From Saccostrea cucullata (taxonomy: Eukaryota), in contig NW_026921197.1 in assembly GCF_032062105.1 (NCBI RefSeq), positions 1 through 64,000 on the forward strand: a stretch of DNA of 64,000 nt. The letters run 5' to 3'. This document shows positions 1-64,000 of this stretch, in pieces. Both the position numbers and the translations under genes were made by a program. Within the stretch, counting starts at the first letter, position 1. Each line of letters begins with the position of its first letter. Below the pieces are notes generated by a model. That model saw nothing but the letters and a program-made list of their open reading frames with translations. It did no database searches and was not told where the DNA came from.

Positions 1-819
1 ATATATTTATTGATATTTTATCAAACATTAATTCTAATGTCTTTTCATTGTGAATTACAGCAAATAATATTATATATAGCATAAAATAATATTGCGGGTC
101 ATAGAATTAATAAGTGAAGAGCATTGTGCGATGTATATAGTTTATCCCACAATGCTCTATATATATGAATGTTTTGACCCACAATTATATACAATATTTA
201 TAATATTAACTCAAAAATTATATTATATATTACATAAGGACCATATATAACGCCTAAATCATGAATATGGCATATGTATGCAATGTAGAAATGCGAGATC
301 CCACATACCAGCTTAGAAGCTCGGTGCNNNNNNNNNNNNNNNNNNNNNNNNNNNNNNNNNNNNNNNNNNNNNNNNNNNNNNNNNNNNNNNNNNNNNNNNN
401 NNNNNNNNNNNNNNNNNNNNNNNNNNNNNNNNNNNNNNNNNNNNNNNNNNNNNNNNNNNNNNNNNNNNTTGATCCAGATAACTTTAACACTGATTTTGTC
501 CGTATAGACTCACTTTTTTAAATTAATTTTTATCACTTATTAGTTAAATTCCTTAATATGTCTTAATTTAAAAAAAATCAAAGTTAGAAAATGTAATGCA
601 TGAAAATGCTCTACCCGGTGTATCACACCATGGCAGTTACAATTAAATAGAAGTTTTTTTCATTAATTTTATCTAGCATTAGATAATCTAAAAATAATAA
701 ACAGGAAAACACATGATGACTTTTAACAGCTTACCTTTACGGCGTGGAAATAAAGTAAAAATATAATGCATCTGAGTGTCAAATCGAAGAGCTTTCCTCG
801 ACTTAAAACTGGCACATAT

Positions 820-1862
820 CGCAACTAGGTTAAGGGCTACCCGAAGGTAGATCAGTGTATGCAGAGCCTCAGGAATCCGATTATGACGTCACGGTGAAAA
901 TGTACAAATGAATCTCGGCGAATAAATAATAATTTTCTTTTTCTTATACTCTTATATACTTTGATTTCTCATAATTATTGTAAATATAAATCAATTTGTA
1001 ACTTATCTTGTCATTTTAACACTATTTTAATCTAAAATCAAAGCCAACTTGATCTCGCTGTACAAACAGTCATAGGCTAGTTTGACACGCAGTTTCTCTG
1101 TACTTGAGACGCAGATCAAGCTATAAATGGAACTGAAAAATATGAAAATTAAAACTAAATGAGCGTGATATGACTGAAATTGATTCATATTTTTGAATGC
1201 ATTAATCAATACTTTACAGTCTTATTTAACTGAGTACTATCAAATCTCTTATAAAGCCGCAGTCATGCACTTTTATACAGAAACACACTACAATCACAGG
1301 TACTATCCTTCCAAAATCTCAAAATTCAACGATATCCGCTTGATTATAAATTATAATATTTTATACACTTGTAGCTACATGTACTATCCCTACTATTTTG
1401 AAAAGTGCTGGGAGCAAGTTGTGCGCTGTTGATATTTTCCGTAATTTTCCATTTCTTCAATGCGTATTGTGTAAATGCACATAGTTTATCAAAAGTCATC
1501 AGCTACATTTCATATAATTCCCGGGCATAGAAAAGTTGCTCCCAGCACTTTTAGGGTTTAAAAATTATCTTAAAGAAAACACAATCAATTTTATAGTGAA
1601 AAATAATCCGTATATCGTTGAACTTTTACGATCTTTGTATCCGTACATATTTCTTTTTATTTTATACATGTCACGTGACAAACAACTGATGTACGCAAAG
1701 TCGCTTTGGCCGAACTCGGTTGAAACCCCATACGTATACATATGCATTAGTATAATTCCTATTAAATTAAAACTCATGCTAATAAAAACATATCAACATT
1801 ATATTGGTTCTTTTTTAATATTTAAAGGCATATTTCCTATGGGCGGCCTTAACCTAGCTGCG
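820..1862. mobile_element. Non-autonomous TIR DNA transposon, CGCA...TGCG termini, 2-bp TSD (CMC/EnSpm-like)
   Basis: Left end CGCAACTAGGTTAAGG matches the reverse complement of right end CCTTAACCTAGCTGCG; flanked by AT/AT (818-819, 1863-1864); internal inverted repeat AAAAGTGCTGGGAGCAA...TTGCTCCCAGCACTTTT (about 1401-1551); no ORF. Confidence 0.7.
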
Positions 1863-2084
1863 ATGTGTACCTCTCTAATCAGCACACTGCCACCCTGTGC
1901 GGTCAACACCCCTCCCCCTTCTCCCCTATCCCCCTAAATGATAGCTCGGTCCGTGTGTGTTCATCGTCAACATACCTAAACTGCTCTCTCACCTTGAGTC
2001 AAACAGTATCTATTTTCGGGATTCTGTTCATACCTTGTGAGAACTACATGTACTCTCATAAAAGATTTTTTTTCGAAATCAGTT

Positions 2085-3240
2085 GAATATAAATTGTGCA
2101 ATTTATGGATAAAAAAAATCATTTCCTTTCGTGAATTTAAATAAAAATATTTTATAAATCAATTTAATGAAACAAAGTCCCTTAACTCAATCCGCTGATT
2201 TATATTATTTGTACAATGTTTCCATAATGTTTATGTAAATAAGTCTTTTCATGAACTTTAAAAAAAAATACTGCACTTTTGGTACATGAACTCTCGGATC
2301 ATTGTGTTTTCTTTCGGATCACCGGGTTTTCATCGGGTTACAGACAGAATAAATTCTAGTAGAAAAGATTGAAATAATTCTAACATACCAAACTTAGGAA
2401 ATTTGCTCGCATTATTTTTTTTTCTAAGGTATTTTACTATCATAATAAAAAAGAAGTCTGATTCTGCCGTGACCATGCAAGACAAGTAAATATATTGCAC
2501 CCAATCAATTTATAGTATTAATCCATTTAATGTCATACGTATATAACTTTATTTAAGAAGTCAACATTATTTTTGGCTATTTTGGTTAGATCATGATTAT
2601 CTAATTTTAAATTGGTTTACGGACTTTCAACATCCCGCCCTTCAAATATGTCTTATATGAGATTTCCGGGTAAGTCTAAAATATTTTTCAGGGTTAAATA
2701 ATTCATTTGCAATAAAAACAGTACACACAAAGTTTAATAGCAATGATTTATAATTATTTAGTCGGAAAAATCGCATTTCACTCTTTAATATTTGTTTATA
2801 ATTTTTTTTTTTTTGTTTTTTGTATTATAAAGAAAAAAAAGTATTTTATCATTTAATGTTTGTTAATTAATAAGAGGTTTTATGTATCTAATATATGAAT
2901 GTTTACATGTACATAAATGAGAACTTAGCAAACACGTACATGTACATGTGCAGTTGAAGCAGATTCATATTCTGTTGACACAGTTTACATGTATTAATGC
3001 AGAGCGCCATTATATTAACAATTATTAATATTTCAACTCAAGAAATTAAGTTTCTTGAACTATATAGTATTTTTAAGCCGATTTCTTTGGACCTTTCTTT
3101 CGGCCGGTCCTCTAGATATATTTTCCTTGATATTTTAATATTTGATTGCTATTTTTGGGTACACCTCTGATTGTAAGCTTTAAACATTAAGTACAAATAT
3201 TTAATTTATTGCGTAAATTTCTTCCGTGAAATAATTTAGT
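2085..3240 (+). repeat. Diverged interspersed repeat, inverted partner at about 6725-8485
   Basis: Collinear reverse-complement blocks, e.g. TCTGATTCTGCCGTGACCATG vs CATGGTCGCGGCGGAATCAGA, TTGGCTATTTGGTTAGATC vs GATCTAACCAAATAGCCCAA, CTTTCTTTCGGCCGGTC vs GACCGGCCGAAAGAAAG. Confidence 0.7.
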
Positions 3241-3619
3241 ACTTGTAAATAATTTTTTGGGTAAAATGTATATTTTTTCATCAATAATAATCTATTTATA
3301 GAGTTTCATAAATTTATAATAGTACCCGTGAGAAACGGCACATAATTATGCAAGGGATTTTTGTGCAACAGTTACACATGTTACATATATGTTAAAATAT
3401 CGATAATTCAAGTAGTCATAGTTCAACATTAAGATGAGAATTTCAACAAACAACTTTTGTAAAATTACCGGTGATCTCAATTTTTTATTATAATAATTAA
3501 ATATGCGTTACAATGTATAATTTAGATTTAAGGCTTTGCAAGTATTTTAATTAAAATATTGCAGTAAGTAATCATATAAATCTTTTCGTCTTGTCAGAAA
3601 ACGTTCCGCATTTTGAAAC

Positions 3620-3830
3620 AATCCTATCAGTTTTTGCGTTGATCCTATCGTGAAGATCGTTTATCAGGCCTATCGTGTTTTGCTTTTTCCGTGTTTTGCG
3701 TGTATCGTGTTTTGCGTTTATCCTATTCTGTCCTATTCTGTATTCTGTCCTATCGTGCGTGTATCCTATCGTATCGTGCGTGTATTCATATCGTATCGTG
3801 CGTGTATCCTATCGTATCGTGTATCCTGTA
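3620..3830. repeat. Degenerate TATCGTG/CCTATCG short-motif array (probable transposon subterminal repeats)
   Basis: Many copies of tatcgtg/tatcct; a reverse-complement cacgata array lies at about 8700-8795. Confidence 0.6.
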
Positions 3831-4569
3831 AAGAATAACGATGCGGGTACTGTATCTCTTCTGTTAGCAGAAAAATACATATTGCTGATACAATATATTG
3901 ATGTATTTATTTTCTTTAGTTTTTTGCTAGCATCATTAATTTCATGCGAGTTCTTACACGGACAAGTCCTTTTACCTTTTTTCTGCGTTTCTATACTACT
4001 GGATTAGTCCATTTGTCTTATAGGTTAGGGGTGACACTATTATTTTGCGCCAAACTGTCACGTGTAAGTTTTTTCGCCCGTTTCCTGGACTATTCTATTG
4101 AATGGAAATGCAAACTGCATGAATTACGTAAAGTTTGTTCTTTTCTATCGGAATCCTGGTCGAGCTTTCAAAAAAAAAAAAATAAATAAAATCAGTGACA
4201 TTGTAAAGTGATTTAGAAGTTTCATCATTTAAAGTAATAAAACATCTGATCATACCCCCCCCCCCTCCCTTCCAGGGGTTTCCATACCCCCCCCCCCTTC
4301 CAGGGGTTTCTCTCACAGAGTATTGACTGACTTGTATGAAAGTGTTATCTCTCACATTTCAGGATTGAGAAAACATGAATTGACAATTTTTTTTTTCTTA
4401 TGTTGACCAATCATCCCTGGGAAAACCTTCCTGAAATCTGCACCATTCATATATCGCCGTCAAGTTTGTTGGGTCATTTAAGGCTTTAATTATTGTTCCC
4501 ACGTTTCCAACAATCTTTGATGCTTTTGCATACCCAAGAAACTATTAAACATAATCTGCATGTCAGTCA

Positions 4570-6007
4570 TACCGTACAGTGGCTGGAACGTTATTGTTGC
4601 CAACTTACACGAACGATCACGTTACACGGACGATTCCGCACGATTAACGCACGATTAAACCTGTTACACGAACAATCCTTCACGCACACGATTCTACACG
4701 TTACACGATCTTACACGATTGTTAACGCAAACGCACGATTTTCACTCAAAATAGTACAAATTATTTAGGAATCAATATTTTCAAAACGAAATACGGCTTA
4801 TTACTTATTTAAGATTTCAAAGAATTATCACCATTATTTCATAGACGTTGAAGAAAAAACGGAAAATGATATTTCTGTAACTAAATATATGCAAGACTTA
4901 ATATTTTAGATTAAAAATAAATAATTCTAAGGTAATTCTAAAAAATAAATAAATGGATTTTGTTCGTTCTATTAGACAATGTACATGTATGTGGGTCGTA
5001 TAATTTGATTGAATTGGATATCATGATATGCATAAAGGGGGATACGATTGAACAAAAATGGCAGCATGGAATGACTTAAATTATAATTACAAATTGTATC
5101 CTTATTTTTCCATTGATTCAATGTCTGATAAACTTGCCAATTATTCAACTTTTTCATTTGCAGAAATTTAAAATTAATTAATTACAAATAGGCTCAAGAG
5201 ATAAACACAGATAATGAAAACTTCCGAAAATCATGCCGTGCCCATGTATATTTGTCGACTAACTAGTTATGTAGGCATTGAGAAATGTTTATTTCTTTGT
5301 AAAAAAAAATATTTATTTTCAATGAATTGATTTAAAGATTATCCTGACCATAATAAGAAGCAAATAATAATTAAAATAAGATTTTTCATAAAGGCGATTA
5401 AGATCTAAGTACGGTTTATCACAATATTGATCGCGCTATTTGACGAGAACTTAATATTGTACGACTTACTATATTGCTTGTTTACGGGCGATAATTAGTT
5501 CGTTCTGCATTCTATTATGTAAATTGCGCTTTTTCATTTTATTTGGATTTTAATTAATAAATTAAGAAAAACAAACAAGGGAAATACTCATTTTACATGT
5601 AACATTCCGATAAAAACTTACAAAACGAAATTTACACGATTCTAAACGCACGATCTCGCACGATTAAAAACGCACACGATTGAGTCTGATACACGAACGA
5701 TCTTTCACGTTACACGAACGATCGCTCACGATACACGAACGATTCTACACGATTGGTTTGTCAACAATAACGTTCCAGCCACTGTATAAGTAAAATTTTT
5801 AGCGAGGATTTAATTTTGGCATTATTAGCAAGGGTGTCGAGATCGCTAAAATTGGGTATCGCTAAAAATTAATTGCGTTTTATATGTAATAGTTTCTTTG
5901 TAAGCATTTGAAAATCGCTAAAATTACATCTCGCTAAAAGTAAAATAACAATTTTTAAGGAAAAATATCTAAATCTGCGTATCGCTAAAATTTCCACTTA
6001 TACGGTA
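4570..6007. mobile_element. Small MITE (about 230 bp, TACCGTATAAGT TIR) split by a nested insertion in its left TIR
   Basis: TACCGTA(4570-4576) + TAAGTAAAATTTTTAGCGA(5787-) reconstitutes the reverse complement of the right end TCGCTAAAATTTCCACTTATACGGTA (to 6007); internal CGCTAAA repeats. Confidence 0.75.
4577..5784. mobile_element. Non-autonomous Tc1/mariner-type element (1.2 kb), TA TSD
   Basis: Perfect 23-bp TIR CAGTGGCTGGAACGTTATTGTTG / CAACAATAACGTTCCAGCCACTG; TA on both sides; ACACGA subterminal repeats. Confidence 0.85.
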
Positions 6008-6724
6008 TTCCAAATTTCTTGCAGTTATCATATTTTCAGCTGTATTCCTCATAGCATATGCTGTATGCAGTTGAATATAATTCATTTATCCTTTACATGT
6101 GGCCATGTTTTCAAGCATTAAACAACTACTTCTCATGTAGCCAGGCTTTCCAGCATTAATAAAGTGTTTCCTTTATTTACGCCCTCCTCTAAAAACATGC
6201 ATTTTCAGACTCGCAGAGTGAGGTGCACATATTTACGTCGCAGGTTCGAATCTACAGCGGGACATGATCATGATTTCATTCTTTATTTGAGATACAAACA
6301 ATACATACGATTTATATAAAATGTGTTCATTTTCCATTGCTTTGATGTGCATCATACAACTTAAAATGAATGCATGATGTTTTGTGCAACATCTCTATAA
6401 TTTACTCCAGTGAAATAATTTAATCCCCTCCCCCTCTCCCAATGTAAGAGTTTATAGCTTATCATGCTTATAGGTTCTATAGATATTGATGGTTTTAGTC
6501 ATTATCTTTAAGCTGTTACTTGTGAATAGTTTAATTAGGGATATTTTAACATACATGTAATGGTTGCACAAAGATTTCGTAGATATTTGCTGTTTCTCAC
6601 ATGTACTATTATTATAAATGTATGAAACTCTATCAATAGATTTATTAATTCATTTCTGCACAAAAAGAAAATATATATATATATTTACATGTATTTGTAC
6701 ATGTACTTAATAAATTTATCTACA

Positions 6725-8485
6725 ATAAGTTATTTCATGGGAGAAATTTAGGCAATTAAAAAGAATATTTGTATTTAATGTCTAAAGCTCACAATCCGTC
6801 AGATAAAAAAATCGCAATTAAAATTTTAAAATCTTGTAACAAGAAAACATGTAATAGACCGGCCGAAAGAAAGGGTAAAAAAATCAGCTACAACAAAATT
6901 AATTAAATCATCATGATAGATATGTTATCAACTATACGAGGGGTATCAAAAAGTTCGTGGACTGAGGATTTGAAATTAGTACTATGAAGTCTGTGCTTTC
7001 ATAATTAATATAGAACATTAAACAACAGAAAATAAAGCAATGTTAAAAATTTTTAGCTTAATTGATACGTTCATTACTTGCCAATTTATTATACGTGTAA
7101 TATAAAAAAATACATTATATTACCACCCGGCGCTGTAGCTCTCTTATATGTAAACATTTATATATCAGTTCCTTAAAACCTTGTATTATTTACCAAAAAT
7201 AGAATGTATGATAATTTCTTTTCCTTACAAAACAGAACACAAAAATAATAGATAAATATGGGCATAGAAACATGCGATTTTTCCGACCATAAAATTAAGA
7301 AAAATAAAATTATAAATTATTGCTATTAGATATGAAAGCGTATTGCTGCCACTTAAAAAAACAATATCATAAGTCGTACGTAGGACATACTAAGTCGTAC
7401 GTACGAGATAATAAATCGTATGTTCGACATAATAAGTCGTACAAACGAGATACTAAGTCTTACAAACAAAGTACTATGTCGTAAGTACGACTTATTATGT
7501 CGTACATACAATTTATGATCTCGTACGTTCGACTTTTTTATGTCGTACGCACGACTTATTATGTCGTACGTACGACATATTATCTCATTCGCACGACTTA
7601 TAATCTAGCTCGTACGACTTAGTATCTCGTTCGTACAACTTAATATTATTTCGTAGGTACGACTTATTATGTCGTACATGTACGTATGACTTATGTCGTA
7701 CGTGCGACATAATATATCGTACGTACGGCTTAGAATTTCGTACATACGACTTAGAATCTCGTACGTACGACTTATTGCTTCGTACGTACGACTTATTATC
7801 TCGTATGTTCGACTTATTATCTTTTACGTATGACTTACAATTTTTTTTCAAGTGGCAGCAATATGCGTCCGTAATTCGACTTTTTTGTGTACTAACACTA
7901 AAAATACCGGTAGTCAAAATAGGTTGAAGTCCATTGGTAAATGGATTAAAACCCTGATTTTTTTTTCTTATTTAATATCATTTGAGGCATATAAGAGGAC
8001 AGACTGTTAAAAGTACTTTACTAATTGAAAAATAGATAAAAAAGATCTAACCAAATAGCCCAAATTCATTTTGAATTCTTAAATATTAAAGTTTCTCAAG
8101 GAAGGAAATCTAATAAAACTGTAAATTGATCATGTGTTTGATTTTCTTTCATGGTCGCGGCGGAATCAGACGGTTTCTTTTATTTAATTATTTTTACCTG
8201 CTTTTAAACCTTGAAAAACAATGCAAGCTAAATTTCATAGTTTAGAGCGTTGAAATTATTTTTTATATAAGCCTATTTCTAGGATTAATAAAAATGCTTT
8301 CAAGAATTAATTTTATCTGTATTATACAGTTAACCCGATGATCGGAAATCCATTTGCCATAAATACAGTTAAAAAAAGTTTTTAAAAATTCAGTTTCACG
8401 ATCATCATTGAAACTTGACTTAAATTATCTTTTATTTAAAATTAAAGAAAGGACATAATTTTAAATCCATAAATTGTACAATTAT
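6725..8485 (-). repeat. Inverted diverged copy of the 2085-3240 repeat, interrupted by insertions
   Basis: See 2085-3240; interrupted by the MITE at 7331-7873 and a TACGAGGG mariner-like end at about 6935. Confidence 0.65.
7331..7873. mobile_element. Foldback-type MITE with about 21-bp GTACGAC tandem repeats
   Basis: TIR core GCGTATTGCTGCCACTT / AAGTGGCAGCAATATGC; left half (ataagtcgtacgtacgagat)n, right half the reverse complement (tcgtacgtacgacttatt)n. Confidence 0.85.
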
Positions 8486-9642
8486 CTCTTTTATTATTTA
8501 GAATGAAATCTTTAACGGATGCTGTTCCCTCTGCGCTTTAATGTTTTTTTTTCCGATGCAGAAAATTAAGGCATGAACTTTTCTTTCCATTTTTCGGTTG
8601 AAGAAATCTTATTTTAGTCAACAAACCGAAAAGCAAAACTTGGAATACCACGCTAGTGTCTTCCTATAGCAAATATAAAAAGTGAGGATTTCCGAATATA
8701 CACGATAAACACAATACATGATAACGGAAAACATGATACCATAGTATACAATAGTATACACGTACGATACAATATGATACTCTCACGATAGGACACATTA
8801 GAATTGTAAAGAATAAAAAATTAAAAGTTTATAGTTTTGATCAGCAATGGTGCCTCTGTCAAAATTGATTTAGAATATCATGGCCTCTGGTTTAAAACAC
8901 AGACCAAATTTAATTGTTGGAAAGTTGTTACCACGTGACCTATAAGGTGCATGGTCCTTTTGTTCGTGATAGCTCTCTTTATTTTTGTGTAACAATTTCC
9001 TATTGAATAGTTTTTTCATATCATACACCTTAACGAAATAAGCAATACGCTATAGTGCAGGTTTACAAATTATCATCATAATCTTAAACATATTCCTTCC
9101 TCAATTGTGTTTACATGAAAAAGCTATTTTAATGCACGTTTTCATTGAAGAGAACACTAATATAAATAAGCAAATTCAAAGAATTTTGGTACCCCGCTTT
9201 CGGTGTCTTTGTGGGTGAGATGTCATATTTAATGCCATATTGTGTCAACTGTGAATGCCCTATCATACTGAGTATGTCATTCAGAATATTCACCTAAGTT
9301 GATATTATAAACGAAACGAATAAGATCAATGGTGAAGGTCAAGGAGTCAGAAATCATAGCATGATCGGAAATATGGTAATACACATGTCAAATAGGAAAG
9401 CCCTTCTCAATCAAGACGTGAAACACTGATGAACTCGAATGGCAACATAGCGAAGATTTAGTTTTTCTTAAATGCAAATTAAATATATTAGAACCCAAAA
9501 AGGGTCTTCTCACAAAAAATACGATTTTGAAATATGAAAGCCATGGCACCAAAAAAAACAATAGGTCAAACTCCAAAGTCAAAGTCAGATGGTTAACGTT
9601 CCCGATATCCAATGAAAGGTCTTTTAACAAGAATTATATATA

Positions 9643-10659
9643 TACTGAAAGAAGTAGAAATGCAGGGTAAACTTTTTAGGTGAATTAAATTTGTTATTCT
9701 TAAAATAATTTGTAGTGTTTTTATCTACTTTTAATTATAAAATAATATTTCAAAAAGACATAATTTAATTCCCACTTGATTTTGTCTAATAATTCATGAG
9801 TTATTAAAGCTCATATGACGATACTCTCTAAAAGTGAAAATCGAAAACTATCCTTGTCTTCAATGTCTCTCCCGTGCATCTGTCAGAGCCTTATTTCTCC
9901 TTTGCATGGAATTTCATCAGATTGTTTATCTTTCAAACCCTGACTATATTTGGCATGGGTAACCACGCAAAAACGGTGCGAGCAATCGCGCCAGTTAGAG
10001 GAATACAGCAGTAAGCTGACTGGCTCAAAGAACAAAATTGCGGATTGCTTTCTTTCAAATCTTGTATGAATGTAATGATTGTAATCGTCTACTGTATAAA
10101 TTGCTGTTTTTGTGGTAGTAATTATAAGGTGGCGATTTAAGAGATGACAGGACGAAAAACCCGCTCGTAACATGGCTCTGCTTCGCGTTAACGTCATCGA
10201 CACGGTTGATTGAAAACCATTCAAGACCCTCTGTTACAATGGGTAACAAGTTTTATTGGTGAAAATTTTCAAGCAACTGCTTAGTGAACAGTTGTTGCCT
10301 ATTTCATTAATTAGGCAATTTGAAAACTAGACCCCATTGAACTTCCGTTAACTGTGCCAAAATTGCAAGAAATTCATAAGGTCTCTTAATGTTGAAAAAC
10401 TATTTGCATACCTTATATGTATCAAATAATGCAACAAGATTTGTTGACAAACTCGTCGTTATCAAATTGTACGTGTTTGGGCTTTTAAGCGTTTTCCCTA
10501 CATGACCTTTTCATAAATTTTACGGTTGAGTAATTCTTAAAACTGATGTTGGTGCACAGTAACTAAATTTCTCTTCTGACTAATTTTTTTTTAATTTTTG
10601 GTCATGTTGTCATTTTTTTGGAACATTATGTTACCCTGCGTTTCTTTTTCCTTTCAGTA
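9643..10659. mobile_element. MITE family M1 copy 1 (TACTGAAAG TIR, TA TSD)
   Basis: TACTGAAAGAAGTAGAAATGCAGGGTAA vs TTACCCTGCGTTTCTTTTTCCTTTCAGTA; TA flanks; the host repeat unit resumes after it; internally similar to 18611-19820. Confidence 0.8.
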
Positions 10660-11081
10660 TATGTAAACTATGATAGCCCTATCCCTAACTGTCAACAGTT
10701 ATGATTAAGATTTGTTTTTTTTAAAGTAGGTCAAAGTCCAAGGTCAAAGGGTCAAAGTTCTTGGGATCCAATGAAAGGTGTTAAAGAAGAAATAAATATG
10801 TGAAGTATGAAAGCCCAAACCCTTACCATTCAAAGATAAGACGAGCATTAAAATTGTTAAAAAGTAATTCCAAGGTCAAGGTCAGAGGGCCAACGTTATT
10901 GTTATCCAATGAAAGGACTTTTCACATAGATTACATATATGAAGTATGACAGTCCTAGCCCTTACCGTTTCAGCGTATTAGTAAAGGTTATTTTTTTTCA
11001 TAAGTACAAAAATCTCCAAGGTCAAGGTCAAAATGTCAAAGTTGTTGGTATCAAATGAAAGATCTTACCACAAAAAATACA

Positions 11082-11767
11082 TACTGTAAATCGAGTGAAT
11101 TTGGTGCATACGTATTTTAGCGCAAATGCCATTGGGAATGCATTGGCGCAAATAAATTTTAGCGCTTCAACCTGCAAAAATCATATTAATGTGATATTTT
11201 TTATCCATTCCCGTATTTGACTTCTGGTAAGTCAAGCAAGGAAACACGATGGTGCTCCCCTATATGTCAACTTCAACGCAGAGTTGTAATCACATGGATG
11301 AGGCACATATATGTTATACTTTAGTTTCATTTTATTTGAAATAAAAAACATGGAGTATTTACGCATTATATTCAGATTAAAACAATGCATGCATAAAACA
11401 AATACTTGGATGAACGATAATAAATTATATTCAGGCATTTTTGTACGCTCAATTATCATGCTTGATTGAATAGTTTACCTTGAAGCGAAAGATGACTGAC
11501 ACGCTGAGAAGCCAAAATATGAAGGTGCTAATGATAAATATAGGGTAACAACTAACAAAAGTTTAATAAAATTATAATTTGGCAAAATTTCTCGATCGAT
11601 CCTACCATGTACAGAGCTAGTGTGTATATAAAACCCTTCGACATTACGTAATAGCGCCTCCCGGTTTACATGTAGATGTTTTTATGTGAAATCTTTGAAC
11701 ACAAACACAAAAAAATATTTAACAACCGCTCAAATTAATGGTGCGCCAAATATTTTCGTTTTCAGTA
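11082..11767. mobile_element. MITE with imperfect TACTG TIR
   Basis: TACTGTAAATCGAGTGAATTTGGTGCA vs the reverse complement of TGCGCCAAATATTTTCGTTTTCAGTA; interrupts the HINE array. Confidence 0.55.
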
Positions 11768-12262
11768 ATTGGAATATATGAAAGTCCTTTTATCTTTTGT
11801 GCAAGAATTATGGCTAAAGTAAAAGTGTCAAATTTTCTTGTAAAAGTGGGTAAAACTCCAAGATCAAGGAAAGTTCTTGTCTCAAAGATTATACTTGTGA
11901 TTTATTAAAGTCGTAGCTTCACTTAATCAAAAGTTATGGGCAAGGTTAGAGTTTTTGTGAAGGACGGAGGGACAGCTATACTGACTGACTAACGTACTGA
12001 CAGACGGACAGACGAATGAGATTTAATGTCCCCTCGATTTCGCAAGAGCAGGGGACAATACATTCCGTCAATACGTCCAAAGAACAGGTGACCATGAGTG
12101 TAAGAATAACAATTTGTTTTATTTTTATTTCAAGAGATATTCATGTTTTTTTTCATTATTAATTCTGTAATACTGATGTGGGAAGCGTTTTTTCTATGGG
12201 TCGATTAAGGTTACTTTTGCATTCAAATACTTGTATTATTCAACATCAAATCATAGTTTCAG

Positions 12263-12510
12263 ATATCGTTGATGAGGGTGATGGTATTGCTGAAAAAGAC
12301 AATAGAAGGCCCGGGAGTATCCGCAATTTGCTGTGTATTTTCATATCAGTGTCTGGTGTAATGCTGGTGGCAATCTCGATCTCTCATTTAACGCTGCTTA
12401 TTGTACAGAAGCAAAAGAAGAAATGTGGTGGAAATAATAGTCACCTAGATCAAAATGGCATCTATGAAATAGTAAATATACAAGACGATGCTCAGGAACA
12501 AAGAATGTAA
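12263..12510 (+). CDS. Terminal exon of a single-pass membrane protein (TM plus short tail with YEIV); upstream exons not confidently found
   Basis: tttcag acceptor at 12262, phase 1; DIVDEG...LLCIFISVSGVMLVAISISHLTLLIV (TM) QKQKKK (stop-transfer) ...GIYEIV...*; same layout as the terminal exons at 46602 and 62717. Confidence 0.6.
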
Positions 12511-13632
12511 TTGGTGCTTGAAGAAAATGGATCTCTTTGATTAGAGAATATTTTGTTTTTACTCAATCAAATTCAAAGAAAATCTGCGTAAACTTTTATA
12601 TATCTTTTTTTTTTGCCTTTTTTCTACTGGTTAACTTATTTTTTAGACCAGGTAATGGCAGCGACTTGCAATAGAATTTCCATTGCAATATATGTATTGT
12701 AAAAAACACTTTCAAGAGAAATTAAAATATATCTTTCTAACGTATTAAGTACAATTTATATGAAAATTATATTAAATAGTCAAAAAGAAAATTTATCTAG
12801 TCTTACTCTTTTTTGCAACATTGCAAACATTATCGACAATTTTGACTATTTATATTATTATACGAATCTTAAAACAGCTACACATTTTTCATCAAGAAGA
12901 GTTTCTCGGTATATCGGTACCAAAAAAAATTCACTGAGGTAAAGTGTATTTCAATTTATTAGATTAAACTTTACCTCTTTCGGTATTTTTTTTCAGATGA
13001 AACGTTAAAGATTATTCTTACTAATTGTATTTCGTATGAAGGTTGACTATATCAAAGTTATAAAACTTTCTTTTGATATAATATTTGATGAATAATGTCT
13101 ATTTTTAAAATGACGGTATGAATAAAAACAATTTAACAAACAAGAAGGGGAACAGATTCACAAGCTTTGCTAATCAGTTACGCAAAATATGATAATGTTT
13201 GATACCCCAAAATGACTAGAAAAATGTTTCTGTAAGACAAGACAATCAACGCATCATATGAAAAGGTTAGCAAAAAGATGGAATAGCAAACAAAATAAGA
13301 CAGCATCATAAGAAAAAGTTGGCAAAAAGATGATACATCTAATAAAACTGAAAGATTTCAAAATCTCCTAAACCAATGTTTATGTCGTAGATTTAAATAC
13401 ATAAATAAAATACCTTCAACATACTTTACAAAAGACCTTCAATCAACGCATCAAACACTGTGCGATATGAACTCATACAACTGTATGCTTAACTTCGTAG
13501 AACACATTTCAACAATCAGATGCGAACCAGTTTAATTACTGCGAACCAGGTTTTAAAAACTGTTTGAAACTGTAAAGTATGATTGTACAAAGCTTCTAGA
13601 AATAAATAAGCATAAAGGACTTTCTTATTTAA

Positions 13633-16600
13633 GGTAAAGATCCATACTACGTAAAATAACGTTATGTGACGTTATTCTCGTTTGTGACGTTATTACGTCA
13701 AACGCGCCCGACGCTTATTCTATCAAAAATGCCTGACGTCGATTTCACTTACCGTGAAAAAAAGGTACATTAATTTCCAAATAAAAGGCATAAATATACG
13801 ATGTTCAGTTATTTTCCGGGATGCATGATCGAAGGAGAGTTTAAATTTAGATGATTCGTCAAACCGAAAGTACAACAAAGATGGCATGGAAGATTCATTG
13901 TCTCGAGTACAAGATAACTAAAAGACTTCGACAATCGGGTCGTTTTTTGTCTCTGTAAGTTGAAGAAATACAGAGTAACAAATAAATGGTTCTCTTGTCG
14001 AAAGTCTATATCGTTTGCTTACATGTTTGTACATAGGCTTAGTACATAACCATTTTCGAACCACGTACGGCTCTGAAAGTATTCAGGTACCTAACTACTT
14101 TGCTTCAATATTCCGATTTTTATATGTCGTTTTTCTCTTCTCGATTGTTTGAATTAAAATATCGTCCCCTGGGGATTCACTCAGGATTTTGAAAAAAAAT
14201 TATGGAAAACTTTTTTTTACAATGTATATATCATACATAAAACAGTTACTGGACAAATATTAATGCTCTGTTATTTGGTATATCCAGTAATCCTTGCACT
14301 GAAACATAAAATAATTATTCAATATTGATAAAAAAAAAAAAAAAACCCAGAATATTTCATTTAAGTAGGAAAGGACATTGATACATTGACAAAAAAATTC
14401 CTTAATACACATAATATGTGACATATATGCTGAAAATTTGGAAAAATTTGTTTTAAAGCTAGTGCACAATAATCTTTAGCTTTCATTTGTAGTGCTTTGG
14501 GTATACAATGTAGTGTATTGCTGCACATGTCATTAGACTGACAGGTGTCCTGGGTTCGATTCTCTGGAAGTTGAAAAAATACAGAGTAACAAATAAATGG
14601 TTCTCTTTTGTCGAAAGTCATTATCGTTTGCTTATATACTTGTACATAGTACATAACCATTTTCGAACCTTTTGGGCCTCTTGTTATATGTTTGCTAGAG
14701 CCAATTTCCAAATTGATGATAAAATTACATATTTCTCATCTACGGTATATGCAATATGTATAATAAATGAGAAAAACATACGTCGAACAGACCAAGGGGT
14801 CTATATCAGATGGGGAAAGGGGATATTTCTGTCTTCAAGCACCCATGAATAGTATAGCAATAGATATCAGTCGCTAATAAGATAATGTGCAATTTTATGC
14901 ATTACCATGATTACTGTAATGATAGTTAGACTTCAACCCACAAATAACAATATGACAGTAACAAAGAAGGGAATACATGTATAAGATGATAAATAGGAAT
15001 GCCTATGAGATCATAGAGGGTGATATACAAAGGAATAAGGAAAAGGATAAAATTTCAATCCAGCATTTCACAAAATCAACTCTGTTAGTTAAGCCGAGTG
15101 CTTACAATGTTATAATTATACAATTAGGTTGTTCGTGCGTGGTTTAATCATGCATTAATCATTAAAAACAAAGATAACCAGTTTCAGTTTAGATTTTGTG
15201 GATTTATGTCAAGATTGTAGCTTTTTATTTGAATGAAAAATTATTAATACTGTCTCATAAAAGTTATGACAATGTTTTTTTTCAAAAACAAATCAATTTT
15301 CCAACATACAGAATTTATTGCATAATTACCTTGACCCTTTGATCACAAAATCATTAAGGGTCTCCCTCGAGCCACAGAGAGTTGCTGTGTAAAATTTCAA
15401 TGCAAAGGCTTCTTGAAAGTGTTACAGACAGACAGAAAGACACACGGACAGATGCACAGACCTAAATTTAGTATCCCCACTTTCAGTGAAAGGGGAGACA
15501 ATTATATAAGTTTTTTTTTGTTGTTGATTTTAAACTTGGTTTATCAAGATACTTCTTTAAAAAAAATAGCATAACTTTCCCAGTGATTATTCAGTTCTTT
15601 CTTTTCCTACGTAAATAGTTTTTGATATCATATTGAGCTTAATAATATTATACACCTACACATTTATCTATTTTAACATCAATATGCACTAAGCAACACA
15701 GTTCCAAAAACCCAGATAATGTATTGGACCAGCATGCAAAACTTGTATCAAACCATTTTCCCCCAAATGAATGAAGAGTCCTTCCCAAACTTATGAGTTA
15801 GGACTTTGTGCTGTGTCATGTAGCATGATAAAAAGCTGGAGAAGAAAAAAAATATTTTTTTTTAATTTCATTATTAGAATACAATTTTAAAGAAGTATAA
15901 TTGAACTGCCTAAACTCCAATACAAGTCAAATTGAACCATCTTGGATGTCTTGATTAAATGTTTTTATTTTAGGCACAGAGCAACAGAAAAGAGTTTTTT
16001 TTAAACTAGACCAAGTTCATTATGCATGTATTATTACTCAGGTACTTTTAATATGCAAGTATACATACAAATCAAATATTCAGTACCTATAATGATGTTC
16101 ATCAGCTCAGACAATTTCAGGTTCGAGAATCTGTGTCAAAACTCATGGAACAAATGCTCACTGGATCCATATCAAAATATCACTTTAACATAGAACATTC
16201 TATTTACTCAGGGAGTTGTTGACTTTTAAAGCATCATTCCAATGACTTTTCATACCAATTTTGCATAGATCAGTTTTTCCAAGGAGGGGTCCTGCCATCC
16301 AAGGTCACTTTTAGTAAATTCACTGTTATCTTAGGACTTTCAGTCAGGCGGGATATTCTTGATGTTATGTATTATTTTAGCCTCTAAAATTTACACAGCT
16401 TTCATTCATCGTTGAAATATATGTGGCCGGGATAGAAATTCAGGACATATAAGAAAATAAGATTATCAGTAAGTTGTCTAATGATTGTCAACAATGATTA
16501 AAAGTACCTGATGTTATTAATTTTTTAACCAATGAAAATTTATTTGCCATTTGAAAGACACTAGTACCGAGAATACTACGTCTTACTAAAAGTCCAAGGA

Positions 16601-18199
16601 TGGCAGAGAATAATTGTACTGCTAGGTTAAGTATGTACATTTAATAATTCTGCAATGTCCATGGGAACAAACACACTCACCACTAGATCCGCCATGAAAA
16701 TTTCAATCAAAAAGCATCCTATAGAAATTATACTATGGAAATGAGAAAAAAAATATAAGTGCTGACAAAAATTATTGTGTAAGGGTGATTTTGACAGCTC
16801 GGTCAGAGTACATAAAACAACTATTTTTTTTATTGTTTGACTTACTTAACCCTTTTAATTATGAACTCTTTCATATATTTATAAAACCTTATTGATTTTA
16901 AAAATACAGAAATTACTTCACATTTTACCAATTAAATGACATAGCTTTAGTAATGATGCTCTCATTGCAATTCTAGTCACCAACTATGGAGCTTGAATTT
17001 ATTAAACGAATTTGAGTTATGTACGGAAAACCTCGATCATTCAGTGCTAGAGTGTCTCTAGCTTAAGAAGGGGATCGCTGCCTTCCAAGGATATGATCGC
17101 CTGTAAGCACGGTGTTTTAAACAAACAAACATTACAAAGTGGAAACACTGAACATATTCATCTCCGCGTACATTAATTTGATCTATTTTATATGGTATAT
17201 GAATAAAAACATGATAAACAACGTTGAACCTTACTTGGACAGGTCCGAGCATTTCCTGAGATCAGAAACCAGACGTTAAAAAGATGTGGCAAACAAACCA
17301 CTTATTTGTATCTATGAATAGCGAGAAATGTATTACATAGACACAAAAAGTAGTAAAACGTGCCAATTTTTAATCAACTAAATCGCATCCAAACTACCCA
17401 TGTTGAAACTGAAAGTATTTTCTTCTTTCACTTCCGTCACAACGTCACACATGCGCATTAACGGTTTATAGAATATTCCGAAGATTGAACCCGATTACTA
17501 TTAGGCTTGTGAATCGTGAAAACGAATTTTTGGCCGTCTATGCATTAAATATTCAACTTATGATTTAAACCATACTTATTGTTGTTCTATTATCGATAGT
17601 TTCAAATATTTAAAGCGATTTTTACACCCAAATCCTAAAAGTATAGATGTTAAAAAGATTTTTTCAAATTATCATTTTTTCAGCAAATTTGGTTTAAAAT
17701 TGTGAAATTTTCTTGTTTGATGCCCGCTGCCCCACTTAATTTTTATGCCATATAAGGGAGAGAACATTGGAAAATAACGTGTTAATTTTAAAAAGAAATC
17801 TGTAGTCAGAATATCAAGCAGCAATTTATTTTTACTAGTAATGAACTTTTTAATTTTGAGCTAAATATGTTTAATTCGCCCTAGAAAGTAATATTAGGTG
17901 GATCAGCAGATTAAAAAAATAATTAAACATTTAAACAAGCATATTTTCTCTATGATTCATATGTTAAAAAAAATCTTTTGCTTTTAATTTTAGAAAGCTA
18001 GAATAAATATCTTAATTTCCGCACTTCCGTCATTTCACGAGACAATGTCTATTTTTAGTAACAATCCTTTCAAAAGGAGGCCCGGTTGACCCCAAAATTT
18101 ACACTGATCTGGAAAGGACAAATACTCAGTTAAGATTCTGAAAAGTTTCAACAAAATCTGTAGTTCCGTTATTTCTATAGGATGGTATGGATCTTTACC
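13633..18199. mobile_element. Kolobok-type DNA transposon, non-autonomous/decayed (4.57 kb)
   Basis: Perfect 15-bp TIR GGTAAAGATCCATAC / GTATGGATCTTTACC; TTAA TSD (13629-13632, 18200-18203); purine-purine termini with TTAA fit Kolobok rather than piggyBac; no transposase ORF seen. Confidence 0.8.
15328..15502 (+). mobile_element. HINE 3' fragment nested in the Kolobok-type element
   Basis: ccttgacc motif, GACA microsatellite, terminal hairpin TCCCC-ACTTTCAGTGAAA-GGGGA. Confidence 0.55.
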
Positions 18200-18610
18200 T
18201 TAAGTTGAATTTAAATTTACAGGTTACTGTGGTGTTAAATAGGGATTTGTTTAATCTATAATACTGATTTTACTGAAATGAAATTAGCTAGAGGGATTTG
18301 CTGCAGAACTACCTACCAGAATTCCAAGACGCGCAAGCGCATTTGAAGTTCTTCGTATCATAACTAGTCAGCCCACGGGCTGACTAAAAAAGCAAGGCGT
18401 AGATCTGAGAATTTTCAAAATTTACAAACCTAAATGTTCTTGCACACCTTGAAAAAAATCATAGCATTATAAACATAACTACAATTATTATTCTAATAAT
18501 TGTTGTTAACATAATTCTTTTAATAGAAATCCTTACACTTTTGTTTAGTACATTCCGCTATCGATCAAAATATTGTCCTATTTACATTGTGCTAACTTTC
18601 CATTAAAATA

Positions 18611-19820
18611 TACTGAAAGGAAAAAGAAACGCATAATAATCTTTAGAATAAAAGTAAAACTTTTATTTCCAATATGTTTTCCAGTATTGTTACCAAACAA
18701 TTTAATCCAACTTTAAACAACAAGTAACCGAAATCTTGTGTGACTTTCACTTATAATTCCTGAGTTATTGAAATTGATATGTCGATACCCCCCCCCCCCC
18801 CCCAAAAAAAAAAAAAAAAAAAAAAAACTTAAAATAAAAATTCTCATCATCTCCCTTGCGCATCGGTAACAGCCTTGATTTTCTTGTGCATTGAGTTCAT
18901 CAGAGCATTTATCTTTCTCATAGAATTATAATTCAAGCCTTCCGACGATAGACTTAATGGTTGAGAGTAGCTCTGTTATTCCAAAGCCAACAAATCCCCC
19001 CGCCAAATGAATCCCACGAATTTTCGATTAAGGATAGAATTTACAGAATCTAGCTGATTTGGTACTCGTGAATGTTTGTAAAGAAGTCTCGACAAACACT
19101 GGCTACATTTTCGCAGCGTGAACATGCTAAAAACATTACGCATACTGCGCGTACGTGCGCGTTTGAGAGTAATATCGACGTAAAGTTGCCAAGCTTGCGT
19201 ACCAAATTAGAGCAGAGAGTTTCTGTCAGTATTAGTGTGAAAATAGGAGTCTGACTGCCTGCTATAAAAATATCGGTGTCAGTGATAATGACTTGACAAT
19301 AACCGAGGTAGCTTGATGAAAAGCCTTATCTTGATGTGACGTAGTAACGCGCTAACGTTACCGTCATGGTGGGTTGGAAACCTTTTTAGTTACTCTCTGA
19401 CAACCGAAAAAACTGTTTTGGTTGAAAATTTAAAAACAAACTGCAGTGCAACATGTTGTTGCCTTTTTATTCACTTATGAAACTCAATTACTAGACCCTG
19501 TGTAACTTTTGCCAGCCATACCATAATTCCAAGAAATTTAAACTGACTGCAAATATCGGAAAACGATGTCTGTAACTCTGATGCATCGTTTGGCACTACG
19601 AAATGGGATCACAAAAATGTCATCATCAACATGCACGTGTATTTGGCTTTTTATCACTTCCCATAAGTGACGCCATACATTTCATGGTTTAGTAATTTTG
19701 ACCAGCGATTTTAGTGCACAGTAAACAAATTACACATCTGATCAATATTCATAATTTTTGGCCTCATAGTTAAATATTTTTCGCTATAATGCTATTATGC
19801 GTCTCTTTTTCCTTTCAGTA
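18611..19820. mobile_element. MITE family M1 copy 2
   Basis: TIR TACTGAAAGGAAAAAGAAACGCATAATA / TATTATGCGTCTCTTTTTCCTTTCAGTA; TA TSD; collinear similarity to 9643-10659. Confidence 0.85.
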
Positions 19821-21167
19821 TATTTATTATGCCGATTCAGTGATATGCATAGATAAAAATATGTACTTTTTTTTACTTAAACTTGTATTAAACTTCTTTT
19901 TTTTTATTTTTTGCATTTAAGATCTTGAAAAATAAATGCGAGAAGTTGTCTAGAAGTAAACATAGATATTTATTTCAACAAATAGCAAACAATGATGACA
20001 TTCATTTAAGAAAACATATACTTTTACAATATTAATGAATACGGATTCACAAGTAATATATAGGATGCCTTTTAACGAGTGTATCTTCCGATATCAGACA
20101 AGGGGGCTTGTCTCCCGAGTCAGATATCTGAAGATGCACAAATTAAAAGGTACTCTATATTTTTTGTTTCATTGTTCCCAGGAAATAAGTTACCCATGTT
20201 CTGTCAATTTTACGTTAATAGCACCTAGTTTGACTGCACTCTCACGTACCGAGTTTCCCATGATCTATCAAAATTTCATCAGACAATAGTTTTCTGACCG
20301 ATGAAAAGGGAGTGCGTAATTCGGAAAGTATATAGCGGGCTGCATTTCTTTGGATTTGGATTACCTCGCCATTCAAGTCTGAACGCCATGAATGACGGTT
20401 GTCGGTTGTGATTTTATGCTTTTTCAATTCTTGATGGAATTATAAAGTAATATTCTTTGTGTCACTGTAAAATCTTTAAACTCTTAAGAATACTAACTGG
20501 GCAATAGTTACGTTCAAGGAATACCGCACGGGAAAATGGACACTTTTGACCGAGATGTACGGCATCTTCAAATAATTGGATGCGTCGATTTGTTTTGGAA
20601 TTAATAAAACAAGACGGCGACGGAATATAGAATTATTTCCTGGTGTATATAGTTCATTATGTGTGTTTTGTTGTTATTCAAGATTATAAAATGAGAGTCA
20701 AAAACATTAATTTTTAAACCCGCTGTCTGAATCTCATTTGGGATTTAAAAATCGACGTGCAAACATTTTTTTATTATTATTTTAAGGAAGATAATTACTG
20801 CACTATGTTTACATGACTTTGTATTTAATTCGGTGTAAGGTCACGGGTCATTTATTAGAACTGTTTCATCATCACCCTGAGTGTTATATCTTGATGGATC
20901 ACGGTAGTTAGATCACAGTTAGACATGATATATCAGAAATAAAAAAAAACACAGCGATCTTCAAAAGAAAAACACCTCAACAATTATGATATGATTGCAG
21001 TACCGAAATATGCAACAAGGGTCAAGGTTACATGTTTTTAACCCGTAATAATTGATTATCGTTCTGAGCTTCTGTTTTTACTTTCGCTTTGTAAGAGAAA
21101 TAATACTCTAATGAAAATAAAAAAAAAAACTCATGAATGTTTTTTTTCGAATTGTAATTGTTTTAGG

Positions 21168-21353
21168 TGGTCGTTGAGTCTGAAAAGTGTTTTCCATAGA
21201 GATACATGTAAGAAAATTAGGTATACTCGCTTCACAGCCTTGACGTCAAAATCCATTTTGTCTTCGTTACAAGATTTCTCTTCATCAAGTATAAAAAATA
21301 CGCAGATACATATTTCTGATCATAATGTACACGAACAAAGTTGTACAAAATGA
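21168..21353 (+). pseudogene. Possible small 3' exons of a decayed membrane protein gene
   Basis: ttttag|GTGG...ACAT|gtaaga mini-exon, then ttcacag|CCTTG...TGA; an upstream TM-like stretch with a stop (RIISWCI*FIMCVLLLFKII) near 20630-20690. Weak. Confidence 0.2.
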
Positions 21354-22067
21354 AGTGAAAATGTGAGTGAAAAATTGTATAGTACTAAAACTGAATTATT
21401 TTCACTCTTGCTATGGGTATACAGTGAGGTTGAACTTCACAGTTACATATTTTCAATATATGATTTCGTGACTGCACCTTGTACCTACCTTTGACACATT
21501 AATATACCATTGGAAAGAAGCTTTCAATAATTGTTAGTAGTTGTCAAACGAAAGACGTTCATTAAAAAATATACATACTGAAAGAAAGAAAGAATACATA
21601 CTATCTCAATAATTTCTGATCGGCCCTTGCACAGATACAAAATTATACACGCTTCCAAGCAACATGAATACAATTCATAATTTAATAAATTAATGAATAT
21701 GAAAATATGTTTTTCAATTTCTTATTACCTGCAGTACTACATACCGATATACATTATATGTTAAATAAATCACCATTAAAAATCTCTATTCTGATCAAAA
21801 TACTTTTCTTTCAAATCTCAAAACTTTTACGTCTGTAAGATTTTTCCCCCTGTAATATAATTATCATGTGCATTTAAAAAATAAAGTTTTCTCATATAAG
21901 TTTTTTGCCCCGATCCATATCAATGATAAGAGATTGCTCAATTAAAAATAAAAGGATCTCTTCAAAATATGTTGAATAAAATTAAATAAAACATAAAAAA
22001 AAATGGGCCCCTGGCCTTGGTTCAATGAAGCGGTTCCAAATCGTTCATCCAAGTGACTATTTACATT

Positions 22068-22150
22068 TTATTTATTCTCTTTGTCATAGAGAACATTTGT
22101 TGTTGAAATTTGGACAGGTTCGTCGTTTCTTGCTTGTTTGTAACAAATAT
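22068..22150 (-). CDS. Candidate alternative terminal exon of the family X gene (DICYKQARNDEPVQISTTNVLYDKENK*)
   Basis: tttatttacag acceptor; phase 1 matches the donor at 28848; open to TAA at 22068-22070. Confidence 0.35.
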
Positions 22151-22266
22151 CTGTAAATAAACGACTTCATCAGTTAAAGGTAGTAACAAACTATATGAAA
22201 TATTTGAAAGAAAATCGAAAGAATATAACTTGAATATCACAACATGTACATAATATCATCTGTTAT

Positions 22267-24623
22267 TGTAACGGTGGATTTTGCGCATATTAAAAGAACG
22301 CGAAACGCGCACCATACTTTATATACCGACAGTCTATTTATAGAGTTTATATTATTAAAAACTTTGTAAAAATTCTATTTCAATATCAAATTAGTTGTAT
22401 TCTATTTTTATTAATTTTCAGTGCAGTGATTTGAATTTATAAAATGATTATTTATGTCTCTCACTATTTCCTAGATACAAACAGCTAATCGCAGCTTTTT
22501 TTGCTCAGAATTCTATATCAAATACGACAGGACAAATATCCGTGAGAATGAAAATGTCAATTCTTCAATAGTAAATGACGAAAAATTAAGTTTTACAATC
22601 AAGGGGGGAAATCAGCAAAAAACAAAAACATTTTGCACGCACATATAAATATATACATTTTACAAGATATGAACATATACGTTCTGATTTTCCCCATAGA
22701 AAATGGGTCACAAAGAAAACTTTAGTTCTGACTAGATACAACATAAACTTTATAAAAAAAAATTACATATGGCTTATAAAAAGCAAAAGATGATTTTATA
22801 GACTGGCTTGCCTGTCTGATATTCGATATACAGACAGGTGACCAGTAGTGTAAAGATCCTTCTACCTTCTTCGCTCATTGGTTGATAAAAAATCACGCTG
22901 ACGTAGAAATTTAATGTGTCGGGGAAACCAAAACAGATCACTGAGTTCAGAGACACTGGCCGCTATCATGGTTATATCGTTACCTTTAACAATTATATTT
23001 TTGGAAAATTTCTGGGCCTACATGGACATATATTCGGTTTTTAATATGCTTAATACTTTTTAAAAGTTCTCTACATTTGTTTTTTATGCAATCAATATTT
23101 ATTAACATTTCAACAGGGTCTTATATATCATATATTTTATGTTCTAATTCGTTTCCACTTAAACGAACATATTCATAAAAAATGAATAACAACGCGTATG
23201 TGATAGATACTGATGCGCTCTCGTAAGTGCAGTTTAATATTATATACAAGATGTACACAATCTAATTAAAATCAGACTTCTTAGATCCACAGAGATTACA
23301 ATGAAGCACATTGAAGTGGTAAAATTTTCCGTTTGGATTGAACATTTTGAGCTATCTTTAGACAAGCCAATTTCTTTAGAAGAGAAAAAATCGGTCAAAT
23401 GATTCAATCGAATACCTGTAGAACAGGTATTCCATAAATATTTCAGCCAATGAAATTGGCGGCCTACATAAACACTGTTCGACTGATACATATGCTATGC
23501 TACCTCCAATAACCATGATAAAATAATAATTATGTAAAATTTGTTGCAATGGCTGTTTTACATAAGCGGGGAATTTATATATAGTTATAGCTCTTTCTTA
23601 TTTAAAAAGTTTCATTTCAGTGTAACTCATGTTGCTTGTTGGGAAAAATAGGGTGTCCTAAAACATTACGACGAACACTTCTTTCTCGTTTCTAAAGAAA
23701 AATGAGCGTGTCGTTGTTCAAAACATGACTCAGAAGGTTTCATCAAAATAGAGAATTTTACCACTCCAATGCGCTTCATTGTATATTTAAATTAGATTAA
23801 AAAATTTACATTTCCAACTTTCCTTCTTGCGAACTCAATCAAAAACATATAAATAATAAAAACAAAGATGATACTTGTAGGGGTGGGCGGGTTTGGACTG
23901 CGTGAAAGAGCCTTTGAATGGCATTTAACTTTTAAATACGCTAAAGCGTGCTTGCTTTAACAGAATACCCGTAGAACAGGTATTCCATAAATGCATCCAG
24001 TCAGACCGACACTCTTCATACACACTACATAAACACGTGTTCAGTTGGCGGAGTCAGCCGAGGATTGCCGATTGGATCAAGCCAGAAATTCCTGGCTTAA
24101 GATGGTGGTAGTCACCTGTCGTTTCATACGAATAAGACAGGTACTGCCAGTCAAATTATTTTGTTGAGTAAATCTCTGAGACTTAGACTGGTTTGTCAAG
24201 TAATTTATTTATACTCACTGTGCTGACGCCCTTGTGTTGAATGGAACGTGTTCGAGTTTGAAAGTGATGCGTGTTAAGGTAAGAATGTTGTACATTTTGT
24301 GTTTTATTAAACTTGAGTTGTATTAAATATTATATCTTTTTATCGTTTATATAATATATACCAGTTTATTGTTTATTTCAGTGTAGAAACCACGCACGCA
24401 GTGTATAAATTTTTATGTATGAGTGACCGGGTGTGGCATCGCCAAATTTTGTAGGTACGTGTTCAGTTGAATTTAATTTCATATACTGATTCATTCCTTT
24501 ATTTGTGTTTGTGTGCTCTATTGGTAATGTGTGCATATTTTTTGTTTGTTTGTAGCTCATTGCCAATTTGATAATTTAATTTAAAATAAGGAACATATAA
24601 AGAACTTGTATTGAGTCGTTACA
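22267..24623 (+). repeat. 5' LTR (2357 bp)
   Basis: Starts TGTAACGG, ends GAGTCGTTACA; the first about 175 bp and last about 470 bp align with the 3' LTR. Confidence 0.9.
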
Positions 24624-24625
24624 AA

Positions 24626-24640
24626 TGGCGTCGTGGACAT
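24626..24640 (+). promoter_or_regulatory. Primer binding site (TGGCGTCGTGG..., possibly tRNA-Ser type)
   Basis: TGG 2 nt after the LTR end; tRNA identity is tentative. Confidence 0.65.
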
Positions 24641-24897
24641 ACAATTAGAATGAAAATCTGTTGGCGATGAATTACTTCTAGGCCCACTCGATGAATTCCT
24701 GATGTCACGAGTTCAACTACCAATTAACGAGTGCATTCACCAAAGACTTTGAGTTTGGTTTATGATCAACGGCAACGCAACGGATATCTGAGTGTTCCAA
24801 ACAACGCCCATTAAGGTGACAAAAGAACTTCACCTGTTTATAACTGTGCATTTGTCATTATATCTGTGCATTAGTGTATTAATCCTATGTTTCAAAA

Positions 24898-26013
24898 ATG
24901 TCTACTAAAAGGGAAATCACAGAACTTCTTGAACATGAAAAAGAAAAAAATGAGAACAGTTAGAGAGTGAAATAGCGACACTTCACCACAGGATGAAGAA
25001 AACTGAGAGTGCTATGAGTTTGAAAGATATAGAAATGAAATATAGATTGAACCAAAAAAAATAAAACTGTCTATGTTGCGAGGGAGAAAAGATTGGAAGG
25101 TTGTGTGGTAGACCTGTGAAAGAGTGTGACCGCGATGTAGCAGAATTGTTAGATGATGCTAGGCAACATTTAAAAGTTATTGATGATGAAGATGCAAAGA
25201 TATATTTTTTGAAGGACAATTTAGGTGGTCAGGTAAAAGATGAAATAAGATTAAGACCTAGAATGGAGAGAAATACATCTGACAAAATTCTAGATATCAT
25301 TTATGATGTTTTTGCAAGTACAGAAACTTTGGGCGCGTTGCAACATTAATTCTATCAAAGAGATCAGAAACATAGCGAGTCGTTGCAAAATTACTCTTAG
25401 TATTTATGAAATTACTCGACATGATCGTGGCAAATGATTACAATGCTGTAAGCGATTTCGATGGGATGTTAAAGAGGGGTTTGTTGAAGGCATTCGTGAT
25501 TCATCAAGAGTGATAAGACGTTTTTCGTTCGAACAGAAATCTATGCCTTTTGGTGAATTTAGACAAACAGTGTGACGATGGTCTGAAGATTACAAGAGTG
25601 AAGCACTAGGTAAGTCATGCTCAGTACATGAAACTAGCATTCAAGAGAGTATGAAAACAAAGGTTACAAAATCACATGATGATTGTCAGTTATCAGAAAT
25701 TCTTGATATTCTTAAGTTGCAACAAAAGCAAATAGATGAAAATCAAAAAGAGTTAAAGAAATTATCAGAAGAGGTTATGAGAAAAGTAAATCCACAGTTT
25801 GAAACCAAACCTTTGCAAGGAAGACAATTTCCTAAAGCCAGACAATCCCACTTAACATGTTTCCGTTGTGGCGGAAATGCACACAAAGTACAAGACTGTA
25901 GTACTCAGTTAGAAAACAACAATCCTCCACGTAAAGCTAAGTCACAAGGGTCATCTGTCTCTAATTTTCTTTTAAACGCAAAGCGTGTCCAGCAGACGAA
26001 AGTGAGAGGATAA
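24898..26013 (+). pseudogene. gag: Degenerate gag
   Basis: Fragments in several frames; C-terminal zinc knuckle CFRCGGNAHKVQDC (CX2CX4HX4C). Confidence 0.85.
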
Positions 26014-26192
26014 AAGACTCATTTGATCAGATGATCATAGACAGAGCTATAGGGCAATGTCCTGTCGTAACAATACAAATTGAAGGTAAGCCAATTTCGT
26101 GTCTGATTGACACTGGTTCACAAATATCTACTATCACTGAAACTTACTTTCGAGATCTGTTAAAAGCTGAACAGATCTGGAAAGTCAAATAA
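25971..26192 (+). pseudogene. pol: Aspartic protease fragment in the -1 frame after slippery site TTTAAAC
   Basis: FKRKAC...AIGQCPVVTIQIEGKPISCLIDTGSQISTITETYF; D-T-G catalytic motif; truncated soon after. Confidence 0.85.
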
Positions 26193-26327
26193 AAACGCAG
26201 TTAGTCTTAGCAGAAGGTATTTAGAGAGTAATTATGAGGAAATTTTAGCAGAATTATCACAAAGTATTTCCTTGAGAGAGTTTATTACAAGTGTCAGACA
26301 ATTACAACGGAAAAAGAACTTACTCCT

Positions 26328-27625
26328 ATGTTTCCAGGATACACCTCAGACGATTTGCGGAAACTGCAGGTGGAAGATCCAAAGATCAGTAGAGTACTTC
26401 ACTGGATGGAGATTGGCCACAAGCCAACATCACGTCAAATTTCAAAAGAGAACGGAGAGGTGAGAAATTATCTAAGGAAGTATCATTTCTTACAGTTCAA
26501 GAATGGTGTCTTGTATATGAACAGTAGGGGATGAGATGGGGAATGTTTGCAGTTAGTTTTACCGGAATGTCTGAGACCACAAGTAATGGAATCTCTGCAT
26601 GATTGTTCTGGACACCAGGGTCGCGAGAGAACATTTGCACTTGTGAGGAAAAGATGCTACTGGCCAGGAATGCAGGCAGACGTGATCAAATGGATCGACA
26701 GATGTGAACGATGCAAGATTATTAAGGCACCTGTTCCAACTATTCGACCATCAATAGGTAACTTGATAGCTAAACAACCATTAGACATACTGGCAATGGA
26801 TTTTACATGATTAGAAAAATCTTCAGATGGTTTCTTGTTTTGATGGACGTCTTTACGAAATTTACCATGGCAATTCCTACAAAGATTCAAAAAGCATCTA
26901 CAGTAGCTAAACAGTTAGTCTACAATTGGTTCTATAAAATTGGCATTCCGAGTCGTTTGCACAGTGACCAAGGTAGGAATTTTGAAGGTGAGATGGTTAT
27001 AGAGTTATGCAAGTTGTAAGGTATCAAAAAGTCACGCAGCACACCCTATCATCCTGACGGTAACTCGCAATGCGAGAGATTCAACAGAACGATGCATGAT
27101 AGATTAGGAACGCTTGATGCGCAGAGAAAAAGAAAATGGACGGCGTTTTTGCCAGAACTTGTTTATGTATATAAGGTTACACCTCATTCTGTTAAAGGGT
27201 TGACTCCTTATTTCCTCATTTATGGAAGAGAACCAAAATTACCTGTAGATTTCTTGTTAGGTACCAACAAAGACGATGTAAGTTACCAGGTAGACGATTG
27301 GTTGAAGTTCCACAAAGAGCATCTTAAGTACGCCTGGAGTGTTGCAGGTAAGAACACAGAGAAGAGCGCAGAAGAACGACGAGAGTTTCACGAAAGGAAA
27401 TCCACTCCTTGTTCAATTGATGTAGGATCAAAGGTCCTGATCAAAAACCTTGTACAAGGTAGGAATAAGATACAAGATGTGTGGAAATCAGATCCTTACA
27501 TTGTCGCAGGTAAGTTACAGGAAAATGTTTATGTAGTGAAGTCAGCAGATGGTAGTAATGAAACAAAAGTTCTACATAGAAACGAGCTCTTATATGAAAG
27601 AAAAGGACCTAAACAAGCAAAATAA
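26328..27625 (+). pseudogene. pol: Degenerate integrase
   Basis: LHDCSGHQG...YWPGM...CERC zinc finger; LAMDF, MDVFTKF, LHSDQGRNFE, TPYHPDGNSQCERFNRT; TPYFLIYGREPKLPVD; split by stops and frameshifts. Confidence 0.93.
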
Positions 27626-27737
27626 TATTTTTGAAAAGTCTGATTCTGATCAGGAGGTAGAGAGATAGATTATGGCTTTGAACGAATGACATTTTTTCGT
27701 ATTTTTAGAAATTGTGTATATAGTTAGTTTTAGATAC

Positions 27738-27776
27738 TTGTTGATGAGGGCATCAACAAAATTGTGCGGGGAGGAA
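27738..27776 (+). promoter_or_regulatory. Hairpin plus polypurine tract
   Basis: TTGTTGATG-AGGG-CATCAACAA stem-loop followed by GGGGAGGAA immediately before the 3' LTR. Confidence 0.75.
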
Positions 27777-28470
27777 TGTAACGGTTAATTTTGCGCATAT
27801 TAAAAGAACGCTAAACGCGCACCATACTTTATATACCGACAGTCTATTTATAGGGTTTCTGTCCTTGCGCCAGGTATTTAATTTTATTTAGAGATTATAT
27901 TATTAAAAACTTTATAAAAATTCTATTTAAATATCAAATTAGTTGTATTCTATTTTTCATTAATTTACAGTGCAGTTATTTGAATTTATATTATTATTAT
28001 TTTGTTGAGAAAATCTCTAAGATTTAAACTGGTTTGTCAAGTAATTTATTTATATTCACTGTGTTGACGCCCTTGTGTTGAATGGAACGTGTTCGAGTTT
28101 GAAAGTGATGCGTGTTAAGGTAAGAATGTTGTTCATTTTGTGTTTTATTAAACTTGAATTGTATTAAATATTATATATTTTTATCGTTTATATAATAAAT
28201 ACCGGTATATTGTTTATTTCAATGTAGAAACTACACACACAGTGTATAACTTTTCATGTATGAGTGACCGGGTGTGGCATTGCCATATTTTGGTGGTACG
28301 TGTTCAGATGAATTTAATTTCATATACTGATCCATTCCTTTATTTGTGTTTGTGTGCTCTATTGGTAATGTGTGTATATATTTTGTTTTTGTTTGTTTGT
28401 AGCTCATTGCCAATTTGATAATTTAATTTAAAATAAGGAACCTAAAAAGAAGTTGTATTGAGTCGTTACA
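27777..28470 (+). repeat. 3' LTR (694 bp)
   Basis: TGTAACGG...GAGTCGTTACA; lacks about 1.7 kb present in the 5' LTR. Confidence 0.92.
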
Positions 28471-28688
28471 TTATATTCACATAACCAAGCGCATTACACA
28501 AAATATATTCGATGGCTCCTATAATCAATGTAAAAGGGCAGTGGACAAATAGCAGGGAACTTTGGTGCTTACTTGTGTGTAAACGTTTAATAATGATGAG
28601 TCCCCGACACCCAGGGAGACCAATATAAAGCTTTTTGATGAACAATCTTTTGAAAAAGGGGTAGGAGGTACAAACCGGATTAATTGCC

Positions 28689-31600
28689 TCACAAGTGAGA
28701 TAGATTTGATAATAACGCTGTAGGGTCTCTCACGATTACAGGCTTTTTACAACACAGATAGTCGCCTGTATAATCTTTGCTGGGTGCCAGCTTCATGTTA
28801 CGAATACAAGAGAATAAACATTACCTAAAGCTCAATTGTTGACTTACCATGACGACTGGAGTTATACTTCCTACTTTTAAATCTGACCTGATCAGTGCTA
28901 TATTTCATATAAAATAATTTCACTTTAGGAACCCCTGCAATAAAAAAAAAAATATCACAATTTGTTTTTCCAGTTACTTCTCATAAAATGTCAAAAATGG
29001 TTTGGAAATATCTATGTCGTTGAGCATACCTTTACAAATGATCAACACTGCACCGACTCCAAATATAATGAACGCAGTTAGAGTGACAATCACCATTGTA
29101 AAATCAACATCATTCATGCGACTGAAAGAAAGAGAAAAATGCTTTTAAAACTTAAATTGGTTTAAAAAGTACATATTAACATTTAAATACCAAAGAATGT
29201 CTTTTTTATCATTTCACTGTACATGTACTTAGCCCCCCCCCCCCCCCTTTTTGTGAACAAAGTTATGGAATATTATTTGAAAAATCAACTATTGTTTTTA
29301 ATTAAAAGAAAGACAGCGTTGACGACCATTTTCAAATCGTTTGTAATTCTACGCTTTCCTGTGTCCATTCTTGTGTCCATTATTTAAACGAAAATATAAT
29401 TGTAAGGACAAAACAAACCTTGTATTTTTATTGGTAGTTGTGTTTGTCTTATTCGATTGAATAAAATAAACAGTGGTTGTTGCTATTTCACATTTGTTTT
29501 TGAGGTGGCGTTTACGACGACCTGTGGCAGACCTGCATTTTTTTCTTATAGGTGCTATAGATGAAGAATTTGAGGATTTAGATGTTACCTCAACAGTTGG
29601 TTGGATAGTGCTCTCAGGAACAGCTATAGACTTAATTGATTGAAAACAAGATGGATCTGCAAAACGAAAAATGTATTCCTTAAAACAGTTGGAAAAAAGT
29701 AAAGCGTAAAAGGCTGTGAACATTGAAAATTATTTTTTTTCAAAGATATATATAAGACCTCCCGGATAAATATGTTTGTTGTTTTCTATATTTTATGTAT
29801 CTTAATTAAAACATTATACCCCAAATTAGTTAGTGTATTCAAATATTATAACAAACAAACAATGAATATTCATGAATATTCATATTTACATTTAATAATA
29901 CGGAAATATTTTAATTTTTGTTTATTTTTTTTTCAAAATGAAAACAACATGTGTTTGTTAAACACTATACACCCATCAGCAATACAATTTAATATTTAAA
30001 ACGCTATTTTCAGCATATATTTCAAAGTCAAGGTCACTGACCTTGAAGTCATTTGAAAGAACTTGATTTGTAAATTATTGATATCAAATATAAAGTCTCT
30101 ATCTCTTATGGTTCAAAAGTTATGGCTAAAGTACGAAAAAAACTATTTTTAGCATACAGGTAACATTCAAGGCTACAAGGCCATTTACCTTGGTGTTATT
30201 TGAAAGAGATTTTTTGGTGAGGTATGCATGCAAAACATGAAGTCTCTATCATTCAAGGTTCAAATGATAAAGCGAAGGTTAAAGTTTTCAGATAAAAAGC
30301 TATTTTAGAATATAGATCACAGTCAAGGTTGCAAGGTCGATGACCTTGGTGTCATTTGAAAGAACTTAATTGGCGGAGTAGCCATAGCAACTATAAAGTC
30401 TCTATCTGTCATTGTTCAAAAGTTATGGTGATGGTGCAAGTTTGCAGACAAACAGACAAACAAAAAGACATACAGACAAGACAATTAAACCAATATACGC
30501 TCCGGATCTATCAATCCAGGTGCATAAATAACACCACTGATAATGCATTTGGAGTACTTACACGTTATCGATTCATTTGAATAGTAATGAAAAGGACATT
30601 CTGAACAGGCAACACTGTAATCCTCTACAATACGACCTAATCCCCCGTTGAACTGAACGCAGCATTTTCCTACAACAGATCATTTCAATGTTAATTGAGA
30701 CTCCTTAACATGCCAAAATATTTTAGTTCTTCCGAATTGTTTTGGTGAAATTCAGTTTTATTTGATTATTACATTAGGAATAAGGGGAAAGCAAAAATAA
30801 TATTAATTAATAGATATGCAGAAAAACATGAATGTTTTGAATGGATAAAATCATATCCTTTTTTCTAATTTGGCAAAATGTAAGTGCAATCAAAATCACA
30901 CCCTTGAATGTTTTTTCTAGAAAATTATTTTTTTGAAAGTTTCAGCCATTCGAAATTCGAATCTCTCATATTTTAATCGCAAATGTTACACATTATTGCA
31001 CTGGCGTCACAGGTGTATTGTTAAGCACGGTCAAGCAAAATATATATTTCATTTCCAAAACAAATAATTTATGGTGTCTCCTATCAATCCCGTTAGAATT
31101 TTAAAAATTGATAATTGATAATTGACAGGATATTTGTTATAATTTCTGCTGTTTGGATGTACAAATCAGCAAAGGAATTAAACAAAAAATGTTCTTGACT
31201 GGAGTTGCAAGGGCTTTGTCACTATTCAAAACAATCGTTTTGCCCGATCCTTTCTTCTGTACTAAATATATTCAAAGAATTAGTACCCTGGATTTTAAAT
31301 TTTCAAAAGGGAAAAAAGAGACATTTTAATGTCGCACGCACATCATCTAGTAGGGATGTTGTGAATCTTGGAAAAGTTTACAGCGCCGTCGAACGTCATG
31401 AAGAAATTATATTTCTAGTCAATAGTANNNNNNNNNNNNNNNNNNNNNNNNNNNNNNNNNNNNNNNNNNNNNNNNNNNNNNNNNNNNNNNNNNNNNNNNN
31501 NNNNNNNNNNNNNNNNNNNNNNNNNNNNNNNNNNNNNNNNNNNNNNNNNNNNNNNNNNNNNNNNNNNNNNNNNNNNNNNNNNNNNNNNNNNNNNNNNNNN

Positions 31601-33754
31601 NNNNAATGACGAAAGAACATCTAAAATGTCCATTTTTCATAAATCTTGAGGAAGGAAATTTTAGTCATTTGTCCTACATTCTTCTATTCAGTCGAAGTTC
31701 GTAGGTTTGACGGCTTCAAATTTGATCTCTTCTCTCCTTGTTGGCATATTTCTTGTTTTTTTTTCTCTCTTTAGCAGACCCTCACACATCAACGATTGAC
31801 TCTACGAGTTCTTATTGAACATTGACACCTTTTGAGTGTTTTACTTTCGAAGACCCTCTTTATTAAGAATGTTTTTCGCTTAAATATGACCATTTTCAAT
31901 ATTTTTCAATCAAATGATTACTATATCTTCATGAATGTAGACGTGCTTCATTTTTAAGACATTTAAATGCATATGATAAAAACTCATAAAATACCCATTT
32001 ATGACACTGTTTTCGTAAATGTATACCTGTGATAAAATTCCTTGGAGCACAGACTTCAATTAGTTTGTTTCCAAACCGCACACAGTGATATACTAAAGCG
32101 TCTTTGGAACAAGAATCATGCATATCTTCACACCTTCTTTCTCTTGATCTCATCCTTGTAGACTCTACATCTTCTGGGCAGAATTGAACTATTTTTCCTG
32201 TTTTAATCGTTTCGTTGCATACATCTTTCTGTATGCAAATAACATTAATTTGCTTTTAAAAAAAACATGGCATTGCAAAGTAAATACTTGAACGTAATTT
32301 TATCGCAACTGCAAAAAAAAAAAACATATTTAATTAACTTTATGTGTGTGTTTAACTATTTAACAATGGTTTTAGATCTTTGGGAACCCAACTGATATTA
32401 TCAGTTTAAATTGTACAGACAGCGTTTTACAACTGTAGGATAGAAATATATATTGTGGACCTTCAGATATCCGGACCCCAGATATTCGGATGCTTCAGTA
32501 TTCTGACGACTTTTCCTTGGAACGGAATTTGTATATGTAATTTTTCTCTTGTTTAACTGGTGATTCAGGTATCCATACTATTCACATAATCGGTCAAATT
32601 GACTGGGAATCAAAGCGCCCAGATAAATGAGGCTCCACTTAAGAACTAGTAAAGAAGCAGAATCCCCCCCCTAACAATTGGGAGGGCTGGCATCACCCAC
32701 ACAACTCCAATTCAGAAAAGTCTTTATATTAAAAAAATGATGAATTTCACTTTTTTTCAAATGAGCTTTGAGCACGACACATCCATTTCTCACGAATGGT
32801 CAAATGTAGTGAATTCAGTAAATCAATAAAAGCCCAAGGCTTCTAAGTTAATGTTCAGGAGAATCATTCACCTGCGTACTCAACAGTATCCAAAAGTCTA
32901 AATTACCATTTACAGGTATAGAAACTTCATATCACAGGTACCTTCCGAAAAACTGAGCCTCGTTTATTGGGTCTTATTCTAACCACCCTCAACATTCACT
33001 TCAAAATGCCGGGCGCTTGATAAAAGACAGTTGATACTTTTTTGTCAGTAGCAGCCAGGATTTTTTTAGCCCAGGACTTACAGATCAAGAGTTATCATTA
33101 TCATTAAGACACGAGTTTATAAGTATGGTTTTTTCGCCGTAACTTTTTGACATTTAAATCAACTGTAGCTTCTCAGTATAACCAGGAGTCATCAAATTTC
33201 AATAAAAGGCAGTACGACAACAAACTTAATGATCAAAAATTGAATATATGACCTCAAAATCAATAAAGGTTTACTCTAGGTCAAAGGAGATTGTTACATT
33301 AAATTTTATAACAAAAGCGCAAAGTAGTTTTATATCATCTGGAAATGTTGGTAGAAATACAAAGAAAGAATCACAACTGGTCAGTTAGGCAGACAGACAA
33401 AATGTGTACTTCCTCCGAAAGCGGGAGGACAGTGCATAAAAAATACCCAAACAAAATAGGGACCAGGGAGATGTCTTCCCATCTTACATGTATATCCAAA
33501 TCTCAATTGAAATTTTCAAGGGGGTCCTATCACCCTAGGTGGTGAATGATCACATTCTGTTTATATTTTGCTGTTTCAATTGAATTACTCTTCATAAGTG
33601 ATAAGAAATTTACAGAAGCTCTAATTATCGAATAATATACCCGTGTAAATCGCTTCTCTATCCTTAAATTTCTTGATTCCACATGGCATATCTGTACAAT
33701 TAATAAAAGGAGAAAAGTTGAGGTTGCGACGTAGTTACACCAGCCTGACATCAT
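28689..33754 (-). CDS. Family X gene: about 305-aa type I membrane protein with Cys-rich ectodomain; exons 33754-33641, 32228-32027, 30669-30562, 29656-29419, 29121-29030, 28934-28848, 28765-28689 (last exon uncertain)
   Basis: All introns GT-AG and phase-compatible (0,1,1,2,1,1). Signal peptide MMSGWCNYVATSTFLLLLIVQICHVES; KDVC...FCPED...RRC...SC...LVYHC...LIEVCAP...GKCCVQFNGG...AC.ECPFHYYS...YPSC; S/T stalk; TM MVIVTLTAFIIFGVGAVLIIC; short tail. Confidence 0.8.
30005..30528 (+). mobile_element. HINE with about 150-bp tandem units in an intron of the family X gene
   Basis: Three caaggtc...accttg...atttgaaaga...aagtctctatc units, CAGA/CAAA microsatellite, 3' hairpin CCGGAT...ATCCAGG. Confidence 0.65.
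32451..32641. mobile_element. Small degenerate MITE (GTGGA..TCCAC ends, GATATCCGGA repeats)
   Basis: tattgtggaccttcagatatc at left, gataaatgaggctccactta at right. Confidence 0.4.
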
Positions 33755-34217
33755 CACTCTGATTGAGATGTTTCTAGCGTCTCTTGGAACTCCTGGGCGC
33801 GCCGTCGTCAGAGGTCTGCCAAACTATGAAATCTGAAATTAAAAGAAAAAATAAATAAATAAAAACCAATAAAGAAAATATCTGTGTTTTTTTTTAATGT
33901 CTGATTTTATTTTTTTTATCCTCTCCTCGATCTGTATAGTTTTTGAATCGTATACGAGGGTTGTCCGGTAAAATCTTGGACAAAGAAAGAAAAACACATA
34001 ATAATGGTATTCTACGTCTCAAGGCGGTGGTTATCCTTGACTGGGGTCTTCATTAAAGGTCCCCATACCACGCCCATCGGGAGGGGACTTGGAATTTAAA
34101 AATATGTAAGCAGCTAAAAAATATAGACAATATTGATTATATATGCAGTTCTAAGTTTTACAGTAAAAATAAGTTTCATGTAAAAAATCTGAACTTGTAT
34201 GAACAATTATATTTATA

Positions 34218-35358
34218 ACTAGTAAACTTATTGTTCAAAGAACAATGAGACGTCTTTCCACCTTTTTAAGTGTTTCCGTGTCCTTAGGGTTGGAAAAAAG
34301 ACAAGAAAAATACAAAAAAAAAATTATTTCCAAATCAAATGGGCCCCTAGCCGATTCGAACTCGGGATCTTCAGAGTGACTGGCGATATCAAAGCACATG
34401 GATTTAAACAAAAATAGACACACGTGCGTTTTTAAATAGTACAGAAACACGTGTATTTATTTAATTTGTTTGTGATGGAACATAGAGAGGAATAATTAAT
34501 AGTTCTGAGAAAAACGATTGGTGGATAATGAAAATGCTGATTTCCTATAAAAAAATCATTTGAGTTTGTTTATAGTTTGAATAGATAGAGTTAATCATAC
34601 AGAGCTTATGATACATTCGAACATCCGTGTCGGCACTGTGTTTATTATTTGTGAAAATATAGGCGCGTTCGTTTTGACAGATATGGCGAACTCATAGGTT
34701 AGATTAAATAATCATCTCTATTTGCATTGAATTAATAGTTATGAGCATAAATTAAACTTGAAACATGAATTTCATGAAGAAAACGGTGTCACGGAGAGCG
34801 TGGAAATTTATTTTAGATGAAAAATCGCTATTTCCGAGATTCAGTGGATTAATATTTAAATCTAAATAAAATTGAAATAAATTCCATACACTTAAGAAAG
34901 CAAAAAATACTTGGTATTAAAATATCGTTATAGAGCAGGAGAATCAAATGCTGTTAACAAAAACTGAAGAAATAGCCAAAGCAGGCTTTAAATAATTTTT
35001 ATGCTCATCAGCACTTTAATTTCAGACAGAAAAAAATGTAGTTTTCGCCGATATTGAATAGAATTTTATTATACTTAAGAGACTCACCGTAAAACTCTCA
35101 GGACACTTTCTTTGAGGTGTCTTCTACATTTTAATCTGAATTTCTTGTCGATCTGTGATCTCCTTTAAGCTATACAAAATTTGTTTACGTCGCTATTGAT
35201 TTTTTTTTTTGAAGAAGGAGGGAGGGGGGTATAAGAATTTGTTTAAGAAAGAGAGTTGTAAATACCTCCCAGACAATTAGCTTGATTGTGACCTTTGGGT
35301 CATTGGGGTCAAAGGTCAAGGTCATTTAACAAGGACAAAGGTCAAGGGCATCAAAAAA

Positions 35359-35412
<54 letters not shown>

Positions 35413-37935
35413 AACTTGAGATTAACACTTGAAGCTGAATCTAGATAAAGGTAATGAATATTTCTTTATAACCTTTTGAGTAAGGGTCAAGGTCAAAGGT
35501 CAAGGTCAATGTCAAATATCAAGGTCATTTGGATTTTAAGCTTAAATTGACAATTTTTCTAGTTTTCCAATGACCTTGACCTTTGACCTTGACCTTCTTT
35601 TCAAGGTCAAAGGTCATAAAATCTCATGCACTTGGTCCTATAACTTCATCACTTGTCATTTAGAAGTTTTTTATTTGTTTTGTAAACTTTAAAACTTTCA
35701 GGAGCAATAACTCATAGAAGTAGTCACCAAATACTTTTGCCATCAATAGATTCCAGACTCCTCTCAATTAGTGGAAGACATTGGTGAAGGTCTCATACTT
35801 CTACGGTTTACGGTTTCAAAGGAGTAGCGATAACAAGCATTTCTTGCGAAAGGGGCAATAACTTTGAAAGGGGTCATAGTTCATATACGCAGGGTTTTTT
35901 GCCATAATCTCTTGAAAAGTACATTCTTATAAACTATAAATCTTTTCAAAAGGCCTTCAAACAAAAAATCGTCCGGCGGAAAAATAAAAAAATAACTAGG
36001 AGACTTATTGTTCACAGAACAATAAGAGGTCTTTCCACCTTTTTAAATTTCTTATAGTTTTATATTTTACTCTCTAATTTAATTTTAAGGAAAATGGCTT
36101 AAAAAAAAGAAAATGAAAATTAAAAAAAAAAAATTGAAATGACCTTGACCTTTGACCTTTATTAGATCTTCAAGGTCACAGGTCAAGGGTCACATTGCAA
36201 TTGACCCCATGCCTCCGTGATTTTTAGTTCTATAGTTATAAGTTTAAATATTAAGTGCAAAGAAGTTAAAGGGCAATAACTCATATAAGGGGTCATTAAA
36301 TCCTTTAGTACTTATACAATGAAGGTGTGCCTAGAGACCTTTAAGACATTAGTGAAGATTTCATGCCTCTACAGTCTACAGTTATGAAGTAGTAGCGATA
36401 AAAATGTTTTTCGCATAAGGGGCAATAACTTTTGATAGTGTCAATCTTGGGGAACAAATAGTTTTAAGAGTACATATTAATGATGCAAAGATTGTTTGCA
36501 TATGTTAAAAGACAAAAAAGATATAAAAAGGGCTTAATTTCTAATTTTTGGAATGACCTTGACCTTTGACCTTGACAAAATATTCAAGGTCAAGGGTCAC
36601 AATGCAATTGACACCATGCTTCTACCATTTATGGTTTTCAGGATACATGTACAAGGTTTAATAGTAAGTATAAAGAAGTTAAAGGGCAATAACTCATATA
36701 AGGTGTCATCAGATTCTTTTGCACTTATACAGTGAAGTTAGGTCTAAAGACCCTTAAGACATTAGTAAAGGTTTGGTGTCTCTTGGGTGTACAGTTTTGG
36801 GGGATTAGTGATAACAAGGCTTTTTGCACAAGGGGCAATAACTTTCAAAAGGTTAAATCTTAGGGGACAAGAACGATGTCTTTGAAACAATTTTAAGAGT
36901 TCATGTTAATGATGCATAAACATTAAGTATATGGTGAAAGACAAAAGAGATACGAAAAGAACTAATTTTCTCATTTTTGGAATGACTTTGACCTTTGACC
37001 TTTACATGAATTTTAATGTCAAAGGTCAATGAATCTTATGCAGTTGGTCCCATGTCTCTACAACTTCTCGTTTTGAAAATTTTTAATTATATGTAAAATT
37101 CAAAAAGTTTCAGGGGCAATAACTCATTGAAAGGGTCACCGAATACTTTCGCAATGAATAGATTGAAGAGTCCCCTTAATTAGTCAAAGACATTCGTAAA
37201 GGTTTCATACCTCTACGGTTTACGGTTTCAGAGGAGTAATGATAACAAGGGTTTTTTAGCACAAGGGGCAACAACTTTTAAAAGTGTCAATCTTAGGGTC
37301 CAAGATTTTTATCTTCTAAAGAGTTTCAAAAGTACATATTAAAGACATAAGATAGATCGTTTATGTTTAAGGACATACATGTAAGAGCTATTAAGAGAAA
37401 TTTATTTCTCATATTTGGAATGACCTTGACCTTTGACCTTGAAATGAATTTAAAGACCAAAGGTCATTGAATGTTATGCAGTTGGTTTCATGTCTCTACG
37501 TCTTTTCGTTTTGAAAATTTTTAATTTTTTGTAAAATTTATAAACTTTTAGGGGCAATTACTCATTGAAGGGGTCAAAGAAAAAGTACGCAATGAATAGA
37601 TTGAAAAGTCTCCTAAATTAGTTCAAGACAATGGTGAAAGTTTTGTATCTATACGGTTTACGGTTTCTGAGGAGTAGCGATAACAAGCTTAATGTTGAAA
37701 GGGACAATAACTGCGTAAGGGGTCGAAGTTGAAATATACGGGGTCGTTTTTCGGAATAACTTTATAATATCCAGTATCATGAACTAAAAAGTTTTTCGAT
37801 AAGTCTTACGGTCTCAAAAGCTAAGGGGAGAAATAAAATAAAAAGAAACAGAAGCATTTTAAGAGGTCTCTCCACAGAAAGGTGGAAAGACCTAATAATT
37901 CAATAGGTCTTTCCACAGAAATGTGGAAAGACCTA
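34218..37935 (+). mobile_element. Helentron-type element (outer) containing a same-family element (inner 35995-37895) with about 415-440 bp tandem units
   Basis: Two near-identical 5' ends (ACTAG..ACTTATTGTTCA.AGAACAAT...GTCTTTCCACC at 34218 and 35995) and two consecutive 3' hairpins (AGGTCT.TCCAC-AGAAA-GTGGAAAGACCT); units start ATGACCTTGACCTTTGACC at about 35570, 36139, 36553, 36982, 37420. Confidence 0.8.
35361..35409. repeat. (GA)n microsatellite
   Basis: Direct reading. Confidence 0.95.
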
Positions 37936-38647
37936 AAAAGTTCAAGTATCGTTCGTACATCAACCATGCATGAAGTTTTGACAAATGTGAATTTTAATAA
38001 AACTTTTTTGACAGGGATACATGGTAATAATAATTATGTTTTAATATTATTTTTATAATTTACTCCAAGCTCTCTGATTGGCTCATTCTTGATTACATGA
38101 TTAAGTATATTACAGCATAAAGACTTGAGTATCTATTTATAGAATACGAAATGCATATCGACTTAATAATGATTCTTAAAATGGAGGTACTTTTCTGTAA
38201 AACAAACTTTATTGAATTCACAAATACAGCTGTATAACTAATACATAGTAAGACAATATTTCTGAAAAAATCCTACAACTTGCTTTAATACTTGTTTCCC
38301 TATAATTGATGAGATGTAACAATGCCTTGTAGCCTTAAATTAGGATCTACTTTACATTAAAACATATTTCAATTGGATATGTATGTCAAATATTGATACA
38401 AAACATAATGAAAAAAATAAGCTGTATTTGAATGTGCAATTCCTCTGAACTACTCCATCAATATAAAGGATACAAATTTTGTTTTGTCAATCTATGTATA
38501 AAATAATATAACAAATGTAACCCTTTAATTCGGTCAATTCATAGATATATCGACTTTGTGCTCGGTCGATATGCCTTTCTGTGAAGTCGATATATCTATG
38601 GATCGACCTCATCAAAGGGTTATTTTCATTAATTATAAACATCTTCA

Positions 38648-38657
38648 CCCCCCCCCC

Positions 38658-38691
<34 letters not shown>

Positions 38692-38732
38692 AAAAACAAA
38701 AAAAACAAAAACAAAAAAAACACAAAAAAAAA
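38648..38732. repeat. Poly(C) followed by poly(A)/CAAAA low-complexity tract
   Basis: Direct reading; similar C-run then A-run at 18787-18827. Confidence 0.9.
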
Positions 38733-40609
38733 CATACATTCCCCCCTAAACATTATTACAGACATCATATTTTCCTGAGAAAATTGGCTCTGGGGAATAC
38801 ACACTCTTGAAATACCATGCACAGAGTGCGACTTCTCCTTGGAAAATTAAATCTGGTTTGGGGTATCTGTAGGCGAAATTCTCCTATTGAGACAGTTTTC
38901 CGTTTCTAAAATCGAACTATACAACCTTCTTTGCAGGGAGGAAATCCTTCCCTTGAGTCAGTTTCCCGGTGATAAAGATTTTACAGCAGATAGCTTACTC
39001 TACCACACCGACAGTCATTTTTATAGAGTGTACATGTAGTTCCTTTTGTGTAGTACATATATTTAAAAAATACTCTTAAAAACTAAAAGTACATATAAGT
39101 ATATGCTATTTTTTCATGTTGTAAGATTTTTTATTCGACTTGTACTTTTTAAGTAGGTCATGTCATTATCTTTTTGTAGACATTAAGAATAAAATAAAAT
39201 ACTCCTCGGTCATTCGTAATACCTACAGTTTTCTATTTCAAAGATAAAAGTGACACTTGAGTAAGGCATGGCAGGTTGGGATGGAGATTAATATTTTTTT
39301 TTAACTCTGTTTGGGTTCGGTTCACTTTTACACAGGAAATGAAACCAATGTTAAATTATATGATTTTGTATGTTTTCGATCCCTGCTCCTTAATGAATGT
39401 CTTATTTTTCAATTTATTCTTTTTATTTACAATCGTAAGAAGGCACTTTCTTTCTTCCACGCCATTAGATTGTAATGCTGAGATTTAGCTTATAAATGAT
39501 AAATAATGATTCATATTTATTTTCGATGAAAATTCCAAAACCTAACTTTGGGTAAAAATATTCACGTTCTGCGAAAAAAAAAAAGAAAGTTAGAACATTA
39601 AGATGTGTTGCTTCGATTTTGTATTTTTATGAAAATCGTTCTGCATTAAATTAAATAAATTCCAAACTACGTCTTTCGATATCAATACAGTAATTTTAAA
39701 GCAATATAAGCGAAAAACAGAGAAAATTCAAACCATAACTCCGAAATAGAGGATCCCCGGAGGATCCCCGGAGGCGTTAACTAGATTTTATGCTAAACAT
39801 GAAAACAAAAACGTCAATGTAAACATATTCAGGTGGTAAATATGTAGTTATATAATTGATCTGAAAACCTCTAAGTTCATGCAAATAAGAAAATGGGAAG
39901 ACCATCTCACAGGGTTATCAATTTCAGGTACTACTCAATAACTCTAATCTATGTATAATAAACCTGACAATCACGGGAGCGGTAAAATGTTTATATCATA
40001 TATCATACGATAAACAATCTAATACATGTAATGATACATCTTGTAAATCATATTACTAATCATTTCTGATTAAATTCAATATTCACTGTAAGCATTTCAA
40101 TATGGCCACATCTCAATTTTTGATGTAGTCTGATCTTCCGGGTTAAAATTATATAAAAAGAAAGTACCGGTAGGTACAAAAATGATCAAAGAAAAAAATT
40201 GAATTTATAGAAAACCTTTAGAATTAATGTCCTTCCTTTGTTGCAATTAAATCTAATCTAAAGAATTATTTTTTTATCAATAAGAGACAAAGCTTATACT
40301 TACCGGTATTGTATATAATCAAACACACTGAAAACGAAACTGAAACTAAAATTAGAATGTGGAAATTTTATTGCATCATTTTCCAATAATAAAGGAGCGA
40401 TAATCGATCGAGAATCTACAATGAGTTCCTATTATCAAAAAGAAAATAAAGATTTTTTTTAAATCGCAAAAAAAATTGGGTAATTCTGAGATTATTCTTA
40501 CAAAATTGCACATTTTGAAAGATGAGGAGATGAAAAGGTAGTAATTTAATAATCTCATTACATAGATGATTGATTAAAAACATGGATATTATATTTCAGC
40601 ATTATCCTC

Positions 40610-41151
40610 TAAAGCTGCAGATCTGTAGCTCTCCGAAAAAATATATATTGATAGACCGGAGAGCGACAATGCCACCCATTGAAAAAAAAATTGTATATTT
40701 ATTGCGCTCAAAAAAGTGCTCTCGGTCCTTGATTATTTCCTCCAAATTCTTACCTCAATTGCACACAAAAGGAAGATGTTTAAAGCATCCTCTCTCCTCT
40801 ACCAAGTACTCTCGTAGTTGACATCTGAGCATATTGGACCTATTATCTTTGAAATCAAAATGGCAGCATAAATAAGCGAAATGTTCGATGATTACAATAT
40901 CAGGGTCAGGAGGACTATTAACAACAGTTATGACGAATGTTTAATTGTGGAAAGAGTCAAAGAATATTTCAGGAGCATACGGTTAGTAATATTTTGAGCT
41001 TACGATTGTAGGAACATGGTGAAATAAATCAAAAACCGACCACACTTTTTTGTGCGCAATAAATATACAGTTTTTTCAATGGGTGGCACTGTAGCTCTCC
41101 AGTCTATCTATATATATTTTTTTTTCGGAGAGCTACAGATCTACAGCTATA
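40610..41151. mobile_element. MITE with about 130-bp TIRs
   Basis: AGCTGCAGATCTGTAGCTCTCCGAAAAAA...GCCACCCATTGAAAAAA...TTTATTGCGC mirrored at the right end; flanking direct repeat TATCCTCT (40603-40610, 41150-41157), exact boundary ambiguous. Confidence 0.85.
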
Positions 41152-42199
41152 TCCTCTCTTTTCTTTTATACGAATGAAATACAAACATTTCGATTTTGCT
41201 AATTGTAAAATCCAACTTAAAAAGTTTGATTATTTAATAATAAATATTTTTTTCATTAAAAACATCTTTTTTACGCATTCATCACCTGACTGTCCATCGA
41301 TGGAACCAACCTTCATTCAGTACAGAGTGGGTTATACTATGGTATTTCTGTAAGTATTTAAATTCTGTGATAAAAACAGCTTAATTAAAATTAATTCAAT
41401 TTTTAAAAAATCACCCTTTTTTTGCACGTCTACTTTCCGTTAATTTTTCATAGTAGGCCTTTACATTGTATGCGACTGCAGTTATATTTGGTATTTTTTT
41501 TTTGTTAGTACAATAAATATGTAGCGCTTGTAATCGTCTGTAGTTTCTTACTGCACTGCATCCAAAAAAAAAAAATACACAGCTGATATATTTTTTTTTT
41601 CGCCAGCTAGTGTTGTATATCCTAGAATGTCTTCAATGGTCGCGATAAAATTCAATGAGCAGTGTGGCTTATTTAATTGTGTCAACACCTACTTTCACAC
41701 CTTGAGTATTTAAGGTATCCATCAAATAATTTGAAACCTTCATATAGAAGAGAAGGAATGTAATGCAATATGTAGGCTTACAAAACACAAAGTTTCGTTG
41801 CAAATATCTAAAAACTTCAATAGACGTTCCTGGAAAATAAACGGTTTTCAAGCTAACATATATTTGCATTTTTGACGTCAATTTCTGTCAATTTTTGTTT
41901 GCCAGCATTTTGGATCTGCCAATAACGTTTGAAATGTACAAGTTTCAAATATGTTTCTAAAAAGAGTTGTAAAACGTTAAATATGAAACACATTATATCA
42001 AATAGACTTTTTTAAGTTTATGAAACATATAAGTATTGTTTCATACTATTAATGTCTTCTCTAATGAGAGAGTGTTTGCCTTCATCATTGTGATATATAA
42101 CATGCAAAAGACTTGTATATTAAGAGATTTAAAAGAATTTCTCTTTTTAAATTCACATACACGAAGTCTGAATAGGCAATTAAATTTAAATAGAAGAAA

Positions 42200-42407
42200 T
42201 CTACATGTATTGAAAGTAAGGCTTCCCAGAGATTTCTGTTTAAATTGATATTAAGTGGTAAACCATTTGACAAAAGTGTTCATCTGCATTTGAACACTGC
42301 TTTTCTTCGGATTCATTTAGCCATTCGTCTCTATCATTTAGACATACATTTATTTTCTTGACCAGTATTACTTTCGAGCAATCTGTTTCGTTGAATCTGC
42401 CATTTAT
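42200..42407 (-). pseudogene. Family X pseudogene exon (frameshifted)
   Basis: cttcag acceptor, phase 0: INGRFNETDCSKVILVKKINVCLNDRDEWLNESEEKQCSNADEHFCQMVYH, then a frameshift into LNINLNRNLWEA; Cys/W/YH spacing matches exon 2 of the other family X copies. Confidence 0.65.
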
Positions 42408-43325
42408 CTGAAGTATGCATGAACATGTATTTCAAAGAAAAAAAAATCTGATGATCAGAAGTATATTCATTTTAAAAATTATCAATAGAATATATTGGTA
42501 TAGTATAATGTACATGTAGTACAGTTTTGTGTNNNNNNNNNNNNNNNNNNNNNNNNNNNNNNNNNNNNNNNNNNNNNNNNNNNNNNNNNNNNNNNNNNNN
42601 NNNNNNNNNNNNNNNNNNNNNNNNNNNNNNNNNNNNNNNNNNNNNNNNNNNNNNNNNNNNNNNNNNNNNNNNNNNNNNNNNNNNNNNNNNNNNNNNNNNN
42701 NNNNNNNNNNNNNNNNNNNNNNNNNNNNNNNNNNNNNNNNNNNNNNNNNNNNNNTATATTCTACCACGATTATTCAAAACATCAAAGGAAACCGGCGGAC
42801 ATTATTCTCCAATAAATCACGAACAACATCAAAAAATTATCAGATCAGAAACACGTATCAAATTTGAACAATTCAATTCAAGCTGTATCAGACATGTTTT
42901 ATTCAAATAAGGCATTTACAATGAGAATGCATTGAATCCCTTATTTGAAATGTATGTAAAGTAAAAAATATTGTACTAAGATGACAATTAATGAAGTACT
43001 TTTTCCTAAACGCATCTTCATTCATACACGACCAAAAAGTAAATTGTCCATCGTTATGTTTGTTACCATAAGTCACCATTCGAGAGATTAACTCCTAAGC
43101 CAATATATCTATTCCGTAGAAAGACAATAAAAAATAACAGCATATCTTCAGTTAGCAGTCCCAAATTATTCATGATATTACTAATTGGTTTGGAATGTTA
43201 CTTACGATTCACTTACGATTCATAAAATTACATGTTTTTTTCTAAGATGTAATTGAAAATCTAAGATATATATTTATATCAGATACACAACACAGTTATA
43301 GATTTTGAAAAGCGTCCAGACCCCT

Positions 43326-44355
43326 CGCAGCACAGTTAAGGTTACAAATGGAAATATCAACGATTTTTTAAGATAAAAATATATACTTTATTAGGATGGG
43401 CAATTCTTTTTAGGACTTCACTGATATAAAAAAAATGTAATGTGGTTTAAATCTACATGTTGGCTACATTTAGATTTTTTATTTAGACTTGTCGTGTGAT
43501 GTCGACGTCACATGACTTTAGCAATTATACTTGCAGTTTAGAGGTCATCTATAAATTTCAATATTGCAAGGGCATAACGAAGTTAAAAATCTTAATTACA
43601 TATATAATCCTTTTCAACACTTTATGTACTTTGTGAAAAGTGCTGCGAACCTATATAGATTCCCTTTTTTAATTGCTAAAATTTAATTTGTTGGACGGCA
43701 GGTTGAATAATTTGCTGGTCAACTACATTAAATATAGCTATAATTAATTTATTTGCAAGATTTCAAGAGGTTCGCAGCACTTTTCAAATATCTTAATGCT
43801 TCTTGAGTTTATGTGTAAAATTTTGACAAGATACATTAAGGGTATGCCCTTGCAATAAATTGATTTATTAGGGCCCTTCCATTACTTTTTCAATGAATCT
43901 GCATACAAACATACGACAATATGCCTTGTCTGGAGAATGTACGTAAAGTTTATAAATAAAATACTAAAATAGACATCGCATCCAAATTAACGGCTTTTTT
44001 TAAAACTGCAAATAGTATTTTATTTGAGAACAAAAGACATTTTTTCACTGTACAAAATGTGACTTGATCAGCCTCTAACTGTGTACAAACTGCGTCATTT
44101 TGCGAGATGACGTCATATTGACAAGTGCATTGCGATCGATGCATCGTTTATATACTGTTGTGTGGGATTTAACAAACGACAAAACTGCATGTAATAGTAA
44201 GTTTGTATGTAGTATACAGCTATTCAGTTGTTTGAAATAGCAAATAATTTCATTTTGTGGTATTTTGAAGACCTTATATTATGTGTGATGTCATAGTTAA
44301 CATTTCCCGTACAAATTAGGCCCCGCCTTCTTACTGTAACCTTAACTGTGCTGCG
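43326..44355. mobile_element. Non-autonomous TIR transposon, CGCA...TGCG termini, 2-bp TSD (CT)
   Basis: Perfect 21-bp TIR CGCAGCACAGTTAAGGTTACA / TGTAACCTTAACTGTGCTGCG; CT at 43324-43325 and 44356-44357; internal IRs ATTGCAAGGGCATA and GAAAAGTGCTGCGAACCT. Confidence 0.85.
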
Positions 44356-44937
44356 CTGATACGCAGGGTGAATAAGGAAGCATACAAAATATTCTACCTT
44401 GACTAAATCAGTGCTACATTATGACGTCATAGTAGGCGAGATGACGTCAATTCAAGAACACAAGTTTTCGTATTATTGGTATTTAGAGATGTATTTTAAC
44501 TCTAGAAAATGAATAGAAACGTGTAAACATTAACAACAATGAAATGTTCTTATTTTGTTATGCTGTATTCTGCCATTTTGATTAAAATCTACCACCGATA
44601 ACGTCATATGTGTACTTCAAGTAACTTGGGAATCGACCATGTCGTGTAAAGAGAATTTGGCTAAGACGGCATGTACAAAGATATGTAAAATGGAGTTTAA
44701 AAGCAAATATCATGAATATTTTGTAAAATTCATATGGAGATTAATCAATAAAACAGGTATGTTAATTTATTTTAATCGATTATATTCTCTTTCAAAGACA
44801 GTCAGCTATGTACGTATCCCTGTCGGCCTTTCTTGTGTCATTTGTGACAAAAATAATGCAACAGAACAACAATAAGCTGGATATTTCAAAACATAAAATT
44901 TGTACATATAGAAAGTTTGCCTCCTAAAATACTTGGA

Positions 44938-45083
44938 AAGTTCTGCTAGAATCCCGAGTTAAGCATGGTTTTACGGAAAATCTCGGTTCATATGTAAAAA
45001 ATTTAAAACATGGGGTAAGGTTCCGTGCGAATGTGTGGAATAATTATTTTACTGACTGGACAGTGGGATTCTAGCAGCACTTT
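44938..45083. repeat. Short inverted repeat/foldback
   Basis: AAGTTCTGCTAGAATCCC ... GGGATTCTAGCAGCACTT, with inner ACGGAA/TTCCGT. Confidence 0.6.
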
Positions 45084-46601
45084 GTAGACAAAATAGATGC
45101 TTTTCAACTACATTATTTACTCAAAGAAATTATCAAACTCCGGGGTATGGTTGTTCTGTTAGCTTTTTTATTAAGGAAAAATTCGCTATTAATAGAAGTC
45201 ACGTGATGCCGTGGTGGTGGGGCACGTCGTTGCGTTAGACACTCTTTTATCTCTATGAAATAAATAATAATAGTTTACGTTTATGAGTGGTTTTGGTAAA
45301 TTACCAAACTGAATTTTCTTCAAAAAGTCTAAATTCCCAAAAAATGACTTATATGCTTCCTTAATATACCTGCGTATGTAGATGAAAGTGCCGTTAAACA
45401 AAAATAATAATTCCATTAAATTGTTTATCCATGGTGTCTACAATGGTCAGATCAGTAATAACAGTTACCACTGGTATATTTAGCCTTCTGAGAAACAGAA
45501 ACATCTATAAATGGAAACACGTCATTTATGTTTCATTGCATTCAAATTCGGCATGTTCTTTGGAACAAAAAGCTGATAGATAAGAATAAACCAAAGTTTC
45601 TTCAGGAAAAGAAAGAAAAAAAAGAATCGTGATAATAATTGAAATTAAAATTAGTGCTGTTTTAATTATTTGTCATTTTTGTACGTTTTCTTTCATCTGT
45701 TGATTTTTTTTTCAATTAAACTAAAAATAAAGACAACTCAGGGTTTCCCAGATGTTTCAAATTTGAATGTAGAATGCACTAATGCTATACTACGCAATTT
45801 ACCTGTAAACTGGAACATACAGACAGTGTTACATTTGTAATGGCTTTTTCATTTGATACATGGGAATGCACATTGCAAATAGTGGATATACTCAGGTGAG
45901 CTGCTACCAAATAAAGTTCATTTGGCAATTATACATGAGTTTGTAAACAGAAATAATCTACCGTAAGGTATAAGTTAGGTGAAATGTTAATAGACAAAAC
46001 AAAAGCATATTTAACCTTTCGTAGCACTTGGGTTGACTACAATATTTTCCATTTTTTTCAATCTTGCGTAGACACAACATTTTCGTACAAATTATGTATT
46101 CTTATGAATATTGAAGATAATGAACATGTAACTCATTATGTCTACATATAAGCTGTCTTGAAAAAAAAATAGATTAGATCTTGTACATCTCCTGAGTGAA
46201 ATGAATGAGAATTCTCTGGAATAACTTTTATATTTTATTTCATAATACGCGTATTGATACAATTCTGTTACTTAAATCTTTTCACCACAATATTTTCAAT
46301 AAAATTCTCATATACTATAATCTAGTATACAATTTGTCCTTTATGTCCTTTATTTAAACCTATCCTTTAATAGCGTAAAATACATTAAACAGATTTGATT
46401 ATATATTTGTTTTCCTGTCTATGTTCGATGATAAAATATTACGTCAATCTTTTTAATTAAAATATGATAATAAGTATTGTATTTATATACACAAAATGAA
46501 TTCAGTAATAAAAGTAGTACCAATATTGCCACAACCATGTCATCCATTTTTTGTTGCATTGCTGAGACTGAACGATGGGAGGCCATCGGAGCCATTTGTA
46601 G

Positions 46602-47191
46602 ATTTACCCTTTACCCGTGTTGATAATGCTTCTGAGTTACCCCGGACAAAAATACCCGTGGACAGTGTCCCAAATACGCGTAATTATTTTTTACTCACGT
46701 CAATTTTGTTCGTTGTGGGATCTGTTTTACTAATAGTTACACTTCCGATAGTTCTTTGCTGTGTTTTATATAAGAAGAGGAAAACACTCTTTAAGAGAAA
46801 GGACCTGCCTTTGCAAGATGCTGTACGCATAAATAAGAGTGATGTACAACAAAATACCAATGAGTACGAAACACTTGGGTATGAGACATTATTTCAGGGT
46901 TTTGGTAATCTTTCAATTTTTTAAAACCGTAGGAGAGAATCTTACTCTATAAATATTTCATCAAGGGACATATGTGGTAAAGAAGAAAAACCTCGTGCAG
47001 TGGCAACAAGTCAAACAATCGAAATAAATTCCCTGAATACATTTGATCAAGACAACCCGTATGTGCTGCCAAATAATGTCCATACAGAATCATCGACAGA
47101 TGTACACACGTTTAATGATGAACTTATCGCAACAACAGAATCTGACTGCAAAAACAGCAATGTGTACGTATCGATTATACCCTCAGACTAA
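46602..47191 (+). pseudogene. Family Y terminal exon (stalk, TM, Tyr-rich tail) with one in-frame TAA at 46922-46924
   Basis: tttgtag acceptor; TM FLLTSILFVVGSVLLIVTLPIVLCCVLY followed by KKRK; YETLGYETL; the two listed ORFs are in the same frame and 46925-46999 is open (NRRRESYSINISSRDICGKEEKPRA); ends NVYVSIIPSD*. Confidence 0.75.
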
Positions 47192-48089
47192 TTAAACATG
47201 ACCTCATTCTCAATAATCGAATGAAAAAAGAATCTAGATGCATGAAATACTACATGCATCTTTAAGACCGCAACCACGACACCTATACAAATATAAAAGA
47301 AAACTTTCTTGTGGATGGTGGGCAAAGAATATATAAAAAATATATGTATTTACTATTTTGTTGCATGATTTTAGAGAATTTAATTAAATCATGATGCTTA
47401 TATCAGTGAAATATCAGTAAAATTTAACTCCATATTCTATATCACGTATTCGCTTTTCAGAAAATCTCCATGTTTCCCTAAAACACCAACTGTCTAAATT
47501 GTAGAATGCATTGAACTACCAGATAATATTATATAAATGAATTGATTAAGTTAATGAAAGTAAATATCATGATGAAACTTTGAGCCTAGAAATATCTTAT
47601 GTGTTTTGCTCACTCATCTATGCAGACGAGGACAAAAATGGAACCCTCATGTTAATGTGACCCACATTCTACGTATGTTTACAAAAGTACTATTGTCAAT
47701 AAGGTATATCCGTCCTTTTCAGTATATCATGATTACGAACAAAGTTTGATATATACATTTACATATAAAAGAAGAAATAAATGTATCCATATGAAAAAAA
47801 AATATTGATTGATTTTTTTTATAGGAAAATATGAATAAAATTGTAAACAAAATTGTTTTACGTTTAAAATTTAAACAAAATTGAGAACTGGAAGGTTTTA
47901 ATTACCTGTTGGTGAATAAAAAGAAAAATATTCGTGTACCACAAAAAAAAACAACAAAAAAACGATCTATTTTTTTTAAAAACAATCATATAAAACTTAC
48001 TTCTTTACTCCGTTTTCAACTAAGAATCGGGAATTTTTGCACCAATTTCTCAGAATTGAATTTAAAAGAATTGACACATTTTTTCATTA

Positions 48090-48385
48090 TTTTGTGGCCC
48101 GAGAGGGGCAGAAGTTTGAGAGTCTACTGTGGTGTCGCGGAATTAGGAGTTCAGCCTTATGTCGTGGATTCGATTCCCACTGTGGGACGTAGATACCCAT
48201 CCTTCGAATGAGATCATATAAACCGAGTTCCAATGTCGCAGTGGCCGCTGATCCGAAAAAGATATGTCATTGCTTAATGAACCTGAGTGCTAAGTAGAGG
48301 CAAAAATGTATCTTTCTGTGCATGTGGAGACGTCCCTATATGAGTAAAAATTCACGCAAGGGAAGTTTACAAACGATCAAACAAT
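48090..48385 (+). mobile_element. tRNA-derived SINE
   Basis: A-box-like GTGGCCCGAGAGG, B-box GGATTCGATTCCC, core GAATGAGATCATATAAACCGAG resembling bivalve SINE cores, CAAA-type tail; a related copy lies at about 58888. Confidence 0.65.
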
Positions 48386-48444
48386 TCATCTTTCATTATT
48401 TCTACCATCACGATTCTTTCAAGCGCTCGGCAGTCAAATAATAT

Positions 48445-48480
<36 letters not shown>

Positions 48481-49729
48481 GCTTTGACCATTCTGTTCTT
48501 TACGAGATTTCCCCCTTGTTATACATAATGCGTCCCCACCCTACCCCACTGATCATAATTTAGACATTTTGAAATCTACACTACCCCATGATCCTTCCAT
48601 GGGCACATATGTTTCAGCTTTTTTGGCCCAGTGGTTCCTGAGAAGAAGATTTTCAAAGATTTTTCCTATATATTTCTATATAAAACTTTGATTCCCTATA
48701 ATGGCTCCGCCCTTCCCCCGGGGGTCATGATTCCTACAATTTAGAATTTACAATACCCCAGAATGCTTCCACATAAGCTTCACTTTTTCTGGCCCAGTGG
48801 TTCTTGAGAAGAAGATTTTCAAAGATTTTTCCTATATATTTCTATATAAAACTTTGATTCCCCATTGTGGCCCCGCCCTTCCCCCAGGGGTCATTATTTA
48901 AACAATTTAGAATCTACATAATACCAGAATGCTTCCACATAAGTTGCAGCTTTTCTGGCCCAGTGGTTCTTGAGAAGAAGATTTTCAAAGATTTTCCCTA
49001 TATATTTCTATGTAAAATTTTGATTCCCCATTGTGGCCCCACCCTTTCCCCGGGGTCATTATTTGAACAATTTAGAATCTACATTATACCAGAATGCTTC
49101 CACATAAGTTTCAGCTTTTCTGGCCCTGTGGTTCTTGAGAAGAAGATTTTCAAAGATTTTTTCTATATATTTCTATGTAAAACTTTGATTCCCCATTGTG
49201 GCCCCGCCCTTCCCCCGGGGGTCATGATTCCTACAATTTAGAATTTACAATACCCCAGAATGCTTCCACATAAGCTTCACTTTTTCTGGCCCAGTGGTTC
49301 TTGAGAAGAAGATTTTCAAAGATTTTTCCTATATATTTTTATGTAAAACTTTGATTCCCCATTGTGGCCCCGCCCTTCCCCTGGGGGTCATAATTTGAAC
49401 AATTTAGAATCTACACTACCCAAGGATGCTTCCACATATAAGTTTCAGCTTTACTGGCCCAGTGGTTCTTGAGAAGAAAATTTTTTAATGACCCAACCCT
49501 ATTTTTGTCTTTTCTTGATTATCTCCCCTTGCGAGGGGATATGTCCCTTCAGTTAAATAATTTAAATTCCCCTTCACCCAAGGATGCTTTGTACCAAGTT
49601 TGGTCAAAATTGGCCAAGTGGTTCTTGAGAAGAAGTCGAAAATGTGAAAAGTTTACAGACGGAGGGACAGACAGACAGACGGACGGACGGACAGACGGAC
49701 AGACGGACGGACGGACGACGGACAAAATG

Positions 49730-49775
<46 letters not shown>
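48445..49775 (+). mobile_element. Helentron-associated element carrying a 166-bp Cg170-like satellite array
   Basis: 5' ACAAGAGGCCCATGGGCCACATCGCTCACCTGAG; about 5 units of 166 bp (ggcccagtggttcttgagaagaagattttcaaag); (GACG/GACA)n; 3' hairpin AGCTCACTTGAGCC-TTC-GGCTCAGGTGAGCT. Confidence 0.9.
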
Positions 49776-49779
<4 letters not shown>

Positions 49780-51273
49780 TGATACAAGAAAATATCATAC
49801 TGGCTATTTAGTTTTTCTTTACCACATATACATGTATAATACTATTTTGGTGCAAAAATGTTATATAATAATAAGTGCGCATTAATTTACATGATGTGTT
49901 CAATGATTTATATTAGTTCNNNNNNNNNNNNNNNNNNNNNNNNNNNNNNNNNNNNNNNNNNNNNNNNNNNNNNNNNNNNNNNNNNNNNNNNNNNNNNNNN
50001 NNNNNNNNNNNNNNNNNNNNNNNNNNNNNNNNNNNNNNNNNNNNNNNNNNNNNNNNNNNNNNNNNNNNNNNNNNNNAAATATTAATCAACCAAAGAATTA
50101 CAATTTAAGTGCAAAAAATCAAATTAATTACGTCGCAGCTTAGTAAGATGCACAATGTTCCCTTATTTTTCTACCAGTGTTGACCATGCTATATAAGTAC
50201 TTGTCTAAAAAATATCGTCTATAGTATCCTATTTTCGACTGTATTGTGTTTTCGACCTATTTTTCCCAATCTGCTTCCCGTGCAGATACCGCACGGTAGA
50301 ATTTTTTTTCGGTTGCTACATTTGGAAAAATACCTGTGAAGCACTGATGTTGTGAAAAACACTCAAAATAATTCATTCAGCGGAATTCCCCATTGGTTTA
50401 AGTCTGTTGTCAGAAATTCTAGTCTTTTTACAAATGCTCATTTTATCTGTACATTAATGAAATCCGAAATCGATTAATTACGAAGATTTTGTGATGACAT
50501 TGTTCCGAAAGAAAGTTAAGATCTCTGTCAAAAAGACACATGAATATTGAAATGAAAAGATGGGTCAAACATTTCTTTTCTTCCTTAAATATGGACATTT
50601 TTTTTACAGATTTTTACTGAAAAATTCAACGTAATTTTTTGTGGAAATGCACAGCTACTGACAGATGGGTTCAAACAACGAATAACTGTTTTTGCAACCC
50701 AAGTATGCAACTTGTTCAATGTTTTTTTTTTTTTTTTGAAAAACAGACAATCGTATTTTTATTGTTTGGAATATCCAATGGATATTTATAGCCAATACTT
50801 ATTGGGAGTTGATACTCTACTTAGGTGGAAAAGACAACGCTAATATTTTGTAAGGAAAATTGCACCCTCTCCATATTGACATTTAAATAGAATAAGCACA
50901 AAACTGCAATTAAGGTTATATCAGTTTTATTTATAGACACATATGCTAACATTTTAAGCCCATATTTTCTCAGATTATTTAATGTTTGCAATAAATTATA
51001 AATAACATCTAAAAAGGTCGAAGATACAATACGCCAGGATACTTCTTCAAAATGCTTGATATAACTAATTTCACGACTGACATACCTTAATATCTATGAA
51101 CAGTTGCAATAATTAACTGGTTTCTGTTTTGATTCTTATTACTTCAATGTAAAATAATAATAATAACAATACTAATAATAATAATGATGATACTATTAAT
51201 AATAAAGAAATCGTCACATAATACATGTACTTTAGAAAAAAATAGCTATCTATGCCACTAAGCTAAAACTTAC

Positions 51274-51919
51274 AATTATATGCTTTCGTGGATTCATATC
51301 TAAATTGGCAAGACGTAGAGAAGTTTTAACAAGATGTAAAAAGGTTTGGTTCAATCCTACATCCCCTCATGTTGAACTCTGGGCAGTGGTAACCTTTAAT
51401 TATAATAAACAATGTTAAATAATTGACATTTTACTTCAATATATCCTGCTTTTTCTTGCTTCGTTAGCCTCTCTCCAAAAATACTCAAGAGGATATATGA
51501 GGAAATTGGCTCCCTATTAGCGTCAATTTAATAATCAAGTGCATAAATTGCTTGAATTAAAGTATATTCCTACCGTTACTTTTTGATATCAAATTGTTAG
51601 GATTATCTTCGAATTAATGTTTGGTATTTTTTTTTTTTTTGGAGAACATTAGTCTTTTTTTTTTTTACTTGCAATTAGAATATCTTTACTTGTAATTTAT
51701 TTAATATTTACCAATAATTCTTTTGGGCTTTGCACAGACAGACAAAGTCATATTCATCCAGGTATTGATGAGACAGTGGTACACTAGGCAAGGTCTCAAT
51801 GTTCCACTAGAACAGTTCTTTATAAGGGCCTGTGCCTCCCATTCACCTTTTGTGCGAGGACAATGTCATCTACTGACAGGTTTTACTTTACTTGCCATGC
51901 ATGTTTCTTCGCCATATAT
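51274..51919 (-). pseudogene. Family X pseudogene, exons 51919-51712 and 51393-51274, each with one nonsense codon
   Basis: IYGEETCMASKVKPVSR*HCPRTKGEWEAQALIKNCSSGTLRPCLVYHCLINTWMNMTLSVCAKPKRII|GYHCPEFNMRGCRIEPNLFTSC*NFSTSCQFRYESTKAYN; GT-AG sites intact, phases 0/1/1 as in the 28689-33754 gene; TGA 51866-51868, TAA 51326-51328. Confidence 0.85.
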
Positions 51920-54050
51920 CTGCATAAAAAACATAAAATTTAAAATACTAGTTACTACATGGTATGGATGAAATGATATATATGCATTCACTATTTTATG
52001 TTTCTCTGTTTTATTTGTTCAATGAGTATAAACTTTGTCATTCAAGACGCAATGATTTGATTAGCGTCGCAATAGAGTAGGTATAATGATAGATAGACAT
52101 AAAATATATAAAAAAATGTTACTGTACAATTACATTCACTACAAATAAACAAAGATGAAAAAGGCTCCACGAAGATTCCATATAAAACAATCTTTTTCTA
52201 CAATGCTAAGATATCATTTGAGAATACTTTTAAAACAACTATGAGCAAATTTATTTAAATTTGATCGATCAAGAGAAAAAATGACACAATTTAAGACATT
52301 GTATTACATATCCTTATGTCTAATTTTGTAAATCATACATTATTGAATGGACAATTAATAAATCTGTAATAGCTTTTTTTTACACCGATACATCTACTTT
52401 TTTCTTTAAAAATAATTAAAATATATTTGAAAATCTAAAAGGTTTAATATTTTTTTTTTCAAAAGCATAGCAATGATTATATCTTACCCAACAAATACAC
52501 GTTTACCTCTCGATAGCCCAGAACCGCGTGGAAGCAAAGAATCCTAGCATTTCATAAAGGTTATAAAAAGATAGTTATTATTGAAGTATCTTCAGATATT
52601 TTTAGTACAGGTGTTTCCATTGTTTGTAAAATTTAAATATTCACAAGATTGACATATATTTCCTTTTTTTTTTTGGATACTCCGATCCTGATTTAGAAAA
52701 TGCTGATTCCTTTCCTTTGACGCTTCGTTATTTTTATGCTATTTAAAACGAATCAGTTAATAATAAACAACAGAAAATTGTGCAGAGAAGAGATTATGCT
52801 TTTATGACAATGGCTAGGTTATGCTGATGTTCAAGGGTATAAATACCCAAACCACTGAGTCTAGTAAAAAGAAGTTAAGAAATAAAGAAGTAAAAAATAA
52901 AACTAGAGCGAGTGACAGAAATAAAAAGAGAGAGATAGGGGCGTGGGGTAACTGTTAATTTTAATTTATGTAAAATAATTTGTGGTACATATGTAACACC
53001 ACTGCTTACCTTTGCTTCAAGATTTATATCGATGAAGTTTTTGATTTGTGAAAATTCCTGTCATTCAAAATGAATAAAAAAAGTCAGAATTTTCATAAAA
53101 GCAAAAAGGATTCGTATACCTCAATGAAATGTCAAATGCTATCAAATTATCTCGTCTCTAAGGACTACAATAAAAACAGACGTTTGTCCCTTTCAAAAGG
53201 TTTTCAAAAGAAGCGTATGGCTAAATGCAAGATTGTAGGATTCATCTGGCACAAATAAAGCTTTATTTTATTATGCTTTTTAAGTTTCATAGCAATTTGT
53301 TGGACTGGATTTACAAGACTAGCACCGTGAGCACCTCCGTGAGCACCTCCACCGTACAAAGAATGATCCCCCAATCTATACAACTTTCAGTTAGACGTCC
53401 TTTAAAACTTTCAGCCAGAAGGTTGTTTGAAATGAGAAAAAAAACAGACTATCACTTTCGAAGACAAAGAAAAGGAAAATATATATTTTGTACGCGGTAT
53501 ACTTTGTTTCCGACGTGTCAACATCAGCAATGCGACGTCATAAATATTTATGTGTATTCAGTTTGGATAGAAATCATTCATAATTTTTTTACAGGGGCTA
53601 TTTCAAAGTTTTTTGAAAAAAGAAAATCGTATTATAGAACATCTAAAATTGAGCAATTCGATATTTGGATCATACAACCCGTTGACATAGTGTATATTCG
53701 CTCAGGAGTCCTGCAAAAGCTTCCTTTTGTACATTTATATTGCACATTAAATTTGTCTACATGGTGAATACTATGCTTGATTACAATTTTTGAACTTCAT
53801 GGAACATGACAGACCAATACATGCAGTTTTCATTTTTATAAAAAGAGTGCCATGAAATGAATGACCATTCTCAAATAAATACTCATTAGATTGTCATAAG
53901 AAACTTTTTATGTAAGGATAAAAAAAAGTCATTGAAATGAATCGGAGAAGATTTTATCATACAATATTTGTTTGGATTTCCAGTGCGAATTTCGGCTACG
54001 CATTAAATATAGAAATGTGCTGCTTAGTTTTATTCGAGTTATATTTGAAA

Positions 54051-54261
54051 TACTGTAGACGTACTTTTTTCCATGGGGTCATATTTCCACGGAATATCAA
54101 TTTCTGTTTAATCCGCGGATAGAAAATTACGCGGATTTCTTACACTGTCACTAAATGCCTTACATTTACATTTAGTACGCTTGGACAAATTTCCACGGAA
54201 AATTTTTGACCGCGTACATAGCATATATTTATTCCATGCGGAAAAAAGTACTTCTGCAGTA
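54051..54261. mobile_element. Small MITE (TACTG TIR)
   Basis: TACTGTAGACGTACTTTTTTCC / GGAAAAAAGTACTTCTGCAGTA. Confidence 0.8.
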
Positions 54262-54713
54262 TATAGATTGCCCTAATAACGTAAGACATAGGCTCTAAAT
54301 ATTTAAAAAAAAATATGTCGTTTTTTCAATGCAGATTTTTTTTTTAGAAATTATATCATTATTCGAAAATAATAGATAATGTAATCGTGTGTATTGCTGC
54401 ATGAATAAATGAAAGGGAAGCCACTTCATAAAAATTATTGGAGTATATAAAATGGTGATTACGAGCATATACAGTTTTACATTTTGCTACCTGGAAAATG
54501 TCAAATAAATTTTCAATGCTACATATATAGAATTCACATTTTTTACGTTATTTGATATGCCGAGAAGAAGTGCACTTCTTATACGCTTTCAAATTTCAAG
54601 ATAACCTACAACTAGTATCAACAATTAAATCATGCTCACTTAATAAAACTAAAATTACATAATTGCCTTAGCTGTGAAACAAAAAGTAGTGTAGAGGTAT
54701 GTGAGCAAAAAAC

Positions 54714-54715
<2 letters not shown>

Positions 54716-54776
<61 letters not shown>
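54716..54776. repeat. (GA)n microsatellite
   Basis: Direct reading. Confidence 0.95.
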
Positions 54777-56304
54777 TACATGTTTTATCAACATAAAGAG
54801 GAGGCAGCCGGATATATTTTTGTTTTTATTTTCATTTCGCTTGATTGCTTAATTTAAATAAGAAAGTGAGACTAATCCATTATGATAAGTACATATTCTA
54901 AAATATATTTATAAATTATAATTTTATATCAAGTGCTTATTAATTTATTTGACTTGTTCAGAGAAGTTTTTGAAAAAAAAATCTGAAGTTTGTGTTTAGG
55001 AAATAAATATTATAGAATTACTTGCATTTAGTATCTACGGATGAAACAGGAATTTTTGTAAACTGTAATACCAGGCCAGGATAAATTCGCTTTGTGTGGT
55101 GACAGTTCATTTAACCCCTTACAGAGCATATACGCATTTCTACGCATCTGACTTTAAAAAAAGTGTGAAAAAATTCATAACTTTGTTAGTACTGCAAATT
55201 TCAGAATAAATCTTGCACCGTTGGAAGGAGAAAATAATATATGAAAAAATGATATACGGAAATTCTTTTTATTGGTTGTACCAGTTTTTAGCTGGCTTGA
55301 GTTAAACTTTGTGCAATATTTGAACGATTTTACCATTATCAAAATCAATGCATGGGTAAAACATTAAATGTAAAAATGCTAAATTGTAATAATTACCTTC
55401 CAGCCCATTTCCCCAAATACTTAAAATTGGTTTGTAAAATAAATTACAACATGCTCATAATTTTCATCACTACAATTAAATATTATTTAATATATTTAAC
55501 TCAGCAAACTAAGAAAAAACCTAGAATGAAACAAATTCTTGAATAAATGGAAATTCCAGCATCATTATGGTGTATTTCGTTGCCATGGCAACTGATATGA
55601 TATTTTTATAATCATTTATAGAAACTACACAATACCTGCTTTCAGAATATATATACATTAATGTGTACAAAAATTACAAGAAATGCTAAAAAGATGCATC
55701 GAAATCTTAATATTTATTTGTCTGGAAATGCTTAAAATCTTTGCCATGGAAGTGGTTTACGGGTTGTTATTGAATAGACATCTTAAAAACGGAATAAGCA
55801 TGAAACATAACGCCTTGAGCTCCTTGTTTGGAGGACTACCCCTTTAATTTCGAGCATATGATTCGTCTGCACACTTTACGTCTGTCATCAAATGTGAAGT
55901 GAATGTAGGATTCCTCGTACTTTCTATATGAGGTAGCTTTGTAGATGTGATTAGGTAGAAAACATTTTTCTAAGAGAATAATCAATAAAAAAAATTATGA
56001 TTTTCAGATATCATAAATCAATTTCATTGATAATTATTTTTGCTATTATCGGAATATTTAAATTTAGCGATTATCAATTTACATGTAATTTTAAATAGAT
56101 ATTAGAGGAGAGATTTGATATTGTGAATGAATGTTCATCTTCCTGTTCATAACACAATCACTGTTTCAAAGGGCTTTCCATAGAATTTGATGTCAAATGA
56201 GTTTTCAAAAATATTTTTTGCTCAAGGAAAGGATGTGTACATGTTCATGTTCCCTCACCAGGAAAAATACGGTGTGTTGTAATATTGTAATTGTAGGTCA
56301 GAAG

Positions 56305-56570
56305 GGAATGGCTCTAATAAAGAAAAATCAAATTACCCTGAATAAAGGAAATGCATATTTTTTATGACTCGTAAGCGTTCATACTCAGATATTATTCTAT
56401 ATTTCTTTGAAATATCAACCTAACTACAAAGATCGATGTCATAAATAAATAACAATTGCAAATTAGGCCTATCTTATATTTGTTTTTAAAAACATTTATC
56501 GTAAAAAGTAAAAGGCCGAAACCCTAGTGATGTGACGAGTTACATCATCTTTGAAGGACATTGAAATTTA
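56305..56570 (+). pseudogene. Decayed duplicate of the promoter and exon 1 of the 58623 gene
   Basis: AATGGCTC...AAGAAAAATCA.ATT.CCC.GAATAAAGGAAATG...GATGTGACG collinear with 58480-58755; no equivalent ATG or GTAAG donor. Confidence 0.6.
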
Positions 56571-58622
56571 AACAAATTAATTAGAACATTGAAAAAAAAA
56601 GTATCAAGACTCAGTTTGATTAATTATTTCTTTCAAATCCAGTTCGAAATATTTTACATGTAACTCATATAGAGACGACAAGCTATAGCAATGAAAGCCT
56701 TTTAATTACATCTAATATTCAGTTTTTAGGACCATGGAAAAGTGAAAGTTCGTTATTGAGTCATCTTTTAATGTTGCCTCGATTTTAAGGATAAATGATG
56801 CGTAGAGCACGCTTTAAAACGAAATTCTATAAATAAAAAAAGTTATGAGTTCCAATATGCTTGTTCCTCAACGAACATATTTTTAAACATGGCATGTTTA
56901 TATTCCTCAAGTACAGGAAAAACTAATTATTACGTCACACATTTGCAAAATAAGCGAAATTGTATATTAGATACTACGTACAAATGATTTCAATCAAGAA
57001 CCATGTAAAAATATTTTTGTTCCTTAATTCACGCTTTTCTGGTACGTGGATTGAAAGCACAAAGATATAAAGAAGCAAGATTGAGACTCATGTAAATTTC
57101 TCTTAAGTAAATGACTTAATAAATATACTACAAAAAGTTTTGGATTCATGATTTATATATAAGACTAAAAATGAATTCTGGTTTGATCAGTTATGCGATG
57201 AAGTAAACCGTCGTACCGGGATAGAGTCCGATTGTGTGGTACCAGCTCATTCAAGGGGTCTGAATTGTAGGGGATAGTGAAAATGAAGCATGGTTTACAT
57301 GCATATTGCCATGAGCACTTTGATTGTGGGTCTACCCTCTTAATGTAAAAGTACACAATCTAGCTACACACTTAAACACTATCATTAAAGGTCAAGTGTC
57401 TGTTGGATTACTCGTTGTTTTATGAACAGGTTTTGCACATACATTTGAGAAAAAAAAAGTTTTAAAAGAAAAAAAAGGTATAATATTTTATCCTATGTAA
57501 TAACTCATGATGATATTTGCTATTAGTTATAAAAGAAATCGCTTGATGTAATTTGCTTGAGATAGAGTCTCCTATATGTAGTGTCACAAAGTCCAAAAAG
57601 TGGAGCGTCTTGTGAAGTTTCAAGCATTTTGAATTGTTGGCACTGAAAGCTGCTTTAAACTGTAAAGACTTAATGAGTTATTATGTGTTTACATAGAATG
57701 GCAGTGCGGGACATAAATCTTACAGATTTTTATGTTGCACTCAGCATCTGTTAACTAAAAAATATATTTTAAAAAGCACAGACTGAATGCATCTTTTATG
57801 AATTTTTAGGTCACATTATCATTCGTGATATCATTAATTTCACATTCTTTTAGAAAAGAAAATGACAGCAGTGTTCTTAAGTAAATGTTGTTTCCTTTTC
57901 ATTCAGTCTCTGTTATTCTGCATTTTTAAATCAAAAACACCCCCCCCCCTGCTGACATGAGCATGTTTAACATTAAATGTACATACACAAACTCTGAAAA
58001 TTAAATATTCTTAACTGATCTTCAAAAAATTATAATTGCGGATAAACAGAATAAATATAATAAGTATTATACTTGATGTGTTTAAAGTTGCAAACCGAAA
58101 GTTAGAAATATTATATTGTAAAGCAATGTTCTACCTCTTACATAATTTGATTCGAAAAGGTCCATCCCTTCCTCTTTCATGCATTCCAGTTCGGAGTCAT
58201 CCCCAATATTTCACACAAAACAGAAAAGAAACTGCAGGGTTCTCATTTCTTTCAAACCTTTAAGCTTTAAAAATAATTAAGGGAAGAGACTCTATTAATG
58301 GACTGTGTCTTCGTCCATCTGGTCAATCTATAATTGATTTAACAATGGATTTTTTTATTGTTTTTTATGTCAAATGGAAGTCTTCAAGAAGGTAAATGTT
58401 GGAACTAAAGGGTTAATATGTGTAGGCTAGCAAGGAAAAACATGGATGATACTGTAATGCTTAGTGAAAAGTCAATATGAAAATGGCTCCAGCGAAGAAA
58501 AATCAGATTTCCCCGAATAAAGGAAATGTAAATTTTAATGACCCATTTATACTCTGATCTTTTTTATATTTCCGTGAAATATAAAAGTTTTAGCAAACAC
58601 CAATGTCAGAGAGTTGGGAGAA

Positions 58623-61600
58623 ATGACAGCATGTAGAAGTGTTATTATTGTTTTTATTTTTATGCTATATTTACAAGCATTGAAAGGGAATAGTACAACG
58701 CTAAAGCCTCGGAGATGTGACGGGTAAGAAATTATTTTTGATGAAATTGAATTATTTCACATCTTCTCTGTATGATAAAAACCCAGCTAATTTATATGAA
58801 ATATATACTACATGATCATTTTTCATTAAAAGGCCAATTTTATACGAGCATCAAACAAAATTATATTCATATATTATAAACAAATCAGACGAGCGCGTAG
58901 CGCAGTGGTCACATGGGACGTGAATAGCAGAATAGCAGTCCTTTCGATGAAACTGTTTAAACCGAGTTTCCATGCTAAAGTATGTGTTGAAACCATAAAG
59001 ATTCCTTCCTGTTCAATTGATCTGAGCCGGATAATGATTAAAATTTATTGCCCTTCTCTGGCAAGTGATGGCGTCTTCATATGTGTAAAAAAAAATCATG
59101 AGAGGCACGTTAAATGATATGCAGACAATAGGCAAATCATATTATACGTATTTCATCCCCAACGTAGGAAAGAAATTATGAAGAATAAATAACTTGCAAG
59201 CAATAAGTATCATTTTTTTTTCAATGATATGAGACATGTTGTGGTACATTTTGACATTACAAAATAAATAAATAGCGTTTATATTTTCTGACTCAAATTA
59301 CAATTAAATAATAAAACTAAAGATGAATTTTCTGAATTTATAACAATTTTTATGGGGGTGAGGTATTACTTTACCAAATAACATTAGAAAAAAAGGCAAG
59401 GTATGCATAACAAGGCTGAGTGAAATCTTACAAATTTAGTGCTTCAGTAACAACAACTTTTCTATATGTGTAGGAAAAGAAAATAATATGACCAAAAAAA
59501 TATGATTGTATGCTTATAAGATTTTCTTTTTTTTTTGGAGTAAATTATTTCTAAGTTTAAAAATAAAAAAAGGATTTTCATTCGTATCATATGAAACTCT
59601 CAGCAAGGACATTTAAAGAAAATTATGTTTAATTTATCATTATATATTTTATTCAAAATTAAAAATAAGCATTGAAAGAAAAGTCTCAAATACCCCATAT
59701 ACAAATACATTGTTAAAAACCATTTTGTGATAATACATGTGTAAGACTCCAAGGTCCGATGGTGACGCCAAAGCCCGATGGTCTCGCAAAACCCCGATGG
59801 TCTGCGCGAAACCCCGAGGGTTTGTTGTCGTCACGGACGCCAAAGTCCGATGGTCACGCCAAAGTACGATGGCTCGTTTCCTATAAGACGCTTTGCGCTA
59901 AAGTGTGATGGTCTGTCACGCCAAAGTCCGATGGTGTGAAGAAACAATCGACAGTTTATGACGTCACAATAATTCGACGTCAATCCTTGGCGCCGTTTTC
60001 CTGCATTTAAAAATGCCATCATTTCCGAATTATCCTTGCACACTTTTTTATTTATTTTGTGTATTACTTACATGTTTCAGAGATATTAGGATCAGTCCTC
60101 GCACACAACTCAACTGTTTAGGGTTAATCCTTTTAGTTTTATTGATTTAGGGTTAGTCCTCGCACACTAGTTATTAGGGTTAGTATCGCACCCACCCAAG
60201 ATATATAAGTATCTATATACACATGTAGTTGTAAGGCCTACACACTTTTCGAGCGATTAGGGTTAGTTTTGCACCTATCCGAGAGATAAAGGTTAGTTTT
60301 TGCATAATGATTTTTCATGTTTATTTAAAATTTTGGCATGGTGAAGCATTGTAGTTTGCCGCATTATACGTATTATGACGTTTTAAACGTAAATTGTTTT
60401 CAGCACCATCGGGGTTTGGCGTGCCAAACCGTCGGGGATTAGCGCAGACCATCGGACTTTGGCATGACCATCGGATTTCGGAGTCCTATCATACGTTGGA
60501 GTCCTACACATGTATTAAGAACAAAATGAAGTGGACTGAATCTAAATTGCATACATTTGAGAGAAAAAAAAATAATGTGCATTTAATGGAATTTCTCTTG
60601 CTTTTTTAAAAATTTTAATACAAGATTTTGTATTCTGCTTGTTCTTTAAAAACTTCGCATCGTGATAGAGTGGTTTACATTTAACCATGTACTTCCTATT
60701 TTACTGAAAACAAAGTTCATGGCACCGTTTCTACTTAGGAATATGTCCCCGTCAACGTGTTTTCCAGGAATCTGATTATTTTTTTTTATATAAATATAAA
60801 TATTTTTCCTCTTTTGCTATTGGTTGGAGTCCGTCATGTCTTCTATTGTTCGCTCTTCCTCTTCAAATTTCTTCTTTAAAGGAGTCTTTCCATTTTGTGA
60901 AGGTGAGCTGCTTATTGTATAGAAATAACTTTCAAACTGTTTGTTGCTTTTAAGATTTTTGAATAATACGCTGAAATATTATATGGATTTTTTAAGGACA
61001 TTTCAGAAATGAGCGTTCTTACAAATGAATAAACTTCGCGGTTTTGCAAAATAAAACAATAATAATCTAACGCGGTCTTAAAACCAATGAAAGTATTTCA
61101 TGTAGGTTTAGAATCTTAATGTAGGGAATCAATGATTTAACAACTACAGAACAATTCTGCGGAAGAAAAATAATTAAGATAAATTAATGAAAACATTAAA
61201 AGAAATTTTTTTTAGATCTGCTTTATATTTTTATTGATTGACCTATTTTACGTCCTTTGTGAGATTTATAGGGACGCTCAGATAAAATCCGATGGAGGGT
61301 TTTAATGTTTAACCTATCTTCGGCTATCAGGGACATTGAGAAAAAAAGTTCCTTATCCTGTCATTACTTGTCCTATGATTGAGAAAAAAATGCTATTAAA
61401 CCTGGAGGAATTTACAAATTACACATGAAGTAATATTTTTTCTGTTATCTTATGTGCCTTATTTATCTTATATAATTATGCATATATAACCAATTACATG
61501 ATACTGTACAATTATGTCATTTGCATTTTTAATTGCATTTACATGTAAATATAACATTGTAATTTTATATCAGAATCCGGAAACATGAAACCAGACCTTT

Positions 61601-63411
61601 CAATATCAGGATTTATTTTTTTTTTTTTGTTATCACTATATATGCATGTACATGTACTTGAAGTTCATAATTAATTTCCATGCTCTGAATATTTGAAGCC
61701 ATTTGAACTATTTATCCATTTTTTTCACAAGGGAAAATAAATGCTGCTTCGGCTTTACATGGGATGAAGAACTGCAGGGCTGTAGAAGTAAATACTTTTT
61801 ATGCCTTCTCTTTTCCCAACCGCTATGAAAAAGGATAAAAGACAAATGTTTATTGAAGTTGAATTTTTATTGATCAAATTAAAGGTTTTGATCAATAAAC
61901 ACAAATTGTAGCTTATATTAGCATTAAAGGTTACCAACAAAAATGGACAATTGCTCTTTACAAATATAAAATATTTCTTACATACATGTATAATAATAAC
62001 AGACTTCAACTTCAATATTATTTTTATGAACATACATGCATAATACATGCATGCTCTATTTGCCTTCATATGCTAATGCTGTATCAAATAGTACAGAACA
62101 AAGTAAAAGAAAAAAAAAGAAAATAATTATTAGATTTAAAAAACAATGTCACTTGAAAAAAAACAAATCACTATAAATTTCAAAACAGTCTTGTTTTTCC
62201 TATTCAATAGTTCTCCGTTTGCAAAATCGGAAAGGCTGTAGAAAACACTTAAACATTTCAACATTTCTATTCTTCTCTCCTTTTTCAGAGTGTAGCACCG
62301 GGTTCCACGGAGTTTACTGTAATAAGTCATGCCTATATCCATATTACGGAACAGACTGTGATGAAGAATGCCATTGTGAAAAACCAACTTGTAATTTTAT
62401 CACGGGTTGTTTAGGTATTCTTTATATTTAACAGTTGATATACATGTACATATATCTTATCATTTTTACGGACTTATCATAGCCTATGAACAGGTGTTTG
62501 TCAAGATTTCAACTGAATAAAAATTCTGAAATAATTATGATAATTTTTTTTTATAATATAAAAAAATATGTTTGTATTTAAATATTATCCAAATATTGCT
62601 TTTTTCACTTGAAAAATAAAGCTCAAAGATTTTCAGAAACCGTATTTTGTTTAATCTATGTTTGCACTTTAGGATTTTTAGGGCCTGTTGTCTATGGTAT
62701 GTAATTTTTTTTTCAGACAACACAACAGATATATATACATCATCGGATCAGTCATCTACAGACACCTATGAATTCTTCACTAGTGTTACGACATCATCTA
62801 TACACAACGAATTGTCTTTGAAAAGTCTCCAGTCGCCATCTTCTATTAATCAAATTATTTCTTTTTCCCTTCGCGATTTCCTTCTTTTTATTGCCGGGGT
62901 ACTAATTGTACTCATTTTGATCACAGTAATCAATGTTTTTATATGTAAACGTCGTGCTAAAAGAAATTATGTAGTTTTTAACGAGAAAGAAATTAAATGT
63001 TCATTGATTGAATCAAAAGATACTGTTAAAAATACATGCAGAAGAAATACGAAAATCATAATATCACACTGCACAGAAAACAATTCCTGCTTCTTGGAAA
63101 TTACAACAGACAAGGACAATACAGACACCAAAAATAGTTGCTATTCAAACGCTGATGTTGATAAAGAAGAACGGGAACAAAACAGAAAAATTGACTCGAT
63201 ATATGACCAAACCCAATTGCATCTGTGCACAATTAAACCATTGGGACAAGAAGAAACAATTTACAACATCAGTCAATGTTCCCAATATGAACTCGACTGC
63301 TACACGGATGTAAAGGAGGTATCTGACGAAAATCATTCAACAACTACTACGAAAGTTTCACATGAGAATGAATACATCAGTGTACCATGCTGCCCAGAGT
63401 GTGAAAGTTAG
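58623..63411 (+). CDS. Family Y gene: 325-aa type I membrane protein with MEGF10/SREC-type EGF-like repeat and Tyr-rich tail; exons 58623-58723, 61732-61787, 62289-62414, 62717-63411
   Basis: GT-AG introns, phases 2/1/1, 978 nt open. Signal MTACRSVIIVFIFMLYLQALKG; CDGENKCCFGFTWDEELQGCRK; CSTGFHGVYCNKSCLYPYYGTDCDEECHCEKPTCNFITGC; S/T stalk; TM FLLFIAGVLIVLILITVINVFIC-KRR; seven tail tyrosines ending NEYISV. Confidence 0.88.
58888..59120 (+). mobile_element. Diverged SINE copy in intron 1
   Basis: TAGCGCAGTGG A-box, GTGGGACGT-like segment, TTCGATGAAACTGTTTAAACCGAG core similar to 48090-48385. Confidence 0.55.
59731..60517. mobile_element. MITE with 22-bp TIR, CCGATGG subterminal repeats and internal TTAGGG motifs
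   Basis: TAATACATGTGTAAGACTCCAA / TTGGAGTCCTACACATGTATTA (1 mismatch); about 20-bp CCGATGGT repeats at left and ACCATCGG at right. Confidence 0.85.
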
Positions 63412-63771
63412 CTATCTCATAATGCACATTAATGTCCGAACATTCTAGATCTGATAGATATTTTTTTCTGGTTTTGCTCTTATTTAATAATTGTATTTGT
63501 TCTACTTTACCTCTAAATATTTCAATAAATGAAATGCAAAAATAAGAAAAACATTCTTTCTCAAAAATTGCATTATATATTGAATATAGGAAATTCAGAA
63601 AACACAGGGACCCTTGAAAAGATCTAAATGTACCGTGGAATGAATGCAAATCAAAAAGGAGGAAGCGTTCTTGTTGCGTGCTGCAGATCAATGCCAGACC
63701 CTTCATAACTCTCTGGCACATTCACTTCATCCGAGATAATTCATTATGACAGTGACCTAAAGTAGTTAACA

Positions 63772-63980
63772 TACCGTATACAGGGTTGTTTTTGCTCCGT
63801 GTTATTTTCTCCCTTTTAAACTTGCGAACAATATCAATTGTTCTAAATTCTCCGTGTCGCCGTTCTATCTAAGAATTTCTGCTGTGTTCTTTAAATTTGC
63901 ATTTTTCAAATTCGCCCACCAGTGACAAGCGAAAAAAACGGGGTAGGGGGGGGGGGGCAAAAATTTCCTTGTATACAGTA
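63772..63980. mobile_element. Small MITE
   Basis: TACCGTATACAGGG / CCTTGTATACAGTA termini. Confidence 0.65.
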
Positions 63981-64000
63981 TCCAATCACCACACCCCTGG

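What the first reader, a model, noticed from the sequence alone, without database searches (positions are those of the whole stretch)
12263..63411. Two-family, strand-segregated receptor cluster undergoing birth-and-death, with head-to-head X/Y pairs
Seen: all three family X copies (Cys-rich ectodomain) are on the minus strand (33.7-28.7, 42.4-42.2, 51.9-51.3 kb) and all three family Y copies (TM plus Tyr tail) are on the plus strand (12.3, 46.6, 58.6-63.4 kb). X42/Y46 and X51/Y58 face away from each other, suggesting a duplicated X-/Y+ cassette. Only one copy per family looks intact. The ORF track misses this because the exons are tiny. Inference: a paired receptor/co-receptor or immune/allorecognition-type locus with rapid turnover and possibly shared bidirectional promoters. 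The EGF exon is shown only for the 58623 gene; the other Y copies are grouped by terminal-exon architecture.
Basis: partly seen in the sequence, partly recalled or inferred. Interest (0 to 1): 0.75.

Follow-up and report, generated by a model that had tools for sequence, protein, structure and literature searches.

The report
Two interleaved oyster membrane-protein gene families
This stretch of an oyster genome holds two unrelated families of small cell-surface protein genes that sit side by side on opposite DNA strands, one working gene and two decayed copies of each, and the same opposite-strand pairing recurs on many other pieces of the genome, which hints that the two families expanded together and may work together.

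Summary
The window is contig C3334 of a Saccostrea cucullata assembly.

**Family X** (three minus-strand copies) is an uncharacterised oyster family: signal peptide, a roughly 110-residue 10-Cys "YHC" ectodomain with no Pfam or PDB-fold match, stalk, membrane helix and short tail.
- X33 is intact. It is annotated as LOC134259446 and runs to 22.07 kb, not 28.7 kb.
- X51 carries two in-frame stops.
- X42 is an exon-2 remnant.

**Family Y** (three plus-strand copies) has a signal peptide, a "CCxGFxW" exon, one SCARF/MEGF-type EGF exon, a membrane helix and a Tyr tail.
- Y58 is intact, and spliced contigs in two runs guessed to be RNA support its exon structure.
- Y46 and Y12 are terminal-exon relics. 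They show no similarity to each other or to Y58, but their paralogues elsewhere carry the CC and EGF exons.

**Genome-wide pattern.** 34 of 249 X loci have a listed Y EGF exon within 20 kb, against about 1.3 expected by chance. Of the 39 X–Y pairs, 38 lie on opposite strands. Leaving out this locus and its copies, it is 24 of 25 pairs on 18 contigs. An independent alternating array on C7584 was confirmed.

**Reading.** This is best explained by block duplication of an inverted X–Y unit followed by decay. Functional pairing, immune or allorecognition roles and shared promoters remain untested. The earlier scan note s1-716831 concerns X33 in this same window.

The parts
12256..12507 (+). Y12 is a relic of a family Y gene. 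Only the terminal exon survives (end of stalk, membrane helix, short tail with '..IYEIV..'). No signal-peptide, CC or EGF exon lies upstream in the window.
   Evidence: It is 59.5% identical over 84 aa to the terminal exon of C13605:323103-323357. That gene has signal-peptide, CC and EGF exons 1-1.4 kb upstream. The EGF profile and the CC motif find nothing near Y12 in the window.
22068..33757 (-). X33 is an intact family X gene, NCBI LOC134259446, with 7 exons at about 33757-33641, 32228-32027, 30669-~30560, ~29654-29421, ~29120-29028, ~28935-28849 and 22151-22068.
   Evidence: P0161 (isoform X2 of LOC134259446, on a contig of 179312 bases = C3334) matches exons 1 and 3-7 at 100% where exonic. 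Paralogue protein P0154 aligns to all parts without stops. Exons 1-2-3 are phase-compatible by arithmetic on the splice sites. Profile E-values are 9.6e-30 (exon 2) and 1.5e-18 (exon 3).
24300..28450 (+). A degenerate LTR retroelement (gag with a CCHC motif, protease-like and integrase-like frames, repeated ends) lies inside the last intron of X33. I only observed it.
   Evidence: ORFs. The same roughly 63-aa frame recurs at 24381-24575 and 28234-28422.
31428..31604 (.). Assembly gap inside X33 intron 2.
   Evidence: The flanking exons are in the right order and phase.
42243..42431 (-). X42 is an exon-2 remnant of a family X (subtype b) gene. The frame ends just after 'VYH', and no exon 3 was found.
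   Evidence: Profile E 0.0013. It is 44-46% identical to C13605:382449-382616, which is an intact exon 2 followed by an exon 3. No family protein hits it at E <= 1e-3.
42533..42754 (.). Assembly gap about 100 bp 5' of the X42 remnant. It could hide an X42 exon 1.
46568..47188 (+). Y46 is a relic of a family Y gene. Only the terminal exon survives (stalk, membrane helix, long Tyr-rich tail with 'NEYETLGYETL'). It is interrupted by an in-frame TAA at 46922-46924, and no CC or EGF exon lies upstream.
   Evidence: It is 55.7% identical over 210 aa, across the stop, to C13605:377084-377899, which is annotated as LOC134272360. Homology to the paralogues ends near 46.57-46.69 kb. Stop context.
49920..50076 (.). 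Assembly gap between Y46 and X51, next to a repeat block at 48.5-49.8 kb.
51274..51919 (-). X51 is a family X (subtype b) pseudogene. Exon 2 (51919-51712) has a TGA at 51868-51866 inside a 6-bp insertion. Exon 3 (51393-51274) has a TAA at 51328-51326.
   Evidence: Three-way DNA alignment with the intact copies C23774:67942-68621 and C13605:361293-361601. Coordinates. Profile E 9.2e-9. dN/dS is 0.36-0.38 against the intact copies, versus 0.08 between the intact copies.
58623..63411 (+). Y58 is an intact, transcribed family Y gene with 4 exons (about 58623-58723, 61732-61787, 62289-62414, 62717-63411): signal peptide, 'CCFGFTW..C' exon, one EGF exon, then Ser/Thr stalk + membrane helix + roughly 160-aa tail ending '..NEYISV..'.
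   Evidence: P0001-P0003 map to four exons. GT-AG sites and 325 codons with no internal stop. Contigs in runs X1 and X5 join 58613-58722, a 57-letter piece, 62289-62412 and 62715 onward (table 8).

Best explanation
The window is a piece of an old, still-turning-over gene array of an oyster. Two unrelated, lineage-restricted families of small type I membrane proteins alternate in it on opposite strands.

Family X has this layout:
- a signal peptide;
- an RxKR site;
- a 10-Cys alpha/beta ectodomain with an invariant YHC motif and no known fold;
- a Ser/Thr stalk with a second Cys-flanked RxKR loop;
- a membrane helix and a short tail.

Family Y is a 'mini' MEGF10/Draper/SCARF-like protein. It has a CCxG(F/Y)xW remnant, one EGF, a stalk, a membrane helix, and a tail with YxxL/V/I motifs.

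The array grew by tandem and segmental duplication of blocks that contain both an X and a Y in inverted orientation. Direct duplication preserves relative orientation, so X genes stay on one strand and Y genes on the other. This holds here and on at least 18 other contigs. Copies then decay by nonsense mutations, loss of 5' exons and repeat or retroelement insertions. That leaves one live gene per family in this window (X33 and Y58) and four relics (X42, X51, Y46, Y12).

Shown: the families, gene models, pseudogene lesions, collinear paralogous blocks, genome-wide co-clustering and strand rule, one co-duplicated X+Y unit, and splicing of Y58.

Inferred: that descent from a single inverted pair, rather than selection, explains the strand rule; and that Y signals through its Tyr motifs with X as a neighbour-encoded partner.
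For: **Families**
- The X domain has 205 cluster representatives at E <= 1e-3, and 22 at E <= 1e-10.
- Those looked up are 'uncharacterized' proteins of Saccostrea cucullata, S. echinata, Ostrea edulis, Magallana gigas and Crassostrea virginica.
- At least 392 and 397 candidate loci exist in the own genome.
- X has no Pfam family.
- The AF2 model of P0004 has mean pLDDT 88.5 and about 96 over residues 40-150. Foldseek finds 0 matches at E <= 1e-3 and VIA-wide gives a best Z of 2.7.
- The Y EGF exon has 3048 candidate loci. It matches EGF repeats of 6u11 (E 4.6e-8), SCARF1 (0.046) and Tie2 (0.07).
- The Atlas neighbours of Y are molluscan hypotheticals, then EMI/EGF_PEAR1L proteins at 0.82-0.85.

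**Collinear blocks**
- The order Y12, X33, X42, Y46, X51, Y58 is mirrored on C23774 and partly on C13605.

**Genome-wide pattern**
- 34 of 249 X loci have a listed Y EGF exon within 20 kb. My arithmetic gives about 1.3 expected by chance.
- Of the 39 pairs, 20 are divergent, 18 convergent and 1 on the same strand.
- Without the seed contigs there are 25 pairs on 18 contigs: 14 divergent, 10 convergent, 1 same strand.
- A second Y list comes from a DNA pattern (1194 matches against 199 for the control; the first 100 are listed). It gives 8 of 9 pairs on opposite strands within 20 kb and 21 of 25 within 50 kb.
- An independent alternating array X+,Y-,X+,Y-,X+,Y- lies on C7584:190-250 kb. Its first and third Y genes have CC, EGF and terminal membrane-helix exons. 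The middle one has CC and EGF exons only.

**Co-duplication**
- X20/X46 are 67% identical and their neighbours Y58''/Y58' are 93% identical.
- Mantel r is 0.61 (31 of 720 permutations reach it) for convergent partners and 0.75 (1 of 120) for divergent partners.

**Decay**
-.

**Expression**
- Spliced Y58 contigs. NCBI models exist for X33 and for the Y46 paralogue.
Against: - Both Y lists are partial: 150 of 3048 candidates, and the first 100 of 1194 pattern matches. They overlap in part, and the X list covers 249 loci merged from two capped searches. The fraction of X genes that have a Y neighbour is therefore unknown.
- The pairs are not independent events. Many arrays descend from one another, so the binomial figure overstates the evidence for anything beyond common descent.
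- Exceptions exist: C18225 (same strand, 5 kb), C1850:68219, and Y+ at C13605:321 kb.
- Many Y arrays have no X (for example C14 and C610), so Y does not need X nearby.
- The window's own Y12 and Y46 are assigned to family Y only through paralogues.
- C3334 and C23774 might be divergent haplotypes rather than paralogous blocks. Identity runs from 97% to about 70%, and dS from 0.06 to 0.47. This would change 'duplication' into 'allelic presence/absence' for part of the story.
- The stops in X51 and Y46 rest on a single assembly and were not checked with reads.
- No functional or co-expression data exist.
Confidence: 0.7

Rival explanations
1. The pairing is functional and kept by selection. Each X and its neighbouring Y encode partners (receptor and co-receptor, or receptor and cis-ligand, as in self/non-self or immune recognition loci). 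Tight linkage in inverted orientation preserves co-adapted or co-regulated pairs.
For: - The strand rule holds for both deeply diverged X subtypes, which are 20-30% identical.
- Neighbours co-vary.
- The cluster is kept in S. echinata. There the Y58 orthologue is LOC133200471 and an X33-like gene is LOC133200473, both on one contig of 7332661 bases.
- Both families are cell-surface proteins, and Y tails carry YxxL/V/I motifs.
- The EGF exon differs by 16 of 124 letters between the window and transcript contigs, against 8 of 397 in exon 4.
Against: - There is no evidence of interaction or co-expression.
- dN/dS is below 1 everywhere measured, from 0.08 to 0.84.
- Distances between 5' ends are several kb here and on C7584.
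- Many Y arrays lack X.
- Inherited orientation after block duplication explains the pattern without selection.
Confidence: 0.22
2. The apparent duplicates and relics are largely products of an uncollapsed, error-containing assembly. C23774, C13605/C8797 and C4672 are alternative haplotypes, and the stops or missing exons are sequencing or assembly errors or lie in gaps.
For: - The assembly does hold redundant contigs. C4672 is 99.5% identical to window 7689-17709. C4118 mirrors C23774 and C8797 mirrors C13605, with identical scores.
- Gaps lie next to X42 and X51.
- No run holding half or more of the stretch's words was available to check.
Against: - True haplotigs here are 99.5% identical. 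C23774 is about 70-97% identical with dS up to 0.47, and a third collinear block exists.
- X51 has two separate lesions plus raised dN/dS.
- The missing Y46 and Y12 exons would lie in gap-free sequence.
- The genome-wide strand rule rests on 18 contigs that show no duplicate scores with each other.
Confidence: 0.06
3. X and Y lie together only because both are large families that pile up in the same duplication-prone regions. Their relative orientation is accidental.
For: Both families are very large, and bivalve genomes are rich in tandem arrays (search listings only).
Against: - 38 of 39 pairs, and 24 of 25 without the seed contigs, lie on opposite strands within 20 kb, where 50% is expected.
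- A second list gives 8 of 9.
- Strict alternation is seen on C23774 and C7584.
Confidence: 0.02

Closest known systems
MEGF10 / Draper / PEAR1 and SCARF1 (SREC) class of EGF-repeat engulfment and scavenger receptors
   Same: - Family Y has a 'CCxG(F/Y)xW...C' stretch where these receptors have an EMI domain (the comparison with EMI is my recall).
- Its EGF follows the C..G[FY].G..C...C..P.[FY]G..C...C.C pattern, which matches EGF repeats of 6u11, SCARF1 and Tie2.
- It is a single-pass membrane protein with a tail carrying Tyr motifs.
- Atlas neighbours with names are EMI/EGF_PEAR1L proteins at 0.82-0.85, which is a lead only.
   Different: - Y has one EGF, not many.
- There is no Pfam EMI or EGF hit at E <= 0.1.
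- The proteins are about 110-330 aa.
- The tails lack a clear NPxY plus ITAM arrangement.
- The own genome holds thousands of candidate loci.
Co-duplicated neighbouring gene families, e.g. vertebrate TNNI-TNNT pairs
   Same: Two families sit side by side, and their members were duplicated together so that paralogues come in neighbouring pairs (PMC9825255; I saw only the search listing and the start of the abstract).
   Different: - Here there are hundreds of copies from local block duplication, not a few from ancient large-scale duplication.
- The two families are not sister families.
- The orientation is inverted throughout.
- Decay is heavy.
Paired, head-to-head immune receptor genes (plant paired NLRs) and two-gene recognition loci
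   Same: Two different genes are kept adjacent in inverted orientation and multiplied as pairs. The loci turn over quickly and hold many pseudogenes. (This is recalled. Plant NLR reviews appeared only as search listings.)
   Different: - No shared short promoter was seen here.
- Convergent neighbours are as common as divergent ones.
- No evidence exists of physical or genetic interaction.
- The protein families are entirely different.

Membership tests
Family X (unnamed oyster 'YHC' Cys-rich type I membrane proteins; defined here hits) | Exon-2 domain with the pattern C..T...V..CP.......C......C...(L)VYHC.......(E)VCAP...I.G | tested here: met
   X33 E 9.6e-30, X51 E 9.2e-9, X42 E 0.0013 (marginal and truncated) against a profile of 63 family proteins. 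Invariant columns are listed.
Family X (unnamed oyster 'YHC' Cys-rich type I membrane proteins; defined here hits) | Second half of the ectodomain on the next exon (CC.QF.EG.GR..ED....C..CPF.Y.S), then stalk, membrane helix and short tail | tested here: met
   Met for X33. For X51, exon 3 is present but carries a stop. Not met for X42, where no exon 3 was found.
Family Y (single-EGF, CC-exon type I membrane proteins; defined here) | CCxG(F/Y)xW..C exon followed by one EGF exon with the 8-Cys pattern of alignment A1 | tested here: met
   Met for Y58 only (E 9.4e-23). Not met in the window for Y46 and Y12. Met by their paralogues on C13605 and, with defects, on C23774.
Family Y (single-EGF, CC-exon type I membrane proteins; defined here) | Terminal exons homologous among members | tested here: not met
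   The Y12, Y46 and Y58 terminal exons do not find each other in the genome search at E <= 1. They share only architecture: stalk, membrane helix and Tyr tail.
MEGF10/Draper/PEAR1 | EMI domain (Pfam PF07546) and several EGF_PEAR1L/laminin-type EGF repeats | tested here: not met
   Neither P0001 nor the window exons give a Pfam EMI or EGF hit at E <= 0.1 (weakest lead EGF_STAB1-2, E 0.37). There is only one EGF exon.
MEGF10/Draper/PEAR1 | Cytoplasmic NPxY and ITAM-like YxxL/I pair | tested here: inconclusive
   Read from the sequences: 'NEYISV' in Y58, 'NEYETLGYETL' in Y46, 'IYEIV' in Y12. YxxL/V motifs are present, but there is no NPxY and no ITAM spacing. The motif definitions are recalled.
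Head-to-head gene pair with shared bidirectional promoter | Divergent 5' ends within about 1 kb | tested here: not met
   X51 exon 2 (51919) and Y58 exon 1 (58623) are 6.7 kb apart. On C7584 the Y CC exon and the next X exon 1 are about 6.4 kb apart. One locus, C13754, has the X and Y exons 1.5 kb apart; I did not examine it.

The most novel reading that the evidence does not exclude
X and Y are co-evolving, cis-linked partner genes. Each Y (a mini Draper/SCARF-like, Tyr-signalling receptor) works with the X encoded next to it (a new-fold, probably furin-processed Cys-rich surface protein). The oyster genome would then hold hundreds of such matched pairs in strand-segregated alternating arrays. 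That would be a combinatorial recognition system for non-self, self or gamete/larval settlement cues, and it would vary between haplotypes by gain, loss and exon-level mosaicism.
Probability: 0.2. Interest if true: 0.85.

Novelty: new variant of a known kind. Interest (0 to 1): 0.6.

Why it matters
Bivalve genomes are known for huge lineage-specific gene expansions and for presence/absence variation, but most expanded families of 'uncharacterized proteins' have no organising principle.

Two unrelated surface-protein families appear to have expanded together, gene by gene, in a fixed inverted arrangement across many contigs. That gives a concrete, testable hypothesis of partnership between them. 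The tests are co-expression, binding between neighbours, and co-phylogeny.

It also flags family X as a widespread oyster ectodomain with a confidently predicted fold that has no detectable counterpart in the PDB.

If the pairing is only inherited from block duplication, the locus is still a clean example of how array architecture fossilises the orientation of the founding unit.

Tried and rejected
**Readings I tested and dropped**

1. I first suspected that X and Y were the N- and C-terminal halves of one architecture. I rejected this. Full-length X proteins have their own stalk, membrane helix and tail and no EGF. Y58 orthologues have no YHC domain.
2. Pairwise BLASTP among the three X exons gave only weak hits or none. 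I replaced it with a family profile and genome hit-list overlap.
3. Pfam on the exons and on full-length proteins gave nothing above threshold.
4. The fold search with the full-length model matched only the membrane helix. I repeated it with an ectodomain-sized family member and still found no match.
5. A random sample of 30 X loci with 10-kb flanks, meant for an unbiased neighbour census, could not be fetched.
6. Five literature searches found no description of either family or of the pairing. I read only listings and abstract starts. Supplements were not consulted and could hold gene-family tables that bear on this.
7. The search for homologous proteins for Y58 and for the Y46 paralogue returned only 3 hits and 1 hit. 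The spread of Y across species is therefore not established by that route.
8. No sequencing run holds half or more of the words of the stretch searched (58.5-63.5 kb). Presence/absence among individuals, and the reality of the stops, stayed unchecked.
9. Weak hits of the X profile to Y terminal exons (E 0.002-0.09) and of P0134 to Y46 (E 7e-4) cover membrane-helix regions. I treated them as compositional.
10. The spliced models of X33 and Y58 were searched exon by exon only.


Full report
**Source and setting**

The window is AT-rich eukaryotic DNA with about 31% G+C and four N gaps. It is contig C3334 (179,312 bases) of a 1.17-Gb assembly in 23,869 contigs.

The lengths of contigs C23774 (131,931) and C13605 (478,939) equal those recorded for NCBI genes of Saccostrea cucullata. 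One annotated S. cucullata protein matches the window's exons letter for letter. The genome is therefore that oyster's.

**Family X**

The exon at 32.2-32.0 kb (minus strand) has at least 392 candidate relatives in the own genome. Of these, 150 were scored, all at E <= 0.0023. An exhaustive HMMER search found 205 cluster representatives at E <= 1e-3.

Full-length members are 220-330 aa. In order, they have:
- a signal peptide;
- an RxKR site;
- a roughly 110-residue domain with ten conserved Cys and an invariant Y-H-C;
- a Ser/Thr stalk holding a second C...GRxKR...C loop;
- a membrane helix and a short tail.

Every member I looked up is an 'uncharacterized protein' of S. cucullata, S. echinata, Ostrea edulis, Magallana gigas or Crassostrea virginica. 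There is no Pfam match.

AlphaFold2 on a 64-row family alignment gives a confident ectodomain, with pLDDT about 96 over residues 40-150 of P0004. Foldseek finds no PDB match at E <= 1e-3, and VIA-align against 48,161 chains gives a best Z of 2.7.

A profile of 63 members scores the window's exons as follows:

| Element | E-value |
|---|---|
| X33 exon 2 | 9.6e-30 |
| X33 exon 3 | 1.5e-18 |
| X51 exon 2 | 9.2e-9 |
| X42 | 0.0013 |

X splits into two subtypes that are only 20-30% identical. X33 is subtype a. X42 and X51 are subtype b.

**State of the X copies**

*X33* is intact and annotated as LOC134259446.
- Isoform X2 (P0161) matches exons 1 and 3-7 at 100%.
- A degenerate LTR retroelement lies in that intron.
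- Exons 1, 2 and 3 are phase-compatible.
- The gap at 31428-31604 lies in intron 2.

*X51* is a pseudogene.
- It has a 6-bp insertion carrying a TGA (51868-51866) and a TAA in exon 3 (51328-51326).
- Both positions are open in C23774 and C13605.
- Its dN/dS is raised, at 0.36-0.38 against 0.08 between the intact copies.

*X42* is an exon-2 remnant that ends after 'VYH'. Its collinear paralogue on C13605 is an intact X gene with an exon 3. The gap at 42533-42754 could hide an exon 1, but the defects lie outside the gap.

**Family Y**

Y58 maps exon for exon onto three annotated proteins of 325-326 aa, at 88%, 85% and 67% identity. Its four exons are:
- signal peptide (58623-58723);
- 'CCFGFTWDEELQGC' (61732-61787);
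- one EGF (62289-62414);
- stalk, membrane helix and long tail (62717-63411).

All splice sites are GT-AG. The four exons add up to 325 codons with no internal stop.

Contigs of runs X1 and X5 (labelled 'RNA?', a guess) join 58613-58722, a 57-letter piece, 62289-62412 and 62715 onward. A run on record as RNA (X12) has pieces that start exactly at 62715. This supports the splicing. These contigs differ from the window by 16 of 124 letters in the EGF exon, but by 1 of 110 in exon 1 and 8 of 397 in exon 4.

The EGF matches EGF repeats of PDB 6u11 (E 4.6e-8), SCARF1 (0.046) and Tie2 (0.07). Named Atlas neighbours are EMI/EGF_PEAR1L proteins at 0.82-0.85. Pfam gives no EMI or EGF hit.

However, the paralogues of Y46 (C13605:378252-377084; C23774, with defects) and of Y12 (C13605:321663-323357) carry CC and EGF exons homologous to those of Y58. 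The EGF exons are 35-47% identical with all Cys conserved. The family is therefore real.

In the window, the EGF profile finds only Y58's EGF exon on either strand. The CC motif finds Y58's exon and one chance match inside the retroelement, on the minus strand. Homology of Y46 and Y12 to their paralogues stops at the start of the terminal exon. Y46 also has an in-frame TAA at 46922-46924, and conservation continues beyond it. Both are relics.

**Collinear copies**

The order Y12(+), X33(-), X42(-), Y46(+), X51(-), Y58(+) is mirrored gene for gene on C23774 (105 kb down to 55 kb), and in part on C13605.

DNA identity to C23774 varies along the block:
- 97% over 54.9-59.4 kb;
- 86-90% on either side of that stretch;
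- about 70-83%, and only in patches, elsewhere.

dS ranges from 0.06 (Y58 exon 4) to 0.39-0.47 (Y58 EGF exon, X33 exon 2). A true haplotig, C4672, is 99.5% identical. I read C23774 and C13605 as paralogous blocks with patches of exchange. Very divergent haplotypes are not excluded.

C23774 reads as follows:

| Gene | Position | Strand |
|---|---|---|
| X | 20 kb | + |
| Y58'' | 33→25 kb | - |
| X | 46 kb | + |
| Y58' | 60→55 kb | - |
| X51' | 68 kb | + |
| Y46' | 72→71 kb | - |
| X42' | 78 kb | + |
| X33' | 87-94 kb | + |
| Y12' | 106→105 kb | - |

I merged the two capped X searches into 249 loci and compared them with the 150 best of 3048 Y EGF candidates.

- 34 of 249 X loci have a Y exon within 20 kb. 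I calculate about 1.3 by chance (249 x 150 x 40 kb / 1.17 Gb).
- Of the 39 pairs, 20 are divergent, 18 convergent and 1 on the same strand.

I then dropped the window's contig and its collinear or redundant copies (C3334, C23774, C13605, C8797, C4118, C4672).

- 25 pairs remain on 18 contigs: 14 divergent, 10 convergent, 1 same strand.
- One or fewer same-strand pairs out of 25 has binomial probability 7.7e-7, by my arithmetic. The pairs are not independent.

A second Y list comes from a 30-place DNA pattern. It has 1194 matches against 199 for the reversed control, and only the first 100, on contigs C14-C2554, are listed. It overlaps the first list in part.

- 7 of 22 X loci have a match within 20 kb.
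- 8 of 9 pairs lie on opposite strands within 20 kb, 21 of 25 within 50 kb, and 32 of 41 on the same contig at any distance.

I fetched one independent region, C7584:190-250 kb, and annotated it. It reads X+, Y-, X+, Y-, X+, Y-. The first and third Y genes have CC, EGF and membrane-helix exons in the right order. For the middle one, only the CC and EGF exons were found.

Equal numbers of divergent and convergent neighbours are what an alternating array gives. The strand rule, not 'head-to-head', is the regularity.

**Co-duplication**

On C23774 the neighbours (X20, Y58'') and (X46, Y58') look like a duplicated unit. The X pair is 67% identical, and the Y pair is 93% identical in the EGF exon.

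Across the few pairs available, X-X and Y-Y identities correlate:
- r = 0.61 for 6 convergent pairs, with 31 of 720 permutations reaching it;
- r = 0.75 for 5 divergent pairs, with 1 of 120 reaching it.

This test is underpowered and uses only a 40-residue EGF. The window's own two 'cassettes' are old at best. The intact C13605 paralogues of X42 and X51 are about 30% identical. The EGF exon of Y46's C13605 paralogue is 45% identical to that of Y58.

**Mechanism**

The simplest account is that an ancestral inverted X-Y pair was multiplied by direct (tandem and segmental) block duplication. This keeps the relative orientation. Copies then die by nonsense mutation, loss of 5' exons and insertions.

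Selection for linkage of functional partners would give the same picture, and these data cannot separate the two. Several points argue against the stronger reading:
- dN/dS is below 1 wherever measured, 0.08-0.84.
- Several kb separate the 5' ends.
- Many Y arrays have no X.

Other points argue for it:
- The rule persists across two deeply diverged X subtypes.
- The cluster is kept in S. echinata, where LOC133200471 is Y58-like and LOC133200473 is X33-like.
- The Y58 EGF exon is markedly variable.

Any role in immunity or allorecognition is conjecture.

**Literature**

Five full-text searches turned up no description of either family or of the pairing. I saw only listings and abstract starts, and supplements are closed. 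The nearest concept I met is co-duplicated neighbouring families such as TNNI/TNNT (PMC9825255, listing only).

The earlier scan note s1-716831 describes X33 on this same window as a 7-exon type I membrane protein with a Cys-rich ectodomain. I agree, with the last exon moved to 22.1 kb.

**Verdict**

The two-family, strand-segregated, birth-and-death architecture is real and genome-wide. The recent-cassette, bidirectional-promoter and functional readings are unproven.

Noticed in passing
window 24300-28450 (+): A degenerate LTR retroelement (gag with a CCHC motif, protease-like and integrase-like frames, no clear reverse transcriptase frame, repeated ends) sits inside the last intron of the X33 gene. 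I only observed it.
   Followed up: no
window 48550-49520: A block of about five head-to-tail repeats of roughly 165-180 bp, each with a similar open frame on the minus strand. Related copies lie on C23774 near 48 kb and 79 kb. Together with the adjacent gap, it makes the window about 2.2 kb longer than C23774 at this point.
   Followed up: partly
family X proteins (P0154, P0009, P0028, P0035, P0158; window 29.5 kb for X33): There are two conserved dibasic RxKR motifs. One lies just before the Cys-rich domain ('..KRFT..'). The other lies in a Cys-flanked loop of the stalk ('C..GRxKR...C'). Both look like furin-type processing sites, which would make X a processed, perhaps two-chain, surface protein.
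   Followed up: no
P0004 / P0154 ectodomain (models mcf401c4144db, m84be11bddbf7): The family X ectodomain is a confidently predicted alpha/beta disulfide-rich domain (pLDDT about 96). It has no Foldseek match at E <= 1e-3 and a best VIA Z of 2.7 against 48,161 PDB chains.
   Followed up: yes
window 62289-62412 against contigs of runs X1 and X5: Spliced Y58-like contigs differ from the window by 16 of 124 letters in the EGF exon, but by 1 of 110 in exon 1 and 8 of 397 in exon 4. dS against C23774 is likewise 0.39 in the EGF exon and 0.06 in exon 4. This points to exon-level mosaicism or strong polymorphism of the EGF exon.
   Followed up: partly
window 33689-33639 and P0161: The annotated isoform X2 of LOC134259446 starts in another frame of exon 1 and skips the Cys-rich exon 2. 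It would therefore lack both the signal peptide and half of the ectodomain. It may be a non-productive transcript or an annotation artefact.
   Followed up: no
C4672:5001-15000 against window 7689-17709: A 19.7-kb contig is a 99.5% identical copy of this part of the window. The assembly therefore holds uncollapsed haplotigs. In that copy, the Y12 relic has further stops and a frame break.
   Followed up: partly
C3334:66381-69053 (L016): A second Y58-like copy lies directly downstream of the window's end. It is 63% identical in the terminal exon, carries three stops, and has an EGF exon at 66.4 kb. It is another decayed tandem duplicate.
   Followed up: partly
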